In this document: one piece after another, positions 1 through 64,000 of the stretch
How positions within the stretch are numbered: the stretch's first letter is position 1
How the letters are laid out: each line of letters starts with the position of its first letter
DNA from: Altibacter sp.
Lineage (GTDB): Bacteria; Bacteroidota; Bacteroidia; Flavobacteriales; Flavobacteriaceae
NCBI RefSeq assembly: GCF_019913785.1
Contig: NZ_JAIOHK010000060.1
Location: forward strand, 1,826 to 65,825
Direction of reading: 5' to 3'
DNA: 64,000 nt
Translations under genes and position numbers: made by a program
Notes under the pieces: generated by a model
Seen by the model: only the letters and a program-made list of their open reading frames with translations
Database searches by the model: none
What the model was told of the DNA's origin: nothing

Positions 1-92
1 TGATGCAAAAGTGAATTTTCCTCTCCTAAATTGTGGATTTTCATTTTGAACGAATTTACCCTAAATGTAGCAAATTATTGTTTGGGTTCAGT

Positions 93-104
93 TGATATTT
101 ATCA
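93..104. promoter_or_regulatory. FNR/FixK-like box TGATATTTATCA
   Basis: Perfect TGAy-N4-rTCA. Its centre is 64.5 nt upstream of the DUF302 start. Confidence 0.6.
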
Positions 105-162
105 TAGTATCTTTTGGTGTTGCGGTCTAATTTTGTCATGAATACATAAAAAACCAAATAGT

Positions 163-558
163 ATGAGTTATTATATATCCACCACGCTTCAGAATAGTTC
201 ATTTGACGAAGCAATAGAAAGAATCACAGCGGAACTTAAAAAAGAAGGCTTTGGCATTCTAACAGAGATTGATATCAAAGCGACTTTACAAAAAAAATTG
301 GATGTCGATTTTTATAACTATAAAATTCTTGGAGCCTGTAATCCGCCCTTTGCCTATAAGGCATTACTAGCTGAGGATAAAATAGGTACCATGTTGCCGT
401 GTAATGTAATTGTTCAGGAAAAGAAGCCGGGAACTATTGAAGTTTCGGCTGTAGATCCAGTGGCTTCAATGGTTTCGGTGAAGAATGAACATTTGGGAGA
501 ACTGGCACTAGAAATTCAGAAAAGATTAGAGAAGGTGATTAACAGTCTTCAGAAATAG
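163..558 (+). CDS. DUF302-family small protein
   Basis: 131-aa ORF. By-eye resemblance to DUF302 proteins (..GFGILTEIDIKATLQKKL.., ..LPCNVIVQE..). FNR-like box at 93..104 lies upstream. Confidence 0.5.
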   Translation: MSYYISTTLQNSSFDEAIERITAELKKEGFGILTEIDIKATLQKKLDVDFYNYKILGACNPPFAYKALLAEDKIGTMLPCNVIVQEKKPGTIEVSAVDPVASMVSVKNEHLGELALEIQKRLEKVINSLQK

Positions 559-578
559 GTTTAAACGAAGGGGAGCAC

Positions 579-590
579 TGACGAATATCA
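579..590. promoter_or_regulatory. FNR/FixK-like box TGACGAATATCA
   Basis: Centre is 64.5 nt upstream of the hpf start. Confidence 0.6.
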
Positions 591-648
591 TATTTTAAAA
601 ACGCTTTCCGTAGTACTTTTATCCTACTAGTAATTAAAGATTTTAAAT

Positions 649-948
649 ATGACTATTCGAATTCAATATGTGAAAATACCTACTAGCGAAAGCATGTCGG
701 ATTATGTAACAAAAAAGCTCGAAAAATTGAGTGCTAAGTACAACTGGCTTATCAATGCCGATGTATATTTTAAATATGAGAACGACCCTACCGGTAAACG
801 AGACACTTGCGAAATTGAATTGAGCCTTCCCGGGCCTAGAATATTTGCAACCTCAACCGATAAAAATTATGAATCTGCTGTAAAAAAAGCGATTTCAGAT
901 TTAGAAAAACAGCTTAAAAAACGCAAAGCAACCTTTACAACTCATTAA
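649..948 (+). CDS. hpf: ribosome hibernation promoting factor (short HPF/RaiA, S30EA family)
   Basis: 99 aa. The N-terminus (IRIQYVKIPTSESMSDYVTKKLEKL) and C-terminus (AVKKAISDLEKQLKKRK) are typical of HPF/RaiA. Box at 579..590 lies upstream. Confidence 0.8.
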   Translation: MTIRIQYVKIPTSESMSDYVTKKLEKLSAKYNWLINADVYFKYENDPTGKRDTCEIELSLPGPRIFATSTDKNYESAVKKAISDLEKQLKKRKATFTTH

Positions 949-958
949 ATTCTAACCC

Positions 959-1795
959 ATGAAAAAAATACTTGTACCCGTCGATTTTTCCGAACATTCT
1001 GAATATGCGTTAGAAGTAGCTTCCGTAATCGCAAAAAAACAAAATGCCGAGATAATTGCCCTTCATATGATGGGACTATCTGAAGCTGTGATCAATAAAA
1101 ATGAAGCGAAGGAAGTATTTGAAGCCATGTATTATTTAAAACTGGCCGAAAAACGTTTCTCCGAATTTCTAGACAAAAAATTCTTGGAAGGAGTGAAGGT
1201 TACCGATACCGTTTACAACTACAAAAACTTTAGCGAGATCAATGATGTGGCAAAAGATCACGGTGCCGACTTAATTGTAATGGGATCACATGGTAGCAGT
1301 GGAATAAGTGAAGTATTTGTAGGTTCTAACACCGAAAAAGTGGTGCGTACCTCTGAAATTCCTGTGTTGGTGATCAAAAATAAGCCTAAGAACTTTACAT
1401 TCGAAAATGTAGTCTTTGCATGCGATTTTGAGAAAGAAAGTATCATTGCTTACCAAAAGGCCATGAAATTCTTTAAGCTATTTTCCGCAAATGTACACTT
1501 ACTACACGTCAATCTACCCAATGAGCGCTTTAGAAGTACTCCCGAGATTGAAGAAAAAGTGAGAGAATTCTTGTATCAGGGCGATCTAGGAAGCTTAGAT
1601 AGCTTGGGTAAAGTTGTATATGTGGATGACTATTCGGTTGAAGACGGTGTCTTTACCTATAGCAATAAGATCAATGCAGATGCTATTGCCCTGTCAACCC
1701 ATGGTCGTCGTGGCTTGGCGCATTTCTTCTTCGGAAGTGTTGGCGAAGATTTGGCAAATCACGCCGATATACCGGTACTCACATTTAAAATTTAG
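959..1795 (+). CDS. universal stress protein, tandem Usp domains
   Basis: 278 aa. MKKILVPVDFSEHS N-terminus and the ATP-binding-type motif MGSHGSSGISEVFVGSNTEKV, with a second Usp half. Starts 10 nt after the hpf stop, so it is probably co-transcribed. Confidence 0.85.
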   Translation: MKKILVPVDFSEHSEYALEVASVIAKKQNAEIIALHMMGLSEAVINKNEAKEVFEAMYYLKLAEKRFSEFLDKKFLEGVKVTDTVYNYKNFSEINDVAKDHGADLIVMGSHGSSGISEVFVGSNTEKVVRTSEIPVLVIKNKPKNFTFENVVFACDFEKESIIAYQKAMKFFKLFSANVHLLHVNLPNERFRSTPEIEEKVREFLYQGDLGSLDSLGKVVYVDDYSVEDGVFTYSNKINADAIALSTHGRRGLAHFFFGSVGEDLANHADIPVLTFKI

Positions 1796-1830
1796 CTGAT
1801 TACTAATTATAATAGGTTGGTAATAGGAAG

Positions 1831-1858
1831 AAGGGGTCTTTAAAAGGATCCCTTTTTT
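1831..1858. terminator. bidirectional rho-independent terminator between convergent usp and deoD
   Basis: AAGGGGTC / GGATCCCTT form an 8-bp stem (one G-U pair) with an ~8-nt loop, followed by TTTT on the + strand. Confidence 0.55.
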
Positions 1859-1860
1859 AG

Positions 1861-2562
1861 TTATGACAGCGTGTTTAGCGCAATATCGATCATCGTGCTA
1901 AACGTGCTTTCTCTTTCGGTTGCCGTAGTTTCCTTTTTGCTTATAAGTGAATCTGAAATGGTTAAAATTGCCAGGGCTTTTACCCTGTGTTTTGCGGCAA
2001 TGGTATATAGTCCTGCAGCTTCCATTTCAACACATAGGACTCCAAAATTGGCCCATTTCTTATACGAATCAAAAACATCGTCGTAATATTCGTCTGCAGA
2101 GAGTACATTTCCTGCTTTGATAGGAATTCCTTGATCCTGAGCATAGCGTGCCGCTTTCATAAACAACTCAAAATCTGCAGTTGGAGAGTAATCTGAATTG
2201 AAAAATCGCGAATTGTTAATCCCCGATGTAGACGAAGCCGCCATGGCAATCACGATGTCCCGAATCTTTACATCGGGTTGGTAAGAGCCGGCCGTCCCTA
2301 CACGAATGAGGTTTTTAACTCCGTAGTCATTGATAAGTTCGTGACAGTAGATCAAGGCCGAAGGAATGCCCATTCCCGTTCCTTGTACCGAAATTGGTTT
2401 CCCATTATAGGTTCCGGTATACCCTAACATACCACGCACATCATTATAACAGAAGGGATCCTTTAAAAATGTTTCAGCAATCCATTTGGCGCGCAATGGA
2501 TCTCCCGGCAATAAGACCGAGTCGGCTATTTCTCCTTTTTTCGCTTCAATATGTATACTCAT
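1861..2562 (-). CDS. deoD: purine nucleoside phosphorylase, DeoD type
   Basis: MSIHIEAKKGEIADSVLLPGDPLRAKWIAETFL.. and ..CVEMEAAGLY.. are typical of hexameric PNP. Start moved to ATG 2562, because the ORF-track start at 2622 would run into deoC. Confidence 0.85.
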   Translation of the reverse strand: MSIHIEAKKGEIADSVLLPGDPLRAKWIAETFLKDPFCYNDVRGMLGYTGTYNGKPISVQGTGMGIPSALIYCHELINDYGVKNLIRVGTAGSYQPDVKIRDIVIAMAASSTSGINNSRFFNSDYSPTADFELFMKAARYAQDQGIPIKAGNVLSADEYYDDVFDSYKKWANFGVLCVEMEAAGLYTIAAKHRVKALAILTISDSLISKKETTATERESTFSTMIDIALNTLS

Positions 2563-2566
2563 AGTG

Positions 2567-3211
2567 CTAGTTTGTGGTGACAATGACGATTCCGGAGGAG
2601 GTCCCAATCCTGCTAACACCAAGATCTATATAGGTCTGAGCCGTGACAGCATCTTTAATCCCTCCCGAAGCCTTTACTTTTAATTTACCATCCACGGCAT
2701 TCAGCATTAGCTTGACATCGTGAATGCTTGCTCCTCCCGTACCAAATCCTGTCGAGGTTTTTACGTAGTCTGCCCCCGCTTTCTCAGTAATATTACAGGC
2801 AATTCGTTTTTCATCGTCGGTTAAATAACAAGTTTCCAAAATAACTTTAAGGGTCTTGTCCCCGACTATTTCTTTGATGGCCGAGATTTCTTCGCGTACA
2901 CTTTTAAAAAGATTGTGCTTTAAGAAGCCAATATTCATTACCATGTCTATCTCGTGGGCACCTTCTTTTATGGCTCTTTTTGTTTCTGAACGCTTTGCCT
3001 TGGTAGAAGCGGTACCCAAAGGAAACCCAATGGTAGAAACCACTTTTATATCGGTGTTTAATAATTCGTTACTCGCTAAGAAAACATAGCAGCTATTCAC
3101 GCAGACACTGTGAAACTTATATTTTTTTGCTTCATCACACAGTTGCACTATATCATCGGGAGTGGCGGTTGGTTTCAGCAGTGTATGGTCTATGTATTTG
3201 TTTAACTCCAT
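2567..3211 (-). CDS. deoC: deoxyribose-phosphate aldolase
   Basis: 214 aa. IDHTLLKPTATPDDIVQLCDEAKKYKFHSVCVN and DYVKTSTGF (Schiff-base Lys context). Confidence 0.85.
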   Translation of the reverse strand: MELNKYIDHTLLKPTATPDDIVQLCDEAKKYKFHSVCVNSCYVFLASNELLNTDIKVVSTIGFPLGTASTKAKRSETKRAIKEGAHEIDMVMNIGFLKHNLFKSVREEISAIKEIVGDKTLKVILETCYLTDDEKRIACNITEKAGADYVKTSTGFGTGGASIHDVKLMLNAVDGKLKVKASGGIKDAVTAQTYIDLGVSRIGTSSGIVIVTTN

Positions 3212-3510
3212 TAGTTGTGGCTTCGTATTGCTGAAATAATTTCATTCTTTGGAAGGACTCCAGACTGTCTCCAAAGTTGTTTCCCTTGCTTAAAGATAAG
3301 CATGGTGGGAACTCCTTGAACCTGGAATCGAGAGGCGATGGATGGGTTTTTATCGACATCGATTTTTACAATTTTTACACTGTCTCCCATCTCATCTTTT
3401 ACCTGTTTAAGAATGGGTGCCAGTGCTTTGCAGGGGCCACACCAGTCTGCGTAAAAATCGATTAAGACCGGCGTTTCAGAATTAATTATATCGCTAAAGC
3501 TGCCTTTCAT
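3211..3510 (-). CDS. trxA: thioredoxin
   Basis: 99 aa. WCGPC active site and GVPTMLIFK motif. Confidence 0.85.
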   Translation of the reverse strand: MKGSFSDIINSETPVLIDFYADWCGPCKALAPILKQVKDEMGDSVKIVKIDVDKNPSIASRFQVQGVPTMLIFKQGKQLWRQSGVLPKNEIISAIRSHN

Positions 3511-3556
3511 TGGTTCGAGATTTAATGGTATTAAGATACTACTTTGTTTCTTGTTG

Positions 3557-4456
3557 TTAACTTATTAATGGGTTGAATTTGTACTTTCGGAGCACGGGTA
3601 GTAATCGCACCAAAGGGATCTTTATGGAATAGGTTCCCGTATACGAAGGACAGATTACACAATCGTCGAAATAGAATTCAACAAAGGTTTCGTCCACCAC
3701 AAAGTTGTTTTTATATTCGAAGAAATCTTCTTCAGAAATCTGCCAACAGTCATAGAAAAATTCTCCGGAAGCAATCTTTTCCTGTAGGAGTTCATTTAAA
3801 ATAACCCGCAGTTCTTCCTCCGAGCCATCGTTAAAAAAATCTTCATAATTCATAAACACGGCACGGTTGAGGTCGAAATTGAGGCAGTCAAACGTATAAG
3901 ATGGATGCATGGCACCGGAGTAGTAATTTTCCTTGTAGAACAAAACACTAATCAATTTTTCATTGATGTTATAAATCTTATAATCGACCAATCGTTTTTC
4001 ACGGTATCTGTTGGTACGCAGCGTGTCACAATACAATTCTTTATCTTCCAAAATTTGAGCCTCAACACCTTTTATATCGATATAATACTTTTGAACGTAT
4101 TCGTTAAAATTTCTATAGGAAGGTTTTAAGGCTTCATTGAGGTGAGGATATTTAAAGTCGAGTACATAAAGGTCTTCTTCTTTAAAAAAAGTCTTTGACA
4201 ATACCAGATCTTCTAATTGTACCCGTTCGTCTTCCTTCTTTATAAGTTCCTCCCGTTTTATTTGAATAGTTTGCTGTTTTCTCAAATCAATATCATGATC
4301 TGAAACTACCAACGAATCCTCAACAACATCGGTCACGTCTTCGATAGCATCGGTTTCCTTTTTTTGTGAATCATTTTTACAACTTATCAAAAGCCCAAAA
4401 ACAAGCAGGAGGGAAAGGTATTTCATAGATTTCATAGCGAGTGTATTATTGTTCAA
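3557..4456 (-). CDS. lipoprotein with DUF3298-like C-terminal domain
   Basis: Signal peptide plus lipobox (LLISC). YYSGAMHPSYTFDCLNFDLNRAVFMNYEDFF resembles the DUF3298/PdaC-C-terminal pattern. Several in-frame Met make the start ambiguous. Confidence 0.45.
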   Translation of the reverse strand: MNNNTLAMKSMKYLSLLLVFGLLISCKNDSQKKETDAIEDVTDVVEDSLVVSDHDIDLRKQQTIQIKREELIKKEDERVQLEDLVLSKTFFKEEDLYVLDFKYPHLNEALKPSYRNFNEYVQKYYIDIKGVEAQILEDKELYCDTLRTNRYREKRLVDYKIYNINEKLISVLFYKENYYSGAMHPSYTFDCLNFDLNRAVFMNYEDFFNDGSEEELRVILNELLQEKIASGEFFYDCWQISEEDFFEYKNNFVVDETFVEFYFDDCVICPSYTGTYSIKIPLVRLLPVLRKYKFNPLIS

Positions 4457-4850
4457 GTTCGAGTTTTAGTCTGGTGAGTAGGATTAATTCCGATTTGTTT
4501 TTTCCTGAAAAGGCATCGGCTATGGCATTGGCTGTAATCCAGATAAGTTTTTTTCGTTTCAAACTAAACAGACTAGGATGTTCTTTTTTAAAATATTTGA
4601 AATCCTTAAAACATGCATCTGCATCGAGCGAATTATAATCGAGCCAACCAAAGACAATTTCTATTTGATAGGCAGCGTCAGAGTGGAATTCGTCTTCATA
4701 GTCGTCCAGTTTAATCCAATGGCTATTCACAATGTCGATAAGTGCCTCGTATTCCGATTTTCGCACTACTTTATCCGCAGCCGCAACAGCATAGAACAAC
4801 TTACCAATAATTTGATAGAATTCTATTTCGGGTTTTGGTACTTCACGCAT
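4446..4850 (-). CDS. TerB-like hypothetical protein
   Basis: 134 aa. GKLFYAVAAADKVVRKSEYEAL resembles the TerB-type ADG-x-x-x-x-E motif. Weak by-eye call. Confidence 0.35.
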   Translation of the reverse strand: MREVPKPEIEFYQIIGKLFYAVAAADKVVRKSEYEALIDIVNSHWIKLDDYEDEFHSDAAYQIEIVFGWLDYNSLDADACFKDFKYFKKEHPSLFSLKRKKLIWITANAIADAFSGKNKSELILLTRLKLELEQ

Positions 4851-4905
4851 AACAATTCATTTAGAATTTATAAGTAAAATTACAGATAACACCTCACTTT
4901 TTTTA

Positions 4906-4917
4906 TGATAAAAATCA
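4906..4917. promoter_or_regulatory. FNR/FixK-like box TGATAAAAATCA
   Basis: Lies in the divergent region. Centre is 45.5 nt from the kinase start (4957) and 61.5 nt from the TerB-like start (4850). Confidence 0.6.
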
Positions 4918-4956
4918 GTTCTGAAAACCAGCAATAAAATTGTTACTTTTGGGGAC

Positions 4957-6180
4957 ATGAAGGTTTTTGAGGAGAAAAAAGGGAATATTTTTAAATTACT
5001 TTCTGAAGCTATTTCGGAAGGCATTATTATTGTGAATGTACAGCAAGAAATTGTCGCTTCCAATGGTGTTGCTAATGTAATGTTTGGCTACGAAGAAAAT
5101 GAGTTATTGGGTTCGCAACTTAATCGTTTAATTCCGAAGGATTATCGAAAAAAGCATACAGGTCATTTTGATAGTTTTATTGAAAAAAGCGACGTGAGGC
5201 AAATGGGGCATGGTCGCGATTTGTATGGTTTACGTAAGGATGGTACTGCTTTTCCCCTGGAAGCTGGATTAAATCCATTTGAAATTTATGAGAATCAATA
5301 TGTCATGGCTTTGGTGAGTGATATTACCATTCGGAAAAGGCAAGAACAGGAAATCAAAGAACTTAATGAGAGTTTAGAACTTCGTATTCAGCAAAGAACA
5401 ACAGAATTACGCCATAGTATTTCAGAATTAAAGGAAGAAGTGGCAAAGCGTAAGGAAGCAGAAAATAGAATAAAGGAATCACTTCGTAAGGAACGTGAAT
5501 TAAATGAACTTAAAACGAAATTCCTTTCATTGGTATCTCACGAATTCAAGACACCTTTAAGCGGAATTTTAACCTCGGCAACGCTGGTTGGAAAATACAC
5601 GTTGACAGAACACCAGGAAAAAAGAGATAAACACCTAAAGACGATCCAAAGCAAGGTTAAATATTTGAATAATATATTAGACGATTTTCTTTCTATTGAG
5701 CGCATTGAAACGGGTAAGGAAACGTATAAATTTAGTCTTTTTCCATTGAGTAAGGTGGTAAATGAGGTTATTTACGACGCTAATATGTTGTTGAAGGAAG
5801 GGCAAAAAATAAACTATCCTCAAAATATCGATGATATTATTGTTGAGTTTGATGAAAAAATATTGGAACTTGTTTTGACCAATTTAATTAATAATGCGAT
5901 TAAATACTCACCCGGAAATACCGCTATCGATGTTCGGGTTGATCAGAAAAAATCGAGCTTGTGTATTAGTATTCAGGATGAAGGCATGGGTATTCCAGCA
6001 AAAGAACAAAAGTTTATCTTTAACCGTTACTTTAGGGCAGAAAATGCCTTGTTGGATCAAGGTACGGGTATTGGACTCAATATTGCGAAAAGCCATTTGG
6101 AAAACCTAGGTGGGACAATTACCTTTACCAGCAAAGAAAATGAAGGAAGCATCTTTAAAGTAGAAATACCAATTAAGTAG
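4957..6180 (+). CDS. PAS-domain sensor histidine kinase (FixL-like PAS)
   Basis: N-terminal PAS (..KKHTGHFDSFIE..MGHGRDLYGLRKDGTAFPLEAGLNPF..), a coiled-coil linker, H-box SHEFKTPLS, N-box NLINNAIKYS, G1 DEGMGI and G2 GTGIGL. No TM segment, so it is predicted cytoplasmic. Confidence 0.85.
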   Translation: MKVFEEKKGNIFKLLSEAISEGIIIVNVQQEIVASNGVANVMFGYEENELLGSQLNRLIPKDYRKKHTGHFDSFIEKSDVRQMGHGRDLYGLRKDGTAFPLEAGLNPFEIYENQYVMALVSDITIRKRQEQEIKELNESLELRIQQRTTELRHSISELKEEVAKRKEAENRIKESLRKERELNELKTKFLSLVSHEFKTPLSGILTSATLVGKYTLTEHQEKRDKHLKTIQSKVKYLNNILDDFLSIERIETGKETYKFSLFPLSKVVNEVIYDANMLLKEGQKINYPQNIDDIIVEFDEKILELVLTNLINNAIKYSPGNTAIDVRVDQKKSSLCISIQDEGMGIPAKEQKFIFNRYFRAENALLDQGTGIGLNIAKSHLENLGGTITFTSKENEGSIFKVEIPIK

Positions 6181-6186
6181 ATACAA

Positions 6187-7245
6187 ATGAAAACAATCCT
6201 TATCATCGAAGATGATGCAGCCTTGCGAGAAAACACGGCAGAGTTGTTAGAACTTTCAAACTTTAATGTCCTTACGGCACCTAATGGGAAATTAGGGATT
6301 GAAGTGGCAAAAAAGGAGCAGCCGGATATTATTGTTTGTGATATTATGATGCCCGAGGTAGATGGATATGGCGTGTTAGAAGCGCTTAATTCGGATGCAT
6401 TGACCAATCAAATTCCGTTTATATTTCTTTCGGCAAAAACGGAACATAAAGAAGTTCGCAAAGGAATGGATATGGGTGCCGATGATTACCTCACAAAACC
6501 GTTTGATGAAGAAGAACTTATAAGTGCGGTTGAAAGTAGGCTGGCCAAAGCAAGTTTGCTTGAACAAAAGATTAAAAATCAAAATGCCCAAACGGTTCAT
6601 GAAAATGATGATGATAGCCTGCGAAACTTGAATGAACTTAAAAATTTCTTCGATGATTACGGCAGTATTTTAACTTTTAAAAAGGGAGCCAGTATCTATA
6701 AACTTGGGGAGCATTCCAATAATATTTTCCTTATTTTAAAGGGGGTTGTAAAAAGTCATAAGATGGATGAAAGCGGAAAAGAACTCACCACGGCATTGCT
6801 TAAAGCCGATGATTTTTTGGGTTTCACCTCCTTCGATGAGAATGTTCCCTATACCGAGTCGGCTACGGCGGTAGAAAATGTAGAGCTCGCTGCAATCTCA
6901 AAAATGCAACTTAAGGAAGTGTTGGGTAAAAGTCAGGGGGTATCACTCGAATTAATGAACGTACTTACCGATAATCTTTCAGAAATAAAGGAACATCTCC
7001 TTCAAATGGCCTATGGTTCGGTGCGTAAGAAAACTGCACAAACTATTCTTCAGTTTGCCGAAATACTGGGTAAAACATCGGAAGACACCATTAAAATTTC
7101 GCGTAACGATCTGGCCAGTGTAGCCGGAATTGCTACAGAAAGCCTTATTAGAACCTTGTCAGGTTTTAAGAAAGACGGCCTCATTGAAATTGAGGGGAGA
7201 AACATAAAAATTTTGGATCTTCAGCAACTTCAATTAATTGAATAG
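6187..7245 (+). CDS. response regulator with REC domain fused to Crp/Fnr-type cNMP-binding-like domain and HTH
   Basis: REC has D9-D10, phospho-acceptor D52 (IIVCDIMMP), LSAK and TKPF. It is followed by a beta-roll effector domain (FKKGASIYKLGEHSNNIFLILKGVVK) and a Crp-type HTH (ISRNDLASVAGIATESLIRTLSGFKKDGLI). Starts 7 nt after the kinase gene. Confidence 0.85.
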   Translation: MKTILIIEDDAALRENTAELLELSNFNVLTAPNGKLGIEVAKKEQPDIIVCDIMMPEVDGYGVLEALNSDALTNQIPFIFLSAKTEHKEVRKGMDMGADDYLTKPFDEEELISAVESRLAKASLLEQKIKNQNAQTVHENDDDSLRNLNELKNFFDDYGSILTFKKGASIYKLGEHSNNIFLILKGVVKSHKMDESGKELTTALLKADDFLGFTSFDENVPYTESATAVENVELAAISKMQLKEVLGKSQGVSLELMNVLTDNLSEIKEHLLQMAYGSVRKKTAQTILQFAEILGKTSEDTIKISRNDLASVAGIATESLIRTLSGFKKDGLIEIEGRNIKILDLQQLQLIE

Positions 7246-7263
7246 TCAATTAATTTGAAAAAC

Positions 7264-7275
7264 TGACCATTGTCA
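7264..7275. promoter_or_regulatory. FNR/FixK-like box TGACCATTGTCA
   Basis: Centre is 58.5 nt upstream of usp ATG 7328. Identical in sequence to the norC box. Confidence 0.6.
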
Positions 7276-7327
7276 TTCTTTGCCTTGTTACATCAGGATA
7301 CATTTGTTTTTATTACAATGTATTGAG

Positions 7328-8167
7328 ATGAAGCATATTCTTATCCCAACAGATTTTTCTGAAAACGCTCAAAATGCCATTAGCTATGCGCTGTCTTTTT
7401 TTAAAGATAGTGATGTAACGTTCTATTTGTTACATGTTTCTTTGATGGATGAAGTAGATGAAGATGAATGTTATTACAAGATACCGGAAGCGGTATTGGA
7501 TAAGAAGGTTGCTTACAAGCCTTCGGATAGATTAAAATTTGAATTGAAACATTTAAAGAAACACTCCAAAAATGCCAAACATCATTTTTTCGCAATTCAT
7601 GAATATATCCAATTTATCGAAGCCATGCGAAAACATGTATTGGAAAAGGAGATCGATTTCATTGTTATGGGAACCAAAGGAGCTTCCCAATGGAAAGGAG
7701 ATGTCATTGGCACCAATACCGGGAATGTGATTACCAAAGTGAAGTGTCCCATCTTGGTGATTCCCGAACAAGCTTCGTATAGTCAGGTAAAAAACATTGT
7801 TTTTCCTACCGACTTTAATATTTTTTTTAAGCACAGGATCCTCAATACATTTACTGAAATACTACACCATACAGGTGCATTGGCAAGCATTTTATATATA
7901 TCTAAAAAAGTACAGGACCTTACTGCCCTTCAGAAAAAGAATCGAAATTATCTGCAAGAACACCTAGAGGACAAGCCGCATAATTGTTATTTTATAACCG
8001 ATGAAAATATTGAAACAGCTATCGATACTTTCGTCGAATCACATCATGTCGATATGATTGCCATGGTAGCCAAAAACCTAAACTTTTTTCAACGCCTCTT
8101 GTTTAAGCCTACCGTAGAAAAATTAAGCTACTATACAAAGATTCCTTTCTTGGTATTACACGAGTAA
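7328..8167 (+). CDS. universal stress protein, tandem Usp domains
   Basis: MKHILIPTDFSENAQNA.. and VMGTKGAS..GDVIGTNTGNV. Start set to ATG 7328, because the ORF-track start at 7280 lies only 5 nt downstream of box 7264..7275, too close for that box to serve it as an upstream promoter element. Confidence 0.85.
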   Translation: MKHILIPTDFSENAQNAISYALSFFKDSDVTFYLLHVSLMDEVDEDECYYKIPEAVLDKKVAYKPSDRLKFELKHLKKHSKNAKHHFFAIHEYIQFIEAMRKHVLEKEIDFIVMGTKGASQWKGDVIGTNTGNVITKVKCPILVIPEQASYSQVKNIVFPTDFNIFFKHRILNTFTEILHHTGALASILYISKKVQDLTALQKKNRNYLQEHLEDKPHNCYFITDENIETAIDTFVESHHVDMIAMVAKNLNFFQRLLFKPTVEKLSYYTKIPFLVLHE

Positions 8168-8216
8168 TAGCTGCTTTCCTAGCTAGTTTCACACCTCGAA
8201 AAATCAGCTACTTAGC

Positions 8217-8228
8217 TGATAATTATCA
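8217..8228. promoter_or_regulatory. FNR/FixK-like box TGATAATTATCA
   Basis: Centre is 64.5 nt upstream of usp 8287, the first gene of the usp-usp-usp-ATPcone-MBL string. Confidence 0.6.
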
Positions 8229-8286
8229 TGTTTTTTCTGCTCCGGAAAACATAGCTTTGAACATAACCTCAAAATGAACAAAAACC

Positions 8287-9135
8287 ATGAGAAAGGTGTT
8301 AATTCCAACCGATTTTTCTGAGAACGCGATGAACGCGATTAAATATGCAATGGAGCTATTTAAATACGAGCGAAGCGAGTTTACAATTATGCATGCCTTC
8401 GCCGATGAGGTTTATGAAAACAACCTTGAAATGTCCCGCGAGCTTTTCGAAGAATACAAAGAAAAAGTGAAAGAGAGTTCCGACAAGGAATTGCAACAGG
8501 TATTAAGCGAAATGTTGGAAATTTCACCCAATCCTCGACACGAATATAATTTCATTTCGGTTTTTGGAAGTTTGGTAGATGAAGCCAATGATTTTGTAGA
8601 TAAGGAGAACATCGATGTTTTGGTTATGGGAACCAAAGGCGAAACAGATGATCGTAATCTTACGTTTGGCAGCAATACCTTGCAGGTAATTAAATATGTA
8701 AAATGTCCCGTATTGGCTATTCCGTCGACGTTTCACGATGTACATACAAAACGAATTCTCTTCCCAACAGATTACCTATTGCCTTTTCAAAGGCGAGAGA
8801 TAAAACTCCTGAGTACCATTGCCAAGAACTATGCGGCCACGATCAATTTTTTATATGTTTCCGATTTTAAAAAGATGTCCTTTAGACAATTGGATAATAA
8901 GTCGCTTATTGAATGTTATCTGGTTGATAACAATACTGCTTTTTATACCGAAGCCGGTACAGATATCACCAAGGGAGTCAATGAGTTTATTAAAAAGCAC
9001 AATGCCGATATGCTCGTAATGGTAAACACTAGACGATCGTATTTGGAAAATGTACTATACACCTCAACCATTCAAAAGATGGGATTGAACGTTCAAATTC
9101 CTTTTTTGGTGCTTCAAAATTTACCCCGATATTAA
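8287..9135 (+). CDS. universal stress protein, tandem Usp domains
   Basis: MRKVLIPTDFSENAMNAIKYA.. and VMGTKGETDDRNLTFGSNT. Paralogue of the neighbouring usp genes. Confidence 0.85.
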   Translation: MRKVLIPTDFSENAMNAIKYAMELFKYERSEFTIMHAFADEVYENNLEMSRELFEEYKEKVKESSDKELQQVLSEMLEISPNPRHEYNFISVFGSLVDEANDFVDKENIDVLVMGTKGETDDRNLTFGSNTLQVIKYVKCPVLAIPSTFHDVHTKRILFPTDYLLPFQRREIKLLSTIAKNYAATINFLYVSDFKKMSFRQLDNKSLIECYLVDNNTAFYTEAGTDITKGVNEFIKKHNADMLVMVNTRRSYLENVLYTSTIQKMGLNVQIPFLVLQNLPRY

Positions 9136-9151
9136 TGTTAAGTCAATTACA

Positions 9152-10003
9152 ATGAAAAAGATACTAGTCCCCACCGATTTTTCCGACAATGCCTACAACG
9201 CCATTCAATATGCCATGAAGCTTTTTGAAAAAGAAACATGTACCTTCTATTTGTTGAATACGTTTACTCCTGCTGCGTACAATGTGGGTGCCATGGCCGA
9301 CAGCTATTCGGCATTGCGCCTTCAGGAAATTGTTAAGGAAAATTCTGAAAATGAATTAGCCAGAATTGAAAAAAGCATCAAAAAAGAGTTTAACAATCCA
9401 AAACACAGTTTCGAAAAAATTGCCAGTTTCAATCTGCTGGTTATGGAAATTTTAGATATTATAGAGACTCATGATATAGATTTAATTGTAATGGGAACCC
9501 AAGGGGCTACAGGTGCTAAAGAAGTATTCTTGGGGACACATACTACATTCACTATTAAAAAGGTAAAATGTCCTGTGATAGCGGTGCCTTCCGGGTTTAC
9601 CTATGAAACCCCTAAAGAGATTTTATTTCCCACCGATTTTCGATTGAGTACGTCAAACAGATATTTGAAACTTATCAAAGATATCTGTGATTCGCATGTC
9701 GCCAGATTACATATTTTAAATGCCTATTACGAACCACTTGACGAAGAACAAAACAAGGTAAAGGACTTTTTGGATCAATACTTTAAAGGAAATGCCCACT
9801 TATTTCACTTGGCAGAAGATACAGATGTATTGGGGGCGATCGAAACCTTTCAGGTAAAACATAAGATCAATTTCTTAATTATGATCCACAATAAACATTC
9901 CTTCTTCGAAAACATGCTTTTTAAACCTGTTGTCAATCAAGTGGCCTACCATACCAATATTCCATTTTTAGTGATTCCTTCGGAACAACGAATGCTTCAC
10001 TAA
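9152..10003 (+). CDS. universal stress protein, tandem Usp domains
   Basis: MKKILVPTDFSDNAYNAIQYA.. and VMGTQGATGAKEVFLGTHT. Confidence 0.85.
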   Translation: MKKILVPTDFSDNAYNAIQYAMKLFEKETCTFYLLNTFTPAAYNVGAMADSYSALRLQEIVKENSENELARIEKSIKKEFNNPKHSFEKIASFNLLVMEILDIIETHDIDLIVMGTQGATGAKEVFLGTHTTFTIKKVKCPVIAVPSGFTYETPKEILFPTDFRLSTSNRYLKLIKDICDSHVARLHILNAYYEPLDEEQNKVKDFLDQYFKGNAHLFHLAEDTDVLGAIETFQVKHKINFLIMIHNKHSFFENMLFKPVVNQVAYHTNIPFLVIPSEQRMLH

Positions 10004-10018
10004 ATAAAACCAAGATAT

Positions 10019-10825
10019 ATGAAGAAGAGAATTCTAATCCCCACCGATTTTTCTAAAAATGCCTGGAATGCAATTGCATATGCCGCTGATCTGTACAAAC
10101 GAGAAGCAGTAGATTTTTATATTGTACACGCCTTCGGTAAATCAAGATCGAGCACAGCCGATCAACAGGCTGAAATCGGACTTCAGAAAACGCTAAAACT
10201 TCTCGAAATAAAAACAACATACCCTAACCATACTTATTTTACACTTGCTTTAGATATGCTACCACTTAGAGCAATCAAAGAAACCGTAGAGCGTAAAGAT
10301 ATCGAATTGGTCGTGATGGGGACCAAGGGAGAAACAGATGATAAGGATGTCTTCTACGGAAGCAACACGGTCGACGCCATGGAAAAGGTGCGAAACTGCC
10401 CGGTCTTAGCAATACCGGGAGACATTACATATCAAGACCCCAATGAAATTGTCTTTCCTACCAGTTATAAGACGCATTATAAAAGAAGAGAGCTGCGGTA
10501 TTTGTTTGAAATATCACGAATCACCAATGCACCTATTCGTATTTTGCACGTACAATCGGAGAAAAACCTGAGTCCATTGAAGCAAAGCAATAAGGAACTT
10601 TTGGAAAATTGTTTGGATGGGACTAATTATTCCTTTCATTGGTTGGAGAATGTGAGTGTGCAAGAAGGCCTTTTCAATTTTGTTTCTCAGCGAAATAGTG
10701 GTATGATTGCCTTTATAAATAAGAAACATCAATTCTTTGGCAGTATTTTTTCAAATCCTTTAGTGAAACAATTGGGGATGTATGCAACGATTCCGGTGTT
10801 GGCATTGCACGACCTTAGAAATTAA
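10019..10825 (+). CDS. universal stress protein, tandem Usp domains
   Basis: MKKRILIPTDFSKNAWNAIAYA.. and VMGTKGETDDKDVFYGSNT. Confidence 0.85.
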   Translation: MKKRILIPTDFSKNAWNAIAYAADLYKREAVDFYIVHAFGKSRSSTADQQAEIGLQKTLKLLEIKTTYPNHTYFTLALDMLPLRAIKETVERKDIELVVMGTKGETDDKDVFYGSNTVDAMEKVRNCPVLAIPGDITYQDPNEIVFPTSYKTHYKRRELRYLFEISRITNAPIRILHVQSEKNLSPLKQSNKELLENCLDGTNYSFHWLENVSVQEGLFNFVSQRNSGMIAFINKKHQFFGSIFSNPLVKQLGMYATIPVLALHDLRN

Positions 10826-10833
10826 ATAGCAGC

Positions 10834-11685
10834 ATGGGAAAAAAACAAGAGGAATCCATTGAGGTTGTAAAGTCATCGGGGCAAATCGTCCGGTTTTCAA
10901 TTGAAAAATTGAAAAATTCGTTACGTCGCAGCGGTGCCGATGAAAGCAGTGTTCAGCATATTGTGGATGTGGTACGGGATGAATTATATCAGGGTATTTC
11001 TACCAAAGAAATTTACAACCGAGCCTTTGCCTTATTGAAAAAGAAAAAATCAATTTACGCCTCGAAGTATAAATTGAAAAAAGCTATCTATGAATTGGGT
11101 CCCACCGGATTTCCTTTCGAAAAATTTGTAGCCTCTGTGTTGTTCTATTCAGGATACGGCGTTCAAACGGGTCAAATCTTACAAGGAAAATGCGTAACGC
11201 ATGAAGTAGATGTAGTGGCTCACAAAAATGGACAGTACATTGTGGCCGAATGCAAATTTCACAATGTGGAGGGAAGAAACTGTGATGTGAAGGTGCCGCT
11301 GTATATTCATTCTAGGTATCAAGACATTCTAAAATTTTATGAAAAGGAAATTCAACCGGGAAAGACCCCTAATGAAGGATGGGTGGTTACCAATACCCGA
11401 TTTACTTCAGATGCCTTGCAATACGGCAAATGTGTAGGTTTGAATCTGTTAAGTTGGGATTATCCTATTAACGATGGTCTAAAAGATCGTATAGACAGAT
11501 TAGGACTTTACCCCATAACCGTTTCCACCTTGCTTTCTCAACGAGAAAAGCAATTTTTATTAAGTAGAGATGTGGTGCTATGCAGGGAGTTGATAAATGA
11601 TGTGTTTTATTTGGATCACCTGGGAATTTCAGAAACTAGAAAGGCAAAAATCTTAAAGGAGATAAATATGTTATGTACTACTTGA
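10834..11685 (+). CDS. ATP-cone domain protein fused to PD-(D/E)xK (Mrr-like restriction-endonuclease fold) domain
   Basis: N-terminal ATP-cone-like segment (VVKSSGQIVRFSIEKLKNSLRRSGADESSVQHIVDVV..ISTKEIY). Then GFPFEKFVASVL..HEVDVVAHKNGQYIVAECKFH, which gives D..ExK nuclease-fold motifs. Confidence 0.65.
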   Translation: MGKKQEESIEVVKSSGQIVRFSIEKLKNSLRRSGADESSVQHIVDVVRDELYQGISTKEIYNRAFALLKKKKSIYASKYKLKKAIYELGPTGFPFEKFVASVLFYSGYGVQTGQILQGKCVTHEVDVVAHKNGQYIVAECKFHNVEGRNCDVKVPLYIHSRYQDILKFYEKEIQPGKTPNEGWVVTNTRFTSDALQYGKCVGLNLLSWDYPINDGLKDRIDRLGLYPITVSTLLSQREKQFLLSRDVVLCRELINDVFYLDHLGISETRKAKILKEINMLCTT

Positions 11686-11686
11686 T

Positions 11687-13057
11687 ATGGAATCGATTAA
11701 AATTCATTTTTTAGGAGCGGCCGGAACTGTAACCGGATCGAAATACTTACTGGAGACACCACAACAGAATATCTTGATCGATTGTGGTATGTTTCAGGGG
11801 CTTAAAGAATTGCGGGAGAAGAATTGGGAGCACTTGCCCATTGATGTAGCCTCTATCGATGTGGTCTTATTAACACATGGACATTTGGACCATACCGGAT
11901 ACTTGCCCAGATTGGTAAAACAGGGATTTCGCGGCAAAATAATTGGGACGGCACCTACTTTGGCTATTACAAAGATTATTTTGTTGGACAGTGCCAAGAT
12001 TCATGAAGAAGAGGCCCAAAGGGCTAACGAAGAAGGTTATTCAAAACACCATCCTGCCCAACCGTTTTATACCATCAAAGAAGCAGAAGTAACACTTGGA
12101 TTTTTTCAGCAGAAGGAAAAAGAGCAGTGGCATTCACTAACTGAAGATATTTCCTATAGGTTTTTGTACAACGGTCATATTATTGGAGCCACCTTTATCG
12201 AATTAAACCTCTTCGGAAAGCTATTCGTTTTTTCGGGAGATATTGGAAGAGAAAGTGATCTGTTATTGTTTCCGCCGGAACGCCCTACTCGGGCCGATTA
12301 TCTTTTTATTGAAAGCACCTATGGTAATAAATTGCACCCTGCGGAAAGCGTTTCAGAAAAACTGGTAGCGCTCATTTCACAAACCATTCATCAAAGAGGC
12401 GCCTTGATAATTCCTTCTTTTGCGGTAGAACGACTCCAAACTTTGATGTTTATCCTTTGGAAACTGTACAATGAAAATCGAATCCCTAACATTCCAATTT
12501 TTATTGACAGCCCTATGGGAAACAACGTACTATCTGTTTTTGAAAGCTTTCCCGATTGGCATAAAATTCCGCCGAAGGACTTTAGTGCCATGCAGCGTAG
12601 AATGAATATTATTACTTCCTACAAAGAAACCTGGGAAACTATTGACAATCCACAACCAAAAGTGGTGATTGCAGGAAGTGGTATGGTTACCGGAGGCAGG
12701 GTGTTAACCTATTTGCAGCAGCTTATAGATAAACCGGAAACGGCAGTTTTATTAGTTGGCTATCAAGCCGAAGGAACCCGCGGGCGGCAGTTATTGGAAG
12801 GAGCTCACGAATTAAAATTCTTCGGAAAGTATCGAGAAGTAAAAGCTCAGATTCATCATATTGAAAGTTTGTCGGCCCACGCAGATCAGCAAGGTTTGTT
12901 GGATTGGACGAGTCATATTAAAAACAATCCTGAAGATGTATTTTTAGTTCACGGTGAAGCTACTGCTCAAGATGCCCTTCGTGTTAAGTTTATGGATACC
13001 TATGGCTGGAAGGTGCAAATTCCGAAGCTATATGAAATAGTTGAGATTGAGATCTAA
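11687..13057 (+). CDS. MBL-fold metallo-hydrolase with beta-CASP / RNA-specificity domain (RNase J/CPSF-like)
   Basis: 456 aa. Motif LLTHGHLDHTGYLP (HxHxDH), FIESTYG, a beta-CASP segment and the C-terminal SAHAD motif (ESLSAHADQQGL). Confidence 0.8.
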   Translation: MESIKIHFLGAAGTVTGSKYLLETPQQNILIDCGMFQGLKELREKNWEHLPIDVASIDVVLLTHGHLDHTGYLPRLVKQGFRGKIIGTAPTLAITKIILLDSAKIHEEEAQRANEEGYSKHHPAQPFYTIKEAEVTLGFFQQKEKEQWHSLTEDISYRFLYNGHIIGATFIELNLFGKLFVFSGDIGRESDLLLFPPERPTRADYLFIESTYGNKLHPAESVSEKLVALISQTIHQRGALIIPSFAVERLQTLMFILWKLYNENRIPNIPIFIDSPMGNNVLSVFESFPDWHKIPPKDFSAMQRRMNIITSYKETWETIDNPQPKVVIAGSGMVTGGRVLTYLQQLIDKPETAVLLVGYQAEGTRGRQLLEGAHELKFFGKYREVKAQIHHIESLSAHADQQGLLDWTSHIKNNPEDVFLVHGEATAQDALRVKFMDTYGWKVQIPKLYEIVEIEI

Positions 13058-13071
13058 TTCTACCGAAGCTC

Positions 13072-13914
13072 TTAAAGCTTGCAAAGGTTTTTAACCTCTT
13101 CTAGAATACGTTCGATGCGCTGAGAGGAAACACCTATTTTATCCAGAATACTACTGACTTCAAAAAGTTCCTTGACTAGAATCACATCATTGTCAATAAG
13201 TTGTGTCTTTTCGCTTTTGGAAAGGGTGGTTAATGTTGTAATGGGATAAAGTCCAAATTTATCGACATTCTGTTTTATACCGCTATTTTTTGGATAGTCC
13301 CAGCTAAGTAAATGTAAGCCTACACATTTGGCATAGTCTATTGCATCTTGAGAAAAACGCGTATTGGTGATCAACCATCCTTGTTTTAAATGAGATGCTT
13401 TTTTAGGGTCTTTGTTCCATTGTTCTTGAATGTCTAAAAATCTGGAATTGATATACAAGGGAACTCTCACATTGCTCACCCCTTTGGGATCTGAGTGAAA
13501 CTTACATTCGATAGCGTATGTATTTCCATCTTTTTCAGCTAAGACGTCAATTTCGTGAGTAACACATTTACCCTTTAAAACGATTCCGACTCGAGTGGTA
13601 TAATCGTGTTGTTTAAGCAATGCGCTTACTAAGCGTTCAAATGGAAATCCAGTAGGGCCTAAATCGAATATGGCGCGTTTTAAACTGTAGCGCGATGCCG
13701 ATATTCTATTGTATTTTTTTAATATGGAAAAGGCTTTCTTATAGATTTCATTTGAAGAAATACCGTCATAAATTGAAGGTTGGATTTGAGTAATAATGGT
13801 GTCAACTTCATTATTAGTTGCCCCTGATGACTGAAGTGACTGTTTTAATTTTTGAACTGAAAATGGTTCAGCTTCTTCGGTGTTTTTCACAACAAATATT
13901 TCATTTTTAGACAT
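13072..13914 (-). CDS. ATP-cone + PD-(D/E)xK domain protein, paralogue of 10834..11685
   Basis: Collinear with 10834..11685 over the full length, roughly half the residues identical by eye (GPTGFPFE, KGKCVTHEIDVLAEKDGNTYAIECKFH, LLSWDYP, GLYPIT). Confidence 0.65.
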   Translation of the reverse strand: MSKNEIFVVKNTEEAEPFSVQKLKQSLQSSGATNNEVDTIITQIQPSIYDGISSNEIYKKAFSILKKYNRISASRYSLKRAIFDLGPTGFPFERLVSALLKQHDYTTRVGIVLKGKCVTHEIDVLAEKDGNTYAIECKFHSDPKGVSNVRVPLYINSRFLDIQEQWNKDPKKASHLKQGWLITNTRFSQDAIDYAKCVGLHLLSWDYPKNSGIKQNVDKFGLYPITTLTTLSKSEKTQLIDNDVILVKELFEVSSILDKIGVSSQRIERILEEVKNLCKL

Positions 13915-13959
13915 AGTGCATTGTTTTAGTATTTTAAGATTTCAGTAATTTTTAAAGGT

Positions 13960-13971
13960 TGGTCGATATCA
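13960..13971. promoter_or_regulatory. degenerate FNR/FixK-like box TGGTCGATATCA
   Basis: One core mismatch. Centre is about 51 nt upstream of the second ATP-cone gene start (13914, minus strand). Confidence 0.3.
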
Positions 13972-14071
13972 ATTTTAGGGTCATAACAGGATATTGTGCA
14001 GGTATTTAACCAATCAAGATCAAAAGCAACAAATCTTTATAATTGTTAAAAAAAGAGGTGTCAACCCGCTT

Positions 14072-14656
14072 TTATGCAAAGGCTATAAGTCCTTTTATCA
14101 ATGAATATATTATCGCTGTTACCAATCCCACTAAAAAAATGACCACCGAAAGGACCAATATTTTTTGTTTTAGAGCGATAGTCTTACCCAAAAAATAAAG
14201 ATCGTCTATCATTTCTTCATAGATCGTATGCCCTGTCTCCATAATACGTTTAAATTCAGATTTGAACTCTTCTAAGGATAGCGAAGAAAAATTTTCTGCA
14301 TATAAAACTCCTTTATAACCACTTTTTTTAAAAGCTCTGCCAAAGTAACGATGTGGGAGCATACTAAATAAGGCAAAAACCATAGAGAGCATACTACAAA
14401 TTAGTAATGCCCTAATGCCTAGTACAATTTTAAATCCATCATTATTCGGTGCTATAAATAGGACCCCCAATAATAGGGAAGTGATTATTGAGTTAACGGT
14501 GAGTACGATCCTTGCTTTATTATCAACCATTTTTAACAGATTATAATGATTTCGGGAAAGTGTTCTAAACAACGTTTGAACACCTCGGGAATCGTACTTG
14601 TCTTGCTTTCGTTTTTTTGGCTTACTTTCAGTGTTTGATTGTTTATCGTCTTTCAT
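14072..14656 (-). CDS. small membrane protein, DUF5706/PycTM-like (tentative)
   Basis: 194 aa. Basic N-terminus, then LLKMVDNKARIVLTVNSIITSLLLG and 3-4 TM helices. Resemblance to the Pycsar-effector TM family is by eye only. Confidence 0.35.
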   Translation of the reverse strand: MKDDKQSNTESKPKKRKQDKYDSRGVQTLFRTLSRNHYNLLKMVDNKARIVLTVNSIITSLLLGVLFIAPNNDGFKIVLGIRALLICSMLSMVFALFSMLPHRYFGRAFKKSGYKGVLYAENFSSLSLEEFKSEFKRIMETGHTIYEEMIDDLYFLGKTIALKQKILVLSVVIFLVGLVTAIIYSLIKGLIAFA

Positions 14657-14688
14657 AATATTTAATTTATTAAGAGAGAATGCTCACT

Positions 14689-16521
14689 CTATAGATCTTC
14701 ATTAAATTTCAATTTCGGTAAAATGGTTTTATTTCCTCTTTGAACATGTTGCATTTTACACAGTATTTTGTCCAACATTTTAACCGCTTTTTCTATGTAT
14801 GGCCCTTTGTTTAACATGACACATTCTGCTCGCTGAGCCATGGCAGCATCGGTGATTTCTGCCCTTGTGGGTATTCCTTTTTTTATCATGTTTTCTAAAA
14901 CCTGAGTTGCCCAAATATCAGGCAAATGAGCAGATTCGCAAAGCTGTAGTATTTCTTCCTGAATAATGGCGAAATTTTCCCACCCTGTTTCTATGGCTAA
15001 ATCACCTCGCGCTATCATAACACCAATTGGATAATTTTCCATGGCCTTTAATATGATGCCAGGCAGATTTTTATAGGCTTCTTGCGTTTCAATTTTTAAT
15101 ATAATACCAATATTAGCATTGAGACTTTTTAGTTCATTGAGTAAATTTTCAATATCCTGTTTGTCATTGATAAACGAAAAATTAACTACATCAGCATTTT
15201 TCACAACAAATTGTAAGTCCTTTTTATCTTTATCGGTCAACTCGCTAAAACTCAATTTACTTTTGGGTAAATTTATTCCCTTATCAGCTCTTAATTTGCC
15301 ACCTTTACTTTTGGTACCGGTAATTTCTATAATTAAATACTCTGTTTGAATTTCTTTGATGACCCCTTCAATTTTACCATCATCAAAATAAATTTGCTCT
15401 TTTTCATTGACCATATTAAAAACCTCGGGCAAAGTACATGAAACATGAGCCATTTCAGTAATACTACCTTCCTGGTCATATAGAGCAGGTTCTCCCAAAA
15501 TAGGCTCTTTATCAAGCCTCAATAAATCGCCTTCAGACAAAAAGATAACTTCTTCTAATGGTAATAACTTATTAGCAGTATGCTTTTCAGAAGCAGATCC
15601 TTTTCCAAAAAATACGTTTAGCGAAGTTCCGGAAACAATAAAGGCCGATTTTTTACAATTCCCCCAACGCCCATTATTTTCTAGTTTATCAATGATGATT
15701 TTACGCCTTTTACCCCGTGAATCTTTAAAAATAATATAGGAACCAATTTGTGTTTTTTGAAGCCAATTTTTATTTATCGGAATGATAGCATCCGCTTCTT
15801 CTCCCTGAGGAGGTTGAGTGCCGTAGGGTGCCATCCAAATTTTTGCAGGAGCTACTACTTTACCTAGATCATTTTTTTTTGGCTTTATATGAATAACCTT
15901 ATGACCAGGTTTCATTTTGCCGGTCCTAATTTTGGGCCCCGCCAAATCCATCGTGATTTTGCAGTTATTCTCATGGGCTCTAATGTTATTTATTATGCTC
16001 TTCCATGTAGTTTCATCATCATGTGCGCAATTAATTCTTGCACAATCCATTCCCAAATCTATAAGTGATTTAGTAAATTGTGCGTCACTTGCAGCATTCA
16101 ATGGCTGAGTAACCATAATGGCTGTTTTTCTTTTATTTTTTATCTTACCAAAGAGAGCTTCAAAATTTTCTTTCTGGATTTTCTTTGCTTCCTTATTGGT
16201 GAGGAATATTTTTTTATCATCAGATGAATCAGTCTTCAGTAAACTATTAATAATGGTTTTAAAACTTAAAATTCTATGTAAAATACTCCCTTTAAACTCA
16301 GGTGAATTCGGCAAACCAATTTCATCAATTTTTTTTTGTAAAATATCGATACTAAACGAACGTAAGGCCAAATAATGAATTAAATTCTTAGCGCTGTTAG
16401 TATAATTAGGGTGTACACTATCTATTTGTTGTTTATACTTAGCTTCAAATTCATAAATTTTAGCAAGTATTAAATCACTTGTGACTTCAATTTCTTGTAA
16501 TTTATTTTTCGGGTAGAGCAT
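14689..16521 (-). CDS. pyruvate kinase family protein with long N-terminal extension
   Basis: RINCAHDD, MDLAGPKIRTG and IMIARGDLAIE match the PK barrel motifs. The ORF-track start at 16548 is TTG, so ATG 16521 (MLYPKNK..) is preferred. Confidence 0.7.
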   Translation of the reverse strand: MLYPKNKLQEIEVTSDLILAKIYEFEAKYKQQIDSVHPNYTNSAKNLIHYLALRSFSIDILQKKIDEIGLPNSPEFKGSILHRILSFKTIINSLLKTDSSDDKKIFLTNKEAKKIQKENFEALFGKIKNKRKTAIMVTQPLNAASDAQFTKSLIDLGMDCARINCAHDDETTWKSIINNIRAHENNCKITMDLAGPKIRTGKMKPGHKVIHIKPKKNDLGKVVAPAKIWMAPYGTQPPQGEEADAIIPINKNWLQKTQIGSYIIFKDSRGKRRKIIIDKLENNGRWGNCKKSAFIVSGTSLNVFFGKGSASEKHTANKLLPLEEVIFLSEGDLLRLDKEPILGEPALYDQEGSITEMAHVSCTLPEVFNMVNEKEQIYFDDGKIEGVIKEIQTEYLIIEITGTKSKGGKLRADKGINLPKSKLSFSELTDKDKKDLQFVVKNADVVNFSFINDKQDIENLLNELKSLNANIGIILKIETQEAYKNLPGIILKAMENYPIGVMIARGDLAIETGWENFAIIQEEILQLCESAHLPDIWATQVLENMIKKGIPTRAEITDAAMAQRAECVMLNKGPYIEKAVKMLDKILCKMQHVQRGNKTILPKLKFNEDL

Positions 16522-16623
16522 GTTCCAAAATTTTAGTTTATAAAGCAAAATAGTTGCAAAAAGCCTAGAATTACTTGTAATTGAACCTCCATGAATTAGA
16601 GGTTAAAACAATTGCATTTAGAT

Positions 16624-17544
16624 TTAAAATCTTAATATTTCCGTCATAAGCCCAAATCGGATAATATTCAGTTGTTGTTGAAAATAGATATTATAATAAT
16701 CTGCACCGTGATATAATTGGACGAAAAACCCAATATCTTCTAAAAACTTCGGATGATAGTAAAAGGTAAGACTAGCATTGAATCTATCTAAATCAAAAAA
16801 GGCTAAATCATTAAAATTATCAAGCATTATGGTTGTTTCTACTTTTAACGAAAAATTAGCCGATCTTTTTTTACTGAAAAAATCGCGATCCATCGGAAGC
16901 TTATAGGCAAAAAATGAGTTATGCCATCGAAGCCCGCTGTACAGACCATGTAGTTCTTCTTGCGTCCAACTTTTAGGGTGTATTTCCAGAGCGCTTTTAA
17001 TAAATTTTACCGCGTTCACAGTAGTGCCGTATGATGTATCGATAAAGCCGAATTCAAAAAAATTGGTTGCAAAATTTCCAGATTGGAGATTAATTTTGGG
17101 TTCGTTAACATCTAATAAAGGACCGTCTAAATAAAAATTGCCATCCTGTCCATTTGAATGATGTGCTATTCGAGCAAATACTGTGGTATGATGTGCTAGC
17201 TCTGGATAACCCATCAAATAGTAGAACGAAATTTGCGGAATATAACTAGGGGTTTTTACGGGATACGATTCTTCATTATACATCCGAATCATAATTTGTG
17301 GGGTAAGCACCATCATCATTTTTGAATCACTGCGTTGACGGATGATAAAATTAGGATTGAGATTGGCTTCAAACATTAAAGGTGCTATGTTTCCAATATC
17401 TATGGGGAAAGTAATATAGCTATCACTTTGATTTATATGTGCTATTTTCGCTAGATCAAGTCGTGGTAGGGTATCATTTTTGGTTTGGGCATAGCCAAAA
17501 CTCAGAAGAAGACAAAAGAATATTAGATTTGTAGATTTAATCAT
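16624..17544 (-). CDS. outer-membrane beta-barrel protein, phospholipase A1 (OMPLA)-like
   Basis: Signal peptide, a C-terminal ..LRF, and a HHSNGQDG motif reminiscent of the OMPLA HxSNG catalytic motif. The catalytic Asn position was not confirmed. Confidence 0.35.
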   Translation of the reverse strand: MIKSTNLIFFCLLLSFGYAQTKNDTLPRLDLAKIAHINQSDSYITFPIDIGNIAPLMFEANLNPNFIIRQRSDSKMMMVLTPQIMIRMYNEESYPVKTPSYIPQISFYYLMGYPELAHHTTVFARIAHHSNGQDGNFYLDGPLLDVNEPKINLQSGNFATNFFEFGFIDTSYGTTVNAVKFIKSALEIHPKSWTQEELHGLYSGLRWHNSFFAYKLPMDRDFFSKKRSANFSLKVETTIMLDNFNDLAFFDLDRFNASLTFYYHPKFLEDIGFFVQLYHGADYYNIYFQQQLNIIRFGLMTEILRF

Positions 17545-17932
17545 GTTTTCTTTTTAGGTACTTGTAGAACAGAAGGGCAAAAAACAAGGTGATTCCGATT
17601 CTGAAAAACAAGGCGCCAATTGTTTTGGTTTCATATAAACCACCACTATTTATATGAAAAAACAAACCAATTACAGCAATTATTAAAACCACTACAGAAA
17701 CAATTAATATTTTGTAAGCTACTTTATTCATTTTAAAGAATTCATAAACAGCGATGAGGTAGAGAAGACTGCAAATTAAATTTGCCCAAACGACAAAAGG
17801 TACATAGTTGCCTTCTTTGGCTCTAATGCCAAACCAATCAAAAATCACAGAACTACTTAAGAATAAGGTGAGCAAAGCAAATAGTGCTAAGGCAATCGCA
17901 CTTACAGTATGGACAGTTTTTTTAGTTTTCAT
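17537..17932 (-). CDS. four-TM membrane protein, unknown function
   Basis: 131 aa with four hydrophobic helices. Overlaps the LOG gene by 4 nt and the OMPLA-like gene by 8 nt, which suggests translational coupling. Confidence 0.5.
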   Translation of the reverse strand: MKTKKTVHTVSAIALALFALLTLFLSSSVIFDWFGIRAKEGNYVPFVVWANLICSLLYLIAVYEFFKMNKVAYKILIVSVVVLIIAVIGLFFHINSGGLYETKTIGALFFRIGITLFFALLFYKYLKRKHD

Positions 17933-18687
17933 TTGGCGATTGATTTATTATTAGATTCTCCAAGCCACCATTTTGGCTTTATATGTTTTCTAACTAATTT
18001 GAATTTTTTTATGGCATGTGTTTCTATATGAGTAATTAAATCTTCCACAGAATCGGTTACAAAAAGCAGTTGCATGTCTTCCGGACTGATACTTTCTCTT
18101 TCTGCCATAATTTGAATATGTTCACATAATTCCTTGTGGTATTCGGAATCAAAAATAACTACTGGGAAATCCTCAATGACTTTTGTCTGTATCAAGGTTA
18201 ATGCTTCAAAGAGCTCATCGAGCGTACCGATACCTCCGGGCATGACTACAAAAGCGTACGAATATTTTACCAAAATTACTTTTCGCAGAAAAAAGTAAGG
18301 AATGTCAATCCACTTATGGAGATATGGATTTGGTTTTTGTTCAAAGGGTAGAATTATATTACAACCCACAGAATACCCCCCTGACTCATAAGCGCCCTTA
18401 TTGGCGGCTTCCATAATACCTGGGCCGCCACCTGTCATCACGGTAAACCCCAATTTTGAAAGTTCAGCTCCTATTCTCTCTGCATTTATATAATGTTCAG
18501 AATCGTTTGTAAATCGAGCAGAGCCAAAAACAGTCACACAGGGACCAATAAAATGCATTTTCCTAAAGGCTTTTATAAAGTTGAAAAACACCTTAAATGC
18601 AAAGGTAAATTCGTTAAAACGTGATAACGGACCGCGTACGAATAAAGATTCGTCCTTTGAAAGCTTAAATTTTTGTCGTCTTTCCAT
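17929..18687 (-). CDS. LOG family (TIGR00730) Rossmann-fold nucleotide-binding protein
   Basis: GGGPGIMEAANKGA and PGGIGTLDELFE signature motifs. Confidence 0.8.
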   Translation of the reverse strand: MERRQKFKLSKDESLFVRGPLSRFNEFTFAFKVFFNFIKAFRKMHFIGPCVTVFGSARFTNDSEHYINAERIGAELSKLGFTVMTGGGPGIMEAANKGAYESGGYSVGCNIILPFEQKPNPYLHKWIDIPYFFLRKVILVKYSYAFVVMPGGIGTLDELFEALTLIQTKVIEDFPVVIFDSEYHKELCEHIQIMAERESISPEDMQLLFVTDSVEDLITHIETHAIKKFKLVRKHIKPKWWLGESNNKSIAK

Positions 18688-18692
18688 AACTT

Positions 18693-19814
18693 CTAATTTG
18701 TCTTCTTATAACTCCAAACAGCCAGACCATTCATTACAAATGCAAAAACGGTAATAACAGAGAGTTGATAAATCACATCTATAAAACCGGAACCCTTCAG
18801 CATAACCATTCGAATTACTTCCACATAGTATCGAATAGGATTTAAAAGTGTTAGTTTTTGAGCCCAAGGTGGCATGCTTTCGATAGGTGTAAACAATCCA
18901 CTCATTAAAATAAAAATTACCATTAAAAACCATGCAATAAACATTGCCTGTTGCTGAGTTTCGGTGAAATTCGAAATAAAGAGCCCAAGACCTAAGATGA
19001 GTAGTATATATACTGCCGTGAATACGTAAATAAGTCCGATACTTCCAACAATGGGTACACTGAATACGATTTTGGCGATCACTAGCCCAACCGTTAAAAG
19101 CACCATTCCCAATACCCAAAACGGAAACAATTTACCAATGATAAATTGGCTTTTTCTAATAGGAGTGACGTTAATTTGCTCGAGAGTTCCTATCTCTTTT
19201 TCACGAACAATGTTCATTCCCGAAAGAAATAGTGTAATCATCGTTACTAATAACACCAATATCCCCGGAACCATGAATGTTTTATAATTCAGGGTATTAT
19301 TGTACCAAAACGCGGGGATGGCGAGGATATTAATTGGCCTTGCCACTTGATGGTCTGTTAGAGATAGACTTGCACTTAGGTGTTGATTGTATTCTCTAAT
19401 AATCTGGTTGATATACACGTTTTCAATGCCTGCTTTTGCCCCGTCAATGGCGTTGGTATAGACTGCGAGTTCGGCCTTTTTGTTCTTCACCAGATCTCTT
19501 TCAAAGTGCCTCGGAATATCTAAAATAACATCCACGGCGCCTTTTTCCATCGCTTGATCGGCTAGCTCTTTTGAAGTAAAATGTTCCAGTACATCAAAGT
19601 AGTTGGATGCTTCAAATTTGCTGATAAGTCCTCTCGAAGTTGAGGTTCTGTCGTTATCGATAAAGGAAAATTTAATATTTTTAACATCAAACGTAGCGGC
19701 ATTGGAGAGGATAAGCAACTGAATTAACGGCAACACAAAAATGATAGGCAACATGGCTTTGTTCCTGAATATTTGCAGAAATTCTTTTTGAACGATATAG
19801 CTTATAATTCGCAT
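18693..19814 (-). CDS. ABC-2 type transporter permease
   Basis: 373 aa. N-terminal TM, a large periplasmic loop and 5 C-terminal TMs, as in YbhR/YbhS-like proteins. Confidence 0.75.
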   Translation of the reverse strand: MRIISYIVQKEFLQIFRNKAMLPIIFVLPLIQLLILSNAATFDVKNIKFSFIDNDRTSTSRGLISKFEASNYFDVLEHFTSKELADQAMEKGAVDVILDIPRHFERDLVKNKKAELAVYTNAIDGAKAGIENVYINQIIREYNQHLSASLSLTDHQVARPINILAIPAFWYNNTLNYKTFMVPGILVLLVTMITLFLSGMNIVREKEIGTLEQINVTPIRKSQFIIGKLFPFWVLGMVLLTVGLVIAKIVFSVPIVGSIGLIYVFTAVYILLILGLGLFISNFTETQQQAMFIAWFLMVIFILMSGLFTPIESMPPWAQKLTLLNPIRYYVEVIRMVMLKGSGFIDVIYQLSVITVFAFVMNGLAVWSYKKTN

Positions 19815-20920
19815 TATTCTAATCGGATTTTATATTTCTTCACACTCAACACGATAAAAAAGACTGTCATTCCCAATAAAATTAGCGTTTCCTTCCACAG
19901 AAATTGTAGTCCAACACCTTTCAACATAATACCTTTTAAAATCACAATAAACCACTTGGCCGGGATGATATTGCTAATATATTGCAGCGGCAAAGGCATA
20001 CTTGAAATAGGAAAAATAAATTCCGAAAGTAGAATTACAGGGAGCATCAGACCCATTAGGGAGATCATCATTGCAGTTTGCTGCGTTTGGGAAATCGTCG
20101 AAATTAATATACCCAGAGATAATGCGGTAACTATAAAAAGGATCGTTTCAAAAGCGAGTAAAAGGTAACTTCCTTCGATGGGCATTTCAAAAACAAGAAA
20201 TCCAAGAACCAGAATCACCAAAGCATTGATAATTGATAAAAAGATATAAGGAAATACCTTGCCAATAATTACCTGAAAAGGTTTTAGAGGTGAAACGAGA
20301 AGTATTTCCATAGTTCCCAATTCCTTTTCTCTCGTAATCGAAATGGAAGTCATCATGGCAGAAACCAGCATTAATATGACCGTCATTACACCCGGGACAA
20401 AATTAAAAACACCCTTGAGTTCGGGGTTGTATTGTAATTGTGTTTGTACGCTAATTTGATATGGAATTCTAGCGTTTTTGTTTAAAAGCTGCTGATGATT
20501 TTGCAGGATAGACTGAACATAATTGGAAATAGTATTCGCCGTATTTGGATCGGTGGCATCGGTGATAATTTGAACATTGGCAAGTTTTTTGATTTCTAAT
20601 TTTTCAGCAAAATTTGATTCAAAGACTAGTATGGCCTTGACTTTTCCTTTTTTGAGAACCGTTTCTATATGTTTTTCTGACAGTACTTCAGTTTCGATAT
20701 TAAAATAGGGTGAGGCATTTATTTTTTGAATGATCTTCCTTGTTTCGTTGTCTTTCGAATTGTCCAAAATGGCGATTTCCACATTGTTAATTTCGTTGGT
20801 TATCGCAAATCCGAAGAGCAATATTTGTACGATAGGCATACCAAAAAGTATGAACATAGAGCGCTTATCCCGAAATATGTGGAAGAACTCCTTTCTGACA
20901 AAACCTATAAATCGCTTCAT
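19814..20920 (-). CDS. ABC-2 type transporter permease
   Basis: 368 aa, same architecture as the paralogue downstream. Confidence 0.75.
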   Translation of the reverse strand: MKRFIGFVRKEFFHIFRDKRSMFILFGMPIVQILLFGFAITNEINNVEIAILDNSKDNETRKIIQKINASPYFNIETEVLSEKHIETVLKKGKVKAILVFESNFAEKLEIKKLANVQIITDATDPNTANTISNYVQSILQNHQQLLNKNARIPYQISVQTQLQYNPELKGVFNFVPGVMTVILMLVSAMMTSISITREKELGTMEILLVSPLKPFQVIIGKVFPYIFLSIINALVILVLGFLVFEMPIEGSYLLLAFETILFIVTALSLGILISTISQTQQTAMMISLMGLMLPVILLSEFIFPISSMPLPLQYISNIIPAKWFIVILKGIMLKGVGLQFLWKETLILLGMTVFFIVLSVKKYKIRLE

Positions 20921-20935
20921 TTTTGAGCTTTCAGT

Positions 20936-21712
20936 TTATTCAACATTACGGGCAAGTTTTAGGAATACGCCGTCCATTGAATTAGTGTTGTACTGCTTTT
21001 TTAATTTCTTGGGGCTGTCGAGTGCCTCAATTTCTCCTTCCGCCATAATGGAAACACGGTCGCAATATTCGGCTTCGTCCATATAATGAGTGGTTACAAA
21101 AATGGTTGTGCCTTTATCGGCTTCAGCGTAAATTAATTCCCAAAATTGCCGACGTGTAATAGGATCCACACCGCCTGTAGGTTCATCTAGGAATACTATT
21201 TTTGGTTCGTGCAAAAGGGAGATCGAAAAAGCGAGTTTTTGTTTCCAGCCAAGCGGTAGGGATTTTACCAGTTTTTTTGATTCTTTCTGTAATCCTAAGC
21301 TTTCAATTAATCGCGCCGATTTTTGCCTAATCTGGTCTCTGCTCAATCCATAGATACCTCCAAAAAAATTGATGTTTTCCCGAATCGTCAAGTCGTCATA
21401 TAGGGAGAACCGCTGGCTCATATATCCTATACTTTTTTTGACCTTTTCGGTTTGGGTTGCAACATCCAATCCGGCAACGGTTGAAGATCCACTCGTTGGT
21501 TTTGAGATACCGATCAACATTTTCATGGCAGTTGTTTTTCCGGCGCCATTTGCTCCGAGAAAACCAAAAATTTCTCCCTTATAAACATCAAAAGAGATGT
21601 TCTTAACTGCCGTAAAATCGCCAAACATTTTGGTGAGATTTTGAACCGAGATGATCTTTTCAGTTTTCAATTGCTTCAGATTTAAAAGTTGATGCCAAAT
21701 CCATAAATACAT
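20936..21712 (-). CDS. ABC transporter ATP-binding protein
   Basis: Walker A GANGAGKTT, signature LPLGWKQKL, Walker B IVFLDEP. The start is uncertain: ATG 21712 overlaps the upstream ATPase by 53 nt, and TTG 21670 is an alternative. Confidence 0.8.
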   Translation of the reverse strand: MYLWIWHQLLNLKQLKTEKIISVQNLTKMFGDFTAVKNISFDVYKGEIFGFLGANGAGKTTAMKMLIGISKPTSGSSTVAGLDVATQTEKVKKSIGYMSQRFSLYDDLTIRENINFFGGIYGLSRDQIRQKSARLIESLGLQKESKKLVKSLPLGWKQKLAFSISLLHEPKIVFLDEPTGGVDPITRRQFWELIYAEADKGTTIFVTTHYMDEAEYCDRVSIMAEGEIEALDSPKKLKKQYNTNSMDGVFLKLARNVE

Positions 21713-22589
21713 CTTCTATGGTTGTAACTGCGGTATGTATATCAACGTTCTTGTGATTATTCTGAAGTAAATACGCTCGTAATTCTTCTGGTGAAAAACT
21801 AGATTTTGAATCTGTATAATGAATAAATTCTCCAAATGCATACACCGCCTCCTGCGTTGGGAATCTTTTCAAATCCTGAATCAGTCTATACGTATTCTCG
21901 GCGCTCACGTTGTAGATTATTTTTTGGTGCCTGTCGACAATGTTTTGAGGACTATCTACTTCCAGTAGCTTTCCGTGTTGTATCAATGCAATTCGATCAC
22001 ACAAGGCGGCTTCGTCCATATAGGGAGTTGAAACCAAAATAGTGATTCCGTGTTTATTAAGTCGTTTCAGCATATCCCAGAATTCTTTACGGGAAACTGG
22101 ATCGACTCCGGTTGTAGGCTCATCCAGAAATAGTACTTTGGGTTTGTGAATTAAAGCACAGCACAGGGCTAGTTTTTGCTTCATTCCTCCCGAAAGTTTT
22201 CCCGCCCGCCGATCTTTGAACGGCTCAATTTGGATATAAATATCTTTAATGAGCTCGTAATTTTCTTCAACGGTAGTTCCAAAAATAGTGGCGAAGAAAT
22301 TGAGATTCTCCAAGACGGTTAAGTCCTGATACAATGAAAACCGGCCGGGCATATACCCAACCGATTCTCGTATGCGCTTATACTCTTTCACGACCTCCAT
22401 ATTGGCAACTTTGGCCACACCTTCATCGGCAATTAGAAGGGTGGTAAGTATTCTGAATAGGGTTGTTTTTCCCGCGCCATCGGGACCTATAAGCCCAAAA
22501 AGTTCACCCTCATTTACCTCAAAAGAAATAGCATCTAGCGCCTTTATTTTGTCGTAGGATTTACTTAGGTTATGGACAGAAATACTCAC
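21660..22589 (-). CDS. ABC transporter ATP-binding protein
   Basis: Walker A GPDGAGKTT, signature LSGGMKQKL, Walker B VLFLDEP. Confidence 0.85.
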   Translation of the reverse strand: MSISVHNLSKSYDKIKALDAISFEVNEGELFGLIGPDGAGKTTLFRILTTLLIADEGVAKVANMEVVKEYKRIRESVGYMPGRFSLYQDLTVLENLNFFATIFGTTVEENYELIKDIYIQIEPFKDRRAGKLSGGMKQKLALCCALIHKPKVLFLDEPTTGVDPVSRKEFWDMLKRLNKHGITILVSTPYMDEAALCDRIALIQHGKLLEVDSPQNIVDRHQKIIYNVSAENTYRLIQDLKRFPTQEAVYAFGEFIHYTDSKSSFSPEELRAYLLQNNHKNVDIHTAVTTIEDVFMDLASTFKSEAIEN

Positions 22590-22607
22590 TTGTTTCGGGA
22601 TTTGATG

Positions 22608-23066
22608 TTAAGATTCGGTTTCGATTTTCGGAATCATCGTAACCTTCGATTTTACTGAATTTGTAATCAAACAGGCAGCTTCCGATTTTTCTAATACCTT
22701 TAAGGCTCTTTCACGGTCTTCTTCTCTTTTAATCACGACAGTTGGTTCAAGAATTACTTCAGACATTAGGTATTTTCTGTCAATTTGATCCAATATCCCT
22801 TTGGACTTACAACTAAAACTTACAAAGTCCAATTTCGAATTTTCAGCAATTGCCAAAAAAGTAGTCATTAAGCAGCTACTAACAGCAGCCGTGAACAAAT
22901 GTTCTGGCGACCAAATATATGGCATCCCTTTTGGGAATTGAGGCGGTGTAGCGACTTCAATACAGTTTGCGGATGGTGCGTTGGTCGGGTTTAATTCGGG
23001 AGAACACATTATCCCTTTGCGTTCTTTGTTCCATGTGATATCGACATTATATATATGTTTTTCCAT
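22608..23066 (-). CDS. OsmC/Ohr family peroxiredoxin-like protein
   Basis: 152 aa. Two conserved Cys contexts (AVSSCLMTTF, SEAACLITNS) typical of the OsmC fold. Confidence 0.65.
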   Translation of the reverse strand: MEKHIYNVDITWNKERKGIMCSPELNPTNAPSANCIEVATPPQFPKGMPYIWSPEHLFTAAVSSCLMTTFLAIAENSKLDFVSFSCKSKGILDQIDRKYLMSEVILEPTVVIKREEDRERALKVLEKSEAACLITNSVKSKVTMIPKIETES

Positions 23067-23082
23067 GATTTATGGGTATAAA

Positions 23083-23580
23083 CTATTTGAAATAATTGGA
23101 ATAGGCTTCTAGGTTTTCGATGATGCTTTCGACAATTTGATTTCCTTCATCTGTAGTCGAAACCTGTAAGAGCCCATCTATCTTTTCGATAAGCGGATGT
23201 AAGAAAATATGCAGGTTGTCGTGAGAGGGTCCAGTCATTGTACATTCCTTTACGACATAGTTTTTTTCTTCGTTTAGTTTTGCAGCCAGATCGTGATAGT
23301 CTTCTACAGTTTTTGGATCGCTTTGTTTTATCATACCGAGCATATTATCGACACCTTCGTTTGTTTCCAGATTTGCCACCCATTTCGCACCATTGTCGAG
23401 TGCTATCTCATTCACCCAGTTGTTGTTAAACGAATGTGAGGTTTTCAGATCAGTTTCCTCATGTTCATGAACCACTTCCGATGCTTCAACGGCTTCATGT
23501 TTCTCTTGTTTTTCTTGTTTTTCGTTACAGCTTACTAATAAAGCTGCTAGGATTGCTGTTGTAAAAATTACTTTTTTCAT
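23083..23580 (-). CDS. lipoprotein, unknown function (His/Glu-rich N-terminal linker)
   Basis: Lipobox LLVSC. No family recognised. Confidence 0.4.
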   Translation of the reverse strand: MKKVIFTTAILAALLVSCNEKQEKQEKHEAVEASEVVHEHEETDLKTSHSFNNNWVNEIALDNGAKWVANLETNEGVDNMLGMIKQSDPKTVEDYHDLAAKLNEEKNYVVKECTMTGPSHDNLHIFLHPLIEKIDGLLQVSTTDEGNQIVESIIENLEAYSNYFK

Positions 23581-23646
23581 AATGTATTATTTAGAATTTG
23601 TATTTGTTTTTATTTTAAGTTTCAGCGCGTGATTGCTTTAATCTTT

Positions 23647-24540
23647 CTATTCACTGTTCACACTAATCCACATTTCTGCTGGCATGCCAATTTTCAGGCT
23701 TCCATCGTTTTGTACGCGGACCTTTACCGCATAGACCAGGTTGACACGTTCCTCTTTGGTCTGAATTATTTTTGGAGTAAATTCGGCGGTTGAGGAAATC
23801 CAGAACACCGTACCTTCATAGGATTTCATTTCATTTTCAGTATCTATTTTGACCGTTACCGTCTGACCTTGATTAAGTCCGGCGAGTTGCGTTTCACTCA
23901 CATAAACACGTAGTGTCATCTCATTTAAATTTGCCAATTTGTAAATGGGTCTGCCAAAAGAAGTTACTTCACCCGCTTCGGTAAATTTTGTTAGAACAGT
24001 TCCGGCTATAGGATTCTTGATATTACTTTTCTTTATTTGGTCGTCAATTTGTGCGACTTTCGCCTTAATAGATTTCAGTTCGTTAACTATTGGTGCGTTT
24101 TGCGTTTCAACATTTTTTATTTGCTTCTTTAGCACACTCACCCGGCTGCTGGCTTCATCAGCTTGTCGTTGGGTTGCCGCATTTTCTGCAAACATTCCAT
24201 CTACTCGATCTTGCTCTGTTATCGCAGTTTTCAGCTGCTCTTCCAGAATGCCAATTTGTGACCAAACAGTACCAGATTTCGAAGCGATCGTAGTCATAGT
24301 TGCCTGTAGTTGACGCTTCGTTAAGTGAAGTTGCAGTGTGTCAATAAGCCCAACAATGGCATCCTTTTCTAAGAGGTCACCTTCCTCTACATTTAGAAAT
24401 TCAATTTTTCCGTTTGCTTCAGAAGAAACCGTGATTTCTGTTGCTTCAAAATTTCCATAACCATCGGCCTTTTCGCCATTAGTACAGGATAAAAAACTTC
24501 CGAAGATTATACCAAAAATTAATATTGTCGCTTTTTTCAT
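23647..24540 (-). CDS. HlyD-family membrane fusion (periplasmic adaptor) protein
   Basis: Lipoyl-like hairpin, a long coiled coil and a beta-barrel. The position between TolC and the ABC genes supports the call. Confidence 0.8.
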   Translation of the reverse strand: MKKATILIFGIIFGSFLSCTNGEKADGYGNFEATEITVSSEANGKIEFLNVEEGDLLEKDAIVGLIDTLQLHLTKRQLQATMTTIASKSGTVWSQIGILEEQLKTAITEQDRVDGMFAENAATQRQADEASSRVSVLKKQIKNVETQNAPIVNELKSIKAKVAQIDDQIKKSNIKNPIAGTVLTKFTEAGEVTSFGRPIYKLANLNEMTLRVYVSETQLAGLNQGQTVTVKIDTENEMKSYEGTVFWISSTAEFTPKIIQTKEERVNLVYAVKVRVQNDGSLKIGMPAEMWISVNSE

Positions 24541-24552
24541 TTGTCCTTTTTT

Positions 24553-25815
24553 TTATTCTGAAACCCCTTTAACTACCAAATAGTTTGCAGTTGTTAGGCC
24601 TAATTGGATTTCGTGTATTTGCTGATCTGTCTTTGCCTCATAGAGCATATTAAAATCGATAATATATTGTGAAGCGGTTATAACACCGTGTCTAAGCTGT
24701 GAGTTGGAAGCATCCAACACCTTTTCTCTTAAATTGATAATTTGAGAGTCGGTTAAAATGAGTTGCAGGTATTTATTTCGGTCATTTTCCAGCTCTTTCA
24801 ATTGAATTTCATTGTTTAAATTGAACGTTTCCCTTTCCGTATTAATTAATTGCTGTGAAATTGTTAATACCTTATCCTTTTCCTTTGTTTTACCCCAATC
24901 GAAAATATTCCAGTGGAGTTTAATACCCGCCATATAGAAATCTTGAAACGAATTATCCAGCATATTTAAACCTGGATTTCCATAACCGACTTGAGCAAAA
25001 CCCATGACTTTTGGATATTTTAATTTTGAATTCACTTCTTTAGAGGCTTCGATTTCTTGTTCTTTCAATTCAAATAATTTGAGTTCTGGCCTCTTTGATT
25101 TTGCTTCGAAACTAAGTGTAGATATGGGTTGACTTAAAATTATATCGTCGTCAAATGTCATGTTGATTAAACTAGATAGGTTGTCAAGGGCTTTCTTTCT
25201 GTCGAAATTGGCTTGTGAGATTTGTTGCTCAATTTTAAGAAGTTCAGCTTCTATTATTTGCCCTGCTGAAGCAAGTACAGCACCGAATTTAATTCCCGAA
25301 TTGACTTCTGCTAACCTTAGTGCTAGCTGTTCTTTTTTTGTATTGAGTAGTTCAAGGTGTTTCTGAAACAGCAATGTGCCAAAATAGTATTGATTGATTC
25401 TGCTTTTTAATTGATAGAGATTTACAACTACTTGTTGTTGCTGACTTTGCAATTCGGCGGTTTTCAATTGGGTGGTTGCCGCAATGATTCCGCCGTTGTA
25501 AATAAGCTGATTGGCGTCTAAAGTAGCGCGATATTGATCCTTATTTGGAGCTTCAATTGTTACATTTGGCAGTTGTAAAGGAAATTCAATAACATCTGAT
25601 TGATAGGTTGCCTGTGCGTTTAGATCAAGTTTGGGGTATTGTTCTTTTTTGATCGTATTAATTTCGGAGTCGATTTTATTTTTTAATAAATCGCTTTGTT
25701 GTGCTAAGGGATAATTCTTTTCAGCCAAATCATAACAGGTATCCAAATCCAATACTTGCTGTGCGTGTAGAAGTAGCGGGGATATTAATACTATTAGAAA
25801 TAAAAACTTTTTCAT
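24553..25815 (-). CDS. TolC-family outer membrane efflux protein
   Basis: 420 aa. Signal peptide and a two-repeat structure with coiled-coil segments. Confidence 0.8.
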   Translation of the reverse strand: MKKFLFLIVLISPLLLHAQQVLDLDTCYDLAEKNYPLAQQSDLLKNKIDSEINTIKKEQYPKLDLNAQATYQSDVIEFPLQLPNVTIEAPNKDQYRATLDANQLIYNGGIIAATTQLKTAELQSQQQQVVVNLYQLKSRINQYYFGTLLFQKHLELLNTKKEQLALRLAEVNSGIKFGAVLASAGQIIEAELLKIEQQISQANFDRKKALDNLSSLINMTFDDDIILSQPISTLSFEAKSKRPELKLFELKEQEIEASKEVNSKLKYPKVMGFAQVGYGNPGLNMLDNSFQDFYMAGIKLHWNIFDWGKTKEKDKVLTISQQLINTERETFNLNNEIQLKELENDRNKYLQLILTDSQIINLREKVLDASNSQLRHGVITASQYIIDFNMLYEAKTDQQIHEIQLGLTTANYLVVKGVSE

Positions 25816-25820
25816 TTTTC

Positions 25821-26417
25821 TTATATTTTGATAGAATCGATAATCTGGTCGGCGATTAAAGTCTTTCGCTCTTCCATAAGTGCTTCGAATTCTTCTTCGG
25901 AAATATTCAGCAAACCCTTTACCATCACAGGGGCGACAAAAGGAAAGGCAGAAAGTGCGAAAATATTCAAGAGCACTTGTTTCGGATTTATTTGTCTTAT
26001 AGTTCCGGCGGCAATTTCTTTGTTAAGTTGATCGATAAAAGGTTGTGGATTTGGTTTTCCGTCATGACTCATAAATTCTACGGCAAAATCTGGATTGTTA
26101 TTGAGCTCTTGAATTATAAATGATGGCAAGTATGGATTTTCTACTACAAAATCTATATAGTCTGCCGTAAACCATCGAATCTTTTCGAAAATTCCTTCAG
26201 TTCCACTAAATATGGCATTCAACTGAGGTGCTAGCTTTCCAAAGGCTTGCATAAATACAGCTCGAAATAGTTGCTGCTTATTCTTGTAATAATAGTGTAG
26301 CATCGCCTTATTGATGGCCGCTTCATCTGCTATTTCTTGCATGCGGGCTCCGGCATATCCACTTCTGTGAAATACATTTTTGGCAGCAACGAGTATTTGT
26401 TCTTCTGTCGATATCAT
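25821..26417 (-). CDS. TetR/AcrR family transcriptional regulator
   Basis: N-terminal HTH (ILVAAKNVFHRSGYAGARMQEIADEAAINKAMLHYYYKNKQQLF). Confidence 0.85.
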   Translation of the reverse strand: MISTEEQILVAAKNVFHRSGYAGARMQEIADEAAINKAMLHYYYKNKQQLFRAVFMQAFGKLAPQLNAIFSGTEGIFEKIRWFTADYIDFVVENPYLPSFIIQELNNNPDFAVEFMSHDGKPNPQPFIDQLNKEIAAGTIRQINPKQVLLNIFALSAFPFVAPVMVKGLLNISEEEFEALMEERKTLIADQIIDSIKI

Positions 26418-26419
26418 AA

Positions 26420-26449
26420 TTAACTAAATGGTTTAACCAAATGGTTAAC
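26420..26449. promoter_or_regulatory. putative TetR operator: two overlapping palindromes
   Basis: TTAACTAAATGGTTTAA overlaps TTAACCAAATGGTTAA (a perfect 7-2-7 palindrome). Both lie immediately upstream of the tetR start codon. Confidence 0.5.
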
Positions 26450-26574
26450 AAAGATAAAAAAAATATTGTTCTTTTCATCTTTTAAAAAATAATAATAATA
26501 GTGGAACTTTCTAACTAGCAATACTATTCAAAAAAATTCAAGCAAAATATACGGTACATCTCCCTTTAAAAAGC

Positions 26575-26586
26575 TGATAATTATCA
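26575..26586. promoter_or_regulatory. FNR/FixK-like box TGATAATTATCA (distal hsp20 box)
   Basis: Centre is 123.5 nt upstream of hsp20. Confidence 0.5.
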
Positions 26587-26621
26587 GTTGACATTCTTCG
26601 TTTGTAAACGCCAATGGAAAC

Positions 26622-26633
26622 TGATGGATGTCA
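26622..26633. promoter_or_regulatory. FNR/FixK-like box TGATGGATGTCA (proximal hsp20 box)
   Basis: Centre is 76.5 nt upstream of hsp20. Confidence 0.55.
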
Positions 26634-26703
26634 TAGTTTTCAATAGAGTTTCTCTGTATTTTTATGTTTAAGTAACTGAGTATTAACAAATAATTAAAAT
26701 GCT

Positions 26704-27147
26704 ATGTCACTTATTAAATTAAACCGAAGAAGATTTCCTTGGCTAAATGATGCGGTGCCCTCTTGGTTGGACACCGATGAATTTTTAGGAGATGATTTTT
26801 TTCTAACCGAAAGAAACATACCCGCGATGAATGTCAAGGAGCATGAAACCAATTTTGAGATCGAGTTGGCCGTACCTGGTTTTTCTAAAGACGAAATCGA
26901 AGTGGTTTTGGAAAATGACCTTTTACAAGTAAGCGCTAAAAAAAGCGAAGAAAAAAAGGAAGACAAAGAAGGATACAGTCGTAAGGAGTTTAGCTACAAT
27001 CAGTTTGAGAGAAAATTACAACTTCCTTCGAATGTTGATCCTTCAGAAAAGGTGAAAGCCGTTTACAACAATGGAATTTTAAAGCTTGAACTTCGAAAAA
27101 TTAAAGAAGCAAAGGCTACTCCTAAAAAAATAATCCAAATAGATTAA
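26704..27147 (+). CDS. Hsp20/alpha-crystallin small heat-shock protein
   Basis: Alpha-crystallin domain (PAMNVKEHETNFEIELAVPGFSKDEIEVVLENDLLQVSAKK ... AVYNNGILKLELRK). Confidence 0.85.
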   Translation: MSLIKLNRRRFPWLNDAVPSWLDTDEFLGDDFFLTERNIPAMNVKEHETNFEIELAVPGFSKDEIEVVLENDLLQVSAKKSEEKKEDKEGYSRKEFSYNQFERKLQLPSNVDPSEKVKAVYNNGILKLELRKIKEAKATPKKIIQID

Positions 27148-27155
27148 CCTATTGT

Positions 27156-27195
27156 GAAAAGCAGGAGATGAATGAGGAGTCGTTCTCTGCTTTTC
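27156..27195 (+). terminator. hairpin downstream of hsp20 (possible terminator/attenuator)
   Basis: GAAAAGCAG ... CTGCTTTTC forms a 9-bp stem. There is no long T-run, so this is uncertain. Confidence 0.35.
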
Positions 27196-27210
27196 TAGAA
27201 TCCTACCATC

Positions 27211-27654
27211 ATGGAAGTTAATAAATCAAATATTAAATACATTGAGTGGCGAAGTACAGAAGACCTTCATGAGGATATCCGAAATAGTATTTCCGAGTTG
27301 CGGTTTATAAAGGATGAGCAATTGTTTTTAGAAGATTTAATTAAAGGTCATACCATCCAACTCATATCCGGAAATACATACGAAGAGAGCAAAGAAGTGA
27401 TTTCAATGCTATCAAAACACAGTAAAAAGCTTCCGCAATTGCTAACTCAATTGATGACACACAGCAATAACCTTCAAATTCTTTTAGATGAACAAGAAGT
27501 GCCGGGTGAGATGCAAGATTATAAAGAAGTGCATTATAAGTTAATGTTCGATGTGATTGCGTATCACTCAAAATTCAAAAAAATAAAACGAAAAATATTC
27601 CTGCTTATTAAGCAATTAATGAAACAAGACCGACAAAAACGATTGTTGAAATAA
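27211..27654 (+). CDS. hypothetical helical protein
   Basis: 147-aa ORF with good coding look. No family recognised. Confidence 0.4.
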   Translation: MEVNKSNIKYIEWRSTEDLHEDIRNSISELRFIKDEQLFLEDLIKGHTIQLISGNTYEESKEVISMLSKHSKKLPQLLTQLMTHSNNLQILLDEQEVPGEMQDYKEVHYKLMFDVIAYHSKFKKIKRKIFLLIKQLMKQDRQKRLLK

Positions 27655-27689
27655 CAGGCTGATCTATGATTCCTAAACTTACATGTGTT

Positions 27690-28325
27690 ATGAAACTTTC
27701 TGTGCTTTTTTTAATTCTAGTCACGCTTAGCGGTTGTTCTTCAAGTAAAGTGATTGAACAATGGAAAAATGAGGAGACACCAACTTTTCAAGCCAATAAA
27801 GTATTGGTTATTGGTATCTCAGCGAATGCCGAATCACGAAGATTATTCGAACAGAAATTGGTTTCTGAATTAGCGAAGGAAGATGTCGTCGCTGTTAAAA
27901 GTATCGACTTCTTTGACGATTCGTTCACCAATGCCGAAAAAACAGAAAAAGAACTTAATAAAATTGAAAGTCAGTTGCTGGCAGCGGGTTTTGATGCGGT
28001 CTTATTTTCGAAGATCACGGGCTCTGCAAGTAAAGTCAACTTAGTCAACTCTTTCAATAATATCAATAGTAGCCTCAATAATTTCCGTGACTATTTTTAC
28101 GAGAATCAACATGTCTATTTTAGAGAGCACAACCAGGAGTACTACGACATTTATCATACGGAGACTTTATTATACTGTATCTGTCCGGATAAGGCACGAG
28201 AATTATTATGGAAAGGATCTATCGATATAATCGATCCTCAAAAACCCAAAAAGGCCGTGAGTGACTATGTAAAGACCTTATTGAGTCAATTGAAGGCACA
28301 ACAACTCTTGGTCGTGGAATTGTGA
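27690..28325 (+). CDS. lipoprotein, unknown function
   Basis: MKLSVLFLILVTLSGCSSS lipobox. ATG 27666 is an alternative start. Confidence 0.45.
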   Translation: MKLSVLFLILVTLSGCSSSKVIEQWKNEETPTFQANKVLVIGISANAESRRLFEQKLVSELAKEDVVAVKSIDFFDDSFTNAEKTEKELNKIESQLLAAGFDAVLFSKITGSASKVNLVNSFNNINSSLNNFRDYFYENQHVYFREHNQEYYDIYHTETLLYCICPDKARELLWKGSIDIIDPQKPKKAVSDYVKTLLSQLKAQQLLVVEL

Positions 28326-29320
28326 AAAAAAAGGTGTTAATATATAGTGCTAAGAATTTTGAAATTCCCTTTTTGAAAGCGGCAAATCGTCAAAATCATC
28401 AGGTGGTATTTACTTCAGAACGGCTGACTTCTAAAACGGCTCAAATAGCTATTGGATTTGAAATTGTATCTATTTTTTCTGCCGATGATGCCTCTCCTTT
28501 GGTCTTGGAAAAGCTGAAGGACTTTGGCGTGAGATATATTACGCTTAGATCTGCTGGACACGACAATATCAACATAAAGGTCGCGAAAAAATTAAAGTTA
28601 AAAGTCGCCAATGCACCCGGATATTCCCCAAATGCCATTTCCGAACACGCCATTGCCCTCCTATTGGCACTTAATAGAAAAATCTGTACCGCAGTTGGTC
28701 AAGTTAAAAGGCGAAACTTCACTTTAGATGCCTTGGTGGGCTTCGACGTGCAGGGGAAAACAGCAGGGGTTATAGGCACAGGTAAAATTGGCAGCGTTTT
28801 GGTGAAGCTATTATCAGGTTTTGAATGTGATATCCTCGCAAACGATTTGGTTAAAAGTACGGCCCTTGAAGCAGCATATAAGGTTCGCTACAAATCATTG
28901 GAAACCCTTTGCAAGGAGGCGGACCTTATTTTTTTATGCCTTCCCTTAACATCAGAAACACATTATTTGATTGACAAAAAACTACTTGCCTTTATGAAGC
29001 CGGAAGTTGTGTTAATAAATGTTGCCAGAGGAGCTATTGTAAACACCAGAGAGGTACTTCAAGCATTGGATTTAGGAAAAATTGGAGGCTATGCAACCGA
29101 TGTATATGAAAAAGAAAGCGGGATATTTTTTTATGACCATTCTGATGCTGAAATTAAGGATACTTTATTATTAGAGTTATTACAACATCCTAAAACAATT
29201 GTAACTCCACATCAAGCGTTCGTCACAAAGGAGGCACTTACAAATATTGCTAAAACTACCTTTTATAATATAGACGCTTGGAATAAGCAAAAAACACCTG
29301 TTACATCTTTAACAGAATAA
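28322..29320 (+). CDS. ldhA: D-lactate dehydrogenase / D-isomer-specific 2-hydroxyacid dehydrogenase
   Basis: NAD-binding motif GVIGTGKIGSV, and ARG..V and TPHQAF catalytic-region motifs. GTG start overlaps the upstream gene by 4 nt. Confidence 0.75.
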   Translation: MKKKVLIYSAKNFEIPFLKAANRQNHQVVFTSERLTSKTAQIAIGFEIVSIFSADDASPLVLEKLKDFGVRYITLRSAGHDNINIKVAKKLKLKVANAPGYSPNAISEHAIALLLALNRKICTAVGQVKRRNFTLDALVGFDVQGKTAGVIGTGKIGSVLVKLLSGFECDILANDLVKSTALEAAYKVRYKSLETLCKEADLIFLCLPLTSETHYLIDKKLLAFMKPEVVLINVARGAIVNTREVLQALDLGKIGGYATDVYEKESGIFFYDHSDAEIKDTLLLELLQHPKTIVTPHQAFVTKEALTNIAKTTFYNIDAWNKQKTPVTSLTE

Positions 29321-29330
29321 AAAATGTTTT

Positions 29331-30164
29331 CTACAGGCGCAGAATAAGTAGAGGTACACGGCTGTTATAACTTATTGCTGAAGTTTCAGAACCAAAAACA
29401 AAGCGATCCAAAAAGGATTTTTGCTCTACAATCAAAGCATGCAAGTCGACAGGGAATAATTGCTCGAATGCATCAATTGCAATAGGTATGGGGATGCCGG
29501 AAAGTAAGTAATAGTCATACGATAAATTACCCAATAAATCTTTTAACGAAGCTTCGGTTTCGGCAGATGTTACGTGGATGTTTTCTTCTTTAACATCAAG
29601 TACTTTTAACGTGGCCTTATATAATTTCAAAATCTCAATTAGCGGAGCTATCGAAGTAGTTGGGACGCCTTGATAGTTTATCGAAAACAAAACATTTTTT
29701 ATGTCCTTAAAGGTATAGGCTTCAGGCACTGCAATAAGCGGACAATTCACCTGGCGAATAACATTAAGCGTATTGCTGCCAAATAAAACCTCTTTTGCCC
29801 CTGTGGCTCCATTGGTTCCCATAATGATAAGGTCAATATTCTTTGTGACCACAGCCTGCTGCATTGCATCGGTAAAAACATCAAAATCTACTAGGCCATG
29901 AAAGGTATATTTTTCACCAACACATTCCTTTTTTAATTTTTCGATGAATTTATTGAGGCTTTTTTTATTGTCATCCAAAATGGCGCGATAAACGGTACTT
30001 CCAGAAGATCTTGACATAAGGTCCGCTGTAGTGTAATTTGAAGTTTTTTGAACATTAAGGACAAAGAAATCCACTTCAGAATTTTTAAAAAAGGCCATTG
30101 CATATCGAATAGCATTTAGAGAATTCTCAGAAAAATCTGTGGGTAGTAAAATGCGCTTCATCAT
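29331..30164 (-). CDS. universal stress protein, tandem Usp domains
   Basis: MMKRILLPTDFSENSLNAIRYA.. and IMGTNGATGAKEVLFGSNT. Box 30212..30223 lies upstream. Confidence 0.85.
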   Translation of the reverse strand: MMKRILLPTDFSENSLNAIRYAMAFFKNSEVDFFVLNVQKTSNYTTADLMSRSSGSTVYRAILDDNKKSLNKFIEKLKKECVGEKYTFHGLVDFDVFTDAMQQAVVTKNIDLIIMGTNGATGAKEVLFGSNTLNVIRQVNCPLIAVPEAYTFKDIKNVLFSINYQGVPTTSIAPLIEILKLYKATLKVLDVKEENIHVTSAETEASLKDLLGNLSYDYYLLSGIPIPIAIDAFEQLFPVDLHALIVEQKSFLDRFVFGSETSAISYNSRVPLLILRL

Positions 30165-30211
30165 TTGTGAAATTAGCTAATAAATGTAATAAAACATTTG
30201 TGTATACACCA

Positions 30212-30223
30212 TGATTTATATCA
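30212..30223. promoter_or_regulatory. FNR/FixK-like box TGATTTATATCA
   Basis: Centre is 53.5 nt upstream of the minus-strand usp start (30164). Confidence 0.6.
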
Positions 30224-30267
30224 TGAAGCAGAGGGTTTCAAAATAAAATACCAAACCATCTTAATTA

Positions 30268-30279
30268 TGACAATTGTCA
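30268..30279. promoter_or_regulatory. FNR/FixK-like box TGACAATTGTCA
   Basis: Centre is 64.5 nt upstream of the cyt c gene that heads the nos cluster. Confidence 0.6.
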
Positions 30280-30337
30280 TATTTTAAGAGAACCTCTGCT
30301 AGTACTTTTGACCCAGAAATATTAATCAACAAATACT

Positions 30338-30841
30338 ATGAAATACCTATTGAAATCGATCGCTTTACTTTTTGTAATCACTCTAGTAAGTTGTGGTGGT
30401 GGTGACGAAAAAAAGGAAAAAGAACAAGTTAAAATTGGCAGTTACAAAAAAGAAGAAACCAAAAAAACTTCTGAAACCACAACATCGGCAGAGGCTACAA
30501 TAGACTTGACCAACAAAGGGGTGGGACCTATTAAAAATTTGGAGCTTCCTGAAACTATTGACCAAGCAATGGCAGCAACAGGTGCCGAATTATTCAAAAC
30601 CAAATGTACCGCTTGTCATAAAACAGACAAGAAGTTCATTGGACCGGCTCCAACGGGTGTTACAAAAAGACGTTCGCCAGAGTGGATTATGAATATGATT
30701 TTAGATCCTGAGGGAATGACGCAGAACGATCCCATTGCAAAGGCCTTATTGATCGAATATAACGGATCGCCTATGGCAAATCAAAGTTTAACAGAAGTAG
30801 AAGCACGTAGCATCTTAGAATATTTTAGAACCTTAAATTAA
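30338..30841 (+). CDS. lipoprotein monohaem c-type cytochrome (probable electron donor of NosZ)
   Basis: Lipobox LVSC, a Lys/Glu/Thr-rich linker, and one CTACH haem motif with a downstream Met. Confidence 0.75.
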   Translation: MKYLLKSIALLFVITLVSCGGGDEKKEKEQVKIGSYKKEETKKTSETTTSAEATIDLTNKGVGPIKNLELPETIDQAMAATGAELFKTKCTACHKTDKKFIGPAPTGVTKRRSPEWIMNMILDPEGMTQNDPIAKALLIEYNGSPMANQSLTEVEARSILEYFRTLN

Positions 30842-30935
30842 AGAATTCTATACACTTAAATATTCACTTTTAAACCTAGTCGAACCAACTTCTATTTTAC
30901 AATAGTTGTTGGTTTGACACCAAAAAACACAACAT

Positions 30936-31508
30936 ATGAAGACCATATTTAAAATACTGTTTGTATCAGTTTTTATACTTCTTTCAAGTTGTAAAACTGA
31001 AACCAAAAATGAAACTACTTCAACGGAAGATCCAGCAGTTGAAGAAACCACGGATACCGAAAAGCAAGGACAGGCCTTTCTCAAAGACGACGAGTCCAGA
31101 CCTACTGTTTTACACATTGCCATTGGATCGCCAGATCATTCCACTTTAGTGGCGGCAGTTCAGGCTGCTGAACTTGAAAATGTACTGGTGAATACGGGAC
31201 CGCTCATGGTATTTGCTCCTACCAATGATGCATTTGCTGCATTGCCGGAAGGAACCGTGGAGGATCTCCTCAAACCGGAGAACAAAGAAAAACTAGCTTA
31301 TATATTAAAGCATCATGTAACTCCCGGAAATTATACCAAGGACTTTCTTAAGAAGTTTAAATCGTTGGGACAGGCCAGCAATGAGAATATCACAGTTGAA
31401 GTAAAAGGTGATGATGTATATGTAGGAGGTGCTAAGATTATTGCTAGCGTTCCGGCAGGGAATGGGATAGTGCACGTAGTGGACAAAGTGATTTTACCAG
31501 AAAATTAA
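30936..31508 (+). CDS. fasciclin (FAS1) domain lipoprotein
   Basis: Lipobox LSSC. The FAS1 motifs TVFAPTNDAF-like (MVFAPTNDAFAAL) and VHVVDKVILP are present. Confidence 0.75.
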   Translation: MKTIFKILFVSVFILLSSCKTETKNETTSTEDPAVEETTDTEKQGQAFLKDDESRPTVLHIAIGSPDHSTLVAAVQAAELENVLVNTGPLMVFAPTNDAFAALPEGTVEDLLKPENKEKLAYILKHHVTPGNYTKDFLKKFKSLGQASNENITVEVKGDDVYVGGAKIIASVPAGNGIVHVVDKVILPEN

Positions 31509-31536
31509 ACTAAAAAACAATTTAATTCAGATAATT

Positions 31537-33498
31537 ATGAAAAAACAATTAAATATTATGTTATCTCTCATCTTCCTTGTGGGATTAGTGAGTTGTAACA
31601 ACAGTGATGCTTCTAAAAAAAATAAAGGGGCACTAGGTACCAATGCTGCTGAAAAAGTATATGTAGCACCTGGAGAATATGATGAGTACTACGCCTTTAT
31701 TTCAGGAGGATTTAGTGGACAATTATCTGTTTATGGATTGCCTTCAGGGCGTTTGTTTAAGGTGATTCCCGTTTTCTCTCAAGATGCTGAAAAGGCCTGG
31801 GGATATAACGAAGAAACCAAACCCATGTTGAATACGTCTCACGGTTTTGTGCCTTGGGATGATTCTCACCACCCTGATATTTCACAAACCAATGGAGTTG
31901 TAGACGGTCGTTGGGTGTTTATCAATGGAAACAATACACCTCGTATTGCTAAAATTGATCTAACCACCTTCGAAACCACAGAGATTATTGAAGTTCCCAA
32001 TAGTGCTGGGAACCACAGTTCTTCATTCGTTACCGAAAACACAGAGTATGTAGTGGCGGGAACACGTTTTTCGATACCGGTGCCTCAACGAGATATGCCT
32101 ATAAACGAGTATAAAGGAAATTTCAAGGGAGCATTGTCCTTTATTAGTGTTGATCCGGAAGATGGAGGAATGGATATAAAATTTCAATTATTAATGCCTG
32201 GATTCGATTATGATCTTTCACATCCCGGTCGAGGAAAATCACACGGTTGGTTCTTCTTTACTACTTATAATACGGAAGAAGCGAATACGCTGTTAGAAGT
32301 AAATGCATCTCAAAACGATAAGGACTTTATCGCTGCAGTGAATTGGAAAATAATTGAAGAGTATGTGAACAATGGCGGCGGAACAAAAATGCCGGCCAAT
32401 TATGCTCATAATGTCTATGATGAAGAAACACATACTGCTACTTCAACCATGAAAAAGGAAGTATTGGTTGTAGATCCTTTAAAGGTGCCTGGAGCGGTTT
32501 ACTTCTTGCCTACTCCAAAATCTCCTCATGGTTGTGATGTAGATCCATCTGGTGAGTATATCGTAGGAAACGGAAAACTTTCAGCAAATTTAACGATTCA
32601 CTCGTTCACCAAAATGTTGGATGCTATCGAAAACAAGAAATTTGACGGAGAAGCCTATGGAATTCCAATTTTGAAATTCGAGGATGTATTGGCAGGTGTT
32701 GTAGAACAACCCGGATTAGGACCATTACACACCGAATTTGACGGTAAAGGAAATGCATATACTACCTTCTTTATTTCTTCTGAAGTAGTGAAATGGAAAT
32801 TAGGAACCTGGGAAGTGGTTGACAGACAGCCTTGTTATTATTCTGTGGGTCACTTAATGATACCCGGAGGAAACTCACGTGAGCCTTTTGGCGATTATGT
32901 ATTGGCAATGAACAAGATTACCAAAGACCGCTATTTACCAACAGGTCCGGAAGTCACTCAATCTGCTCAGTTATATGATATTAGGGGTGATAAAATGGAA
33001 TTATTATTGGATTTCCCAACTATTGGAGAACCTCATTATGCAGCCGGAATAAAAGCCGACATTATAATGAAGAACTCTAAAAAGATTTATAAACTGGAAG
33101 AGAACAAGCATAAATATGCAATTACTACCGAAGCCGGTGCGAAAGTAGTTAGAAACGGAAACGAAGTACATATTTATATGTCAATGATTAGAAGTCACTT
33201 TAACCCGGACAATATTGAAGGCGTGAAAGTGGGAGATAAGGTATATTTCCACGTAACGAATCTAGAACAAGATTACGATGTACCACACGGGATAAGTATT
33301 ATTGGTGCAAATACATCCGAATTGTTAATCATGCCGGGACAAACCGAAACTTTTGTTTGGGAACCTAAACAAGTGGGCGTATGGCCATTCTATTGCACCG
33401 ATTTCTGTTCGGCCTTACACCAAGAAATGCAAGGGTATGTAAGAGTATCCCCTGCCTCCTCTAGTATCGAGCTTAGCTGGTCTTTAGGAGAAGATTAA
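31537..33498 (+). CDS. nosZ: nitrous-oxide reductase, Sec-dependent (clade II type)
   Basis: 653 aa. Lipoprotein/Sec signal (LVGLVSCNN) with no twin-arginine motif. Beta-propeller His motifs and the C-terminal CuA site CTDFCSALHQEM. Confidence 0.9.
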   Translation: MKKQLNIMLSLIFLVGLVSCNNSDASKKNKGALGTNAAEKVYVAPGEYDEYYAFISGGFSGQLSVYGLPSGRLFKVIPVFSQDAEKAWGYNEETKPMLNTSHGFVPWDDSHHPDISQTNGVVDGRWVFINGNNTPRIAKIDLTTFETTEIIEVPNSAGNHSSSFVTENTEYVVAGTRFSIPVPQRDMPINEYKGNFKGALSFISVDPEDGGMDIKFQLLMPGFDYDLSHPGRGKSHGWFFFTTYNTEEANTLLEVNASQNDKDFIAAVNWKIIEEYVNNGGGTKMPANYAHNVYDEETHTATSTMKKEVLVVDPLKVPGAVYFLPTPKSPHGCDVDPSGEYIVGNGKLSANLTIHSFTKMLDAIENKKFDGEAYGIPILKFEDVLAGVVEQPGLGPLHTEFDGKGNAYTTFFISSEVVKWKLGTWEVVDRQPCYYSVGHLMIPGGNSREPFGDYVLAMNKITKDRYLPTGPEVTQSAQLYDIRGDKMELLLDFPTIGEPHYAAGIKADIIMKNSKKIYKLEENKHKYAITTEAGAKVVRNGNEVHIYMSMIRSHFNPDNIEGVKVGDKVYFHVTNLEQDYDVPHGISIIGANTSELLIMPGQTETFVWEPKQVGVWPFYCTDFCSALHQEMQGYVRVSPASSSIELSWSLGED

Positions 33499-33554
33499 TA
33501 GTTGTTAATACCGGAAATACAAAATAGCGTAGTGATTAGTAGTATTTCCACAAG

Positions 33555-33586
33555 AGACGGGAGTTTTCGACTGCTCCCGTCTTTTA
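33555..33586 (+). terminator. rho-independent terminator/attenuator after nosZ
   Basis: AGACGGGAG-(10 nt)-CTCCCGTCT is a perfect 9-bp GC-rich stem, followed by TTTTATT. Confidence 0.65.
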
Positions 33587-33602
33587 TTAAACCCAAATTG
33601 CA

Positions 33603-34196
33603 ATGAAGAATTCACGAATTATAATGACCCTTGGAGCGCTCTTAATTTTAGGATTATTTGTGTTTCCGCTTTGGAATATAACACTCGAAGCACCTCAATA
33701 TCCTATTCCCCTTGGAATGGATATTTATATCTACGATTTTGCAGATAAAAATCCACATGATATCAAAAATATTAATTTGATGAATCACTATGTCGGGATG
33801 AAATATATTCCGGAAAACATCCCTGAGTTTAAAATATTTCCTGCTGTTATCTTAGTGATGTCACTCTTAGGAATCATTTTAGGGCTTAAGGCAAATTATA
33901 AATGGTTTCTTGGTTGGTTTTTATTGATGGCCCTACTGGCTGCTGCCGGAATTTACGATTTCTATTTATGGGGGCACGACTATGGACATAATCTGGATCC
34001 AAAAGCTATCATGAAATTTACAAATCCGGATGGCTCGGTCATGGGCTTTCAGCCACCTTTATTTGGATCGAAAGATATTTTGAATTTTAGAGCACACTCA
34101 TATCCACAATTAGGAGCTTATTTCCTAGCTTTTGGAATGGTACTATCCGCGGTTGCCTTCTTTGTAGGGAGAAGAGCTTCAAAATCGAAAACATAA
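33603..34196 (+). CDS. membrane protein of clade II nos clusters (NosB-like)
   Basis: 197 aa with about 4 TM helices, immediately downstream of nosZ. This position matches the nosB gene reported for atypical nos clusters. Confidence 0.5.
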   Translation: MKNSRIIMTLGALLILGLFVFPLWNITLEAPQYPIPLGMDIYIYDFADKNPHDIKNINLMNHYVGMKYIPENIPEFKIFPAVILVMSLLGIILGLKANYKWFLGWFLLMALLAAAGIYDFYLWGHDYGHNLDPKAIMKFTNPDGSVMGFQPPLFGSKDILNFRAHSYPQLGAYFLAFGMVLSAVAFFVGRRASKSKT

Positions 34197-34207
34197 GTTC
34201 ATAAACC

Positions 34208-34639
34208 ATGAAAAATCTTATCACACTTGTCGCGTTGTTGGTTATCGTTGCATCCTGTAATGTCAAACCAAAGGAAATTAATTATGGAGAAGATGCTTGT
34301 CATTATTGCAGCATGACTATTGTCGACAGACAACATGCCTCTCAATTAGTTACCGATAAAGGGAAGGTATATAATTTTGACGCCATAGAATGTATGGTTA
34401 ATCACCTTTCGGAAGACACTACACCCATAGCACTTTATTTGGTTACCGATTACACACATCCCGAGGAGTTGATAGATGCTAAAAAGGCCACGTTCATTAT
34501 CTCACCAAATATTCCCAGCCCTATGAAAGCCAACCTTTCAGCCTTAGAGTCGAAAGCGAAAGCGGAAGAATTAAAAGCTTCAAAAGGAGGCGAATTGTAT
34601 AGCTGGGAAGCTTTGCTGGACCATTTGAATGAGGAATAG
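34208..34639 (+). CDS. nosL: NosL copper-chaperone lipoprotein
   Basis: Lipobox VASC. The CHYCSM metal motif and the following YNFDAIECM are typical of NosL. Confidence 0.75.
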   Translation: MKNLITLVALLVIVASCNVKPKEINYGEDACHYCSMTIVDRQHASQLVTDKGKVYNFDAIECMVNHLSEDTTPIALYLVTDYTHPEELIDAKKATFIISPNIPSPMKANLSALESKAKAEELKASKGGELYSWEALLDHLNEE

Positions 34640-34641
34640 CT

Positions 34642-34935
34642 ATGTATGAAAATGCGAAGACGATTCCAGATTCGGTTATGCAGCGATTAAAATCTCAGGA
34701 ATTCGCTTCAAAGGTTGGATGTGAAACACCTTTAATCTCCTTGCAAAAAGGGTTTGGGTTTTCGGAGTATTCGTCACCAAGAGATGCGTTACCTATTATG
34801 TTGGAAGGGGATATTAATTTCAGTATAAATCATACTGCTTATCAAGTACACACCTACCAACCATTTTAATTTCTGGCAGAGGAAAAGCACAAGGTCTTTG
34901 CCAACAAAAATTCCAAGTTTTTAATTATAAGATAG
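34642..34935 (+). pseudogene. cupin-like small ORF interrupted by an in-frame TAA (34867..34869)
   Basis: The 75-aa ORF ends ..MLEGDINFSINHTAYQVHTYQPF*. The same frame continues FLAEEKHKVFANKNSKFLIIR*, and together these read like the two beta-strand motifs of a ~97-aa cupin. Confidence 0.35.
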
Positions 34936-34970
34936 TTTTATCTTTATAGCCAAATTGCAATTCAGTGATA

Positions 34971-36212
34971 ATGATTAGCCGTTTACTTCTTTTTGTTTTC
35001 TTATGCCTGATTTCATTTTCAGTATATGGGAATACGCTTATCGTGTGCAACACTTGTTCGTACAAGACGATCAACGAAGCGTTGCAGCAGTCCAAAGCCT
35101 ATGACACCATCCTGATAAAAAAAGGAACTTATAAGGAGTACAACCTAATTGTGGACAAACCACTGACTATTCTTGGTGAAGATTTTCCTGTAATCGATGG
35201 TCAATCGAAAGGTGAAATTATCAAGATCATTTCAGACTATGTTACCTTGGATGGCTTATTTATTATTAATGTTGGAACAAGTTACACCGAAGACTACGCA
35301 GCAGTTCGCGTAGTTAAAAGCAAGTATTTTACCATTCAGAATTTGGTATTGGAAAAGTTGTTCTTCGGAATTTACCTCGAAAAAGCGAGCGATGGAAAAG
35401 TATATCACAATAAGATCGTGGGCGATGCCGAAGAAGAATACAATTCGGGCAATGGAATTCAACTTTGGCACTGCAGGAACATCGAAATCGATCAAAATAT
35501 AGTGACCCATGTTCGTGACGGAATCTATCTGGAATTCTCAGATTTCTGTACTATTACCAATAATATTAGTTCTCACAATATCCGGTACGGTCTTCATTTT
35601 ATGTTTTCGAACGATGACCTATACGAAAACAACACCTTTCAGAATAATGGTGCCGGCGTTGCTGTCATGTTTTCAAAAAAGATTGAAATGTACAATAATA
35701 CGTTTCGCGACAATTGGGGATCTGCCTCTTTTGGTATTTTACTGAAAGAAATCAACGATTCGAAAATAATAGGGAACTTGTTTGAAAGTAATACCATAGG
35801 AATCAACATTGAAGGCTCTAACAGGGTCGATTACAAGAACAACGATTTTATTAATAACGGATGGGCTATCAAGTCGAGAGGAGCGTGTTATGCCAATATT
35901 TTTACCAATAATAATTTTATGCATAACTCTTTCGATTTATCGTATAACAGCAAGCTTAATGATAATAAATTTGAGCATAATTATTGGAGCAACTATACGG
36001 GGTACGATTTAAATAAGGATGGGATAGGCGATGTCCCGTACCGACCTGTAAAATTGTTTTCCTATGTAGTGAATAGGACGCCCGAAGCTATTATTTTGCT
36101 CCGTAGTTTGTTTATAGATATTATCGATTTTTCAGAAAAAGTATCCCCGGTATTTACACCGGATAACCTCTTGGACAATGCGCCAAAAATGAAAAGAATT
36201 TCTCATGATTAG
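34971..36212 (+). CDS. nosD: NosD, periplasmic right-handed beta-helix (copper-binding) accessory protein
   Basis: Signal peptide and repeated NxxxxN/G parallel beta-helix repeats. Position upstream of nosF-nosY. GTG 34965 is an alternative start. Confidence 0.8.
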   Translation: MISRLLLFVFLCLISFSVYGNTLIVCNTCSYKTINEALQQSKAYDTILIKKGTYKEYNLIVDKPLTILGEDFPVIDGQSKGEIIKIISDYVTLDGLFIINVGTSYTEDYAAVRVVKSKYFTIQNLVLEKLFFGIYLEKASDGKVYHNKIVGDAEEEYNSGNGIQLWHCRNIEIDQNIVTHVRDGIYLEFSDFCTITNNISSHNIRYGLHFMFSNDDLYENNTFQNNGAGVAVMFSKKIEMYNNTFRDNWGSASFGILLKEINDSKIIGNLFESNTIGINIEGSNRVDYKNNDFINNGWAIKSRGACYANIFTNNNFMHNSFDLSYNSKLNDNKFEHNYWSNYTGYDLNKDGIGDVPYRPVKLFSYVVNRTPEAIILLRSLFIDIIDFSEKVSPVFTPDNLLDNAPKMKRISHD

Positions 36213-36915
36213 TGTACAAAATCTACATAAAAAATTTGGAAAGAACCTGGTGCTTCAAGGTGTTGATCTGGAAATTGAAGAAGGTGGCATCTTTGCCATT
36301 TTAGGACCCAATGGCTCTGGAAAAACTACCCTGATCAAATGTATATTAGGAATGGTAATTCCGAACAAAGGAACTATCGAAATTGAAGGGAAACGAATTA
36401 AACGAGATTGGAAATACCGACATAAGATCGACTACCTGCCCCAAATTGCAAACTTTCCCTCAAATCTTACCGTCGAAGAATTAATTAGAATGATCAAAGA
36501 CCTTCGCGGTAAACAAACTGTGGATGATCAACGTCTTATCAAACTCTTCAAATTGGAACCCTTCCTAAAGAAGAAGCTTGGAAATCTTTCCGGCGGGACC
36601 AAACAAAAGGTAAATATCGTGCTCGCCTTTATGTTTGATAGTCCGCTTATCATTTTAGACGAGCCCACCTCCGGGTTGGATCCTATCTCTTTAATTAGAC
36701 TAAAAAATCTTATTACCGAAGAAAAAGCAAAGGGTAAAACCATTCTAATTACATCCCATATTATGAGTTTTGTTGAACAGGTGACTAACGAAATTGTTTT
36801 TATACTTGAAGGAAAAATTTATTTTAAAGGAAGTATTTCTGAGTTGAAATCGAAAACAGCCCAACCCGATTTCGAACATGCCATTGCCTCTATTTTACAA
36901 CAAAGTTATGATTAA
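36205..36915 (+). CDS. nosF: NosF ABC transporter ATP-binding protein
   Basis: Walker A GPNGSGKTT, signature LSGGTKQKV, Walker B LIILDEP. Overlaps nosD by 8 nt. Confidence 0.8.
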   Translation: MISVQNLHKKFGKNLVLQGVDLEIEEGGIFAILGPNGSGKTTLIKCILGMVIPNKGTIEIEGKRIKRDWKYRHKIDYLPQIANFPSNLTVEELIRMIKDLRGKQTVDDQRLIKLFKLEPFLKKKLGNLSGGTKQKVNIVLAFMFDSPLIILDEPTSGLDPISLIRLKNLITEEKAKGKTILITSHIMSFVEQVTNEIVFILEGKIYFKGSISELKSKTAQPDFEHAIASILQQSYD

Positions 36916-37690
36916 GATATTAAAATATAGTTTTTACGATTTAATGCGAAGCCGTTGGAGTTACGTGTATTTTGCATTTTACCTCATGTTGGGAATTGTA
37001 TTATTGTTCTTAAACAATGATCTTTCAAAAGCAGTGATTACCCTCATGAACGTCATCATTATTCTGGTACCCCTCATAGGGACAATTTTTGGTGTGATGT
37101 ATTACTATAATTCGAAAGAATTCACCGAACTGCTATTAGCGCAACCCATCAAGCGCTCTTCCATCTTCCTGGGGCAATATTTGGGGGTGGCATTGTCGCT
37201 GTCCATGAGTTTGATCATTGGCCTTGGCCTGCCCTTTATTTTCTATGGAATTTTTAAATCATCGGCCATATGGGATTTCTCTTTGCTGCTTATTACCGGC
37301 ACCTTTTTGACGCTCATATTTACGGCCCTTGCTTTTAATATTGCCCTTTATAACGAAAACAAAATCAAAGGTTTCGGATATGCCATACTACTCTGGCTGT
37401 TTCTGGCAGTTATTTACGATGGAATATTCTTGATGTCTTTAATCGCTTTTGAAGAATACCCACTTGATACATTTTCATTGGTGGGAACCATGTTAAACCC
37501 AATCGATCTCTCCAGAGTTTTAATATTGCTGAAGCTGGACATTTCGGCCTTACTGGGGTATACTGGGGCTGTTTTTCAAAAATTCTTCGGAACCAATTTC
37601 GGCCTAATTATCTCCTCGGCTATGTTGTTGCTGTGGGTGATTATTCCTGCCTTTTTTATTCAACGGAAAGCAAAACGAAAGGATTTTTAA
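36908..37690 (+). CDS. nosY: NosY ABC-2 type permease
   Basis: 6-TM membrane protein after nosF. Start set to ATG 36908 (MIKILKYSFYD), which overlaps the nosF stop. Confidence 0.75.
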   Translation: MIKILKYSFYDLMRSRWSYVYFAFYLMLGIVLLFLNNDLSKAVITLMNVIIILVPLIGTIFGVMYYYNSKEFTELLLAQPIKRSSIFLGQYLGVALSLSMSLIIGLGLPFIFYGIFKSSAIWDFSLLLITGTFLTLIFTALAFNIALYNENKIKGFGYAILLWLFLAVIYDGIFLMSLIAFEEYPLDTFSLVGTMLNPIDLSRVLILLKLDISALLGYTGAVFQKFFGTNFGLIISSAMLLLWVIIPAFFIQRKAKRKDF

Positions 37691-37694
37691 TCTA

Positions 37695-37706
37695 TGATTT
37701 TTATCA
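37695..37706. promoter_or_regulatory. FNR/FixK-like box TGATTTTTATCA
   Basis: Centre is 53.5 nt upstream of the CoA-transferase start. Confidence 0.6.
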
Positions 37707-37753
37707 TTTGATTACTGCAGTCTTAGCCGAATCTTTGCTGAAAATTTATTGCT

Positions 37754-39046
37754 ATGAGTTTAACCAATACAAGCGAACTAAAAATTGTTACTCCCGCCGA
37801 AGCGGTTTCGGTGGTGAAATCGAATGACCGAGTCTTTTTTCAAGGCGCGGCAATGACACCTAATTTATTGATAGATACGCTCTGTGCGCGGTACACGGAA
37901 TTGGAAAACGTCGAGATTGTTCAAATTCATACACATGGCGATGCAAAATATACCCGAGCGCCCTATTGTGAGGCATTTAGATTGCAGAGTTGTTTTGTTG
38001 GTGATAATGTACGCAAAGGCGTAGATGAACGTAGAGGCGATTATATTCCTGTGTTCTTAAGTGAAATTCATTGGTTATTCAGAAGAAATATTCTTCCACT
38101 AGACGTGGCATTTATTCAGGTTTCACCCCCCGATAAGCACGGGTATTGTTCATTAGGTGTTTCCGTAGATATCACCTTACCGGCCATTCAGACGGCAAAA
38201 ACAGTAGTGGCATTAATTAATCCCCGGGTGCCTCGAACACATGGTGATGGCATTATTCATATAAAAAATATCGATTTCGGAGTTGAGATTGATACGCCAA
38301 TTCATGCGACTGCTTTAGGAGAACCCACTCACATCGAAGCTACCATTGGTAAGCATGTTGCAGGCCTCGTTGAAGATGGCGCTACCTTGCAAATGGGGAT
38401 AGGAAATATCCCAAATGCTGTTTTGAGTAACCTAACAAATCACAAGCGATTAGGCATCCATACCGAAATGTTTAGTGATGGAATTTTACCCCTAATAGAA
38501 CAGGGCGTGATCACCGGAGAGGAAAAGGAGATCAAAACCGGCAAGATTGTTACCTGTTTTGCCATGGGAACTCAGAAGTTGTACGATTTTATCGATGACA
38601 ATCCTATCGTCCATTTTAAAGAAGCGGGATATACCAATGATACCGCCATTATTCGGCAAAACCCAAAAGTAACAGCTATCAATAGCGCCATCGAGATAGA
38701 TCTAACCGGGCAAGTATGTGCCGATTCCATTGGTGCGTTTCAGTACTCCGGAGTGGGAGGGCAGATGGATTTTATTAGAGGGGCCTCACTTTCTGAAAAT
38801 GGAAAACCAATTATTGCGATGCCATCGGTCACAACAAAGGGTATATCTAAGATCACCCCTTTCTTAAAACAGGGTGCCAGCGTTACAACGACCAGAGCAC
38901 ATGTGCACTATGTGGTTACTGAATATGGGGTGGTGAATTTATTCGGTAAGAGTTTGGAGCAACGCGCCAAAGCGCTTATATCGATTGCGCATCCTGATCA
39001 TAGGGATGTTTTGTGCCAAGCTGCAATGCGAAGATTTAAGGTGTAA
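37754..39046 (+). CDS. acetyl-CoA hydrolase/transferase family protein (4-hydroxybutyrate/succinate CoA-transferase-like)
   Basis: 430 aa. LQMGIGNIPNAV, HTEMFSDG and GVGGQMDF motifs of the family. Confidence 0.8.
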   Translation: MSLTNTSELKIVTPAEAVSVVKSNDRVFFQGAAMTPNLLIDTLCARYTELENVEIVQIHTHGDAKYTRAPYCEAFRLQSCFVGDNVRKGVDERRGDYIPVFLSEIHWLFRRNILPLDVAFIQVSPPDKHGYCSLGVSVDITLPAIQTAKTVVALINPRVPRTHGDGIIHIKNIDFGVEIDTPIHATALGEPTHIEATIGKHVAGLVEDGATLQMGIGNIPNAVLSNLTNHKRLGIHTEMFSDGILPLIEQGVITGEEKEIKTGKIVTCFAMGTQKLYDFIDDNPIVHFKEAGYTNDTAIIRQNPKVTAINSAIEIDLTGQVCADSIGAFQYSGVGGQMDFIRGASLSENGKPIIAMPSVTTKGISKITPFLKQGASVTTTRAHVHYVVTEYGVVNLFGKSLEQRAKALISIAHPDHRDVLCQAAMRRFKV

Positions 39047-39143
39047 GCCACTCCAAATTCTGCATTAAAAAGCGGTCTGTTAATAACCTGTTTACAAACA
39101 AAACCGAAGCAAATAAAAATCACTTGATAAGTTCTATATTTTT

Positions 39144-39167
39144 ATAAAAGACAAAAAGGTCTTTTAT
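39144..39167. promoter_or_regulatory. perfect 9-6-9 palindrome ATAAAAGAC-aaaaag-GTCTTTTAT abutting the nrdG start
   Basis: Seen directly. Positions 39147..39166 share a 20-mer (19/20 identical) with the norC leader at 41605..41624. Confidence 0.45.
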
Positions 39168-39169
39168 AC

Positions 39170-39628
39170 GTGTATTATCAAAACTTTCAAGTAGTACTTC
39201 AAGAGGTTCCGGGAGAAATAAGTCTTTGTTTTTCTATTTCGGGCTGCTCTTTGCGTTGCGAAGGGTGTCATTCTTCATACTTATGGAAAGAAAAGCAGGG
39301 AACACGACTTACAGAAACCCATTTTCAGCAACTCATTAAAACTTATAAGAGTTTTGCGACCTGTGTTCTTTTTATGGGAGGAGAATGGCATACAAAGCAC
39401 CTCGCACGCCTTTTACAACTCGCAAAAGAGGAGGGATATAAAACCTGTCTGTATACTGGAGAAGAAGAAGTTTCTCCTAAAATTATGAGTCGCTTGGATT
39501 GGATTAAAACAGGTAGGTGGGAAGCTAATTTAGGAGGACTGGACAGCAAAAAGACCAATCAGCGATTTACTGAAATACGCACCAATAGAAACCTCAATTA
39601 TTTATTTACAAAAACCCAATATTTATGA
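39170..39628 (+). CDS. nrdG: anaerobic ribonucleoside-triphosphate reductase activating protein (radical SAM)
   Basis: CxxxCxxC motif (GCSLRCEGCHS) and small size. Overlaps nrdD by 4 nt. GTG is the only possible start, because there is an in-frame stop at 39128. Confidence 0.8.
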   Translation: MYYQNFQVVLQEVPGEISLCFSISGCSLRCEGCHSSYLWKEKQGTRLTETHFQQLIKTYKSFATCVLFMGGEWHTKHLARLLQLAKEEGYKTCLYTGEEEVSPKIMSRLDWIKTGRWEANLGGLDSKKTNQRFTEIRTNRNLNYLFTKTQYL

Positions 39629-41487
39629 TACGACTTTCAGATGCACAACTAGCCAAAAAAATTGACTTTATTGATCACTATATTAATTCATCCAATGCTG
39701 CGGACGGTTCTAAAGTAGATGCCAATGCCAATGTTACTTCAAAGAACATCGCTACCATGGAGGCAGAACTAAACAAGGATATTAATATTCAGGTGAACAG
39801 AGCATTAATTGCAAGAAAGATCGCATCTCTTTTTGGTGAGCATACGGCCAAAGAATACATTCGACAGATCGAAGAGCACGAGATCTATGTGCACGACGAA
39901 ACCTCTTTGAAGCCCTATTGTGTTTCTATAAGTATGTATCCGTTTCTTTTGGATGGACATACAAAAATGGGGGGCGAGAGTAGAGCTCCCAAACATTTGG
40001 AAAGCTTCTGTGGTGAGTTTGTCAATTTGGTGTTTGCAGTGAGTTCGCAGTTTGCAGGAGCCTTGGCTACTGTGGAATTTCTCCTGTATTTTGACCATTT
40101 TGCGCGCAAGGATTATGGAGATGCCTATCTCATCACTGACCAAAATATTATAGAAAATCATTTGCAGCATGTGGTCTATGCCATCAATCAGCCGGCTGCT
40201 GCTAGAGGCTACCAATCTGTTTTTTGGAATATTTCGCTATACGATGAGGCCTATTATAATAGTATGTTCGGTGAATTTGTTTTTCCGGATGGGGTATTGC
40301 CCAGTTGGGAGAGCGTTAAGAAGTTACAAGCTTTTTTTATGAAATGGTTCAATGAGGAACGTACCAAGGCTATACTAACATTTCCCGTGGTAACAGCCGC
40401 CATGTTGGTTAACGAAGGGAAACCTGTAGACACCGAATTCACCGAAATGTGCGCTCGAGAATTGAGTGAAGGCAATTCCTTTTTTATCTATCAATCGGAA
40501 AATGCCGATAGTTTGGCTTCCTGTTGTAGACTTCGAAACGAAATTAGTGATAATACCTTTAGTTATTCTTTAGGTGCAGGAGGTGTCGCCACCGGATCTA
40601 TCAATGTGATTACCCTCAATATGAACCGCTTGGTGCAAAAAGGAGCCGATGTAGTACAAGAAGTGAGAAAAATACATCAATATCAGGTGGCCTATCGAAA
40701 ATTAATTGAAGAATATGAAACTGCCGGTTTATTGCCGGTCTATGAGGCCGGATTTATATCTCTAAACAAACAATTCTTGACCATTGGAATCAACGGGATG
40801 GTTGAAGCGGCGGAAAGCTTAGGGATTGAAGTTAAAAACAACGACACTTATAAGAATTTCGTAAACAAATATTTAAAGGCAATTTATGATGAAAACAAAA
40901 AAGCGAAACAATCGTATGGGTATATGTTTAATACCGAATTTGTTCCGGCAGAAAATCTGGGAGTAAAAAATGCAAAGTGGGATCGCGAAGACGGCTTGTT
41001 TGTCCCTCGGGATTGTTATAATTCGTATTTCTATGTGGTGGAAGATGAGCAGACCAATTCCTTGGATAAAATTATCCTACACGGAAATGAAATTATCAAA
41101 TATCTGGATGGAGGATCGGCCTTACATCTCAATCTGGAAGAAACACCCAATAAAGAAGGGTTTATAAAGCTTATTCATGCAACTGCGGCAGCCGGATGTA
41201 ACTATTTTTGCTTTAATATTCGAATTACAATTTGTAATGACTGTAATCATATTGACAAGCGAACCCTATATCAATGTGGACATTGCGAATCGGTAAATGT
41301 TGATCACGCCACACGTGTGATCGGGTATTTAAAACGGGTTTCAAGTTTCAGTTCGGGGCGTCAAAACGAGCATCGATTACGCCACTACCACAAACAGAAA
41401 TACAGCAACAATCTTGTGAATCGAAGAGCTGAAGTTTTATTGAAAGCGAATGAAAAAACAATTCAAAAAATACCAACTTCTAACTAA
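39625..41487 (+). CDS. nrdD: anaerobic ribonucleoside-triphosphate reductase (class III)
   Basis: 620 aa. C-terminal Zn ribbon (CNDCNH..CGHCES) followed by the glycyl-radical motif region (ATRVIGYLKRV). Confidence 0.85.
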   Translation: MIRLSDAQLAKKIDFIDHYINSSNAADGSKVDANANVTSKNIATMEAELNKDINIQVNRALIARKIASLFGEHTAKEYIRQIEEHEIYVHDETSLKPYCVSISMYPFLLDGHTKMGGESRAPKHLESFCGEFVNLVFAVSSQFAGALATVEFLLYFDHFARKDYGDAYLITDQNIIENHLQHVVYAINQPAAARGYQSVFWNISLYDEAYYNSMFGEFVFPDGVLPSWESVKKLQAFFMKWFNEERTKAILTFPVVTAAMLVNEGKPVDTEFTEMCARELSEGNSFFIYQSENADSLASCCRLRNEISDNTFSYSLGAGGVATGSINVITLNMNRLVQKGADVVQEVRKIHQYQVAYRKLIEEYETAGLLPVYEAGFISLNKQFLTIGINGMVEAAESLGIEVKNNDTYKNFVNKYLKAIYDENKKAKQSYGYMFNTEFVPAENLGVKNAKWDREDGLFVPRDCYNSYFYVVEDEQTNSLDKIILHGNEIIKYLDGGSALHLNLEETPNKEGFIKLIHATAAAGCNYFCFNIRITICNDCNHIDKRTLYQCGHCESVNVDHATRVIGYLKRVSSFSSGRQNEHRLRHYHKQKYSNNLVNRRAEVLLKANEKTIQKIPTSN

Positions 41488-41556
41488 TTGCTAGTCTCAG
41501 TTGAGACATATTATTTCTTATTTTTTCCCAAGAAGTTATAATTCGTTAACTCAAAA

Positions 41557-41568
41557 TGACCATTGTCA
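41557..41568. promoter_or_regulatory. FNR/FixK-like box TGACCATTGTCA
   Basis: Centre is 86.5 nt upstream of norC. Confidence 0.6.
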
Positions 41569-41604
41569 TATTTTGATATTTAATAAAATCTGAATATTTG
41601 TAAT

Positions 41605-41624
41605 AAAGATAAAAAGGTCTTTTA
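41605..41624. promoter_or_regulatory. 20-mer AAAGATAAAAAGGTCTTTTA shared with the nrdG leader
   Basis: 19/20 identical to 39147..39166. Lies 25 nt upstream of the norC start and downstream of box 41557..41568. Confidence 0.4.
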
Positions 41625-41648
41625 ATATTAATTAACCAATCTATTTCT

Positions 41649-42098
41649 ATGTTATCAAAAAAACAGGCCCGAGCCTTCTTTCTCGGAGGAACATTAGTCA
41701 CTTTTTTAGTGTTCATAGGACTGACCATCTTCTCATTTAGCAAGGGGCAAGATCAAACCAATTACGAGGGTATTACCGAACAAGTTGTTCGAGGAAAGCA
41801 AATTTGGGAAGCCAACAATTGTATGGGATGTCATACTATTTTAGGCGAAGGCGCATATTATGCACCCGAGTTGACCAAAGTAATGGAGCGCAGAGGAGAA
41901 GGATATGTTAAAGCAGTCCTTATGACACCAAACGCATGGGCTCCTAACGGCCGTAAAATGGTGGCCTATGGTTTCTCGGAAGAGGAAGCCATGGACGTAA
42001 TTGCCTTTTTCGAATGGATAGGCGGTATCGATCTCAACGGTTTCGATCGAGTGGTATCACCGCTTGCAAAAGATGAAAAATCAATAGATAACAACTAA
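41649..42098 (+). CDS. norC: nitric oxide reductase small subunit (membrane-anchored cytochrome c)
   Basis: N-terminal TM anchor, CMGCH haem motif, and position directly upstream of norB. Confidence 0.85.
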   Translation: MLSKKQARAFFLGGTLVTFLVFIGLTIFSFSKGQDQTNYEGITEQVVRGKQIWEANNCMGCHTILGEGAYYAPELTKVMERRGEGYVKAVLMTPNAWAPNGRKMVAYGFSEEEAMDVIAFFEWIGGIDLNGFDRVVSPLAKDEKSIDNN

Positions 42099-42108
42099 AC
42101 TAACTACC

Positions 42109-43449
42109 ATGAAATACAAATCACAAAAAGTAGCATATTGGTTTTTTGCCTTATCGATGCTATTGCTCATTTTACAACTTACTTATGGATTCATCATGGG
42201 TTTTGCCAGAATTGGCATGGATGGCTTACACGATTTTATCCCCTTTAATACGGCCAGAGCGGTCCATACTAATCTATTGGTCGTTTGGCTATTATCCGGG
42301 TTTATGGGGGCTGCCTATTACATTATCCCCGAAGAGGCGCAGCGTGAGCTGGTTAGTGTAAAATTAGCATATGTTCAGCTTATATCTCTAGCTTTGGTAG
42401 GTGTTGCTGCTATTGTTGGCTACCACTTCAATTGGTGGGAAGGGCGGAAATTTTTAGAAATCCCTAGACAACTGGATTACTTGGTAGTAGCTAATGTCTT
42501 GCTATTTCTGGGGCTCATATTAACCACCTTGTTTAAGGGAAAACGAAAAACAACGACCGCCCTGGTGCTTTCTATGGGCTTGCTTTTTGCGGCCTTGTTA
42601 TATATACCGGGAATGCTGCCTTTCGATAGTCAGGTAACCGATTCATTCTTCCGCTGGTGGGTGGTGCACCTATGGGTTGAAGGCGTATGGGAATTGATTA
42701 TGGGAGGTATTCTGGCCTTCCTGCTAATCAAACTCACGGGAGTCGATAGAGAAGTCATTGAAAAATGGTTGTATGTAATCGTTGGTCTTACCTTTCTTTC
42801 AGGAATTTTAGGAACGGGACACCACTATTATTACATAGGAGTCAATAAAATTTGGCTTGTTGTTGGAGGTATTTTCTCGGCTCTAGAGCCGCTAGCCTTC
42901 TTGGCGATGGCTCTGTTTGCTGTAAATATGTATCGAAAAGGAGAAAAGAAACACCCCAATAAAATTGCTTTGTTCTGGACATTGGGATCTGCAATCGTAT
43001 CGTTTGTGGGAGCAGGATTATTGGGGTTTGCGCATACCTTACCACAAACCAACCTTTATACACACGGAACCTTGGTAACAGCTATGCATGGTCACCTTGC
43101 TTTTTGGGGGGCTTATGCCATGATTGTACTGGCTATTATAAGTTATTCATTACCTAATATGACCGGTAGAAAGCTTTACGACGGAGTTCGGGGTCGAATT
43201 GCCTTCTGGACCGCAAATATAGGAATGATAGGAATGACAGTAGCCTTTGGTGTAGCCGGCGTAGCGCAGGTATACCTAGAACGCAAGTTTAAAATGGACT
43301 TTATGGCTGTACAGGAAGAAATTAGCATTCATTTCGTGGTGCTTATTCTTTGTGCCTCATTGTTTACAATTGGAATTATTGCCTATATCATTGATTTTAT
43401 AAAACACGGCCGTCCAAACGACGAGGCTTTAGAAAAGATTGAAACTTAA
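42109..43449 (+). CDS. norB: nitric oxide reductase large subunit (cNOR NorB)
   Basis: 12 TM. Canonical ligands are all visible: AVHTN (helix II His), WWVVHLWVEG (FeB His and Glu), GTGHHYY and AMHGHLAFWG. Confidence 0.9.
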   Translation: MKYKSQKVAYWFFALSMLLLILQLTYGFIMGFARIGMDGLHDFIPFNTARAVHTNLLVVWLLSGFMGAAYYIIPEEAQRELVSVKLAYVQLISLALVGVAAIVGYHFNWWEGRKFLEIPRQLDYLVVANVLLFLGLILTTLFKGKRKTTTALVLSMGLLFAALLYIPGMLPFDSQVTDSFFRWWVVHLWVEGVWELIMGGILAFLLIKLTGVDREVIEKWLYVIVGLTFLSGILGTGHHYYYIGVNKIWLVVGGIFSALEPLAFLAMALFAVNMYRKGEKKHPNKIALFWTLGSAIVSFVGAGLLGFAHTLPQTNLYTHGTLVTAMHGHLAFWGAYAMIVLAIISYSLPNMTGRKLYDGVRGRIAFWTANIGMIGMTVAFGVAGVAQVYLERKFKMDFMAVQEEISIHFVVLILCASLFTIGIIAYIIDFIKHGRPNDEALEKIET

Positions 43450-43508
43450 ATTATGCTTGGCTAATTCAAAAAAAGGTCCGAAATAGGCATAGACTCATAC
43501 CTGATAAC

Positions 43509-43520
43509 TGACGTGATTCA
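43509..43520. promoter_or_regulatory. degenerate FNR/FixK-like box TGACGTGATTCA
   Basis: One core mismatch. Centre is about 51 nt upstream of norQ, so it could be an internal promoter. Confidence 0.25.
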
Positions 43521-43565
43521 TTTCATTGAAGTGTGCTTATCCGGGCCTTTTAAAAGTAAAATTAA

Positions 43566-44411
43566 ATGACACAGAATACAACTTCAGATATTGAAACAGT
43601 TCAAAATAAGAAGACTATGTACAATGCATCAAAAGATATTATTACACCCTTCTACAAGGCTATAGATCGTGAGATTGAAGTCTTTCAGCAATCCTTTGCA
43701 AATAAGCTGCCCGTACTATTGAAAGGCCCTACAGGGACCGGTAAAACAAGATTTGTTGAATTTATGGCACACGAACTCGATATGCCATTGATTACAATTT
43801 CATGCCATGAGGAAACTTCCTCCACAGATCTAATAGGTCGTTATATTATTAGGGGTGCCGAAACGGTTTGGATAGACGGACCATTAACACGGGCAGTAAA
43901 AGAAGGTGCAATTTTGTATTTAGATGAAATTGCCGAAGCACGTCCCGATGTGATTGTTGCTATCCATTCACTTACCGATCACAGAAAAGAATTATATATA
44001 GATAAATTAGGTGTTACTATTAAAGCCCATCCTAATTTTATGTTGGTGGCTTCTTTTAATCCGGGATACCAAAAAGGGTTTAAAGAACTAAAACCATCTA
44101 CAAGGCAACGATTTGTAGCACTTTCTTTTGCCTATCCAAAACCTAAAGATGAAGCCGAAATTGTTTCTGCCGAAACAGAGATCTCGTTAGATATAGCCAA
44201 GAAATTGGTGAACATTGCCAATAAAATTAGAAACCTAACCGAGTTAGGTCTTACTGAAACCGTTTCAACTCGTTTGCTCGTTGACGCAGCCAAACTAATT
44301 CATACCGGTTTGCCCAAACGCCTGTCTGTTAAAGTTGCCATAGTAGAGCCGCTTACCGATGATGTCGAAATTACACAGGCGCTCACAGATCTATGTGATT
44401 TAATGATTTAA
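43566..44411 (+). CDS. norQ: CbbQ/NirQ/NorQ-family AAA+ ATPase
   Basis: Walker A GPTGTGKT and Walker B ILYLDEI. Size and position fit the nor cluster. Confidence 0.85.
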   Translation: MTQNTTSDIETVQNKKTMYNASKDIITPFYKAIDREIEVFQQSFANKLPVLLKGPTGTGKTRFVEFMAHELDMPLITISCHEETSSTDLIGRYIIRGAETVWIDGPLTRAVKEGAILYLDEIAEARPDVIVAIHSLTDHRKELYIDKLGVTIKAHPNFMLVASFNPGYQKGFKELKPSTRQRFVALSFAYPKPKDEAEIVSAETEISLDIAKKLVNIANKIRNLTELGLTETVSTRLLVDAAKLIHTGLPKRLSVKVAIVEPLTDDVEITQALTDLCDLMI

Positions 44412-44421
44412 GCCCTGCTAT

Positions 44422-46191
44422 ATGTTTGAGCCCGATGAATTTCTGTTTTCTAAGGTTGCCAAATTCCTTAAAAATAAGCGAAAGAGTGCTAAAGAGGCCG
44501 AAAAGCACGCCATTCTCTTAGAACAAATAAAACCCAGACTTACATTACTGGCGCGGGCTGTAACCGGACATCCTATTGAGATATTTCCCGCCGAACGCGA
44601 AGGAGGCTATAAAAACAACAACTTTTTCTTGCCTATTCGCTTTGCGGAATTTGATAGTGCCGAAAAAAATACCCTGTTCTACCTGTTCAGGATATTGTAC
44701 TTGGCGATTCAGAAAAACGAGCGATTTAATTTTGTTTCGGGTCAGGAATACACGCTCGAGGATGCCCGAGACAATGCTTTGGAAACTTCCGAAAAAGTGC
44801 TTCAGGAATTATTCGATCAATTTCCTGTGACCGAAACAGTGCATGACGATTTAATACAATTATTTCAGAAAAAAGCTTCGGGTAAAAACCCGCCAGACTA
44901 TTCGTACATCTACGGAAAGTGGATGCAAAACGATCCGGAAGCGACCAAAAAGAAGGTGCTTCAGCAGATTTCAGAAAACGTAAAAACGGCCATTCAGGAA
45001 GAAATAAATACGATCTTGAAAGCGAATGCGGTAGAGGAGATTACCTCCTTAGAAATTGATAAAAAGGCGCAGGATGACTATGTGTTGACCCATAACTTCG
45101 AAAAGGTGGAAACTGCCGAAGAATGGGAAGGTGGCTGGCGCGATTTTGATGGAGACGATGAGTTGGACGATCATGCCAATGCCTTGGAGGATCTAAACAT
45201 GAAACATACGGTGAGAGTAGACGATCCTACTCATTCTATTTATCAAGCAGATTTTATTGAGAATACCACCATATCGGAGAGTGCTGAGGTGCCTTCTGAA
45301 GAATTTTATTATTCCTACGACGAGTGGAATTATGTAAAGCGCAACTATAAACCGAATTTTTGTAAGGTGTATCCAAAAACCCAAACCGAAACAGACGGCG
45401 CCTATTATAAAAAAACGCTTCAGGAAAATGGGTCAACACTTATGGGACTTCGTAAAATGCTCACTTCTGTCAACAATAAATACCGTCAACAAAGACGTCA
45501 GACCGATGGAGAGGAGTTTGATCTCGATGCCATAACCGATCTGTTTGTCGATGTGCATACCGGGCATACCCCTTCAGAAAAAATATACCTTTCAAAGCGA
45601 AAAAAGGAAAAGGATCTTTCCATCCTTATGCTATTGGACAATAGTCTGTCCAGTGACGGCTATGCCGCTGGAAATAAAGTGATCGATGTGGAAAAGCAGG
45701 TGTCTATTATTTTTGGAGAGATTTTAAACGAATTCAATGTGGATTTCGCTATTGACTGTTTTTATTCAAAAACCCGAAATTACAGTACCTATTTAACATT
45801 GAAAGGCTTTGATGAAGATTGGAACAAAGCCAAGCATCGCATAGGAGCCATTCAGCCCAGTGGATACACGCGCATAGGGGCAGCCTTACGGCATTCGGGT
45901 GCTTTAATGGATCAACGCAATACCAAGAACAAATGGGTTATCCTGCTTTCGGATGGAAAACCAAACGATTACGACAAGTACGAAGGGAAATACGGAATCA
46001 ACGATGTAAAACAGGCCTTACGCGAATTGAACCAACGCGGTATTAATTCGTATGCACTTGCAATTGAGGCACAGGCAAAGTATTATCTGCCACAAATGTT
46101 TGGACAAAATCATTATCAAATATTAACCACACCGGTAGAATTGTTACATGCCCTTGTAAAATTGTACGATAAAATTAAACACCAAAGCTAG
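44422..46191 (+). CDS. norD: NorD, von Willebrand factor A domain protein
   Basis: C-terminal VWA domain with MIDAS motif DNSLS. Follows norQ. Confidence 0.8.
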   Translation: MFEPDEFLFSKVAKFLKNKRKSAKEAEKHAILLEQIKPRLTLLARAVTGHPIEIFPAEREGGYKNNNFFLPIRFAEFDSAEKNTLFYLFRILYLAIQKNERFNFVSGQEYTLEDARDNALETSEKVLQELFDQFPVTETVHDDLIQLFQKKASGKNPPDYSYIYGKWMQNDPEATKKKVLQQISENVKTAIQEEINTILKANAVEEITSLEIDKKAQDDYVLTHNFEKVETAEEWEGGWRDFDGDDELDDHANALEDLNMKHTVRVDDPTHSIYQADFIENTTISESAEVPSEEFYYSYDEWNYVKRNYKPNFCKVYPKTQTETDGAYYKKTLQENGSTLMGLRKMLTSVNNKYRQQRRQTDGEEFDLDAITDLFVDVHTGHTPSEKIYLSKRKKEKDLSILMLLDNSLSSDGYAAGNKVIDVEKQVSIIFGEILNEFNVDFAIDCFYSKTRNYSTYLTLKGFDEDWNKAKHRIGAIQPSGYTRIGAALRHSGALMDQRNTKNKWVILLSDGKPNDYDKYEGKYGINDVKQALRELNQRGINSYALAIEAQAKYYLPQMFGQNHYQILTTPVELLHALVKLYDKIKHQS

Positions 46192-46194
46192 GGA

Positions 46195-46776
46195 ATGGAA
46201 CAACTTAAAATAGATTATAAAAATATTTACTACCCACCTGGCGGTATCTTGCTGTGGATCATTATTTACCTCGAACTGCTCACCTTTGGAATCGCCTTGG
46301 TTTTTATGGCGATAAATGCTTCGGAAACGCCCCAAGAATTTCATGAATCCCGTTTGCTCCTCAATACAACTTTTGGCGCGGTAAATACGCTGTTTTTGTT
46401 GAGCAGTGGATGGTGTATGGCGCAATCGGTTCATTTTTTTAAACGGAAGAATTTTAATAGAAGTCGGTTCTTTTTAAAACTTACAGTATTGGGAGGAATC
46501 CTATTCCTTCTCTTAAAAGGCGTGGAATATTACGAAAAGATAACCGCCGGTTTAACCATGAGCTTCGATACTTTTTTTTCCTATTACTGGATGCTGACCC
46601 TTTTTCATGTGGTACATGTATTGGTTGGAATTGTGATTTTAGGGAGTATGGGTAGGGGTTTGCGAAAACGCCCTAACGAAGTAAAAACAGAAGATTTTGA
46701 AGCCGCAGCCACCTTTTGGCACCTATGTGACCTCATTTGGTTATTGCTATTTCCCATCATTTATCTACTTTTTTAA
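46195..46776 (+). CDS. norE: cytochrome c oxidase subunit III-like protein (NorE)
   Basis: 193 aa, 5 TM, CoxIII-like (..WHLCDLIWLLLFP..). Confidence 0.7.
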   Translation: MEQLKIDYKNIYYPPGGILLWIIIYLELLTFGIALVFMAINASETPQEFHESRLLLNTTFGAVNTLFLLSSGWCMAQSVHFFKRKNFNRSRFFLKLTVLGGILFLLLKGVEYYEKITAGLTMSFDTFFSYYWMLTLFHVVHVLVGIVILGSMGRGLRKRPNEVKTEDFEAAATFWHLCDLIWLLLFPIIYLLF

Positions 46777-46778
46777 CA

Positions 46779-47012
46779 ATGGAAAAATCATTCAATTATA
46801 CCTGGCTCGCGCTAATGGCACTTACCGTCTTGTCAACCTTATGTGCATATCTCGAATTGCGTTATACCACCTTACTTATTGTAGGACTTGCATTTCTGAA
46901 ATTTATGGGAGTCGCATTCAATTTTATGGAATTAAAGAAGGCGCATCTCTTTTGGAAAATACTTGTACTTTTCTTTGTGGCGATCTTACTTGTTGTGATT
47001 GTACTAATTTGA
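46779..47012 (+). CDS. small prokaryotic cytochrome oxidase subunit IV-family membrane protein (NorF-like)
   Basis: 77 aa from ATG 46779 (MEKSFNYTW..), 3 nt after the norE stop. Predicted to have 2-3 TM helices. Confidence 0.55.
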   Translation: MEKSFNYTWLALMALTVLSTLCAYLELRYTTLLIVGLAFLKFMGVAFNFMELKKAHLFWKILVLFFVAILLVVIVLI

Positions 47013-49085
47013 AGTCGGGGCGTCCAAATCTTTTTCAATTTTAATCCGAACATCCACAGCCGTTATGGCTCGCTTCGTACCAATTAATGGATTGATGTCC
47101 ATTTCGACAATCTCGGGCGCGATACGCACCAGAGCAGATAGCCGAAGGATGATATCAATAAGTTGTGACTCTTGAATGCCTTCTTTTCCACGTAGGCCTT
47201 GCAGTAATTTATACCCACGCAACGACTGGATCATGGTAGTTGCTTCTTTTCTAGAAATAGGGCTCAGGCCGGCGGCGACATCATTTAAAACTTCAATAAA
47301 GATCCCGCCTAAACCACAGAGTATGGTATGGTCAAATCCGGGTTCTTTTACAACACCCACAAACAATTCTAAGCCAACAAGCTGTGGTTGTGCCATGACG
47401 GCCACAGCATCTTCAATTTCCATCAATTGGTCAAATATTACAGCTGCCTCTTCGGAAGAGGTAATATTTAAATGGACCCCTTTGGCATCCGATTTGTGTA
47501 TGGGTCCAACGACTTTCAACACCAATGGAAAGTCTATTTTTTTTATGGCCGAAAGGAATGCAGTTTTTGAGTTTTCTACTATTTCTAGCACTCTTGAGAT
47601 CCCCGAAGCATCGATGAGTTGTCCGGTTGTTTCCGGGTCCAGATAACCATTTGAAGCGGTGTTGATGATGCTTCGGATCTGTAATGTATCTAAAAGAGGC
47701 GTTTTAATTTCTTCTGAAGCCGGTTCGGGGGTGTTGTATACCTGTGCTAGTGCTTTCCCCAGAACTACTTCGTCCGGGAAGTTAACATTCCCTTTCGCTA
47801 AAAATGTCTGTATTTCCTTTTGTGCGTTGATTACCGATGGTAATACCGGAAAAATTGGTTTGGTACAAATGTCGAGTTTTACACTCAATACGTTATATAC
47901 GTTTTCTACATCGAACAGGCCAGGACTTCCAAAAACAACCACCATGGCGTCAATAAAATTGAATTTATGCTCACAGTAATCTATAATAATACTTAGTTGT
48001 TCGGCAGTACCTGTTGCCAGAAAGTCGATGGGATTTCCTACCGAAGAACCCGGATACAGAAACCCTTTAAGTGTTTGGGCTTCGGCCCCACTAATTTCCG
48101 GGACTTCTAGTCCTCCTTTTGAAAGTTCATCGGCCAACATAACAGCCGAGCCTCCTGCGTGAGTGATAATCGCGATGTTCTTACCCTTGAGGGGTTTGTA
48201 GTAAAAAATAGAGGCGACACTTAACAGTTGCTCCCTGCTGCTACAATATACTATACCCGCCTTATTAAACAGTGCACGGACGGTCATATCGCTGCTCGCC
48301 AAAGCGCCGGTGTGAGAAGTAGCAGCCCGACTACCCTCCTTTGTACTTCCTGCTTTAATCGCCGCAATCTTCGCTCCTTTATTAATTAAAGAGGAGGCGT
48401 GCTTAAGTAATTTTTTAGGATCCTTGATGGTTTCGAGATATAATAGTTTTACCCTAGGATCATTTGAAGGGTCAAAATGGATATCCATATATTCTAAAAC
48501 ATCCTCGGCACTGGTTTGAGACCCGTTTCCAATAGAAAATATATTGGCAAAGGTAACGCCCAACGCCATACCGGCCTCCATAATAAAAACAGCCGTCGCC
48601 CCCGATCCCGAGATAAGATCACAGCCTTTTTTATTGAAAACAGGAATGGGAGAGGTAAAGACCCCCTTATAGGTTTGTGTGATTACTCCGATACAATTTG
48701 GGCCAATCAAACAACCATTCACACTGTTTACCACTTCCGAAATTTGTTTCTCCAATTGTGAACCTTTGGCATCGGCTTCGCCAAAACCTGCGGAAATAAT
48801 GATAAAGGCTTTGGTTTTTTTTTGTTTCGCAAGTATAGTAACCGCTTCTAAACAATAGTTTGAAGGAATTGCCAAAATCGCGAGATCGGTTTCGGGCAAA
48901 GCTTCGGTACTAGCATAACTTTTTACACCTTGGACGTTTTTCTCTTTTGGGTTTACCACTGTCAATCTGCCCTTGTAACCGCCATCGATAATATTTTTCA
49001 GCATTTTCCCTCCCGGTTTTCTAATATTGTTGGAAGCGCCAATAACCGCAATACTTTTTGGAGAAAGAAGTTGTTCGTTCAGCAT
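47004..49085 (-). CDS. ADP-forming acetyl-CoA synthetase (acetate-CoA ligase family; CoA-binding + ATP-grasp)
   Basis: 693 aa. N-terminal CoA-binding motif (PKSIAVIGASNN..KPGG), a succinyl-CoA-synthetase-like ligase domain (SHTGALAS) and a C-terminal ATP-grasp domain. Confidence 0.8.
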   Translation of the reverse strand: MLNEQLLSPKSIAVIGASNNIRKPGGKMLKNIIDGGYKGRLTVVNPKEKNVQGVKSYASTEALPETDLAILAIPSNYCLEAVTILAKQKKTKAFIIISAGFGEADAKGSQLEKQISEVVNSVNGCLIGPNCIGVITQTYKGVFTSPIPVFNKKGCDLISGSGATAVFIMEAGMALGVTFANIFSIGNGSQTSAEDVLEYMDIHFDPSNDPRVKLLYLETIKDPKKLLKHASSLINKGAKIAAIKAGSTKEGSRAATSHTGALASSDMTVRALFNKAGIVYCSSREQLLSVASIFYYKPLKGKNIAIITHAGGSAVMLADELSKGGLEVPEISGAEAQTLKGFLYPGSSVGNPIDFLATGTAEQLSIIIDYCEHKFNFIDAMVVVFGSPGLFDVENVYNVLSVKLDICTKPIFPVLPSVINAQKEIQTFLAKGNVNFPDEVVLGKALAQVYNTPEPASEEIKTPLLDTLQIRSIINTASNGYLDPETTGQLIDASGISRVLEIVENSKTAFLSAIKKIDFPLVLKVVGPIHKSDAKGVHLNITSSEEAAVIFDQLMEIEDAVAVMAQPQLVGLELFVGVVKEPGFDHTILCGLGGIFIEVLNDVAAGLSPISRKEATTMIQSLRGYKLLQGLRGKEGIQESQLIDIILRLSALVRIAPEIVEMDINPLIGTKRAITAVDVRIKIEKDLDAPTSN

Positions 49086-49136
49086 GTGTTCGGTGTAATA
49101 ATCTGTAAAGCTAGGAAAGGTAAATTGACTGTAGCA

Positions 49137-49148
49137 TGATAAAAATCA
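49137..49148. promoter_or_regulatory. FNR/FixK-like box TGATAAAAATCA
   Basis: Centre is 57.5 nt upstream of the minus-strand ADP-forming acetyl-CoA synthetase start (49085). Confidence 0.6.
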
Positions 49149-49192
49149 TGTAAAGGAATAAAATAACTCTGAAATCAAACAGCTCAAATAAC

Positions 49193-49204
49193 TGATAAAT
49201 GTCA
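49193..49204. promoter_or_regulatory. FNR/FixK-like box TGATAAATGTCA
   Basis: Centre is 60.5 nt upstream of ATG 49259, the start of the NorC-like cytochrome gene. Confidence 0.6.
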
Positions 49205-49258
49205 TATTTGGAATTTGGCTATTTCTCTACTTTTAAAGCCCGATTACAGCTACTAAAG

Positions 49259-49690
49259 ATGCCGACCGATACTAAAAAGTACATTGTTATTATTGCAATA
49301 TTAATTGCACTGTTTTTAGTGTACAATTATATTATTTATACCAATGAAGGATATACTGCAAAGGTTGAGTTATCTCCAATGGCGATGGAAGGGCAGCTAT
49401 TATGGCAAAAAAACAATTGCTGGTCCTGTCATCAATTGTATGGCCTGGGAGGCTATTTGGGACCGGATCTTACCAATGTGTATTCTCACCCAGATAAGGG
49501 ACCGGTATATATTAATGCCTTTTTAAATAGTGGGGTAAAGACGATGCCCCAATTTCATTTTAATGAGTCAGAAAAAGAAGCCATCATCGAATATTTACGC
49601 ATAATCGATAAAACTGGATATTATCCCATTTTTGATGCTAGTATTGAGCCTTCGGGGTGGGTAAACATCAAGTATAAATATGAAGACTAA
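49259..49690 (+). CDS. NorC-like membrane-anchored monohaem cytochrome c
   Basis: TM anchor. CWSCHQLYGLGGYLGPDLTNV parallels NorC CMGCHTILGEGAYYAPELTKV. Start moved to ATG 49259, because the ORF-track ATG 49199 lies inside box 49193..49204. Confidence 0.7.
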   Translation: MPTDTKKYIVIIAILIALFLVYNYIIYTNEGYTAKVELSPMAMEGQLLWQKNNCWSCHQLYGLGGYLGPDLTNVYSHPDKGPVYINAFLNSGVKTMPQFHFNESEKEAIIEYLRIIDKTGYYPIFDASIEPSGWVNIKYKYED

Positions 49691-51005
49691 ACTTCCACTG
49701 TACTTTTTAGCTTTTGCCCTTATATCCTTGTTACTTGGAATCACTTTCGGTTTGTGTGCCTCCCTACAATATGTTTTTCCCGAATTTCTAAAAGAATACA
49801 TCCCCTTTTCAAAATTACGCCCTTTTCATGTAACCTCTGTAATTTCTTGGATTATACTTAGTGCTACAGGAAGTATTTACTTTTTTTTGGTGTATGTGGA
49901 GCGATTGAAGCTCTACTCAGACCGACTTTTAAAAGCACATTTTTGGATCTTTGCGTTAACGGGCTTGGCCATTTATATTTCGTATCTGGTAGGTTATACA
50001 GAAGGCCGAGAGTATTTTGCATTCGGTCCTGTCATCATGATTCCTATTCTATTGGGTTGGGTGCTGTTTGGGATTAACTATTTTAAAACACTTCGGAAAG
50101 CGGTTTCGGGATGGCCGGTATATTACTGGATGTGGGGTACGGGTATAGTTTTTATGATCTATCACCTCACCGAAGCTCATGTATGGGTTTTTGAATATTT
50201 CAGAGAGAATTTTATTAGGGATATGTCGGTGCAGTGGAAATCGTATGGCTCCTTTACCGGATCCTGGAATATGTTGGTATATGGAATTTCCATCTACGTG
50301 ATGTCTAAAATAAAGGGAGACCAGAAAATGGCGAAGAGTAAGACCGTCTTCTTTTTTTATTTTTTAGGACTGACCAATTTAATGTTTGGGTGGGCACATC
50401 ATACCTACTTTTTACCCATCCAACCGTGGATTCGCTATGTGGCCTATGCGGTAAGTATGACCGAATGGATTGTTTTGGCGTCTATCATTTATAATTGGAA
50501 ACGATCCTTACCAAAGGTTAAGCTCGAAAATCATCCAATGGCAACCCGGTTTATGATGTCTGCCGATGTGTGGATTTTATTGAACCTAATTTTGGCAATT
50601 CTATTTTCCATTCCGGCCATCAATTTCTTTACACATGGCACTCATATTACCGTGGCACATTCTATGGGAACAACCATCGGTATTAATACAACGATCTTAT
50701 TTTCGGCCCTTCTTTTTATATTGGGAAAGCTGAATCCCACATTCAACACCAATCAGTTTTCTTTGCGAAGAGGCCTGCAATTATTTAATATTACGCTTTT
50801 CTTTTTTTGGTGTTCCCTATTGACAGCAGGAATTAAAAAAAGCTATTGGATGTATTTTTCGAAAAAAGGCCTATTTTCTGAAATGCAGGATGCGATGATG
50901 ACAGTCTATATCTTAATTTTTGTTTTTGGGACAGGGCTTGTCATTGCTCTGTGCATGATCTCATTCCCAATTTTGAAGGAATTTTTGAGGAAGATAAAGC
51001 GCTAA
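49680..51005 (+). CDS. divergent haem-copper-oxidase/NorB-like subunit I protein with non-canonical ligand set
   Basis: 441 aa, 12 TM. Retains the helix II His (RPFHVTS), GWAHHTYF and THGTHITVAH. The helix VI His/Glu position reads Gly/Gly, and the HxH motif reads HSM. Confidence 0.65.
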   Translation: MKTKLPLYFLAFALISLLLGITFGLCASLQYVFPEFLKEYIPFSKLRPFHVTSVISWIILSATGSIYFFLVYVERLKLYSDRLLKAHFWIFALTGLAIYISYLVGYTEGREYFAFGPVIMIPILLGWVLFGINYFKTLRKAVSGWPVYYWMWGTGIVFMIYHLTEAHVWVFEYFRENFIRDMSVQWKSYGSFTGSWNMLVYGISIYVMSKIKGDQKMAKSKTVFFFYFLGLTNLMFGWAHHTYFLPIQPWIRYVAYAVSMTEWIVLASIIYNWKRSLPKVKLENHPMATRFMMSADVWILLNLILAILFSIPAINFFTHGTHITVAHSMGTTIGINTTILFSALLFILGKLNPTFNTNQFSLRRGLQLFNITLFFFWCSLLTAGIKKSYWMYFSKKGLFSEMQDAMMTVYILIFVFGTGLVIALCMISFPILKEFLRKIKR

Positions 51006-51014
51006 CTAAAACGA

Positions 51015-51461
51015 TCAAATTTCAAGCTCCTTTAGCGTAAGATACGTTCCTTTTTCAAGGGATTCGTCTGCATATTGCCCGATGGTTTTATCTCGGAAAT
51101 TTTCAAGTATTTGTTTCTTAAATGGTGACACGATTGCATGTGCCGGACATGGATTTACATCATTACACTCGGATAGGCCTAAAAAACACTGATTGAATTT
51201 TTCACCTCCGTCAATACATTTTATGATATCCCAAAGTGATTTCTTTCGGTTTTTTGCGCTTAAATAAAACCCTCCATGCGGACCTTTGGCAGATGAGACT
51301 AGCTTGTTAGTGGTTAATTGTTGTAATAATTTGGCTAAAAAAGACTGTGGGGTTTCTAGATCTTCTGCAATGACCTTCACACTTATTTTGTGATCTTCAG
51401 AACTATTTGTAGCCAAATAGAGGATGGATCGTATGGCATATTTAGATGCATTTGATAACAT
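51015..51461 (-). CDS. Rrf2-family transcriptional regulator (NsrR/IscR-like, three-Cys cluster motif)
   Basis: wHTH N-terminus (SNASKYAIRSILYLA). Cys triad CFLGLSECNDVNPC has Cx6Cx5C spacing. Confidence 0.8.
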   Translation of the reverse strand: MLSNASKYAIRSILYLATNSSEDHKISVKVIAEDLETPQSFLAKLLQQLTTNKLVSSAKGPHGGFYLSAKNRKKSLWDIIKCIDGGEKFNQCFLGLSECNDVNPCPAHAIVSPFKKQILENFRDKTIGQYADESLEKGTYLTLKELEI

Positions 51462-51573
51462 GTGATCTTGTTTTGTGATTTCAAATATAACTAAAAAGAG
51501 TGATTAGTCCTTTATTCTTTATGTATCCCTTGTAATTGCTTGTTATTATTGAATCTTTTGATTATCTAAAGTA

Positions 51574-51585
51574 TGATTTTTATCA
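51574..51585. promoter_or_regulatory. FNR/FixK-like box TGATTTTTATCA
   Basis: Centre is 67.5 nt upstream of nadA ATG 51647. Confidence 0.6.
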
Positions 51586-51646
51586 TATATTTCACCTGTA
51601 AATCTATTTAATTTTGCGGTTTATAGATTCTTAATCGATTTTGATA

Positions 51647-52573
51647 ATGAGTTTGGTAGATGATATATTACAGCTGAAAAAGGAGAAGAACGCAGTTATC
51701 CTCGCGCATTATTATCAGCAACCCGAAATTCAAGAGATAGCCGATTATGTGGGAGACAGTTTAGGGTTGTCCCAAAAAGCAGCTGAAACTGATGCTGATC
51801 TCATTGTCTTTGCAGGAGTGCATTTCATGGCAGAAACCGCAAAAATCCTAAATCCTTCAAAAAAAGTTGTACTCCCCGACCTGAATGCGGGTTGTTCCTT
51901 GGCAGATTCATGCCCGCCAAAAGCATTTTCAGAATTTATAAATGCACATCCCCATCATGTAGTGATCACATATATTAATTGCTCCGCAGAGATCAAAGCG
52001 ATGAGTGATATAGTTTGTACTTCTTCCAATGCCTTGAAAATTGTAAATTCAATTCCGAAAGAGGTACCCATTATTTTCGCACCCGATAAGAACTTAGGAA
52101 AATATATTCAGAAAGAAGCCGGTAGGGAATTGGTATTGTGGGACGGTTCGTGTATAGTCCATGAAGCGTTTTCCATTGAAAAATTACTCAGCTTGTACAA
52201 AGAACATCCCGGTGCGAAGATTATAGCACATCCCGAATCTGAAACCCATATCCTCGATACAGCAACCTATATAGGATCCACCGCAGGAATGATCAATTAT
52301 GTGAAGGAACATCCTTCTGAAAAATTTATCGTCGCGACCGAAGCCGGTATTCTTCATAAAATGCAGCAGGAAGTTCCTAATGCAGTGTTAATTCCCGCCC
52401 CTGCCGAAGAAGACAATACCTGTGCCTGCAGTGAATGTGCCTTCATGAAGCTAAACACTCTTCAAAAATTATACGACTGCTTATTGCATGAAACACCTCA
52501 AATTGAGGTACCTGAGGAGGTCAGAAAACGCGCCTTGCTTCCTATTGAACGTATGCTTGCCTTATCAAAATAA
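51647..52573 (+). CDS. nadA: quinolinate synthase
   Basis: [14 protein letters not shown] and the Cys ligand contexts (NAGCS, YINCSAE, CSEC region) are typical of NadA. Confidence 0.85.
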
Positions 52574-52574
52574 G

Positions 52575-54164
52575 ATGGTAGAAACTAATTTTCTTGTTAT
52601 AGGCTCTGGAGTGGCGGGATTGACGTTGGCAGTAAAATTGGCTTCAACTTTTCCAAATAAAAGGGTAACCATAGTTACCAAATCTAACGAATCTGAGTCC
52701 AATACCAAATACGCTCAAGGTGGTGTAGCTGCTGTCTTTAATGCAGAAGAGGACTCCTTTCAGAAACATATAATCGATACGCTTCAGGCGGGCGATGGCC
52801 TGTGTGATAAGAAAGTGGTGGAAATGGTGATAAAAGAAGGCCCCAAACGATTGTACGAGCTTATGGAATGGGGTGCGAGATTCGATAGGGATACTTCTGG
52901 AAAAGTCGCTTTGGGAAGAGAAGGAGGGCATTCCGAAGACCGGGTGCTACATCATAAAGACATGACCGGTTTCGAAATTGAACGTGCCCTGCTTGAAAAA
53001 GCACACCAACTTTCGAATGTGATACTTCTGCCGCATCATTTTGCCGTAGACCTTATAACCGAACACCATCTGTTGGATGCAAAAACAGATCGTATTTCCT
53101 GTTATGGCGCCTATGTGATGGATCAGATCTCAGGAAACATAATAACGATTAAATCGGATACCACAACCCTGGCGGCCGGTGGTTTGGGACAGGTGTATGG
53201 GCATACCACAAATCCTGCGGTAGCCACTGGCGATGGAATCGCTATGGCATATCGGGCAAAGGCTCGCATCAAGGATATGGAATTTATACAATTTCATCCA
53301 ACGGCATTGTATGATGGCAAAGAAGGTGCTTCCTTCTTAATCTCGGAGGCGGTTCGTGGTTTTGGAGCTTTGCTTCGAAATGGGAAAGGCGAACGATTTA
53401 TGTTGCGGTATGACCCCCGGGCCGAATTGGCATCGCGAGATATTGTTTCGCGAGCTATCGATTCTGAATTAAAAAAATTAGGAGATACCTGTGTGTATTT
53501 GGATTGCACGCATCTGAATATAGCTGAGTTTGAACATGAGTTCCCAACGATCTCCGAAACCTGCAAAAGTAAAGGAATAATACTTTCTAAAGATTGGATT
53601 CCGGTAGTACCGGCAGCGCATTATGTATGTGGCGGTGTTGAAGTTGATGTACACGGCAGGACTTCTGTATTAAATTTATTCGCTTGCGGGGAATGTTCGA
53701 GAACAGGTCTGCACGGTGCTAACCGACTCGCATCGAACTCACTTTTAGAGGCCTTAGTGTATGCGCATAATATCTTTGAATACCACTGTAAGTATTCGTT
53801 GTCTTCATCGACCATTAGCATTCCATATTGGAATGATGAGGGCGTTGTCTTCTTGGAAGAACATAAAATACTTCAAAAAAAGATAAAAAAATTACAAAAA
53901 TTAATGCGGCGATATGTCGGTATCCTGAGAAGTAATGCAGAATTACAAAAAGCATCAACAGAGCTGGATAAACTATATGTCGAAACCGAAAGGCTTTATC
54001 AAAAACACAAATTAAACACCTCCCTTTGTGAACTGCGAAATATGGTAAACGTAGCACACATGATTATTGATCAATCACTGAGTCGTACTGAAAATAGGGG
54101 AGGATATTTTAATATGGATAATTTAATAAAAAAGACAAAATCTTATGGAAAAATTGATCACTGA
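52575..54164 (+). CDS. nadB: L-aspartate oxidase
   Basis: FAD motif VIGSGVAGL, plus QGGVAA, HPTAL and GLHGANRLASNSLLE. Start set to ATG 52575 (MVETNF), 2 nt after the nadA stop. Confidence 0.85.
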   Translation: MVETNFLVIGSGVAGLTLAVKLASTFPNKRVTIVTKSNESESNTKYAQGGVAAVFNAEEDSFQKHIIDTLQAGDGLCDKKVVEMVIKEGPKRLYELMEWGARFDRDTSGKVALGREGGHSEDRVLHHKDMTGFEIERALLEKAHQLSNVILLPHHFAVDLITEHHLLDAKTDRISCYGAYVMDQISGNIITIKSDTTTLAAGGLGQVYGHTTNPAVATGDGIAMAYRAKARIKDMEFIQFHPTALYDGKEGASFLISEAVRGFGALLRNGKGERFMLRYDPRAELASRDIVSRAIDSELKKLGDTCVYLDCTHLNIAEFEHEFPTISETCKSKGIILSKDWIPVVPAAHYVCGGVEVDVHGRTSVLNLFACGECSRTGLHGANRLASNSLLEALVYAHNIFEYHCKYSLSSSTISIPYWNDEGVVFLEEHKILQKKIKKLQKLMRRYVGILRSNAELQKASTELDKLYVETERLYQKHKLNTSLCELRNMVNVAHMIIDQSLSRTENRGGYFNMDNLIKKTKSYGKIDH

Positions 54165-54762
54165 AGCTGTAAAGGCTGGAATGACCTATGCTGAATATAA
54201 CTCACTTTTTAAGCGATTGGTTGAGGCCGGCCGCACAACAGGCGAATCGACAACCGAAAAGATTACATACACAAAATTGAATTTTAGTAGAAGTAAACGT
54301 TTGGACAAAACCTTTTTCCTGACCGATATTCAAGCCAAGCAATTTAGGAGCCTGACACAAAAACAAACCTGGCTTGTTATTACAGAGCCATGGTGTGGTG
54401 ATGGAGCACAAACGCTCCCCTTATTGCACCGAATAGCAGAAACATCTCCACACATAGATTTGAAAATAGTACTTCGAGACGATTATCTCGATCTTATGGA
54501 CGCATTTTTAACCAATGGATCTCGATCTATTCCGAAGCTAATTATTTTGGACGAACATATGGAAGTGTTGGGGGACTGGGGACCGCGCTCAAATGCCGCA
54601 ACACAAATGGTAACCGATTACAAGACGACGCATGGAAAAATTGATGCAGCGTTTAAAGAAGAATTACAGCGCTGGTATAACCAAGACCGAGGACAGGCTA
54701 TAATTAAAGAACTACTGGCATTGATTCCTGTTATTGCAAAAGGCGCACTAAAAGAGGTCTAA
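54145..54762 (+). CDS. thioredoxin-fold family protein
   Basis: 205 aa. The WCGDG motif lies in a thioredoxin-like context. Overlaps the nadB end by 20 nt. Confidence 0.55.
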   Translation: MEKLITEAVKAGMTYAEYNSLFKRLVEAGRTTGESTTEKITYTKLNFSRSKRLDKTFFLTDIQAKQFRSLTQKQTWLVITEPWCGDGAQTLPLLHRIAETSPHIDLKIVLRDDYLDLMDAFLTNGSRSIPKLIILDEHMEVLGDWGPRSNAATQMVTDYKTTHGKIDAAFKEELQRWYNQDRGQAIIKELLALIPVIAKGALKEV

Positions 54763-55964
54763 CGATTTTTACTCGAAAATTGCGCCATAAAAACCCAGCC
54801 TATGGCCAAAACAAGGGATATACTGGCGAAAGTCAGAAAGTAGTGATAATTCGCGCTAAGTGACCCACCTATCCATACGAGGATACCCTTGTAGAAGATA
54901 AGTGTTTCGGTAGCTAAAAAACCAAAAAGGTATAAGGGAATACTCAGTTTCGGTATATAGATTAGTTTAGCTGAATTCAGAAAGGCTAATAATGCGACAC
55001 TCACAACTCCTAAAAATGTCCAATGGAGGTAGCTGATGACCAGATCGATATTGGCTGAAATAGATTGGGCTGCTTCAGGAAAGGCACCAATCAATTGCGC
55101 GATCAATTTTACCAGTAAAAAGATACCGGAAGCAATTAAGAGCCTTGTTATGGGTAAAGAAAGTTGTTCCTTTAACCGCTGGAACGATGTATATATTTTT
55201 CGGAATAATATTCCGAAGGCTGCCAGTTGTAAAACGCCTCCTACGCCTGCCAATATATAAAAGACAGGATGAGGTTTCATCCACAATACCGATAGGAAAA
55301 AGCTGAGTAGTACCCCCCAATTCAGCAATAGAAAAAAAACACGGAACGACTTTTTTGAAAGCGAGAGCTTATACCTCTCTAAGACTACAAATAAAAAACC
55401 ACAAAGCGCAACTATAAACCAGCCGTTATATTGAAAGTGTAAAAAGAAATAGATAGCGTTTCGGTACCAGGGAGAACTGCTTCCCAGAGTCGTCATAATA
55501 CCTCCCAAAGCCCAAGGGCCTATACTAGAAAGAATCATAAACCAGAGGGCAACACGAATTAATTTGAAGGATTGCCGCTGCTTTTGATCGGCATCTATTT
55601 GCTTCAGAAAAAAATAAGTAAACCAATAAGACGCCAGTAAGAAAAGGGTTGAAAACAGGATTGAGAAAAATGCATAGCCGGTAAAAGGAAAGGAAACCAA
55701 CATACCTACTATGGTAAGTTGTGTACTCCAAAAAATACGTCTGTATTTCTTAGCGATGGGTTTATCTTTTACATAGTGAAAGTAGAGCAGGGTCGTGATA
55801 GCCGTGTATACCCATCCTAATAGGGCGATATGTGAGTGGGTATGCACAACAAACCGATAATTGGCCGGAATATCCACCACTTGGAATAACCTTAGTACAA
55901 GCCCTAATACGGCTATGATTAAGAAATAGCCAAGCGCAATTTGTACGTGCTTTTTTAAATCCAT
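54759..55964 (-). CDS. 12-TM membrane protein with intramembrane His motifs (possibly NnrS-like)
   Basis: 401 aa. HTHSHIALLGW (TM2), FLHFQYNGW (TM6), YLHWTFLG (TM10). Family not securely recognised. Confidence 0.3.
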   Translation of the reverse strand: MDLKKHVQIALGYFLIIAVLGLVLRLFQVVDIPANYRFVVHTHSHIALLGWVYTAITTLLYFHYVKDKPIAKKYRRIFWSTQLTIVGMLVSFPFTGYAFFSILFSTLFLLASYWFTYFFLKQIDADQKQRQSFKLIRVALWFMILSSIGPWALGGIMTTLGSSSPWYRNAIYFFLHFQYNGWFIVALCGFLFVVLERYKLSLSKKSFRVFFLLLNWGVLLSFFLSVLWMKPHPVFYILAGVGGVLQLAAFGILFRKIYTSFQRLKEQLSLPITRLLIASGIFLLVKLIAQLIGAFPEAAQSISANIDLVISYLHWTFLGVVSVALLAFLNSAKLIYIPKLSIPLYLFGFLATETLIFYKGILVWIGGSLSANYHYFLTFASISLVLAIGWVFMAQFSSKNR

Positions 55965-56137
55965 GAGTTACTATACAAAACTAAAAAGAGGCGGTTTGAA
56001 AAGTTGTGTTTTTGTCAAATTGAACTTGATTCAGTTTCTAACAACTATTGGCAATCAATGCTATAAGATTCTGAATTAAATTCAGAATGACAAGTTTTTT
56101 CTTTTCGAGCAGCCTCTTTTTAAATTATATGTACATA

Positions 56138-56860
56138 CTAGTTTTTCAACTTTTCCTCAAGGCGTAGGGCTTTTGGATGTAGAATGTTGTTTTCTAGGTG
56201 AATGTGTTTGTGCAGATCTTGCTCAAATTCATCCAGCTTATCGTACAAGGCTCTAAATGTATTACAAGCTCCTTCCGGTGGGGTGTAATTATTTGTGAGA
56301 CGGGCAATTTCTTTAAAAATATCGCCAACTTCTTCGTGTTCACTTTCCATCATATGAATAGGGTTCTGAACGGATCCAAAGTGTGCATTGGGTGGGGTGC
56401 TATTTTCTTTTTCAGCCTTTACCAACTGCTTGATATAAGGGAATAGTACTAATTCCTCCTTTTTCATATGTCCGGCCAATTCCTTGGCAGCTAATTGAAA
56501 TAGTCTATCTATTTCTACAACCTCGGTATAATGGTGCCCATGCACTTTGGCTACCTTGGCAGCGTACAAAAGCAGCATCGGCGTGCTTTCTTCTACATAA
56601 TTGTGATGTACATTTTCGATATAGTCGATCAAAAAAGGAAGCGTCCATCGATTGTAATCGTTATTGTCTTCAGCAGACACATTCACTTCTTGTAGTTCTT
56701 GCAATAATGTATTGTAATCCAATCCTTTTTTCTCACAAACCTTTTCGATGGAAACACCACCGCCACAACAAAAGTCAATGTTGTATTTTTTAAATACATG
56801 AGAAGCTTTAATGTTTTCGGTAACTACCTGTGCTACGGTTTTATCTTTTGTAATATTCAT
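56138..56860 (-). CDS. ric: iron-sulfur cluster repair di-iron protein (RIC/ScdA/YtfE family)
   Basis: ScdA_N motif DFCCGG and hemerythrin-like His/Glu motifs (HH..VEE, EE..LFP, H..LEN). ATG 56878 is an alternative start. Confidence 0.8.
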   Translation of the reverse strand: MNITKDKTVAQVVTENIKASHVFKKYNIDFCCGGGVSIEKVCEKKGLDYNTLLQELQEVNVSAEDNNDYNRWTLPFLIDYIENVHHNYVEESTPMLLLYAAKVAKVHGHHYTEVVEIDRLFQLAAKELAGHMKKEELVLFPYIKQLVKAEKENSTPPNAHFGSVQNPIHMMESEHEEVGDIFKEIARLTNNYTPPEGACNTFRALYDKLDEFEQDLHKHIHLENNILHPKALRLEEKLKN

Positions 56861-56878
56861 AACTAACAATTTATGCAC

Positions 56879-57487
56879 TTAACGTGCGGTTTCAACAATT
56901 TTTTCAACAGTTTCCTTATTATTAACACCCAGACCTTCTTTTTGGTGTACGAGCTCACCTTTTTGGTTAAAAACGCTGATAATATTTGAATGCGAAAAGT
57001 CCATAGGTGATATTTTCTTGTAATTTACGGCCAATACGGCTGCAAATTCGCGGGTGTCTTCTTCAGTGCCCCGTAAGAAGATCCATTTTTCGTCATCCAT
57101 ATCATTTTCGATAGCGAATGCTTTTAGTCGTTGTGGTGTATCGGTAGCCGGATCGATACTTATAAAAACGTACTTGACATTTCCTTTTTTCGAATCGGGG
57201 ACTTGTGCTTCAATCGCCCGCATATCGGCAATCAGTCGAGGGCATGCGGCCGTGCAGGATGTATAGATCATAACCATCACCAACACATCTCCGTTCAATT
57301 CTTTTAGTTCAATCGCTTCGTTATTCTGAGTTGTCCAGACCGAGGGTAAATTGTAAATGGATAATTCAGAAATAGCTGTATCTGTAACTGAAGCTTCAGC
57401 GATTACTTCCGAATTTTTGTCCTTGCACGAGGTAAATAATGCGGGTATCACTAATATAAATAGAATATGTCTTATTATGTATTTCAT
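56879..57487 (-). CDS. SCO/SenC family copper chaperone (thioredoxin fold)
   Basis: Lipobox FTSC. CTAAC (CxxxC) motif and a downstream His (DFSHS). Confidence 0.8.
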   Translation of the reverse strand: MKYIIRHILFILVIPALFTSCKDKNSEVIAEASVTDTAISELSIYNLPSVWTTQNNEAIELKELNGDVLVMVMIYTSCTAACPRLIADMRAIEAQVPDSKKGNVKYVFISIDPATDTPQRLKAFAIENDMDDEKWIFLRGTEEDTREFAAVLAVNYKKISPMDFSHSNIISVFNQKGELVHQKEGLGVNNKETVEKIVETAR

Positions 57488-57502
57488 TTTTTTCCGAAAA
57501 AA

Positions 57503-58285
57503 TTAGGGTTGGTCCTCAACATCTTTTACACATCGAAAACCTAAATTTTTAATTGAATAATTTGCTTTAATACTCCCTCTGAAGGCATATCGCATAAAGG
57601 CGGCATAATTCATTAGATCTGAAGCACCTACAGCTGCACTTCCGCAAAAAAGATTACTATCCTTATCCACATCTTTCCGGGACTCCCCAGAAATAAGCAC
57701 CGAGTTGAAATCACTTGTCCATTCCCACACCAATCCGTGTAGATCGTAAATGCCCCAGTAATTTTTAAAAGTGGAGCCTATCGCTTCATTGTAGGTGTTT
57801 CTCCGTTCGTACCAGCCCAAAATAAATTGATTATAGCTTTTCTTTTTTCTTGCATCTGCCGTACTTTCATCGGCCATGGCAGCATATTCCCATTCATCGA
57901 TGGTTGGTAGTCGTTTCCCTTGGCATTCGCAATACTTTTTAGCTGCAAACCAAGAAATATTCGTCACGGGTGCATTGGGTTGTAATTGATCGCCAAAACT
58001 ATCGTCATTGGGCCAGCCGGTGAGATAACTTTTGTTTGCAAACAACCTTTTGACCTGACTCTTTTTCCAAGTTGGAAATTTTTGAACAAAGGCAAGGTAT
58101 TCGCTATTGGTAACAGGATAGACATCCATATGGAATGATGCTACTTTTACTGCCATAGAATCTACCCCATATAATGGAATATAAACCCCTTCCATAACAG
58201 TCACCATATTCTGCGGTTGCGCGACCCCGTTTCCGGAAAGAAAACCACAAATTAGAATAACGATTGTTTTTTGAAAGAGGTTCAT
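57503..58285 (-). CDS. nirV: formylglycine-generating-enzyme (SUMF1) family protein, NirV-like
   Basis: The FGE-sulfatase motifs NVSWF-like (NISWFAAKKYC), HGLVWEWTSD and GFRCV are present. Position directly downstream of nirK matches nirK-nirV pairs. Confidence 0.7.
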   Translation of the reverse strand: MNLFQKTIVILICGFLSGNGVAQPQNMVTVMEGVYIPLYGVDSMAVKVASFHMDVYPVTNSEYLAFVQKFPTWKKSQVKRLFANKSYLTGWPNDDSFGDQLQPNAPVTNISWFAAKKYCECQGKRLPTIDEWEYAAMADESTADARKKKSYNQFILGWYERRNTYNEAIGSTFKNYWGIYDLHGLVWEWTSDFNSVLISGESRKDVDKDSNLFCGSAAVGASDLMNYAAFMRYAFRGSIKANYSIKNLGFRCVKDVEDQP

Positions 58286-58297
58286 ATTATCATATAA

Positions 58298-59764
58298 TTA
58301 TTGTGCGTTTCGTCTGCTTTTTACCATGGCCGGTGTAACTTCTTTTTTCGAGTTGCCCCAGCTGTTATAGACATAGGTAAGTACATTGGCAACTTCATCA
58401 TCGCTGAGATTCTGCCGTGTCATTACACTGTTGTACTTTTGCCCGTTTACGGTTATTTCGCCCGTTAAACCGTTTAAGATAATATCAATAGCTCGATTCA
58501 CATCTGCGTTTAGATAATCCGATTTAGCCAGTGGAGGGAAGGCATTTGGTATTCCTTGTCCCTCGGCTTGGTGACATGCAAAACAGGTTTGCATATATGC
58601 TTGTTTACCAAATTCCATTTTTTCTTCAAAAGATTTTGCTGGAATTTCGGACGCTACAACTTCGCCAGTTTCAGGCATTTCTTGTATACCTGGTCCTTCA
58701 GGTAAGTAGATACCATCTTTAAGTTCACCGGAATATATTTTTTTATTTTCTTCACCTTCTACTTTTAGCATTCCTAAAGCACCTTTATTGAATGCTCTAA
58801 AGATGGAGTGATCAACTAGGATTAAAGTTCCGGGTACATCGACGCGAAATTCTACTATGGCAGCGCCACCAGCTGGAATTAAAGTGGTTTGTACATTTTC
58901 ATTGATCAAATCTCCTCCCTCAACATGTACTTTATCAAATATTTCACCAATAACATGAAAAGAAGATACTAAACCTGGGCCTCCATTTCCAACAAAGAGT
59001 CTAACGGTTTCGCCAACTTTTGCTGTAATGGCATTGTCTCCAGTAAGTGCTCCCACCTTGCCATTAAACACCACATAATCTGCTTTTTCATCTACAGCTT
59101 TTTGCATATCAAAGGGTTGCAAACCACGCTCGCCATTCGCACCTTTTGTATAAAAATCACCTTGCATGACGTAATACTCTTTATCTACAATTGATAAACC
59201 GCCTTCTGGTTCTACTAAAATCAAACCGTACATTCCGTTAGCAATATGCATTCCAACTGGAGCTGTTGCGCAGTGATAGACGTAGAGTCCAGGATTTAAG
59301 GTCTTAAAAGAAAACACTTTTTCATGACCAGGCGCTACAAAAGAGGATTCTGCACCACCACCGGGGCCTGTTACTGCATGTAAATCAATGTTGTGTGGTA
59401 ATTTATTATCTGGATGGTTTTGTAAATGGAATTCAACTTCATCGCCCACTCGGGTTCTAATAAAACTTCCCGGAACCGATCCTCCGAATGTCCAATATAC
59501 ATATCGAACCCCATCGGTCATTTCTCCTTCTTCTTCAAGGATTTCCATTTTAACGATCAGTTTCTTGGCTTTTCTTTTACCAACCGGTGTGGGTACATTG
59601 GGTGGTGAGGTTAGTTCGGCGATCATCTCCTGACTTACCGGAATATCCGCTTTGTCTTCATAAACTTTTTCTCCTTGTTTGTTAAAACAGGAAGAGACCA
59701 TAAATGCTAACAGGGTTGCAAATACGACTAAGGATGCTGAATTGTTTAAAAATTTTAGTTTCAT
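58298..59764 (-). CDS. nirK: copper-containing nitrite reductase fused to a C-terminal c-type cytochrome domain
   Basis: Lipobox VSSC. Cu ligand motifs HNIDLHAV and [16 protein letters not shown]. The C-terminal extension carries CFACH. Confidence 0.9.
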
Positions 59765-59774
59765 AAATCTTATT

Positions 59775-61049
59775 TTACGGGTTGGTTTTATTAGTTTCAG
59801 TCTTAAATAGTGTTGGGTGGATGGTTATCATTATCCAGCCCCAATTGTTGGTGTTATTATCGAAATTGTTTTTTATAATTTCAAGTCCTTCCGAAGCGAA
59901 CATATGTGAATATCCGGCTTTTAAATTAATATCCTTAGAAAATTGATACGAATACCCAAAATCAAGTTCCGTCCCAAGTTGTTTTGAATCTGTTCCCGGA
60001 ATATCAGCCGCTCCTAAAAAATAATGCAAAGCAACATCAAAGCTCGATTTTTCACTAGCAGATAGTTTTGCCTTGGCGAATAGATCAACGAGACCTACGT
60101 TGTTCATGTGATTCCCTACATAGAAATAATCCATGAAGCCATTAAATTTATGGTTGGTTCCATACAACGGTGTAAACGCATTGTTTTCTCCATTAGCAGG
60201 AACTCCATTGTCATTACCACTCTGTAGCTCACCGCCTAAACCCAAATTTACTTTCTGACTTATCTTATAGTTGGCCTCAATCCCTAACAAATAAGCACTA
60301 AGGTCCTTATTAGAAACGTCTTTTCCAAATTGGTAGTACAAATTCGAGTTCAAATGAAGATTTTCTCCTTTATACGTTAGATGTGAGCCAACAGTTTGGC
60401 TGTATCTGGTTTCGGTGTTCGATTCATTTTCAGCATCTATAAACTGGAGGCCGTTATTCAAAAATAAAAAACTGGCTCCAATGGCGTCCCAATCGTGATG
60501 TAACCAAGTATAGAATAGACTTTTATAGGTATTCACATTTAAAACATGTCCTGTCAACGCTTCTCCATTTTGATTAAAGGCATATCCGGCGTGGGCTTCG
60601 AATTTATTTTTCTGAAACTTTATAAGGGCGGCATCATGGCTACGTGCCTGCTGTGCCCATCCCACATTACCTAAAATTCGGTGATCATCATAAACAATTT
60701 CTTGCCGTCCTACTTTGGCTCTCCATTGTGGGCTAAATAAAAGTTCTCCCCAAGCCTCATGAACCGAAAATCCATTTTCGTCTGCGGTATTAAGTTGAGG
60801 GACATCTCCCCAAACTCGAACATCCTGAAGGCTGAGATAAAAGTTTAGCTTTTCGTTAGTGAAGCCTGCATTTAAGCGAGTACGTTGTGATACAAAACTT
60901 GCGGCATCCACATCGTCAGGAAAGAGCGTTTTGTAACCATGTCGGTACTCAAAACGAGGGCGAAGTTCCGCATCAACCGTAAGTTGAGCATAGGTGTTAA
61001 TACTAATGAAAAGGAATAAAATTTGAATCGAAAGTGCTGTCTTTTTCAA
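59775..61049 (-). CDS. outer-membrane porin (alginate-export/AlgE-like family)
   Basis: Signal peptide, RPRFEYRHG motif and alternating beta-strand pattern. First gene of the nirK operon. Confidence 0.55.
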
Positions 61050-61105
61050 AAGGACTAATTTAATATAATGGGTGCAAAAATTGACCTATATAAGGTCTTA
61101 AAAAA

Positions 61106-61117
61106 TGATATTTATCA
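61106..61117. promoter_or_regulatory. FNR/FixK-like box TGATATTTATCA
   Basis: Centre is 62.5 nt upstream of the porin start (61049, minus strand), which heads the nirK operon. Confidence 0.6.
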
Positions 61118-61264
61118 TAGAAATAACTCATTTATCTTTTACACATAGTTTCAAACATTTTCAGCTTGACAAGCTTTGTTAGTTTCGTATACGAAGATAC
61201 TCCTTTTGCTTTTAGTAGCTATAAGACAAAAAATAATTGTTGTCTAAATAAGGTTGTAGCCTTC

Positions 61265-61276
61265 TGATATTTATCA
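61265..61276. promoter_or_regulatory. FNR/FixK-like box TGATATTTATCA
   Basis: Centre is 48.5 nt upstream of ccoI. Confidence 0.6.
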
Positions 61277-61318
61277 TATTTTAGTAGATGAACAATTAAA
61301 ACCTTTGCACCGGGTATA

Positions 61319-63739
61319 ATGAGCAAATTAAATGGGATGGTTACGTGCTTTCATTGTGGAGACGAATGCTTAGATATAAAGATCGAACAAGACGAAAAGT
61401 CGTTTTGCTGCCATGGCTGTAAAACGGTTTACGATATACTGCACGAAAATGACTTAGGTTATTATTACGATCTCGAAAGTACACCCGGCACCTCACCTAA
61501 TTCGATAGAAGGGAAATTTGATTATTTAGACAACACGACGATTGCTGAAAAACTGCTGGAATTCAACGATCAAAACTTTCAGATAGTCTCCTTTACAATT
61601 CCATCCATACACTGTAGTTCATGTATTTGGGTTTTAGAAAATCTGAATAAACTTCAAAAGGCTGTACAAACCTCACAGGTTAATTTTCCTGAAAAGACAG
61701 TCAGAATTACATTCAATGCTGAAGAGATTTCGTTAAAAGAGTTAGTGATCCTACTGAGTAGAATAGGATATGAACCTACAATCTCCTTAGAAGATTCTCA
61801 AAAGAAGAAAAAGGAATATAACCGAAGCCTCACCTACAAATTAGGGATAGCGGGATTTGCGTTTGGAAATATCATGTTCCTGTCGTTTCCCGAATATTTT
61901 GAAGTGCAGGAATTTTGGCTTGATCAGTTCAAACACGTCTTTCGCTGGCTAATGTTCGCCTTTTCGCTTCCTGTTGTGTTTTACTCGGGACGCGGCTATT
62001 TTATTTCTGCCTACAAAGGACTCCGCTCGGGATTTTTGAATATAGATGTTCCCATCGCCATTGGGATTGCAGTTTTATTTATTAGAAGTACTATCGATAT
62101 TTTTTTCGATTGGGGTTCGGGTTTTTTCGACAGTCTCACAGGTTTAATTTTCTTCTTATTATTAGGAAAATTCTTTCAGCAAAAAACCTATGCCTTTTTA
62201 TCTTTCGAACGTGATTATAAATCGTATTTTCCAATTGCCGTAACCAGATTGCTGCGTTCTAAAAGCGGGTTGATTTCTGAAGAACAGGTGGAAGTGTATG
62301 AAATATCAAAAGGCGACCGACTGCTAATTCGCAATAATGAGATATTACCGGTGGATGCCATTCTTATTAAAGGAAATGCACTCATAGACTACAGTTTTGT
62401 AACCGGTGAGGCCGAGTTGGTGCGTAAAACGAGTGGGGATAAACTATTTGCCGGAGGAAAGCAACAGGCGGGAATTCTTGAAGTGGAAGTGCTTAAGCCC
62501 ATTTCACAGAGTTATTTGACACAGTTATGGAGTAACGAAGCCTTTAGTAGTGAAAAACCCAATCTGTTTCAATCGCTTACCGATAGTATTAGTAAGCGAT
62601 TCACCATTGGTGTGCTTTCTATTGCAGTGATTGCAACGGTTTTTTGGTTGCTGGTAGACCCGTCAAAGGCGTTCAATGTGTTTACCGCAGTGTTGATTGT
62701 GGCATGTCCTTGTGCCATAGCATTAGCATCTCCATTTACTCTTGGGAATATGTTACGCATCTTCGGTAGGAATAAATTGTACCTAAAAGAAGCCTCCGTC
62801 ATTGAACATATGGCAAAGGTAGATACGGTTGTTTTTGATAAGACTGGAACCCTTACCACCCATAAAAAAAATAGTATCACCTATGAAGGAATCTTACTTT
62901 CTGAAGAAGAAATAGTCCTTTTAACGAGTTCGCTTCGCGCCTCCAATCACCCATTGAGTCGTGCGCTGTATGCTATTTTGGATAAGAATAACATTCAGAC
63001 ATTGGATGCTTTTGAGGAAGTGACCGGGAAGGGAATTTCGGCAAGGCAGAACGGAATGCGCTTAAAGATTGGGTCGAAGGCTTTTGTGGAAAAGGATATT
63101 TCGATAGCTGCACCGATTTCCTCAGATAATCTAGCCAAAACAGCTGTGCATGTGAGTAGTAATGATGACTATAAAGGATGTTATATTTTTCAGAATAAGT
63201 ACAGAGAAGGCGTCTCCGAAATTTTCGAAACACTTCATCGGGGTAGCGAAGTGATTGTACTTTCGGGAGACAATGAAGGAGAGCGAGAACGATTAGAGCA
63301 GCTACTCCCAAAGGGCACGGAACTCTATTTTAATCAAAAACCGGATGACAAACTTGAATTTGTAAAAAACCTTCAGCAATTAGGAAAATATGTAATGATG
63401 GTTGGAGATGGTTTAAATGACGCCGGAGCTTTGAAGCAAAGTGATGTGGGGATTGTAATTTCAGAAGATATCAATGTGTTTTCTCCTGCCTGTGATGGTA
63501 TTTTAGACGCATCTCGATTTCAATACCTAACAAGCTATTTACAGCTTTCCAAGAAGGCGATCAAAATTATAAAATGGAGTTTTATACTATCGCTGGCCTA
63601 CAACTTAATAGGGTTGTCTTTTGCTGTTACGGGTAATTTAATGCCTGTAGTTGCGGCAATATTAATGCCTTTGAGTTCCATAAGTATTGTAGTTTTTACT
63701 ACCTTGGCAACGCAGTATGTGAGTAGAAATTTAAAATGA
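61319..63739 (+). CDS. ccoI: heavy-metal (Cu) translocating P1B-type ATPase, CcoI/FixI type
   Basis: N-terminal Cys-rich ribbon (CFHCGDEC..CCHGC), CPC motif (VACPCAIA), DKTGTLT and GDGLNDAGAL. Followed by ccoS. Confidence 0.85.
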   Translation: MSKLNGMVTCFHCGDECLDIKIEQDEKSFCCHGCKTVYDILHENDLGYYYDLESTPGTSPNSIEGKFDYLDNTTIAEKLLEFNDQNFQIVSFTIPSIHCSSCIWVLENLNKLQKAVQTSQVNFPEKTVRITFNAEEISLKELVILLSRIGYEPTISLEDSQKKKKEYNRSLTYKLGIAGFAFGNIMFLSFPEYFEVQEFWLDQFKHVFRWLMFAFSLPVVFYSGRGYFISAYKGLRSGFLNIDVPIAIGIAVLFIRSTIDIFFDWGSGFFDSLTGLIFFLLLGKFFQQKTYAFLSFERDYKSYFPIAVTRLLRSKSGLISEEQVEVYEISKGDRLLIRNNEILPVDAILIKGNALIDYSFVTGEAELVRKTSGDKLFAGGKQQAGILEVEVLKPISQSYLTQLWSNEAFSSEKPNLFQSLTDSISKRFTIGVLSIAVIATVFWLLVDPSKAFNVFTAVLIVACPCAIALASPFTLGNMLRIFGRNKLYLKEASVIEHMAKVDTVVFDKTGTLTTHKKNSITYEGILLSEEEIVLLTSSLRASNHPLSRALYAILDKNNIQTLDAFEEVTGKGISARQNGMRLKIGSKAFVEKDISIAAPISSDNLAKTAVHVSSNDDYKGCYIFQNKYREGVSEIFETLHRGSEVIVLSGDNEGERERLEQLLPKGTELYFNQKPDDKLEFVKNLQQLGKYVMMVGDGLNDAGALKQSDVGIVISEDINVFSPACDGILDASRFQYLTSYLQLSKKAIKIIKWSFILSLAYNLIGLSFAVTGNLMPVVAAILMPLSSISIVVFTTLATQYVSRNLK

Positions 63740-63757
63740 AACTAAATAAATCAAAGC

Positions 63758-63769
63758 TGATAAATATCA
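63758..63769. promoter_or_regulatory. FNR/FixK-like box TGATAAATATCA
   Basis: Centre is 56.5 nt upstream of ccoS. Confidence 0.6.
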
Positions 63770-63819
63770 TATTTTAAAGTGGAGCACGCTCCTAATTTTA
63801 CGGCTTAATTCGGGTAGGT

Positions 63820-64000
63820 ATGAGTATTATTTATGTATTACTAACAATTAGTGTCATTGTCGCATTGGTCTTCTTTGCGGCTTTTATTTTTTCAGTAAGA
63901 GCGGGTCAGTACGACGATACCTACACACCTTCTGTTCGTATGCTTTTTGAAGATGAACTAATAAAAGATCAGAACTCCCAAACTGTACAAAATCAAAAAC
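63820..64000 (+). CDS. ccoS: cbb3-type oxidase maturation protein CcoS/FixS (3' end runs off the window)
   Basis: My own translation gives MSIIYVLLTISVIVALVFFAAFIFSVRAGQYDDTYTPSVRMLFEDE.., that is one TM helix plus the GQ[FY]DD motif. Not in the ORF track because it is truncated. Confidence 0.7.
   Translation, partial: MSIIYVLLTISVIVALVFFAAFIFSVRAGQYDDTYTPSVRMLFEDELIKDQNSQTVQNQK

Follow-up and report, generated by a model that had tools for sequence, protein, structure and literature searches.

The 64-kb window analyzed here, the whole stretch of DNA under study from the marine flavobacterium Altibacter, carries a histidine kinase gene followed directly by a response regulator gene, and the palindrome TGAy-N4-rTCA recurs in its intergenic regions. 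All 17 exact copies reported in the initial annotation were present at their coordinates. They are listed below with the Bacteroidetes sigma-A -7 element (TAnnTTTG) belonging to each box and the genes that each promoter is predicted to drive.

4957..6180, plus strand: histidine kinase, soluble, with PAS, HisKA and HATPase domains
6187..7245, plus strand: response regulator of 352 aa, with REC, cNMP-binding-like barrel and HTH_Crp domains
Box 93..104 (TGATATTTATCA), plus strand: -7 TAATTTTG at 128-135; DUF302 (163-558). A second -7-like element, TACATTTA at 69-62 (minus strand), may belong to a divergent promoter leading out of the window
Box 579..590, plus strand: -7 TACTTTTA at 614-621; hpf (649-948) and a tandem-USP gene (959-1795)
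Box 4906..4917, minus strand: divergent promoters. -7 TAATTTTA at 4882-4875, in canonical register, for an unknown 134-aa gene (4850-4446), then a 299-aa gene, trx, deoC and PNP; on the plus strand, a perfect -7 TACTTTTG at 4941-4948, 26 nt from the box, with the kinase ATG 8 nt further on
Box 7264..7275, plus strand, beginning 19 nt past the regulator stop codon: -7 TACATTTG at 7299-7306; USP gene (ATG 7328-8167)
Box 8217..8228, plus strand: -7 TAGCTTTG at 8252-8259; three USP genes (8287-10825) and probably also the ATP-cone (10834-11685) and beta-CASP (11687-13057) genes
Box 26575..26586, minus strand: -7 TATATTTT at 26551-26544, minus strand, leader of about 126 nt; most likely TetR (26417-25821) and OEP/HlyD/ABC efflux genes
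Box 26622..26633, plus strand: -7 TATTTTTA at 26657-26664; hsp20 (26704-27147)
Box 30212..30223, minus strand: -7 TACATTTA at 30188-30181; USP gene (30164-29331)
Box 30268..30279, plus strand: -7 TACTTTTG at 30303-30310; cytochrome c, fasciclin and nosZ (30338-33498), with nosL, nosD, nosF and nosY (to 37690) as read-through targets
Box 37695..37706, plus strand: -7 AATCTTTG at 37730-37737; acetyl-CoA hydrolase/transferase gene (37754-39046). Downstream of it, nrdG and nrdD (39170-41487) have no box of their own
Box 41557..41568, plus strand: -7 AATATTTG at 41593-41600 (24 nt); norC, norB, norQ, norD and COX3-like (41649-46776)
Box 49137..49148, minus strand: -7 TAGCTTTA at 49113-49106; ADP-forming acetyl-CoA synthetase gene (49085-47004)
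Box 49193..49204, plus strand: -7 TACTTTTA at 49228-49235; cytochrome c gene (ATG 49259) and, as a further target, 49680-51005, encoding a divergent (NOR-like) member of the COX1 family
Box 51574..51585, plus strand: -7 TAATTTTG at 51609-51616; nadA, nadB and a thioredoxin_9 gene (51647-54762)
Box 61106..61117, minus strand: -7 AATTTTTG at 61082-61075; operon 61049-56138 (porin, nirK-cytochrome c, FGE-sulfatase-like, SCO1, ScdA)
Box 61265..61276, plus strand: -7 AACCTTTG at 61300-61307; ccoI/fixI (61319-63739)
Box 63758..63769, plus strand: -7 TAATTTTA at 63793-63800; ccoS (ATG 63820), followed past the window end by ccoNO, ccoQ, ccoP, ccoG and ccoH

A gene for an Rrf2 regulator lies near the nor and ScdA NO-handling genes.

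Boxes and their targets in the window

The window holds 19 exact copies of the motif, compared with 4.61 +/- 2.15 in dinucleotide shuffles, and none of 100 shuffles reached that count. When intergenic DNA was delimited by the longest ORFs (3,455 nt, 30% GC), 17 copies were observed where 0.29 were expected (Poisson P = 1.6e-24), an enrichment of about 60-fold. Far from being equally dense in coding DNA, the outcome that would have counted against the motif in the initial annotation, it was about 150-fold rarer there (odds ratio ~150, Fisher P = 4e-20) and stands. Two further exact copies, absent from the initial list, lie in coding sequence at 13173 (within the Mrr_cat gene) and 41238 (within nrdD) and fit the chance rate.

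The flanks described previously were seen on the right in all cases (T/G, 17/17) and on the left in 16/17, the exception being a T at box 93, and the ATATTTT tail was found again as a common 'TCAtatttt'. Start codons, placed 45-87 nt from the box centres in the initial annotation, lie 45.5-86.5 nt away, a range that assumes later starts than those of the longest ORFs at 7328 (not 7280) and 49259 (not 49199); four boxes (93, 579, 8217 and 30268) do lie at exactly 64.5 nt. The one-mismatch copies at 13960 and 43509 exist as reported, but are not supported as boxes. None of the 76 one-mismatch sites in the window, these two included, has a -7 element at +23 or, as in norC, at +24, and the two are thus indistinguishable from chance.

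Some target assignments changed. The boxed usp transcription units number four rather than five, and box 26575 does not appear to be a distal hsp20 box. Its -7 element faces away, on the opposite strand from hsp20, so that the divergent TetR/efflux operon is its more likely target. Of 11 other genomes, 10 have just one box at hsp20, and the remaining one has a second box 154 nt upstream. The proposal of a coherent low-oxygen and N-oxide target set behind Crp/Fnr-type boxes is upheld, and the regulon in the window is the classical FixK/FNR/Anr gene set.

Promoter geometry and conservation

A -7 element, called at a match of at least 5 of 6 bases, begins exactly 23 nt past the box in 16 of the 17 sites, and the norC box (24 nt) is the sole exception. 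With a probability of 0.014 for a -7-like match per intergenic position, this regularity has a binomial P of 4e-24. The TSS map of F. psychrophilum (PMC9723704) places the sigma-A -7 box at -12..-5. Combined with the rigid 23-nt spacing, that location puts the box centre at -41.5, and the class II position proposed earlier is therefore maintained. By this placement the box is predicted to span -47 to -36, overlapping the expected site of the -33 element. TTG was found in the -33 region of 7% of boxed promoters and 19% of unboxed candidates, which is weak evidence.

The arrangement was compared across 80 loci (1.51 Mb) from other Flavobacteriaceae genera, all retrieved via the REC-Crp regulator gene. 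In one orientation or both, 415 of 536 boxes had a -7 element at +23. With orientations counted separately (533 boxes), 438 matches fell at offset 23, 44 at offset 0 and 3-21 at each of the other offsets from 1 to 49. Control palindromes with permuted half-sites gave 61-125 matches, only 0-4 of which had a -7 element at +23. Conservation upstream of orthologues in relatives, which the initial annotation had called for, is thus borne out for both the box and its -7 element. Close to the regulator gene, 141 promoter candidates passed as stringent, and 73 of them have the box. Targets of the box include hpf in 16 loci (hpf is present in 19), a homologue of the 134-aa gene in 46 loci, ccoI in 14, ccoS in 13, hsp20 in 11 and the cytochrome c gene heading the nos cluster in 5. 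The core cross-genus targets are usp, hpf, hsp20, ccoI, ccoS and hemN; the N-oxide reductases lie outside this core.

These results bear on two other explanations. We give almost no credence to the copies being chance matches or relics of a repeated or mobile element. Although a short motif is favoured by AT-rich intergenic DNA and the two coding copies occur at the chance rate, neither the flanks nor the 23-nt spacer are informative, and the boxes therefore do not stem from a repeat family. The intergenic enrichment, the peak at one -7 offset, the arrangement kept in 80 loci and the negative control palindromes together refute a chance or repeat origin, in agreement with the earlier judgement that the motif is not random. 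It is also very improbable that the box is the operator of a repressor over the -35 region, with the genes derepressed rather than activated. The overlap with the expected -33 site would suit such a repressor, and the out-of-register box at the kinase/regulator promoter could act negatively. However, spacing exact to a single base (415/536) points to face-specific contacts between an activator and RNA polymerase, whereas plain occlusion would allow variable positions. The scarcity of -33 TTG matches argues, if weakly, in the same direction, and -41.5 is the canonical position for class II activation in the Crp/Fnr family.

The candidate regulator and its signal

The kinase gene lies directly upstream of the regulator gene in 77 of 80 loci. 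A box-promoter follows the regulator stop codon within 200 nt in 71/79 loci, in the majority at 9-38 nt, and a box precedes the kinase gene in 42/77. No Crp-family protein other than the 6187-7245 regulator is encoded in the 64-kb window. Being the only such protein there, and with boxes flanking its gene across genera, the REC-Crp protein remains the candidate binder that it was in the initial annotation.

The recognition helix of the regulator (T317-E318-S-L-I321-R322) is invariant as a whole in 17 orthologues, as are the REC switch residues D9, D10, D52, S82, Y101 and K104. Across the fused family, 134 full-length representatives were compared: R322 is present in all 134, E318 in 133 and D52 in 128. 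E318 and R322 align with E209/R213 of FNR and E181/R185 of CRP, and I321 stands where FNR has S212, its contact to the outer T of TTGAT. The outer T/A found in the FNR consensus is absent from the motif, which counts against the reading favored below; Ile in place of S212 fits a motif without the outer T. The AlphaFold model of the regulator was only moderate (pLDDT 72.6, pTM 0.39).

The class II box could instead be bound by a separate, stand-alone Crp/Fnr paralogue encoded elsewhere in the genome (FNR-, Dnr- or NnrR-like, responding to O2 or NO), which would make the REC-Crp gene a mere neighbour or a regulon member. Such paralogues are common in bacteria, a second Crp-like gene lies within 10 kb in 9 of 80 loci, and the regulon includes NO-handling genes (nor, ScdA) with the Rrf2 regulator nearby. 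Box 4906 is also relevant here. It does lie upstream of the HK/RR operon that it was thought to serve, but its canonical register fits the divergent 4850-4446 gene instead. The kinase/regulator -7 element is 26 nt from this shared box in the window and mostly 25 nt in relatives (range 24-26), which makes autoregulation doubtful. We nonetheless consider a paralogue unlikely, since there is no second Crp-like gene in the 64-kb island or in 71/80 loci, the boxes flank the regulator gene very consistently across genera, the helix and the motif are both invariant, and the helix departs from FNR exactly where the motif departs from the FNR box.

For the kinase PAS domain, the best PDB matches were the haem domains of FixL and DosP (E = 2e-12). 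Kinase H67 aligns with H200 of B. japonicum FixL and R87 with R220. In the kinase orthologues H67 and R81 are each kept in 76/77, and R87 in 59/77. Haem-PAS and related sensors (DosS/DosT) answer NO and CO in addition to O2. The DosR regulon responds to hypoxia, NO and CO (PMC3721108). The REC-Crp protein may bind the box while the kinase senses another cue (NO, CO, redox or a different PAS ligand), in which case the regulon would answer nitrosative or redox stress instead of hypoxia. The equivalent of FixL R220, which contacts bound O2, is present in just 59 of 77 orthologues, and the targets include nir, nor and nos. Against this, the conserved core consists of usp, hpf, hsp20, ccoI, ccoS and hemN and not of N-oxide reductases, and the PAS domain has its best structural matches among sensors of O2. 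In addition, oxygen limitation in F. psychrophilum induces the cbb3 operon and HemN, together with a cytochrome c, thioredoxins and UspA. None of the comparisons made here pointed to dependence on NO. We judge a signal other than oxygen to have a low probability.

Taken together, we favor as probable a pathway in which a FixL-like kinase and a fused FixJ/FixK-like regulator would bring about class II activation at low oxygen. The box would be an operator for a Crp/Fnr-type dimer embedded in Flavobacteriaceae sigma-A promoters, and with the box in place of the -33 element, transcription would depend on a class II activator, for which the 6187-7245 regulator is the most likely candidate. At low oxygen the adjacent kinase (4957-6180), with a PAS domain similar to those of FixL and DosP, which sense oxygen through haem, would become active and phosphorylate D52 of the regulator. 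The phosphorylated regulator would then bind AA[C/A]TGA[T/C]-N4-[A/G]TCAT and recruit RNA polymerase. This would turn on six USP genes, hpf and hsp20 as a survival set, high-affinity respiration (ccoI, ccoS-ccoNOQP-GH and a HemN-like gene), denitrification (nirK, norCBQD, the second NOR-like pair and nosZ), fermentative and acetate ATP-yielding enzymes, and NAD synthesis. Support for the box-regulon reading is comparative and structural only; we infer from it the identity of the binder, activation rather than repression, and the oxygen signal.

Comparison with known systems

The promoters share with the Bacteroidetes sigma-A class (-33 TTTG / -7 TAnnTTTG) a -7 element at every box, placed as in F. 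psychrophilum, and short leaders. In contrast to standard sigma-A promoters, the box and its T-rich tail (TCAT-w-TTtt) fill the -33 position, and no comparable activator-dependent class of flavobacterial promoters was found in the literature searched.

The lxa locus of B. cenocepacia, an island of about 50 genes with six USPs, alpha-crystallin, ribonucleotide reductase and a cation ATPase, carries a TGA-N6-TCA motif at 17 intergenic points and is required for anoxic persistence; its regulator was merely suggested to be Anr/Fnr-like (PMC3721108). The parallel with the window in content and number of sites is striking, although phylum, promoter type and candidate regulator differ, and the island described here adds denitrification and cbb3 genes.

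In M. tuberculosis, the DosS/DosT haem-sensor kinases and the response regulator DosR control many USPs, Hsp20/alpha-crystallin, a ribosome-hibernation-type factor and anaerobic nucleotide metabolism. The island similarly appears to place USPs, Hsp20 and a hibernation-type factor under a haem-sensor-type kinase and a response regulator. However, DosR has a NarL/LuxR-type output and another motif, and GAF domains take the place of PAS in its kinases, so the resemblance is best read as functional analogy, not homology.

FNR/Anr systems of Proteobacteria have in common with the island the TGA-N6-TCA palindrome, the class II position, anaerobic respiration and usp genes among the targets, and the Glu and Arg of the recognition helix. 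Unlike FNR, the island regulator has Ile for S212 and lacks the N-terminal Cys cluster and the central Cys, and therefore has no [4Fe-4S] sensor; its signal would enter through REC phosphorylation.

The island also resembles the FixL-FixJ-FixK cascade of rhizobia and Caulobacter (FixK box TTGAT-N4-ATCAA). Both have a haem-PAS-like kinase on top and a Crp/Fnr-type module at the bottom, both center a TGA-N6-TCA core at -41.5, and they share as targets fixNOQP/ccoNOQP, fixGHIS/ccoGHIS, hemN, nir, nor and nos, the last being under FixK2 control (PMC5582078). The island differs in that its box lacks the outer T/A and is partnered with a Bacteroidetes -7 element instead of a sigma-70 -10. Its regulator is a single protein, with the receiver fused to the Crp module, and it has neither a LuxR-type output nor a transcriptional relay. 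The rhizobial FixL to FixJ to FixK cascade would thus be reduced in effect to a single two-component step.

Box density and promoter register

Exact matches to the palindrome TGAy-N4-rTCA (TGAYNNNNRTCA), referred to here as the box, occur 19 times in the window, compared with 4.61 ± 2.15 in dinucleotide-shuffled sequence, and none of 100 shuffles reached 19. Seventeen of these are the perfect intergenic copies listed in the initial annotation, all of which were recovered by exact pattern matching. The two matches absent from that list lie inside genes, at 13173 (Mrr_cat) and 41238 (nrdD). With each gene taken as the longest tiling open reading frame and named by Pfam, the window contains 3,455 nt of intergenic DNA (30% GC), in which 0.29 boxes are expected and 17 are found (Poisson P = 1.6e-24). 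The 60.5 kb of coding DNA hold only 2, for an intergenic-to-coding odds ratio of approximately 150 (Fisher P = 4e-20). The initial annotation had proposed this comparison of coding and intergenic density, and its outcome clearly favours a regulatory signal.

All boxes were oriented towards the gene served, and a match to the Bacteroidetes sigma-A -7 element, TAnnTTTG, was called at five or more of its six specified bases. At 16 of the 17 sites the -7 element begins exactly 23 nt past the last box base (+23); the single exception is the norC box, at 24 nt. Because -7-like matches occur at only 1.4% of intergenic positions, the binomial probability of this placement is about 4e-24. Of the 76 one-mismatch boxes in the window, none is followed by a -7 element at +23. 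These include the two degenerate copies originally reported at 13960 and 43509, which are thus no better than chance and were dropped.

At mapped transcription starts of Flavobacterium psychrophilum, TAnnTTTG lies at -12 to -5, with a median 5' UTR of 24 nt (PMC9723704). By this register the 23-nt spacing would place the box at -47 to -36 from the predicted start and its centre at -41.5, the position known for class II activation by Crp/Fnr proteins. The -7 element ends 11-49 nt ahead of the ATG in 15 of 16 canonical window sites (those with an identified ATG start), and in related loci the median distance to the start is 19-25 nt for most target classes. These distances fit short leaders, in agreement with the class II spacing first proposed. 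The box-to-start-codon distances reported with that proposal (45-87 nt, four of them exactly 64.5) were correct once two over-long reading frames had been cut to the first ATG past the promoter (7328 and 49259).

In boxed promoters the -33 region, the slot of the TTTG motif, is occupied by TCAT-w-TT. Promoter candidates with a TTG between -38 and -30 make up 7% of the boxed set and 19% of the unboxed set, a weak difference measured against a small and noisy control set. Around regulator genes in related loci, 73 of 141 stringent promoter candidates carry the box. A scan of the window for sigma-70 -35/-10 promoters returned 62 matches against 54.6 expected, which is chance level, and terminator calls were uninformative. 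The Rfam scan of the window gave 0 matches, so that no riboswitch stands behind long gaps such as the one before nrdG.

Conservation was assessed with a one-genome-per-species scan for the regulator gene, which yielded at least 596 confirmed matches; the best 80 were taken with 10-kb flanks (1.51 Mb). The orthologues are 58-87% identical and come from many genera, among them Zobellia, Maribacter, Arenibacter, Aquimarina and Dokdonia (L002-L044). These loci contain 536 exact boxes, of which 415 have a -7 element at +23, and no locus is without one. Across offsets 0-49, -7-like matches number 438 at 23, 44 at 0 and 3-21 at each offset elsewhere. Control palindromes built from permuted half-sites of the same composition gave 61-125 matches, of which 0-4 had a -7 element at +23. 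Conservation upstream of orthologues, a check suggested in the initial annotation, is borne out across these loci.

A logo built from 437 oriented sites reads AA[C/A]TGA[T/C]-a-w-w-T-[A/G]TCA-T-w-T-T-t-t. Neither the 23-nt spacer nor the outer flanks are informative, so the boxes do not form a repeat family. The motif is asymmetric: on the promoter side TCA is followed by T in 95% of sites, and the mirror base before TGA is C in 52%, A in 39% and T in 6%; the outer bases of the TTGAT-N4-ATCAA consensus (T before TGA, A after TCA) are not those of the box. The T next to TCA, together with the T-rich tail behind it, is probably part of a polymerase contact that takes the place of the -33 element. 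We consider the box almost certainly to be a real transcription factor site embedded in the promoter.

Genes served by the box

The targets in the window and in the related loci are listed in the table, and the features discussed individually are the following.

4446-4850, minus strand: gene for a 134-aa protein
4906: box in the gap separating the 134-aa gene from the kinase gene
10834-13057: ATP-cone (283 aa) and beta-CASP/RMMBL RNase-like genes
13072-14656, minus strand: Mrr_cat restriction-endonuclease-like and PycTM (Pycsar effector-like) genes
26575 and 26622: boxes of the hsp20 region
27148-27210: hairpin after hsp20
33499-33602: hairpin after nosZ
39047-39169: gap before nrdG
41557: norC box
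49259-51005: second haem-copper-oxidase pair
51015-51461, divergent from that pair: Rrf2-family (NsrR/IscR-like) regulator gene

Table. Targets of box promoters.
Window, USP, hpf and other units: DUF302; hpf with a tandem USP; 134-aa gene, then trx, deoC and PNP; USP directly after the regulator; three USP, then ATP-cone and beta-CASP; another USP
Window, efflux and chaperone: TetR/efflux operon; hsp20
Window, denitrification: cytochrome c, fasciclin, nosZ, then nosLDFY; norCBQD; porin, nirK, nirV-like, SCO1 and ScdA
Window, metabolism: acetyl-CoA hydrolase/transferase (nrdGD downstream); ADP-forming acetyl-CoA synthetase; nadAB
Window, oxidases: cytochrome c with a divergent COX1-family protein; ccoI; ccoS
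80 related loci (number of loci): USP genes (most); 134-aa gene (46); hpf (16); ccoI (14); ccoS (13); hsp20 (11); trx (11); ROK kinase (6); cytochrome c leading the nos cluster (5); hemN (3)

Together the targets form the classical FixK/FNR/Anr set plus a dormancy-like set. On a longer contig of the same organism (L081), the last window box is seen to drive ccoS-ccoNO-ccoQ-ccoP-ccoG-ccoH. Approximately 10 kb to the right of the window end (L081:22296-22307), an exact box with a perfect -7 element faces a 454-aa radical-SAM (HemN-like) gene; between the two lie ccoS-NO-Q-P-G-H and a DsbD-like gene. In F. psychrophilum the cbb3 operon, HemN, a cytochrome c, thioredoxins and UspA are induced under oxygen limitation; these experiments, made in a related genus, support the proposed direction of regulation. 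It is quite likely that the box activates under low oxygen.

Two assignments of the initial annotation were revised, that of box 4906 (taken up below) and that of box 26575. The latter had been taken as a distal site for hsp20, and its -7 element is on the minus strand, towards the TetR/efflux operon. As a class I site for hsp20 it was rejected: it is 47 bp away from the proximal box and faces the other side of the helix, and of the 11 other genomes in which hsp20 is boxed, 10 lack such a second box.

No promoter or box of their own was found for nrdG, norQ, nosD and unk197. The 123-nt gap upstream of nrdG and nrdD has neither a box nor an Rfam match and contains only weak -7-like matches; these two genes are probably read through from the CoA-transferase promoter. 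GC-rich sequence after nosZ forms a hairpin followed by a T-run (gacgggag...ctcccgtctttt), and the hairpin after hsp20 has the tail ttttc. No promoter element was found before the genes that follow either hairpin, and the hairpins suggest termination or attenuation within apparently long operons.

The 134-aa protein is among the most conserved box targets and its gene is always divergent from the kinase gene. Pfam and NCBIfam searches with this and the other targets of unassigned function (147, 219 and 299 aa) returned nothing significant. The ATP-cone and beta-CASP genes lie behind three USP genes, show no separate promoter and recur near the regulator in 22-24 loci; the pair may be an RNA-turnover arm of the response. 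The Mrr_cat/PycTM pair has the usp/beta-CASP operon on one side and the gene for a 619-aa pyruvate-kinase-barrel protein on the other. No evident cyclase gene adjoins the pair, and homologues of the Mrr_cat and PycTM genes occur in 24 and 1 of the 80 loci, respectively; this stretch may be a defence-type insert. The second haem-copper-oxidase pair has its own box and encodes a cytochrome c and a 441-aa COX1-family protein that is only ~23-27% identical to NorB-like sequences. The pair may represent an uncharacterised NOR family, and the Rrf2-family gene adjoining it is without a box.

The candidate regulator and the adjoining kinase

The gene pair adjoining box 4906 encodes the candidate regulatory proteins.

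4957-6180, plus strand: PAS-HisKA-HATPase kinase
6187-7245, plus strand: 352-aa regulator with a receiver (REC) domain, a cNMP-binding-like Crp-type barrel and HTH_Crp

The regulator is the sole Crp-family protein encoded in the window, and it is 100% identical to a protein from an Altibacter sp. MAG (Flavobacteriaceae). A second Crp-like gene was considered as a constant neighbour and rejected, as one lies within 10 kb in only 9 of 80 loci and none in the window. In 71 of 79 loci a box promoter follows the regulator stop codon within 200 nt, mostly at 9-38 nt. A protein-library search returned 2,102 proteins at E <= 1e-30, and 134 of the best 150 representatives at 50% identity are full length (325-380 aa). 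The fused REC-Crp architecture is thus a large family, with at least 596 species-level matches and at least 134 clusters at 50% identity. One of the 80 loci (L014, CAZBWO010000001.1) is a 432-kb contig labelled as an 'uncultured Alteromonas sp.' MAG, with a regulator 71% identical and 9 boxes around it; the contig is probably mis-binned or mislabelled flavobacterial DNA.

The REC switch residues D9, D10, D52, S82, Y101 and K104 and the entire recognition helix are invariant in 17 orthologues. Among the 134 full-length representatives, D52 is kept in 128, K104 in 129, E318 in 133, R322 in all 134 and Ile at position 321 in 99. A PDB search assigned the C-terminal module to the Crp/Fnr fold (GlxR, Mtb CRP, FNR, CAP, DNR, NtcA, FixK2). 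The AlphaFold model has the three modules as expected, joined by a low-confidence linker (131-148), and is too weak to show how REC would control the Crp module.

The C-terminal module was aligned with E. coli CRP and FNR. In the helix T317-E318-S-L-I321-R322, the Glu and Arg align with FNR E209/R213 and CRP E181/R185, residues that read the G:C pairs of TGA/TCA. I321 replaces FNR S212, so that the FNR helix pattern E--SR is absent; S212 reads the outer T of TTGAT, and the Ile in its place matches the missing outer T of the box. The regulator probably binds the box. No regulator cysteine aligns with the Fe-S cysteines of FNR, the N-terminus being the REC domain, and the cAMP contacts in the phosphate-binding cassette of CRP (E72, R82/S83) are not conserved: E72 falls in a gap and R82 is Tyr. 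The barrel is unlikely to bind either an Fe-S cluster or cAMP, and on these grounds the input would have to come through the REC domain.

In 77 of 80 loci the regulator gene is directly preceded, on the same strand, by a gene for a soluble PAS-HisKA-HATPase kinase. The best PDB matches of the kinase PAS domain are the haem domains of FixL (Sinorhizobium meliloti and Bradyrhizobium japonicum) and E. coli DosP (E = 2e-12 to 1e-10). In an ungapped alignment H67 pairs with His200, the proximal histidine of B. japonicum FixL, and R87 with its FG-loop Arg220. H67 and R81 are each kept in 76 of the 77 kinase orthologues and R87 in 59. It is somewhat probable that the kinase is a haem-based oxygen sensor.

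The initial annotation counted the kinase/regulator operon among the genes served. A box is present upstream of the kinase gene in the window and in 42 of 77 loci. Box 4906 is in the canonical register for the 134-aa gene only, the kinase-side -7 element being 24-26 nt from the box. In the window (4941-4960) the operon has a perfect -7 element (TACTTTTG) that is separated from the kinase ATG by 8 nt; in most of the relatives listed (L001-L040) the distance to the start codon is 3-6 nt. These positions suggest a conserved leaderless kinase/regulator mRNA, which is perhaps constitutive.

We propose that low oxygen would render the kinase active, that the kinase would phosphorylate D52 of the regulator, and that the regulator dimer would bind the box at -41.5 and activate sigma-A promoters in class II fashion. 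The original observation is confirmed and its interpretation is supported, with the corrections described here.

Significance and comparison with known systems

Flavobacteriaceae are usually treated as strict aerobes. Marine members are principal degraders of algal matter on particles, a setting in which oxygen becomes depleted, and some carry N2O reductase, a greenhouse-gas sink. We lean slightly towards the view that the family shares an undescribed master hypoxia switch, composed of a haem-PAS kinase, a receiver-Crp/Fnr hybrid and a promoter class in which the operator replaces the -33 element. If true, this would be the first phospho-activated Crp/Fnr branch with a defined regulon, which in Altibacter includes a clade II N2O reductase. 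It would show a Crp/Fnr fold driven by phosphorylation rather than by a ligand or Fe-S cluster, and class II activation grafted on the unusual Bacteroidetes promoter. Most of the interest attaches to the hybrid regulator and to a sequence rule from which the hypoxia regulon of a major marine family could be predicted. The rule, a box followed after 23 nt by TAnnTTTG, would predict the low-oxygen regulon from the genome alone, show which taxa persist or denitrify in micro-oxic niches, and assign uncharacterised genes such as the 134-aa target, DUF302 and the second NOR-like oxidase to the low-oxygen response. Additionally, the kinase and regulator might be put to use in Bacteroidota genetics as a compact oxygen-responsive expression switch. 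Searches of the open full-text literature found no paper that describes this regulator, this kinase or this motif for Flavobacteria or Bacteroidetes; an earlier description in subscription-only journals is possible.

FixK/FNR/Anr boxes are known in Proteobacteria. The regulon of FixK/FixK2 (fixNOQP, fixGHIS, hemN, denitrification) is matched here by boxes before ccoI, ccoS-ccoNOQP-GH, the HemN-like gene, nirK, norC and nos. FixK and FixK2, however, are stand-alone Crp/Fnr proteins whose level is set by FixLJ, whereas here the Crp module is fused to REC in one 352-aa protein. The kinase resembles FixL in its PAS domain, with the aligned proximal His and FG-loop Arg, but the FixL partner FixJ combines REC with a LuxR/GerE HTH and the adjoining regulator in Altibacter has an HTH_Crp output. 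FNR has a [4Fe-4S] cysteine cluster and the E--SR helix; the regulator has neither, although the Glu and Arg of the helix are kept. The acidic pocket of REC, D52, the switch residues and the adjoining kinase gene are those of a two-component response regulator.

The dormancy regulon of DosR is comparable by analogy, although DosR is a NarL/LuxR-type regulator with GAF-haem kinases and the present system pairs a Crp-type output with a PAS sensor. Similarly, the lxa locus of Burkholderia cenocepacia contains 50 genes, including six USPs, an alpha-crystallin, a ribonucleotide reductase and a P-type ATPase, with TGA-N6-TCA at 17 intergenic points (PMC3721108). The same inverted-repeat core is present in the 19 exact boxes of the window and the 536 of the 80 loci. 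Unlike these known systems, the Altibacter system belongs to a different phylum, fuses receiver and Crp/Fnr modules (FixJ and FixK in one protein) in partnership with a FixL-like kinase, and has its class II site grafted with single-base precision on the Bacteroidetes -7 promoter.

Follow-up and report, generated by a model that had tools for sequence, protein, structure and literature searches.

Introduction

The closest described systems that couple gas sensing to transcription are FixL–FixJ–FixK of rhizobia and Caulobacter, FNR/ANR of E. coli and Pseudomonas, and DosS/DosT–DosR of mycobacteria. The first begins with a haem-PAS kinase and passes through a response regulator to a separate Crp/Fnr-type protein, and FNR relies on a [4Fe-4S] Cys cluster. 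To our knowledge, no FNR-type oxygen switch has been described for the Flavobacteriaceae, and oxygen sensing and denitrification control in the marine members of this family are essentially undescribed. Marine Flavobacteriaceae are major degraders of particle organic matter, oxygen fluctuates on particles, and clade II nosZ, the N2O sink, is present in some of the lineages.

Here we analysed a 64 kb stretch of an Altibacter sp. genome (the window) together with 80 orthologous loci. The window encodes a soluble PAS kinase followed by a response regulator (RR) in which a receiver domain (REC) is fused to a Crp/Fnr-type module. We propose, with a probability of roughly 0.6, that the pair forms a two-component hypoxia switch in which a single RR combines the roles of FixJ and FixK, and that this switch most likely acts as a direct activator of low-oxygen, stress-related, and denitrification genes. 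An earlier sequence-only reading of this DNA knew of no characterised REC-Crp regulator of denitrification in Bacteroidota, and the literature we searched likewise held no published characterisation of such a kinase and REC-Crp switch.

Results and discussion

Palindromic boxes and promoter architecture

A palindromic Crp/Fnr-type box stands before the kinase operon and a set of hypoxia and denitrification genes (Table 1), as had been claimed. The sequence TGATN4ATCA occurs 11 times in the window versus 1.8 expected, and the degenerate form TGAYN4RTCA 19 times versus 4.6 expected, counts reached in no shuffle; 17 of the 19 boxes are intergenic. A survey for co-occurrence of the RR fusion and the box, which the sequence-only reading had suggested, gave the same picture: the 80 orthologous loci contain 447 boxes in 195 kb of intergenic DNA versus 14.8 ± 4.2 in composition-matched shuffles (an enrichment of about 30-fold), and only 92 boxes in 1.3 Mb of coding DNA. 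All four T/C, G/A variants of the box stand before the same gene families.

The box consensus is (C/A)TGAY-N4-RTCAT. In the oriented weight matrix, the outer base is T at only 4% on the upstream side; on the downstream side it is T at 98%, in place of A. We therefore rejected the box as a FixK/FNR K-box, since the outer T/A is absent and the full K-box TTGAYN4RTCAA has no match in the window. The K-box degeneracy previously seen here thus extends to the inner T/C and G/A and the TGA-N6-TCA core, but not to the outer bases.

The box is phased with the promoter. The motif TAnnTTTG lies exactly at +23 from the box at 207 oriented sites, with no other spacing reaching more than 18, and among the 19 window boxes, 15 are followed by a −7-like element at this distance. 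Bacteroidota promoters, as we take them to be built, have a −33 TTG and, about 19 bp on, a −7 TAnnTTTG; in the promoters considered here, the box takes the place of the −33 region. A box 23 nt upstream of the −7 element would be centred near −41.5, a position converted from the spacing through this presumed geometry and not from mapped transcription start sites, and the RR would accordingly be a class II activator.

Table 1. Coordinates of the kinase–RR operon, its domains and promoter elements, and the boxes found in the window.
Feature	Position	Strand	Basis
Box before DUF302 gene (163..558), then HPF and Usp; −7 element at +23	93..104	.	
Box before ribosome hibernation factor gene (649..948); −7 element at +23	579..590	+	
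−7 element TAATTTTA of divergent gene 4446..4850, exactly 23 nt from box	4875..4882	-	
Palindromic box TGATAAAAATCA, common to divergent promoters of kinase operon and gene 4446..4850	4906..4917	.	Motif search
−7 element TACTTTTG of kinase operon, Bacteroidota-type, 26 nt past box and 5 nt before ATG	4944..4951	+	
Sensor histidine kinase, 407 aa, soluble: PAS, coiled coil, HisKA, HATPase_c	4957..6180	+	ORF, Pfam
PAS domain, residues 15-119, FixL/DosP-like, putatively haem-binding	4999..5313	+	PDB sequence search, Foldseek, orthologue conservation
PAS H67 codon	5155..5157	+	
PAS R87 codon	5215..5217	+	
His195 codon, phospho-accepting, HisKA H-box (SHEF)	5539..5541	+	Pfam, H-box reading
Response regulator, 352 aa: REC, helical linker, Crp/Fnr β-roll, HTH	6187..7245	+	ORF, Pfam
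Receiver domain, residues 4-116; phospho-acceptor D52 codon 6340..6342	6196..6534	+	Pfam, invariant catalytic residues
Crp/Fnr-type β-roll, residues 163-247	6673..6927	+	Pfam, GlxR alignment
HTH_Crp_2 DNA-binding domain; recognition helix ATESLIRTL 7132..7158	7036..7233	+	Pfam, FNR alignment
Box TGACCATTGTCA before first Usp gene (7328..8167), just past RR gene; −7 at +23	7264..7275	+	
Box before Usp×3, ATP-cone, β-CASP operon (8287..13057)	8217..8228	+	
Second HSP20-side box, without clear −7 partner	26575..26586		
Box before HSP20 (26704..27147); −7 element at +23	26622..26633	+	
Box before Usp gene 29331..30164	30212..30223	-	
Box TGACAATTGTCA before cytochrome c, fasciclin, nosZ-LDFY cluster (30338..37690)	30268..30279	+	
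Box before acetyl-CoA hydrolase/transferase gene (37754..39046); nrdG, nrdD next, same strand	37695..37706	+	
Box TGACCATTGTCA before norCBQD (41649..46191); −7 element at +24	41557..41568	+	
Box before ADP-forming acetyl-CoA synthetase gene (47004..49085)	49137..49148	-	
Box of second cytochrome c and haem-copper oxidase-family pair (49199..51005), overlapping called ATG	49193..49204	+	
Box before nadA, nadB (51641..54164)	51574..51585	+	
Box before porin, NirK-cytochrome c, FGE/NirV-like, SCO1, ScdA operon (61049..56138)	61106..61117	-	
Box before ccoI/fixI (61319..63739)	61265..61276	+	
Box before ccoS/fixS-like gene, start 63820	63758..63769	+	

Predicted regulon and autoregulation

Over the orthologous loci, the boxes stand before Usp genes (178), gene 4446..4850 (61), the kinase gene (59), and HPF (28), clustered around the RR gene; in many loci one box lies immediately 3' of it. 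Usp, HPF, HSP20, gene 4446..4850, and the kinase operon are the conserved core of the predicted regulon, and the denitrification genes are a lineage-specific addition to it. In Altibacter, the predicted additions are nosZ, norCBQD, the second nor-like pair, nirK, ccoI, ccoS, ADP-forming acetyl-CoA synthetase, and nadAB, and nrdDG probably belong to the predicted regulon as well. The likeness to the rhizobial FixK set that had been noted is therefore partial: ccoI, ccoS, nir, nor, and nos are boxed here, but the core shared across species is Usp, HPF, HSP20, and the kinase operon.

The box before the kinase operon, previously taken as a sign of autoregulation, is real, but its phasing is better for the divergent gene than for the kinase. 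It recurs at a conserved position in 59 of about 77 orthologous loci, with a kinase-side distance to the −7 element of 24–26 nt (usual 23). The kinase −7 element is so close to the start codon that the mRNA would be nearly leaderless. In Arenibacter/Maribacter-type loci, the kinase-side distance shrinks to about 12 nt; a box that close may give weak, or even negative, autoregulation.

A FixL-like sensor kinase

Both ORFs of the pair were recovered where the sequence-only reading had placed them. The kinase domains all exceed their Pfam gathering scores (PAS 15-119; HisKA 186-253, 2.9e-13; HATPase_c 299-406, 1.5e-23), and no transmembrane segment was found in the protein (Kyte-Doolittle maximum of 1.22 over 19 residues).

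The proposed likeness of the PAS domain to the haem-PAS of FixL is borne out by both sequence and predicted fold. Its best 14 matches among PDB sequences are haem-binding PAS domains only, and they come from RmFixL (1.9e-12), BjFixL, FG214, and E. coli DosP; a LOV domain at 1e-4 is the highest-ranking match outside the haem-PAS group. The AF2 model (pLDDT 82.6) superposes on BjFixL 8js5 with a TM score of 0.85 and an rmsd of 2.3 Å (Foldseek), and BjFixL and EcDOS rank above LOV domains among the fold matches; confidence is lowest in the pocket segment 61-90 (pLDDT about 71). In an alignment without gaps, H67 corresponds to the proximal His of the known sensors (RmFixL H194, BjFixL H200, EcDOS H77), and R87 aligns to the distal Arg on Gβ (BjFixL R220, DosP R97). 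H67, R81, and M83 are kept in 78/78 kinase orthologues and R87 in 72/78. These comparisons suggest that haem b most likely sits in a FixL/DosP-type pocket of the PAS domain and that the kinase is a FixL-like, probable oxygen sensor.

The match to the FixL pocket itself is incomplete: H67 and R87 align, but other positions differ. R206 and the distal triad I215/L236/I238 are pocket residues with assigned roles in FixL. The R206 equivalent is S73, variable among the orthologues, and the triad is replaced by Q82/A103/L105. As the pocket is kept only in part, ligand affinity and even cofactor identity could differ. We consider it unlikely, yet worth weighing, that the path from kinase through RR to box holds while the PAS domain is no O2-binding haem sensor, using another cofactor or ligand, or a haem that responds to redox or to NO/CO; in that case, what the switch monitors would be energy or redox state, or nitrosative stress, instead of oxygen. 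Besides the missing R206 and hydrophobic triad, the polar Q82 and, in the Altibacter protein, H85 line the predicted distal side, where M83 is invariant, an arrangement reminiscent of E. coli DosP, whose haem is six-coordinate and redox-responsive. The predicted regulon includes NO-handling genes (nor, ScdA/RIC, and nirK), and its core of Usp, HPF, and HSP20 resembles a general stress or dormancy set; however, anaerobic ribonucleotide reductase, cbb3-oxidase assembly, and fermentative acetate enzymes are classic low-O2 targets. An oxygen sensor is further favored by the top sequence and fold matches, all haem-PAS domains and mostly O2 sensors, and by the invariant proximal His.

A receiver–Crp/Fnr fusion as the candidate box-binding protein

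The RR gene starts 6 nt past the kinase stop codon, and its product is 100% identical to the database protein 'response regulator [Altibacter sp.]'. The protein is genuinely a fusion of REC and Crp/Fnr, and its phospho-acceptor residues are intact, as had been read from the sequence: Response_reg (4-116, 1.2e-29), cNMP_binding (163-247, 56.7 bits), and HTH_Crp_2 (284-349, 49.2 bits) each exceed the gathering score. The secondary structure of the model agrees with a β-roll, a long dimer helix, and a C-terminal HTH_Crp, with an unreliable inter-domain arrangement (pTM 0.55). The receiver is complete across 81 sequences, in which E8, D9, D10, D52, Y101, K104, and P105 are invariant and S82 is present in 98%. 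An FNR-type Cys cluster is absent, again as claimed; the sole Cys of the RR is C51, within REC. A Glu and an Arg of the β-roll bind the phosphate of cAMP in CRP. In the alignment to GlxR, both are absent from the RR β-roll (GE to GF, RTSS to YTES).

The effector half has GlxR and M. tuberculosis Crp as its best solved relatives (2.5e-16), followed by FNR (5e-12) and CAP, and FixK2 reaches only 7e-8. The earlier assignment as a specifically FixK-like effector did not survive this comparison, in which GlxR, M. tuberculosis Crp, and FNR all score better than FixK2. In the recognition helix, T317/E318/S319/L320/I321/R322 align to V208/E209/T210/I211/S212/R213 of E. coli FNR; the Glu and Arg, whose FNR counterparts read the TGA-N6-TCA core, are kept as the sequence-only reading had stated, and Ser212 is replaced by Ile, which fits the missing outer T of the box. 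The helix is nearly invariant among the 80 orthologues, and E-[ST]-x-[IV]-R is kept in 134 distant family representatives.

The pair is widespread. In about 77 of 80 species, the gene immediately 5' of the RR gene is the kinase gene. Hundreds of Flavobacteriaceae species conserve the switch, and the wider protein family comprises hundreds of 50%-identity clusters.

A rival account that we find quite improbable has the boxes read by a separate, stand-alone Crp/Fnr regulator elsewhere in the genome, perhaps sensing O2, NO, or a metabolite, with the REC-Crp RR as a mere target or a binder of other sites. A classical FNR/Crp paralogue, which had been named as a possible objection, does not occur in the window, where the RR has no Crp-family companion; across 1.5 Mb of neighbourhoods in the orthologous loci, a single further Crp-family ORF turned up (in locus L067), leaving 79 of the 80 with the RR alone. 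Flavobacteria generally encode several Crp/Fnr paralogues, the inspected part of the Altibacter genome is just 64 kb, and the superfamily as a whole has TGA-N6-TCA as its generic core. A stand-alone reader would nevertheless sit poorly with boxes packed tightly around the RR gene, with the boxing of the RR's own operon in most species, with a recognition helix nearly invariant wherever the motif occurs, and with a Ser-to-Ile change that matches the unusual outer base of the box.

Proposed mechanism and wider reach

What the sequences show directly is the layout of genes and domains, conserved residues, synteny, enriched boxes, and promoter phasing; from these we infer that the kinase binds haem and hands its phosphoryl group to the RR, that the RR occupies the boxes, which signal the pair answers, and whether it activates or represses. 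In the two-component hypoxia switch, H67 would be the proximal haem ligand and R87 the distal reader of the bound diatomic gas. A fall in O2, and possibly also NO or CO binding, would lead to kinase autophosphorylation on H195, and the phosphoryl group would pass to D52 of the RR. The phosphorylated REC would license the attached Crp/Fnr dimer to bind (C/A)TGAY-N4-RTCAT, with the β-roll, lacking a cyclic-nucleotide pocket, probably just a dimer scaffold. At the boxes, the RR would act as a class II activator with the box in place of the −33 element, and the kinase operon, as part of its own regulon, would provide positive feedback. That the RR is instead mainly a repressor, or works independently of phosphorylation with only incidental phasing, is very improbable: the box about 12 nt from the kinase −7 element in some lineages would occlude RNA polymerase, but the strict 23-nt spacing at 207 sites and the replacement of the −33 region would be the signature of class II activation, and the catalytic residues of REC are all invariant.

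We would give even odds to a broader proposal, namely that the kinase and REC–Crp pair may be the master hypoxia/dormancy regulator of the Flavobacteriaceae, a single-step FixL→(FixJ+FixK) switch directly activating −33-less promoters of Usp, hibernation-factor, and heat-shock genes, plus nirK, nor, clade II nosZ, nrdDG, and cbb3-oxidase assembly in denitrifying lineages. If true, the RR would be the first Crp/Fnr protein controlled via phosphorylation of a fused receiver domain, a new mode of dimer control beside cAMP, an Fe-S cluster, or haem, and the two-step FixJ→FixK relay would prove collapsible into one protein. The sensor, regulator, 12-bp operator, and strict promoter architecture together would allow regulon prediction in at least 566 species-level genomes, and the box could be a predictor of regulons for low oxygen and N2O reduction throughout the marine Bacteroidota.

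Comparison with known systems

Among solved structures, GlxR, M. tuberculosis Crp, and E. coli CAP are the best relatives of the RR effector half; they are activated by cAMP, whereas the RR lacks the phosphate-binding Glu/Arg and has a receiver domain instead. For the sensor, E. coli DosP (EcDOS) is the second-best sequence and fold match to the kinase PAS, with an aligned distal Arg and a nearly identical Fα helix motif (L-I-P-x-D-x-R-x-x-H). However, DosP is a c-di-GMP phosphodiesterase and the Altibacter protein a kinase, and the distal Met95 of DosP aligns to the non-conserved H85.

FNR/ANR and the RR belong to one superfamily, have the Glu and Arg of the recognition helix in common, and are alike in the core of the palindrome, in an activation geometry of −41.5 (predicted here), and in an anaerobic regulon logic. 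Unlike FNR, the RR has no [4Fe-4S] Cys cluster, its signal is proposed to arrive via phosphorylation of the fused receiver, and Ile replaces Ser212, with a (C/A)TGAY box in place of TTGAT.

Mycobacterial DosS/DosT–DosR may be alike in working: a haem gas-sensing kinase acts on an RR that induces many Usp, ribosome hibernation, and stress functions in largely aerobic hosts, and the system regulates itself. Neither sensor nor output is homologous to the Altibacter pair: DosS and DosT are haem-GAF proteins, and DosR belongs to the NarL type and recognises another DNA motif. The parallel between the Usp, HPF, and HSP20 core and the DosR dormancy regulon would suggest convergent hypoxic-survival programmes in aerobic bacteria.

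In FixL–FixJ–FixK as in the Altibacter pathway, a PAS kinase stands first (FixL matches best in sequence and fold, the haem being putative here), the pathway ends in a Crp/Fnr-type protein on a TGA-N6-TCA palindrome at a class II position (predicted here), and the two target sets have fixI/ccoI, fixS/ccoS, nir, nor, and nos in common. In contrast to the Fix system, the Altibacter box lacks the outer T/A of the K-box, R206, I215, L236, and I238 of the FixL pocket are not kept, and FixK2 is not a nearer relative of the effector than GlxR, Crp, or FNR. The partner of the kinase combines REC, cNMP_binding, and HTH_Crp_2, with neither the LuxR/GerE output of a FixJ nor a separate fixK, and since receiver and Crp module share one polypeptide, the Altibacter pathway would have one transcriptional step fewer than the FixJ-to-FixK relay.

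Promoter architecture and the box motif

The most telling result of the analysis is the fixed spacing between the box, the palindrome TGAY-N4-RTCA, and the Bacteroidota −7 promoter element TAnnTTTG. Across 80 orthologous Flavobacteriaceae loci, the box ends exactly 23 nt upstream of this element at 207 oriented sites, and every other spacing is found at 18 sites or fewer. A −7-like element also stands at +23 for 15 of the 19 boxes in the window; the norC spacing is 24. In Bacteroidota promoters, about 19 bp separate a −33 TTG from the −7 element. With this geometry, the box would cover about −47 to −36, with its centre near −41.5 and no −33 TTG behind it, a layout predicted for class II activator-dependent promoters.

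The operator was earlier proposed to be a FixK/FNR-type K-box, and the inner T/C, G/A degeneracy of that proposal is real. The full TTGAYN4RTCAA pattern, however, has no match in a pattern scan of the window, and the strict box was abandoned for the TGAYN4RTCA core, the real motif. This core occurs 19 times in the window against 4.6 expected (17 of 19 intergenic), and its TGATN4ATCA form 11 times against 1.8 expected (all intergenic, with A/T-only spacers); no shuffle reached either observed count. In the comparison set, which consists of the 80 loci from other species of the family (relatives are encoded in at least 566 genomes), the 195 kb of intergenic DNA contain 447 boxes versus 14.8 ± 4.2 in composition-matched shuffles, and the 1.3 Mb of coding DNA only 92. 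The oriented weight matrix reads a-A-(C/A)-TGA-(T/C)-w-w-w-T-(A/G)-TCA-T-w-t-t-t. Since the outer base is T at only 4% of upstream positions (98% downstream), the half-site is (A/C)TGAY, not TTGAY. All four T/C, G/A variants precede identical gene families at the identical 23-nt spacing, so one protein probably reads all of them; the notion that TGAT..ATCA and TGAC..GTCA mark two regulators was dropped on the same grounds, and also because the site after the response regulator (RR) gene, C/G in the window, is T/A in many other species.

Autoregulation through the box at 4906 is subject to caveats. The box precedes the kinase-RR operon at a position conserved across loci, but its 23-nt phasing fits the divergent gene and not the kinase, whose −7 element is 24–26 nt away (26 in the window). 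TACTTTTG ends so close to the ATG that the kinase mRNA is predicted to be leaderless or nearly so, a layout that recurs in about 35 species. In Arenibacter/Maribacter-type loci, including L045, L059, L060, L067, L073, L079, L085 and L088, the gap between the box of the kinase promoter and the −7 element is only about 12 nt, which suggests a different, possibly negative, autoregulation. The kinases of these loci are 500–650 aa long, and the extra sequence after the N-terminal PAS probably represents one or more further PAS domains.

Genes behind the boxes

The box-preceded genes of the window form a coherent low-oxygen programme (see table). As the sequence-only reading had proposed from FixK targets, nor, nos, nirK, ccoI and the ccoS-like gene are all included. 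NirK carries a fused cytochrome c domain at its C-terminus, and its operon also encodes an alginate-export-type porin, an FGE-sulfatase/NirV-like protein, SCO1 and the iron-sulfur repair protein ScdA/RIC. The gene divergent from the kinase operon is the most consistent carrier of the perfectly phased box; it is uncharacterised and probably belongs to the core of the regulon. Its 134-aa product matches no Pfam family, and the gene is always divergent from the operon.

Features of the window and box-preceded genes across species
Feature	Position	Strand	Description	Box-preceded count across species
Box	93..104		−7-like element TACATTTA also at +23 on the minus side, well phased, toward a gene beyond the window start (uracil phosphoribosyltransferase in the related contig L001)	
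Divergent small gene	4446..4850	−	box perfectly phased in 60 loci	61
Kinase −7 element	within 4944..4959		TACTTTTG, ends 5 nt upstream of ATG	
Kinase	4957..6180		407 aa; PAS 15-119, HisKA 186-253, HATPase_c 299-406	59 in about 77 loci
RR	6187..7245		352 aa; Response_reg 4-116, cNMP_binding 163-247, HTH_Crp_2 284-349	
Usp				178
Ribosome hibernation factor				28
HSP20				10
ATP-cone paralogue	10834..11685	+	ATP-cone, Mrr-type nuclease and AF1548-like C-terminal domains	
β-CASP nuclease	11687..13057		metallo-β-lactamase type	
ATP-cone paralogue	13072..13914	−	same domains	
PycTM-like two-gene cassette	14072..16548	−	619-aa protein and membrane effector, the latter with Pfam PF18967 4e-16, PADLOC PycTM 5e-15	
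Box	30268		cytochrome c, fasciclin, nosZ-LDFY	
Box	37695		acetyl-CoA hydrolase, then nrdG and nrdD	
Box	41557		norCBQD	
COX3-like gene	46195..46776			
Box	49137		ADP-forming acetyl-CoA synthetase	
Box	49193..49204		second cytochrome c/oxidase-family pair	
Cytochrome c gene (called ORF)	49199..49690		Pfam match from residue 62	
Cytochrome c/COX1 pair	in 49199..51461		haem-copper-oxidase family	
Rrf2-family regulator	51015..51461	−	possibly NsrR-like	
Box	51574		nadAB	
nirK operon	56138..61049	−		
Box	61106		porin, nirK, NirV-like, SCO1, ScdA	
Box	61265		ccoI	
Box	63758		ccoS-like gene	

Several further observations concern the gene content. The second cytochrome c/COX1 pair exists besides the canonical norCBQD and the COX3-like gene, and the Rrf2-family gene adjoins it. 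Its box and the called ATG of the cytochrome c gene overlap, and the −7 element lies within the ORF as called; translation probably starts farther downstream. The β-CASP nuclease gene is flanked by the two ATP-cone/Mrr paralogues at the end of the box-driven Usp operon. The neighbour of the PycTM-like gene encodes a protein of 619 aa that has a pyruvate-kinase barrel but no recognisable cyclase. The two genes form a cassette that is present in the related contigs L004 and L005 and absent from the otherwise near-identical L001, L002, L003 and L006, and is thus a strain-variable insertion; it may be a defence module.

The response regulator as probable reader of the box

Both the kinase and RR ORFs lie where the sequence-only reading had placed them, and the proposed fusion of FixJ-like and FixK-like functions in a single polypeptide agrees with the Pfam architecture of the RR, in which a receiver and a Crp/Fnr module are joined (all domain matches above gathering scores). 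The protein is 100% identical to an NCBI entry named 'response regulator [Altibacter sp.]' and is found unchanged on more than 20 metagenome contigs. The receiver is complete as claimed: E8, D9, D10, D52, Y101, K104 and P105 do not vary among the window protein and 80 orthologues, and S82 is kept in 98%. The C-terminal half is a Crp/Fnr module of the ordinary kind. Among solved structures it is closest to GlxR and M. tuberculosis Crp (2.5e-16), followed by a Porphyromonas Crp/Fnr protein, Aliivibrio FNR (5e-12) and CAP (about 1e-11); DNR (2e-8) and FixK2 (7e-8) are weaker. The effector is therefore not specifically FixK-like, contrary to what had been suggested. No PDB chain combines a receiver with a Crp module.

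In the β-roll, the Glu and Arg that bind the cyclic-nucleotide phosphate in CRP are replaced relative to GlxR (GE to GF, RTSS to YTES), so control by cyclic nucleotides is unlikely. C51 is the sole Cys, and the N-terminal cluster of FNR is absent, as had been noted. The recognition helix T317-E318-S319-L320-I321-R322 corresponds to V208-E209-T210-I211-S212-R213 of E. coli FNR. The FNR Glu and Arg, which read the TGA core, are indeed retained, and Ile takes the place of the Ser that contacts the outer T of TTGAT. AF2 predicts a confident receiver, a long α5 helix (108–134), a disordered linker, and then the β-roll, dimer helix and HTH; the packing of the receiver against the Crp module is not interpretable at a pTM of 0.55.

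On the criteria customary in comparative genomics, the RR is the predicted owner of the motif. In about 77 of 80 loci the gene immediately upstream of the RR is that of the kinase, and the recognition helix hardly varies wherever the motif occurs, with E-[ST]-x-[IV]-R kept across 134 distant full-length family representatives. A stand-alone Crp/Fnr paralogue elsewhere in the genome could read the boxes instead, but this is improbable: the 64 kb window has no Crp-family ORF besides the RR (six-frame phmmer search), and a single other one was found in 1.5 Mb of the 80 orthologous loci.

Proteins resembling the RR are widespread, with more than 8000 word-sharing database candidates at E ≤ 1e-10 and 2102 representatives of 50%-identity clusters at E ≤ 1e-30; among the best 150 of these 2102, 134 are colinear and 330–380 aa long. 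The REC–Crp entries are all named only 'response regulator'. A full-text literature search, with the Galperin response-regulator censuses lying outside it, returned no functional study of REC–Crp regulators or of FixL-like kinases in Flavobacteria. The F. johnsoniae RgzAB system, which this search brought up, is unrelated. The kinase-RR-box system is computationally well supported, ecologically relevant and directly testable.

The kinase and its putative haem-PAS sensor

The kinase has no hydrophobic segment and is thus soluble; its H-box is SHEF, with H195, and its gene is separated from that of the RR by 6 bases. A haem-PAS is the best-supported reading of its sensor, the putative haem being predicted from sequence and modelled fold. 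In a PDB sequence search with residues 1–141, the top 14 matches are all haem-binding PAS domains, led by R. meliloti FixL (1.9e-12) and including B. japonicum FixL, E. coli DosP/EcDOS and the haem-PAS of transcription factor FG214; the first match after them is a LOV domain at only 1e-4. The likeness to FixL claimed by eye, including the His and Arg, holds in gap-free alignments: H67 matches the proximal His (RmFixL H194, BjFixL H200, EcDOS H77) and R87 the distal Arg (BjFixL R220, EcDOS R97). H67, R81 and M83 are invariant among 78 orthologous kinases, and R87 is present in 72.

The match to the FixL pocket is incomplete. The AF2 model (pLDDT 82.6, about 71 in the pocket segment), predicted with an alignment of 38 proteins, mostly fragments, from a PAS-only homologue search, superposes on BjFixL PAS 8js5 with a TM of 0.85 and an rmsd of 2.3 Å, and EcDOS and DosP also outrank LOV proteins. 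BjFixL R206 and the I215/L236/I238 triad, however, are not conserved, the equivalents being S73 (variable), Q82, A103 and L105. H85 occupies the position of EcDOS Met95; with His there in only 33 of 78 orthologues, it was dropped as a family-wide distal ligand. The invariant M83 is a possible ligand of the DosP Met95 kind.

Proposed mechanism and comparison with known systems

Gene anatomy, conservation, synteny, motif statistics and promoter phasing are observations; every biochemical step, from kinase activation through box binding to transcription activation, we infer. Low O2, or another haem ligand state, would activate the kinase, which would autophosphorylate at H195 and then phosphorylate D52 of the RR. 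A Crp-type dimer of the RR may then bind (C/A)TGAY-N4-RTCAT at about −41.5 and activate transcription, including that of its own operon.

The pair would work like the FixL-FixJ-FixK cascade, but without the middle step. It is not a FixLJ orthologue, since FixJ is not its partner and only part of the FixL pocket is conserved, and the FixK/FNR box is not used. The RR would likewise act as FNR does, but with the receiver domain standing in for the Fe-S sensor; lacking the Cys cluster, it is not an FNR. The conserved Usp/HPF/HSP20 core (HPF, ribosome hibernation factor) resembles the mycobacterial DosS/T-DosR dormancy regulon.

Follow-up and report, generated by a model that had tools for sequence, protein, structure and literature searches.

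A predicted ATP-cone nuclease and its conserved β-CASP partner in a low-oxygen regulon of Altibacter sp.

The window, a 64,000-nucleotide stretch of Altibacter sp. DNA, contains two related genes, here called paralogue A and paralogue B, on either side of a gene for a β-CASP metallo-β-lactamase (MBL; Table 1). Re-derivation of the open reading frames returned exactly the positions of A, MBL and B given in the original prediction, along with its intergenic gaps: 8 nt separate the last universal stress protein (USP) gene, USP4, from A, and 1 nt separates A from MBL (TGA-T-ATG). The two proteins had been described as full-length paralogues, about half identical, and they align without gaps over 273 aa with 48% identity (E=7e-97). 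A and B are paralogues, with B in an orthologous group separate from that of A. Both are members of a large, uncharacterised family of ~280-aa proteins. Proteins which join an ATP-cone to a restriction-enzyme-like nuclease are widespread in bacteria yet unstudied: we found neither experimental literature on the family nor a published characterisation, in line with the claim that the function of this architecture is undescribed.

Table 1 Features of the locus, with positions in the window or, for the domains of paralogue A, residue ranges.
Feature	Position	Strand	Remarks
DeoD-type purine nucleoside phosphorylase and deoxyribose-phosphate aldolase DeoC	1861..3211	-	NCBIfam
PAS histidine kinase	4957..6180	+	Pfam
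Response-regulator/cNMP-binding/Crp-HTH regulator	6187..7245	+	Pfam
FNR/CRP-type palindromic box TGATAATTATCA	8217..8228	.	59 nt upstream of the operon's first usp gene
Three tandem-domain universal stress protein genes	8287..9135, 9152..10003, 10019..10825	+	gaps 16 and 15 nt
Paralogue A	10834..11685	+	283 aa; ATP-cone nuclease
A: ATP-cone	about aa 9-85		Pfam, fold and profile comparison
A: PD-(D/E)xK nuclease	about aa 90-222		E96, E124, D126, E139, K141
A: AF1548-like C-terminal helical domain	about aa 226-283
β-CASP metallo-β-lactamase (MBL) gene	11687..13057	+	456 aa
Paralogue B	13072..13914	-	280 aa; three domains as in A
Degenerate box-like sequence TTGGTCGATATCAA	13959..13972	.	45 nt upstream of B; one mismatch to TTGAT-N4-ATCAA
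PycTM-like (PF18967) membrane protein	14072..14656	-	194 aa; Pfam 4.2e-16; PADLOC PycTM 5e-15
Long-form pyruvate kinase (NF011314/PRK14725)	14689..16548	-	NCBIfam 677 bits, cutoff 642
Protein of unknown function	16624..17544	-	306 aa
LOG/TIGR00730-family nucleotide hydrolase-like protein	17929..18687	-

Pfam assigns ATP-cone, Mrr_cat and AF1548-like_C domains in both paralogues, with Mrr_cat scores of 19.5 bits for A and 34.6 bits for B (cutoff 21). HMM, profile-profile and fold comparisons all agree with the predicted ATP-cone and PD-(D/E)xK assignments. The AF2 model of A (pLDDT 92.3, pTM 0.86) matches 1Y88, CARF-nucleases, NrdR and RNR cones in Foldseek, with HindIII, MspJI, McrC and R2 endonuclease as further structural neighbours. 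All 41 representatives compared, at ~40% identity, keep the five putative catalytic residues unchanged, and the E/E-x-D/E-x-K constellation is also invariant in 90 further homologues. The endonuclease of A and B is predicted to be catalytically competent, and the small C-terminal helical domain is probably nucleic-acid-binding.

The ATP-cone appears divergent in sequence, and its Pfam scores straddle the threshold (28 bits in A and 23.3 bits in B; cutoff 25.8). The N-domain profile of A aligns with the NrdA cone at 93.5% probability (hhalign), and the N-domain of the AF2 model superposes on NrdR (9GEX) with an rmsd of 1.6 Å over 81 residues (Foldseek); a profile search of the PDB with this domain reached RNR and NrdR only at E ~0.05-0.1. 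Equivalents of NrdA K9, K21 and T55 are conserved in the family's N-domain, the Arg equivalent to R10 is not, and the position of H59 is an invariant Tyr. The cone would act as an adenine-nucleotide sensor, binding nucleotide and gating the nuclease, with a mononucleotide as the presumed ligand.

The MBL protein contains Lactamase_B, Beta-Casp (1.5e-31) and RMMBL (6e-19) domains, and a motif scan found motifs 1-4 and A-C intact (D32, H64xH66xD68H69, H164, D185, E209, H398 and H422). RMMBL together with the motif C His reportedly separates RNA-type from DNA-type β-CASP enzymes (Artemis/SNM1, which have Val), a distinction attributed to Callebaut and colleagues in 2002, and this His is present in 103 of 106 linked MBL orthologues. 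The closest PDB structures are TTHA0252 (2DKF, 3.5e-68) and Cas14 (1.2e-67). The protein falls under every NCBIfam equivalog cutoff (Cas14 381 vs 800, aCPSF1 270 vs 580, RNase J ~17), and TIGR04122, the model for DNA-repair β-CASP enzymes, gives it only 39 bits. The domains, motifs and PDB matches bear out its placement in the RNA nuclease family and mark it as an RNA-type β-CASP enzyme that is intact and most like TTHA0252 of Thermus; its substrate would be RNA.

The box ahead of the operon belongs to a larger set: the window carries 11 copies of the palindrome TGATWNNWATCA, all of them intergenic, where 0.63 are expected, and 80 related loci carry 159 copies (about 21 expected), most of them ahead of USP genes. 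The box proposed at 8217 is thus real, and co-transcription from it of the three usp genes, A and MBL is plausible, with the layout conserved in related loci. (Pfam Usp was checked directly on the third usp gene; the other two are USP probe matches across related loci.) Box-linked genes include those for cbb3-type cytochromes c, a CcoI-like ATPase, D-2-hydroxyacid dehydrogenase, ADP-forming acetyl-CoA synthetase, USP and HPF, a content which agrees with the low-oxygen setting foreseen in the original prediction: the FNR-type box marks a low-oxygen regulon. A candidate regulator is the pair formed by the PAS histidine kinase and the response regulator with cNMP-binding and Crp domains, which is preceded by its own box at 4906 and is found alongside an A-type gene in 43 of 80 loci and in one distant locus.

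The trio had been proposed as one module, and here the comparison of genomes divides it. Of 80 Flavobacteriaceae loci, 78 have MBL directly after A, mostly at a distance of -4 to +19 nt, and the other 2 lack MBL; the pair usually lies behind a USP gene array under an FNR-type box. Beyond Flavobacteriaceae it is found in Balneolaceae (with a 4-nt overlap), Pontibacter (Cytophagia) and Criblamydia (Chlamydiota), and a divergent metagenomic sample has MBL in 31 of the 57 loci with enough downstream DNA. A and MBL form a tight conserved operon pair, probably translationally coupled. The predicted linkage therefore stands for A, where the tie to USP and MBL genes is strong, yet it is not universal: 17 of the 57 metagenomic loci (about 30%) lack any usual partner, and in Patescibacteria the gene stands alone, with no USP or MBL link, in a conserved translation/tRNA-gene neighbourhood (MnmA, AlaRS, TrmD, KH). 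It fails for B, which lies within 10 kb of A in just 3 of 80 related genomes, abuts the MBL gene solely in Altibacter and Aequorivita, and has no MBL partner in most genomes.

B belongs instead to its own conserved module, made up of an ABC transporter, a LOG-like nucleotide hydrolase, a 300-aa unknown protein, B and a PycTM-like membrane protein. The 306-aa and LOG-like proteins of the window are conserved upstream partners of B-type genes (by synteny in two other loci), and the PycTM-like protein is a conserved neighbour which adjoins B in three loci. B had also been credited with a degenerate box of its own. The sequence TTGGTCGATATCAA exists, with its core half-site broken; no box was found upstream of B in three other genomes in which B adjoins the pair, and mismatch-bearing box matches in the window (89 vs 77 expected) are not enriched. 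Its functional status is doubtful.

The island also contains genes of nucleoside catabolism. DeoD scores 353.6 bits against the NF004489 subfamily model (cutoff 230) and 303.6 against the TIGR00107 deoD equivalog (cutoff 232.25), DeoC scores 263.6 bits against TIGR00126 (cutoff 117.3), and the gene order PNP-DeoC-Trx-DUF3298-HK-RRCrp-USP...A-MBL is found again in several genomes. In other phyla the pair of A and MBL runs on into AMP/thymidine-phosphorylase-like and PRPP-synthetase-like genes beside fermentative ATP-yielding enzymes. Pontibacter, Criblamydia and metagenomes show the order A-type gene, MBL, phosphorylase, PRS, in which the phosphorylase hits the models NF003338 and TIGR02645 and scores slightly under the AMP-phosphorylase cutoff. 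The Criblamydia cluster lies between glycogen phosphorylase/phosphoketolase and acetate kinase, and PFK, PPDK, 2-hydroxyacid dehydrogenase, PPK2 and P-type ATPase genes repeatedly stand close by.

The arrangement of A and MBL suggests energy-gated nucleic-acid breakdown in oxygen or energy starvation. The original prediction spoke of energy-charge-dependent nucleic-acid turnover, which the context would sharpen toward nucleotide and pentose catabolism. The reading we favour, at somewhat under even odds (about 0.45), is that an adenylate-gated endonuclease opens RNA for the β-CASP exonuclease and thereby feeds this catabolism under hypoxia. Exhaustion of oxygen or energy would induce the operon, and whichever nucleotide occupied the ATP-cone (ATP, dATP or a lower adenylate) would change the oligomeric state or conformation of the nuclease and license cleavage. 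Cuts by the PD-(D/E)xK domain would leave 5'-phosphate ends, the preferred entry for β-CASP 5'-3' exonucleases, from which the partner could break RNA down to 5'-NMPs, the most plausible substrate being excess rRNA or mRNA. Enzymes encoded nearby or under shared control might then turn the NMPs into bases and pentose phosphate, from which substrate-level phosphorylation might yield ATP. Candidates for these steps are DeoD, DeoC, the LOG-like hydrolase and pyruvate kinase in this island, and the AMP/thymidine-phosphorylase-like and PRPP-synthetase-like proteins of other phyla.

The same enzymes could instead make targeted regulatory cuts, in a stress-induced RNA-processing or growth-arrest device with nucleotide state as its switch; cleavage of specific rRNA, tRNA or mRNA sites, for example, would shut down translation alongside ribosome hibernation by HPF. 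HPF is in the same regulon, the Patescibacteria orthologues sit in a tRNA/translation block with no catabolic partners, the β-CASP relatives CPSF73, aCPSF1 and FttA are site-specific processors, and the CARF-PD-(D/E)xK nucleases, related by fold, arrest growth through nucleic-acid cleavage. We nevertheless consider this unlikely, as the recurrent operons with AMP/thymidine-phosphorylase-like, PRPP-synthetase-like and fermentation genes better fit a flux of degradation products. DNA is conceivable as the substrate because PD-(D/E)xK enzymes, Mrr-like ones included, are mostly DNases, as the structural neighbours of A illustrate, and because DeoC points to deoxyribose. A and B would then be nucleotide-gated DNA endonucleases and MBL a DNA exonuclease, serving repair and maintenance in non-growing cells or the salvage of deoxynucleosides from surplus or foreign DNA, with the cone reading dATP/ATP as in RNR and NrdR. 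Known ATP-cone biology is dNTP homeostasis, DeoC and DeoD lie in the island in a conserved arrangement, and one source labels family members 'Holliday junction resolvase-like'; the RNA-type signature of MBL (RMMBL, the motif C His and the low TIGR04122 score) and the lack of linked ligase, helicase, recombinase or SSB genes in related and metagenomic loci make a DNA-directed role doubtful.

Anti-phage or restriction-type defence, with a Mrr-like type IV nuclease whose cone senses infection-induced nucleotide changes and with MBL, PycTM-like and SLOG/LOG proteins as co-effectors, is very improbable. The Mrr_cat fold, the weak resemblance in PADLOC to CARF_PDDEXK, Csx1 and the nuclease domain of ZorD, and the neighbours of B (the PycTM-like protein and one bearing an LDcluster4/SLOG signature) would fit it. 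Against it, A, B and MBL have no significant match to any PADLOC family (best E=8.6e-6, across 57 residues), a search of 50,697 phage records found no homologue and one of 72,556 plasmids found just 2, and there is no adjacent gene for a methyltransferase, a cyclase or another sensor, with no DNA methyltransferase among the annotated neighbours ~10 kb to either side. Synteny is stable and vertically inherited in a metabolic/stress regulon with an FNR-type box in 80/80 Flavobacteriaceae loci, and has a housekeeping character in the reduced Patescibacteria genomes. The A-MBL pair appears to be no restriction or defence system, as the original prediction said of classical restriction. Less probable still is a non-catalytic, nucleotide-responsive nucleic-acid-binding regulator which, like NrdR with its cone and DNA-binding module, controls the operon or MBL activity. 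The NrdR repressor, on which the N-domain superposes, is the closest functional ATP-cone precedent outside RNR, and binding of DNA or RNA by the C-terminal helical domain is conceivable, but an E/E-x-D/E-x-K constellation invariant in >40 divergent representatives and the 90 homologues is unexpected for a degenerate, binding-only fold.

Among known systems, Archaeoglobus fulgidus AF1548 (PDB 1Y88; Mrr_cat and AF1548-like_C, PF22357) shares a homologous nuclease core and C-terminal helical domain with A and B (E=1.4e-33 for B residues 94-277 in a profile search; E=3e-15 and TM 0.79 for the A model in Foldseek), and its predicted D/E/K catalytic residues (PMC1821046) are the same. Unlike A and B, this 199-aa protein lacks an ATP-cone, since the alignment begins at AF1548 residue 22. 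It is a structural-genomics orphan of no known function and therefore lends A and B no functional annotation. Next in structural similarity, with weak HMM similarity, are the CARF-PD-(D/E)xK nucleases of type III CRISPR (Can1, Can2, Card1, Cdn1, VC1899-like), which show that the fold can cut RNA as well as DNA and share the logic of an N-terminal nucleotide-ligand sensor joined to a Mrr/Card1-like PD-(D/E)xK domain. Their sensor is CARF and their ligand a cyclic oligoadenylate, whereas A and B have an ATP-cone and no CRISPR or cyclase context, and A sits in a stress/metabolic regulon. The cones of NrdR and RNR, to which the ATP-cone literature we found is confined, have the same N-terminal fold and attach to a Zn-ribbon or a reductase rather than a nuclease.

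The MBL shares its full β-CASP/RMMBL architecture and motifs with the TTHA0252-type ribonucleases and with Cas14 of type VII CRISPR, aCPSF1/FttA, CPSF73 and RNase J; it lacks a KH domain and the C-terminal domains of Cas14, and no cas genes accompany it. A fixed pairing of such an enzyme with an ATP-cone nuclease is not known to have been described before. Parallels to the regulon are the USP-rich hypoxia/dormancy islands of Mycobacterium tuberculosis (the DosR regulon) and Burkholderia cenocepacia (the lxa locus), which share its physiological setting. Low oxygen induces a gene set there in which USPs predominate, together with PFK/ribokinase, acetate kinase, a P-type ATPase and a LOG-type 'lysine decarboxylase', the same pentose and fermentative metabolism as in the window and related loci. 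No ATP-cone nuclease or β-CASP enzyme is named in the lxa text searched (PMC3721108), and the candidate regulator here is the kinase and Crp-type pair with an FNR-type box, not DosR.

The original prediction described two ATP-cone/PD-(D/E)xK paralogues (A and B) that bracket a β-CASP metallo-β-lactamase nuclease gene (MBL) downstream of usp genes as one three-gene module. All three open reading frames lie where they had been placed, and the spacings are as described: 8 nt separate the last usp gene from A and one base separates the TGA of A from the ATG of MBL, while the gaps among the three usp genes are 16 and 15 nt. This layout suggests translational coupling of A and MBL. A and B are full-length paralogues, roughly half identical as had been judged (48% over 273 residues, no gaps, E = 7e-97). 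The finding is genuine and its domains had been assigned correctly; in place of the three-gene unit we see two units, a conserved two-gene core of ATP-cone nuclease (A-type) and β-CASP nuclease, embedded in a hypoxia/USP regulon, and a separate B-type module.

Coordinates of the features discussed in the text (window, the Altibacter stretch; L-numbers, related genomic loci; X, any gene of the A/B family; box, FNR/CRP-type palindrome)
Feature	Location	Strand	Remarks
A	10834..11685	+	283 aa
MBL	11687..13057	+	456 aa
B	13072..13914	-	280 aa
PAS histidine kinase (HK)	4957..6180	+	
Response-regulator/cNMP-binding/Crp-HTH regulator (RR-Crp)	6187..7245	+	
DeoD ORF	1861..2622	-	TTG start
deoC	2567..3211	-	
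PycTM-like (PF18967) membrane protein	14072..14656	-	194 aa; also L092 7849..8415, L006, L165
Long-form pyruvate kinase	14689..16548	-	619 aa; NF011314/PRK14725, 677 bits
~300-aa protein	16624..17544	-	no Pfam/NCBIfam match; also L091 6096..6989, L092 6088..6990
Broken half-site upstream of B	13959..13972		
Box	93		before DUF302-HPF-USP
Box	4906		before HK/RR-Crp pair
Box	8217		before usp-usp-usp-A-MBL string
Box	26575		upstream of gene string containing D-2-hydroxyacid dehydrogenase
Box	30212		before USP and cytochrome c
Box	37695		before acetyl-CoA hydrolase/transferase
Box	49137		before ADP-forming acetyl-CoA synthetase and cbb3-type cytochrome c
Box	51574		before NadA
Boxes	61106 and 61265		before CcoI/FixI-like ATPase
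Box	63758		eleventh exact copy in window
Second β-CASP/RMMBL gene	L092 (Flavobacterium), 3462..4817		
Pontibacter cluster	L093, plasmid NZ_CP021236, 859..6597		
Criblamydia cluster	L094, Criblamydia sequanensis plasmid NZ_LK031773, 152..12901		
Patescibacteria X gene	L081, L087, L175, 6001..6870		

The core emerges from 80 reference-genome loci, all Flavobacteriaceae A-type, which we probed with the window proteins. MBL follows A in 78 of them, with a typical gap of -4 to +19 nt (a contig end cuts one of the 78, and in two the gap is 300-450 nt), and is missing in 2. USP genes lie within 10 kb in 72/80 loci, most often just upstream of A in an array on the same strand, and the HK/RR-Crp pair is present in 43. 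The predicted linkage with MBL and usp genes thus holds in Flavobacteriaceae but not in three Patescibacteria genomes, where X has the shared synteny σ70, DUF8128, YceG, MnmA, X, MgtC, AlaRS with no MBL or USP gene; this setting is a hint that X may serve a different or more fundamental purpose in such reduced genomes. B is found within 10 kb of A in just 3/80 loci, all Aequorivita, which refutes the three-gene module.

B-type genes instead have a conserved setting of their own, consisting elsewhere of ABC transporter genes, a LOG/TIGR00730-like protein, a ~300-aa protein, B and a PycTM-like membrane protein. In the window the same block runs along the minus strand between 22589 and 13072, interrupted by a long-form pyruvate kinase gene, so the bracketing of MBL by A and B reflects the tail-to-tail meeting, in a single lineage, of two independent modules. 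In three genera the ~300-aa protein is encoded directly upstream of the B-type gene and downstream of the LOG-like gene, as an uncharacterised component of the B module. The PycTM-like protein is a recurrent immediate neighbour of B-type genes, flanked by pyruvate kinase and B in the window and by B and a Metallophos protein in the Flavobacterium locus L092. We considered and rejected a Pycsar assignment for it: it contains the PycTM domain only, with no cNMP-binding domain, and no cyclase was seen nearby. The pyruvate kinase carries a ~350-aa N-terminal extension and occurs in the same order in a metagenomic locus (OMP306-PK-PycTM-X, L165). In L092, a second β-CASP/RMMBL gene sits in the B module between the ABC transporter and LOG-like genes, so a β-CASP gene can be linked to the B-type nuclease as well.

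By sequence identity, the A-type and B-type genes are separate orthologous groups within Flavobacteriaceae: among the matches listed, those to A are at least 73% identical and those to B at least 65%, compared with 48% between A and B. Several genomes carry both types on one contig.

The PD-(D/E)xK assignment is well supported. Mrr_cat (PF04471, threshold 21 bits) scores 34.6 bits in B and 19.5 bits in A, which is slightly under the threshold yet 48% identical to B; a precomputed PF04471 match is present in many orthologues, and Pfam finds a C-terminal AF1548-like_C domain in both proteins. No substitution of residues E96, E124, D126, E139 or K141 occurs among 41 representatives at ~40% identity; a further set of 90 sequences keeps D126, E139 and K141 without exception, and E124 to at least 90%. 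These residues form the pattern of a helix-1 Glu followed by (E)xD and by ExK on the central β-sheet, matching the D/E/K predicted for AF1548, and the family nuclease is predicted to be active. Across its residues 94-277, B shows homology to AF1548 (PDB code 1Y88, E=1.4e-33), which is also the first Foldseek match of the A model in the PDB (E=3e-15, TM 0.79), followed by the CARF-PD-(D/E)xK effectors Cdn1, Can2 and VC1899 and then by HindIII, MspJI, McrC and R2 endonuclease. These matches place the nuclease and C-terminal domains of A and B in the AF1548/Mrr-like PD-(D/E)xK family. The GOS paper predicted AF1548 to be restriction-endonuclease-like, with a D...E-x-K site (PMC1821046).

The N-terminal domain is, as judged from profiles and an AlphaFold2 model, a real but divergent ATP-cone. 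PF03477 (gathering threshold 25.8 bits) scores 28.0 bits in A and 34-40 bits in other family members. The model of A, built on a 90-sequence alignment (pLDDT 92.3, pTM 0.86; pLDDT >90 for residues 10-85), displays a four-helix bundle with a β-hairpin cap that superposes on RNR/NrdR cones: Foldseek against the PDB gives probability 1.0 to NrdR and the NrdA, NrdD and NrdB cones (1.6 Å rmsd over 81 residues with NrdR, PDB code 9GEX), with class I and III RNR cones matched too. The N-domain profile aligns with residues 1-61 of the E. coli NrdA cone at 93.5% probability (hhalign), using what we take to be the NrdA sequence, which agrees with a 1-60 match in the PDB profile search. The aligned pairs are K13/NrdA K9, K25/K21, T57/T55 and Y61/H59, where NrdA K9, R10, K21, T55 and H59 presumably contact the nucleotide. 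Every sequence of the 90-sequence alignment has K13, and conservation of K25 and T57 across the family reaches at least 90%; the position equivalent to R10 is variable and an invariant Tyr (Y61) replaces H59, which marks the cone as divergent, and ATP/dATP should not be assumed to be its ligand. The ATP-cone call thus stands on the fold, hhalign and the score of A, but B, at 23.3 bits, falls under threshold and the residues are divergent. In PDB sequence searches, RNR/NrdR cones reach only E ~0.05-0.1 with the N-domain profile, and the best-cone-scoring member as a single sequence finds no cone, so the assignment depends on Pfam, hhalign and the fold comparison.

Designed helical-repeat proteins topped the PDB profile search and were discarded as an artefact of the repetitive 'SLKRSGAS..I..I' helix. 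This second cone helix ('SLKRSGAS-E-I--IV--I') gives strong spurious HMM matches to de novo helical repeats and calls for caution in annotation.

The middle gene is a β-CASP MBL, as had been recognised: Pfam matches Lactamase_B, Beta-Casp (109.8 bits) and RMMBL (68.2 bits), and all motifs, MBL 1-4 as well as β-CASP A (D/E), B (H) and C (H), are present, namely D32, H64xH66xD68H69 (HGHLDH 64-69), H164, D185, E209 (ESTYG), H398 (SAHAD, from 396) and H422 (VHGE, from 421). The motif C His is kept in 103/106 MBL orthologues linked to an X gene; Callebaut et al. in 2002 reportedly found that this His marks RNA-acting β-CASP members and a Val those acting on DNA. MBL is therefore predicted to be an intact RNA-type β-CASP nuclease. 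Its closest solved relatives are the ribonuclease TTHA0252 (3.5e-68) and Cas14 (1.2e-67), followed by archaeal CPSF/FttA, INTS11 and CPSF73. It falls short of every NCBIfam equivalog cutoff, with 381.5 bits for Cas14 (cutoff 800), 270 for aCPSF1 (cutoff 580) and at most 18 for RNase J; the 456-aa MBL has no KH or C-terminal extension.

The palindrome TGATWNNWATCA has 11 exact copies in the window against 0.63 expected, all of them intergenic, and the gene content linked to these boxes across the 64 kb is that of a low-oxygen-type regulon. The HK/RR-Crp pair, which carries its own box, is the obvious candidate regulator, and the target of the RR-cNMP-Crp protein would be the box TGATAATTATCA. 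The 80 related loci contain the box 159 times against ~21 expected, upstream of USP (68), HK (11), HPF (3) and, rarely, A itself (3). The separate box that had been proposed for B is doubtful: its half-site is broken and no conserved box was found ahead of B in three syntenic genomes. The DeoD ORF of the window overlaps deoC by 56 nt; the NCBIfam DeoD match begins at residue 21-24, which makes it probable that translation truly starts further downstream and that the overlap is a mechanical ORF-calling artefact.

The family is large. An HMM search, exhaustive over 1.84 billion cluster representatives at 50% identity, returned 1,473 clusters at E<=1e-3 and 536 at E<=1e-30, and almost all of the 150 top-scoring ones are full-length, at ~280 aa. 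Sources outside Flavobacteriaceae include Cyclobacteriaceae, Balneolaceae, Bacteroidia, several Patescibacteria, Pontibacter (Cytophagia) and Criblamydia (Chlamydiota). The architecture is already in databases with its function uncharacterised, its members named only 'ATP cone domain-containing protein', 'ATPase', 'restriction endonuclease' or 'Holliday junction resolvase-like'. In keeping with the original prediction that it is functionally undescribed, full-text literature searches returned no paper on an ATP-cone-nuclease fusion and nothing on AF1548 function beyond the 2007 prediction, and those on AMP phosphorylase with USP turned up no account of the architecture. There are no Rosetta-stone fusions to MBL, USP or phosphorylase among the long members (P0348, P0286, P0295 and others), which carry only a Lys-rich HC2-like tail or insertions. 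P0348 (512 aa) has a ~235-aa Lys-rich N-terminal extension, whose resemblance to histone H1-like HC2 is under the Pfam threshold and which could be an added nucleic-acid-binding tail.

In distant phyla the operon repeatedly extends into nucleotide-phosphorolysis, pentose and fermentation genes. X and MBL overlap by 4 nt in Balneolaceae. The Pontibacter order is 2-hydroxyacid dehydrogenase, X, MBL, 'thymidine phosphorylase family' protein, ribose-phosphate pyrophosphokinase; that of Criblamydia, with overlapping junctions, is P-type ATPase, phosphoketolase, glycogen phosphorylase, X, MBL, AMP/thymidine-phosphorylase-like protein (phosphorylase), PRPP-synthetase-like protein (PRS), acetate kinase. 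The latter plasmid cluster looks like a portable 'reserve-polymer to ATP' cassette. Metagenomic orders include PFK, USP, X, MBL, phosphorylase, PRS, 226-aa protein, PPK2, P-type ATPase, as well as USP-X-phosphorylase-PRS and PPDK-X beside the same HK/RR-Crp pair. The phosphorylase is above cutoff for NF003338 and TIGR02645 and scores 500-506 bits for AMP phosphorylase (TIGR03327) against a cutoff of 535; the phosphorylase/PRS pair (NF003338, NF005537) seems uncharacterised in bacteria. A second sample comprised 80 divergent loci from metagenomes, at 42-54% identity with the Criblamydia protein, and 57 of these loci have at least 1.5 kb of downstream DNA. Counted over those 57, MBL lies within 6 kb on the same strand in 31 (adjacent in 27), P-type ATPase is present in 16, phosphorylase in 11 and PRS in 8. 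None of these four partners occurs in 17/57, a group that includes two cyclomaltodextrinase loci, plus ion transporters and a divergent USP. Homologues of TP, PRS, PPK2, PFK and phosphoketolase were not found in the window.

We favour, at a probability of roughly 0.45, a reading in which an adenylate-gated nuclease and β-CASP RNA degradation feed nucleotide and pentose catabolism in hypoxia. The cone would bind an adenine nucleotide and switch the nuclease, in analogy to RNR and NrdR, which switch between oligomers. The endonuclease would generate 5'-monophosphate ends as entry sites for the β-CASP 5'-3' exonuclease, and the resulting NMPs or nucleosides could be converted to bases and pentose phosphate and then to ATP. 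In other phyla this degradation would fall to the AMP-phosphorylase-like and PRS-like proteins, and in the Altibacter island to DeoD, DeoC and the LOG-like protein, with pyruvate kinase for the ATP step. It is rather doubtful that the cone goes as far as acting as an energy-state sensor that licenses a two-enzyme degradosome, turning RNA into fermentable pentose phosphate and salvageable bases in anoxia. Such a regulated pathway, dedicated to 'RNA as energy reserve', would be shared by lineages from Bacteroidota to Chlamydiota and in many of them be tied to the bacterial AMP-phosphorylase-like/PRPP-synthetase-like pair.

Other functions can be weighed against the same observations. The Patescibacteria gene context favours a targeted role in RNA processing or growth arrest, and the general bias of the PD-(D/E)xK fold, together with DeoC in the island, favours one in which the ATP-cone nuclease is directed at DNA; we regard each of these two main alternatives as rather unlikely. 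Classical restriction had been doubted from the outset for want of a methyltransferase, and a restriction-modification or type IV restriction system can be rejected: no methyltransferase lies within ~10 kb, synteny is stable in 80/80 loci and no PADLOC family matches. Similarity to defence systems in PADLOC is sub-threshold only and confined to the nuclease core, and the mobile-element searches were essentially empty, with no phage matches and 2 in 72,556 plasmids, so we reject defence as the main reading and hold it highly improbable in any form. The invariant catalytic residues argue for an active enzyme, and a non-catalytic regulator is the least credible proposal of all.

To our knowledge, every role described so far for the ATP-cone is that of an ATP/dATP switch in ribonucleotide reductases or in NrdR. 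Were adenylate-gated RNA degradation to hold, this would be its first functional role outside deoxynucleotide synthesis, and the gating of a nuclease a new use of a known regulatory domain. It would also provide a function for a large orphan family (~1,470 clusters at 50% identity; the orphan status of PDB 1Y88 dates from 2004), and a partner and physiological role for the poorly understood TTHA0252-type bacterial β-CASP nucleases. The question bears on how strictly or mainly aerobic bacteria, such as marine Flavobacteriia on sinking particles and environmental chlamydiae, survive anoxia, and on the fate of their ribosomes and RNA during anoxic episodes.

In its physiological frame the window resembles the DosR regulon and the lxa locus of B. 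cenocepacia, likewise USP-rich low-oxygen islands. The portion of the lxa text searched describes PFK/ribokinase, P-type ATPase, acetate kinase and a LOG-type protein, with no mention there of an ATP-cone nuclease/β-CASP pair (PMC3721108). AF1548 of Archaeoglobus fulgidus, a structural-genomics orphan, is without the ATP-cone that A and B carry. The CARF-PD-(D/E)xK effectors likewise join a ligand sensor to the same nuclease fold, whereas A and B differ from them in sensor, ligand class and biology.
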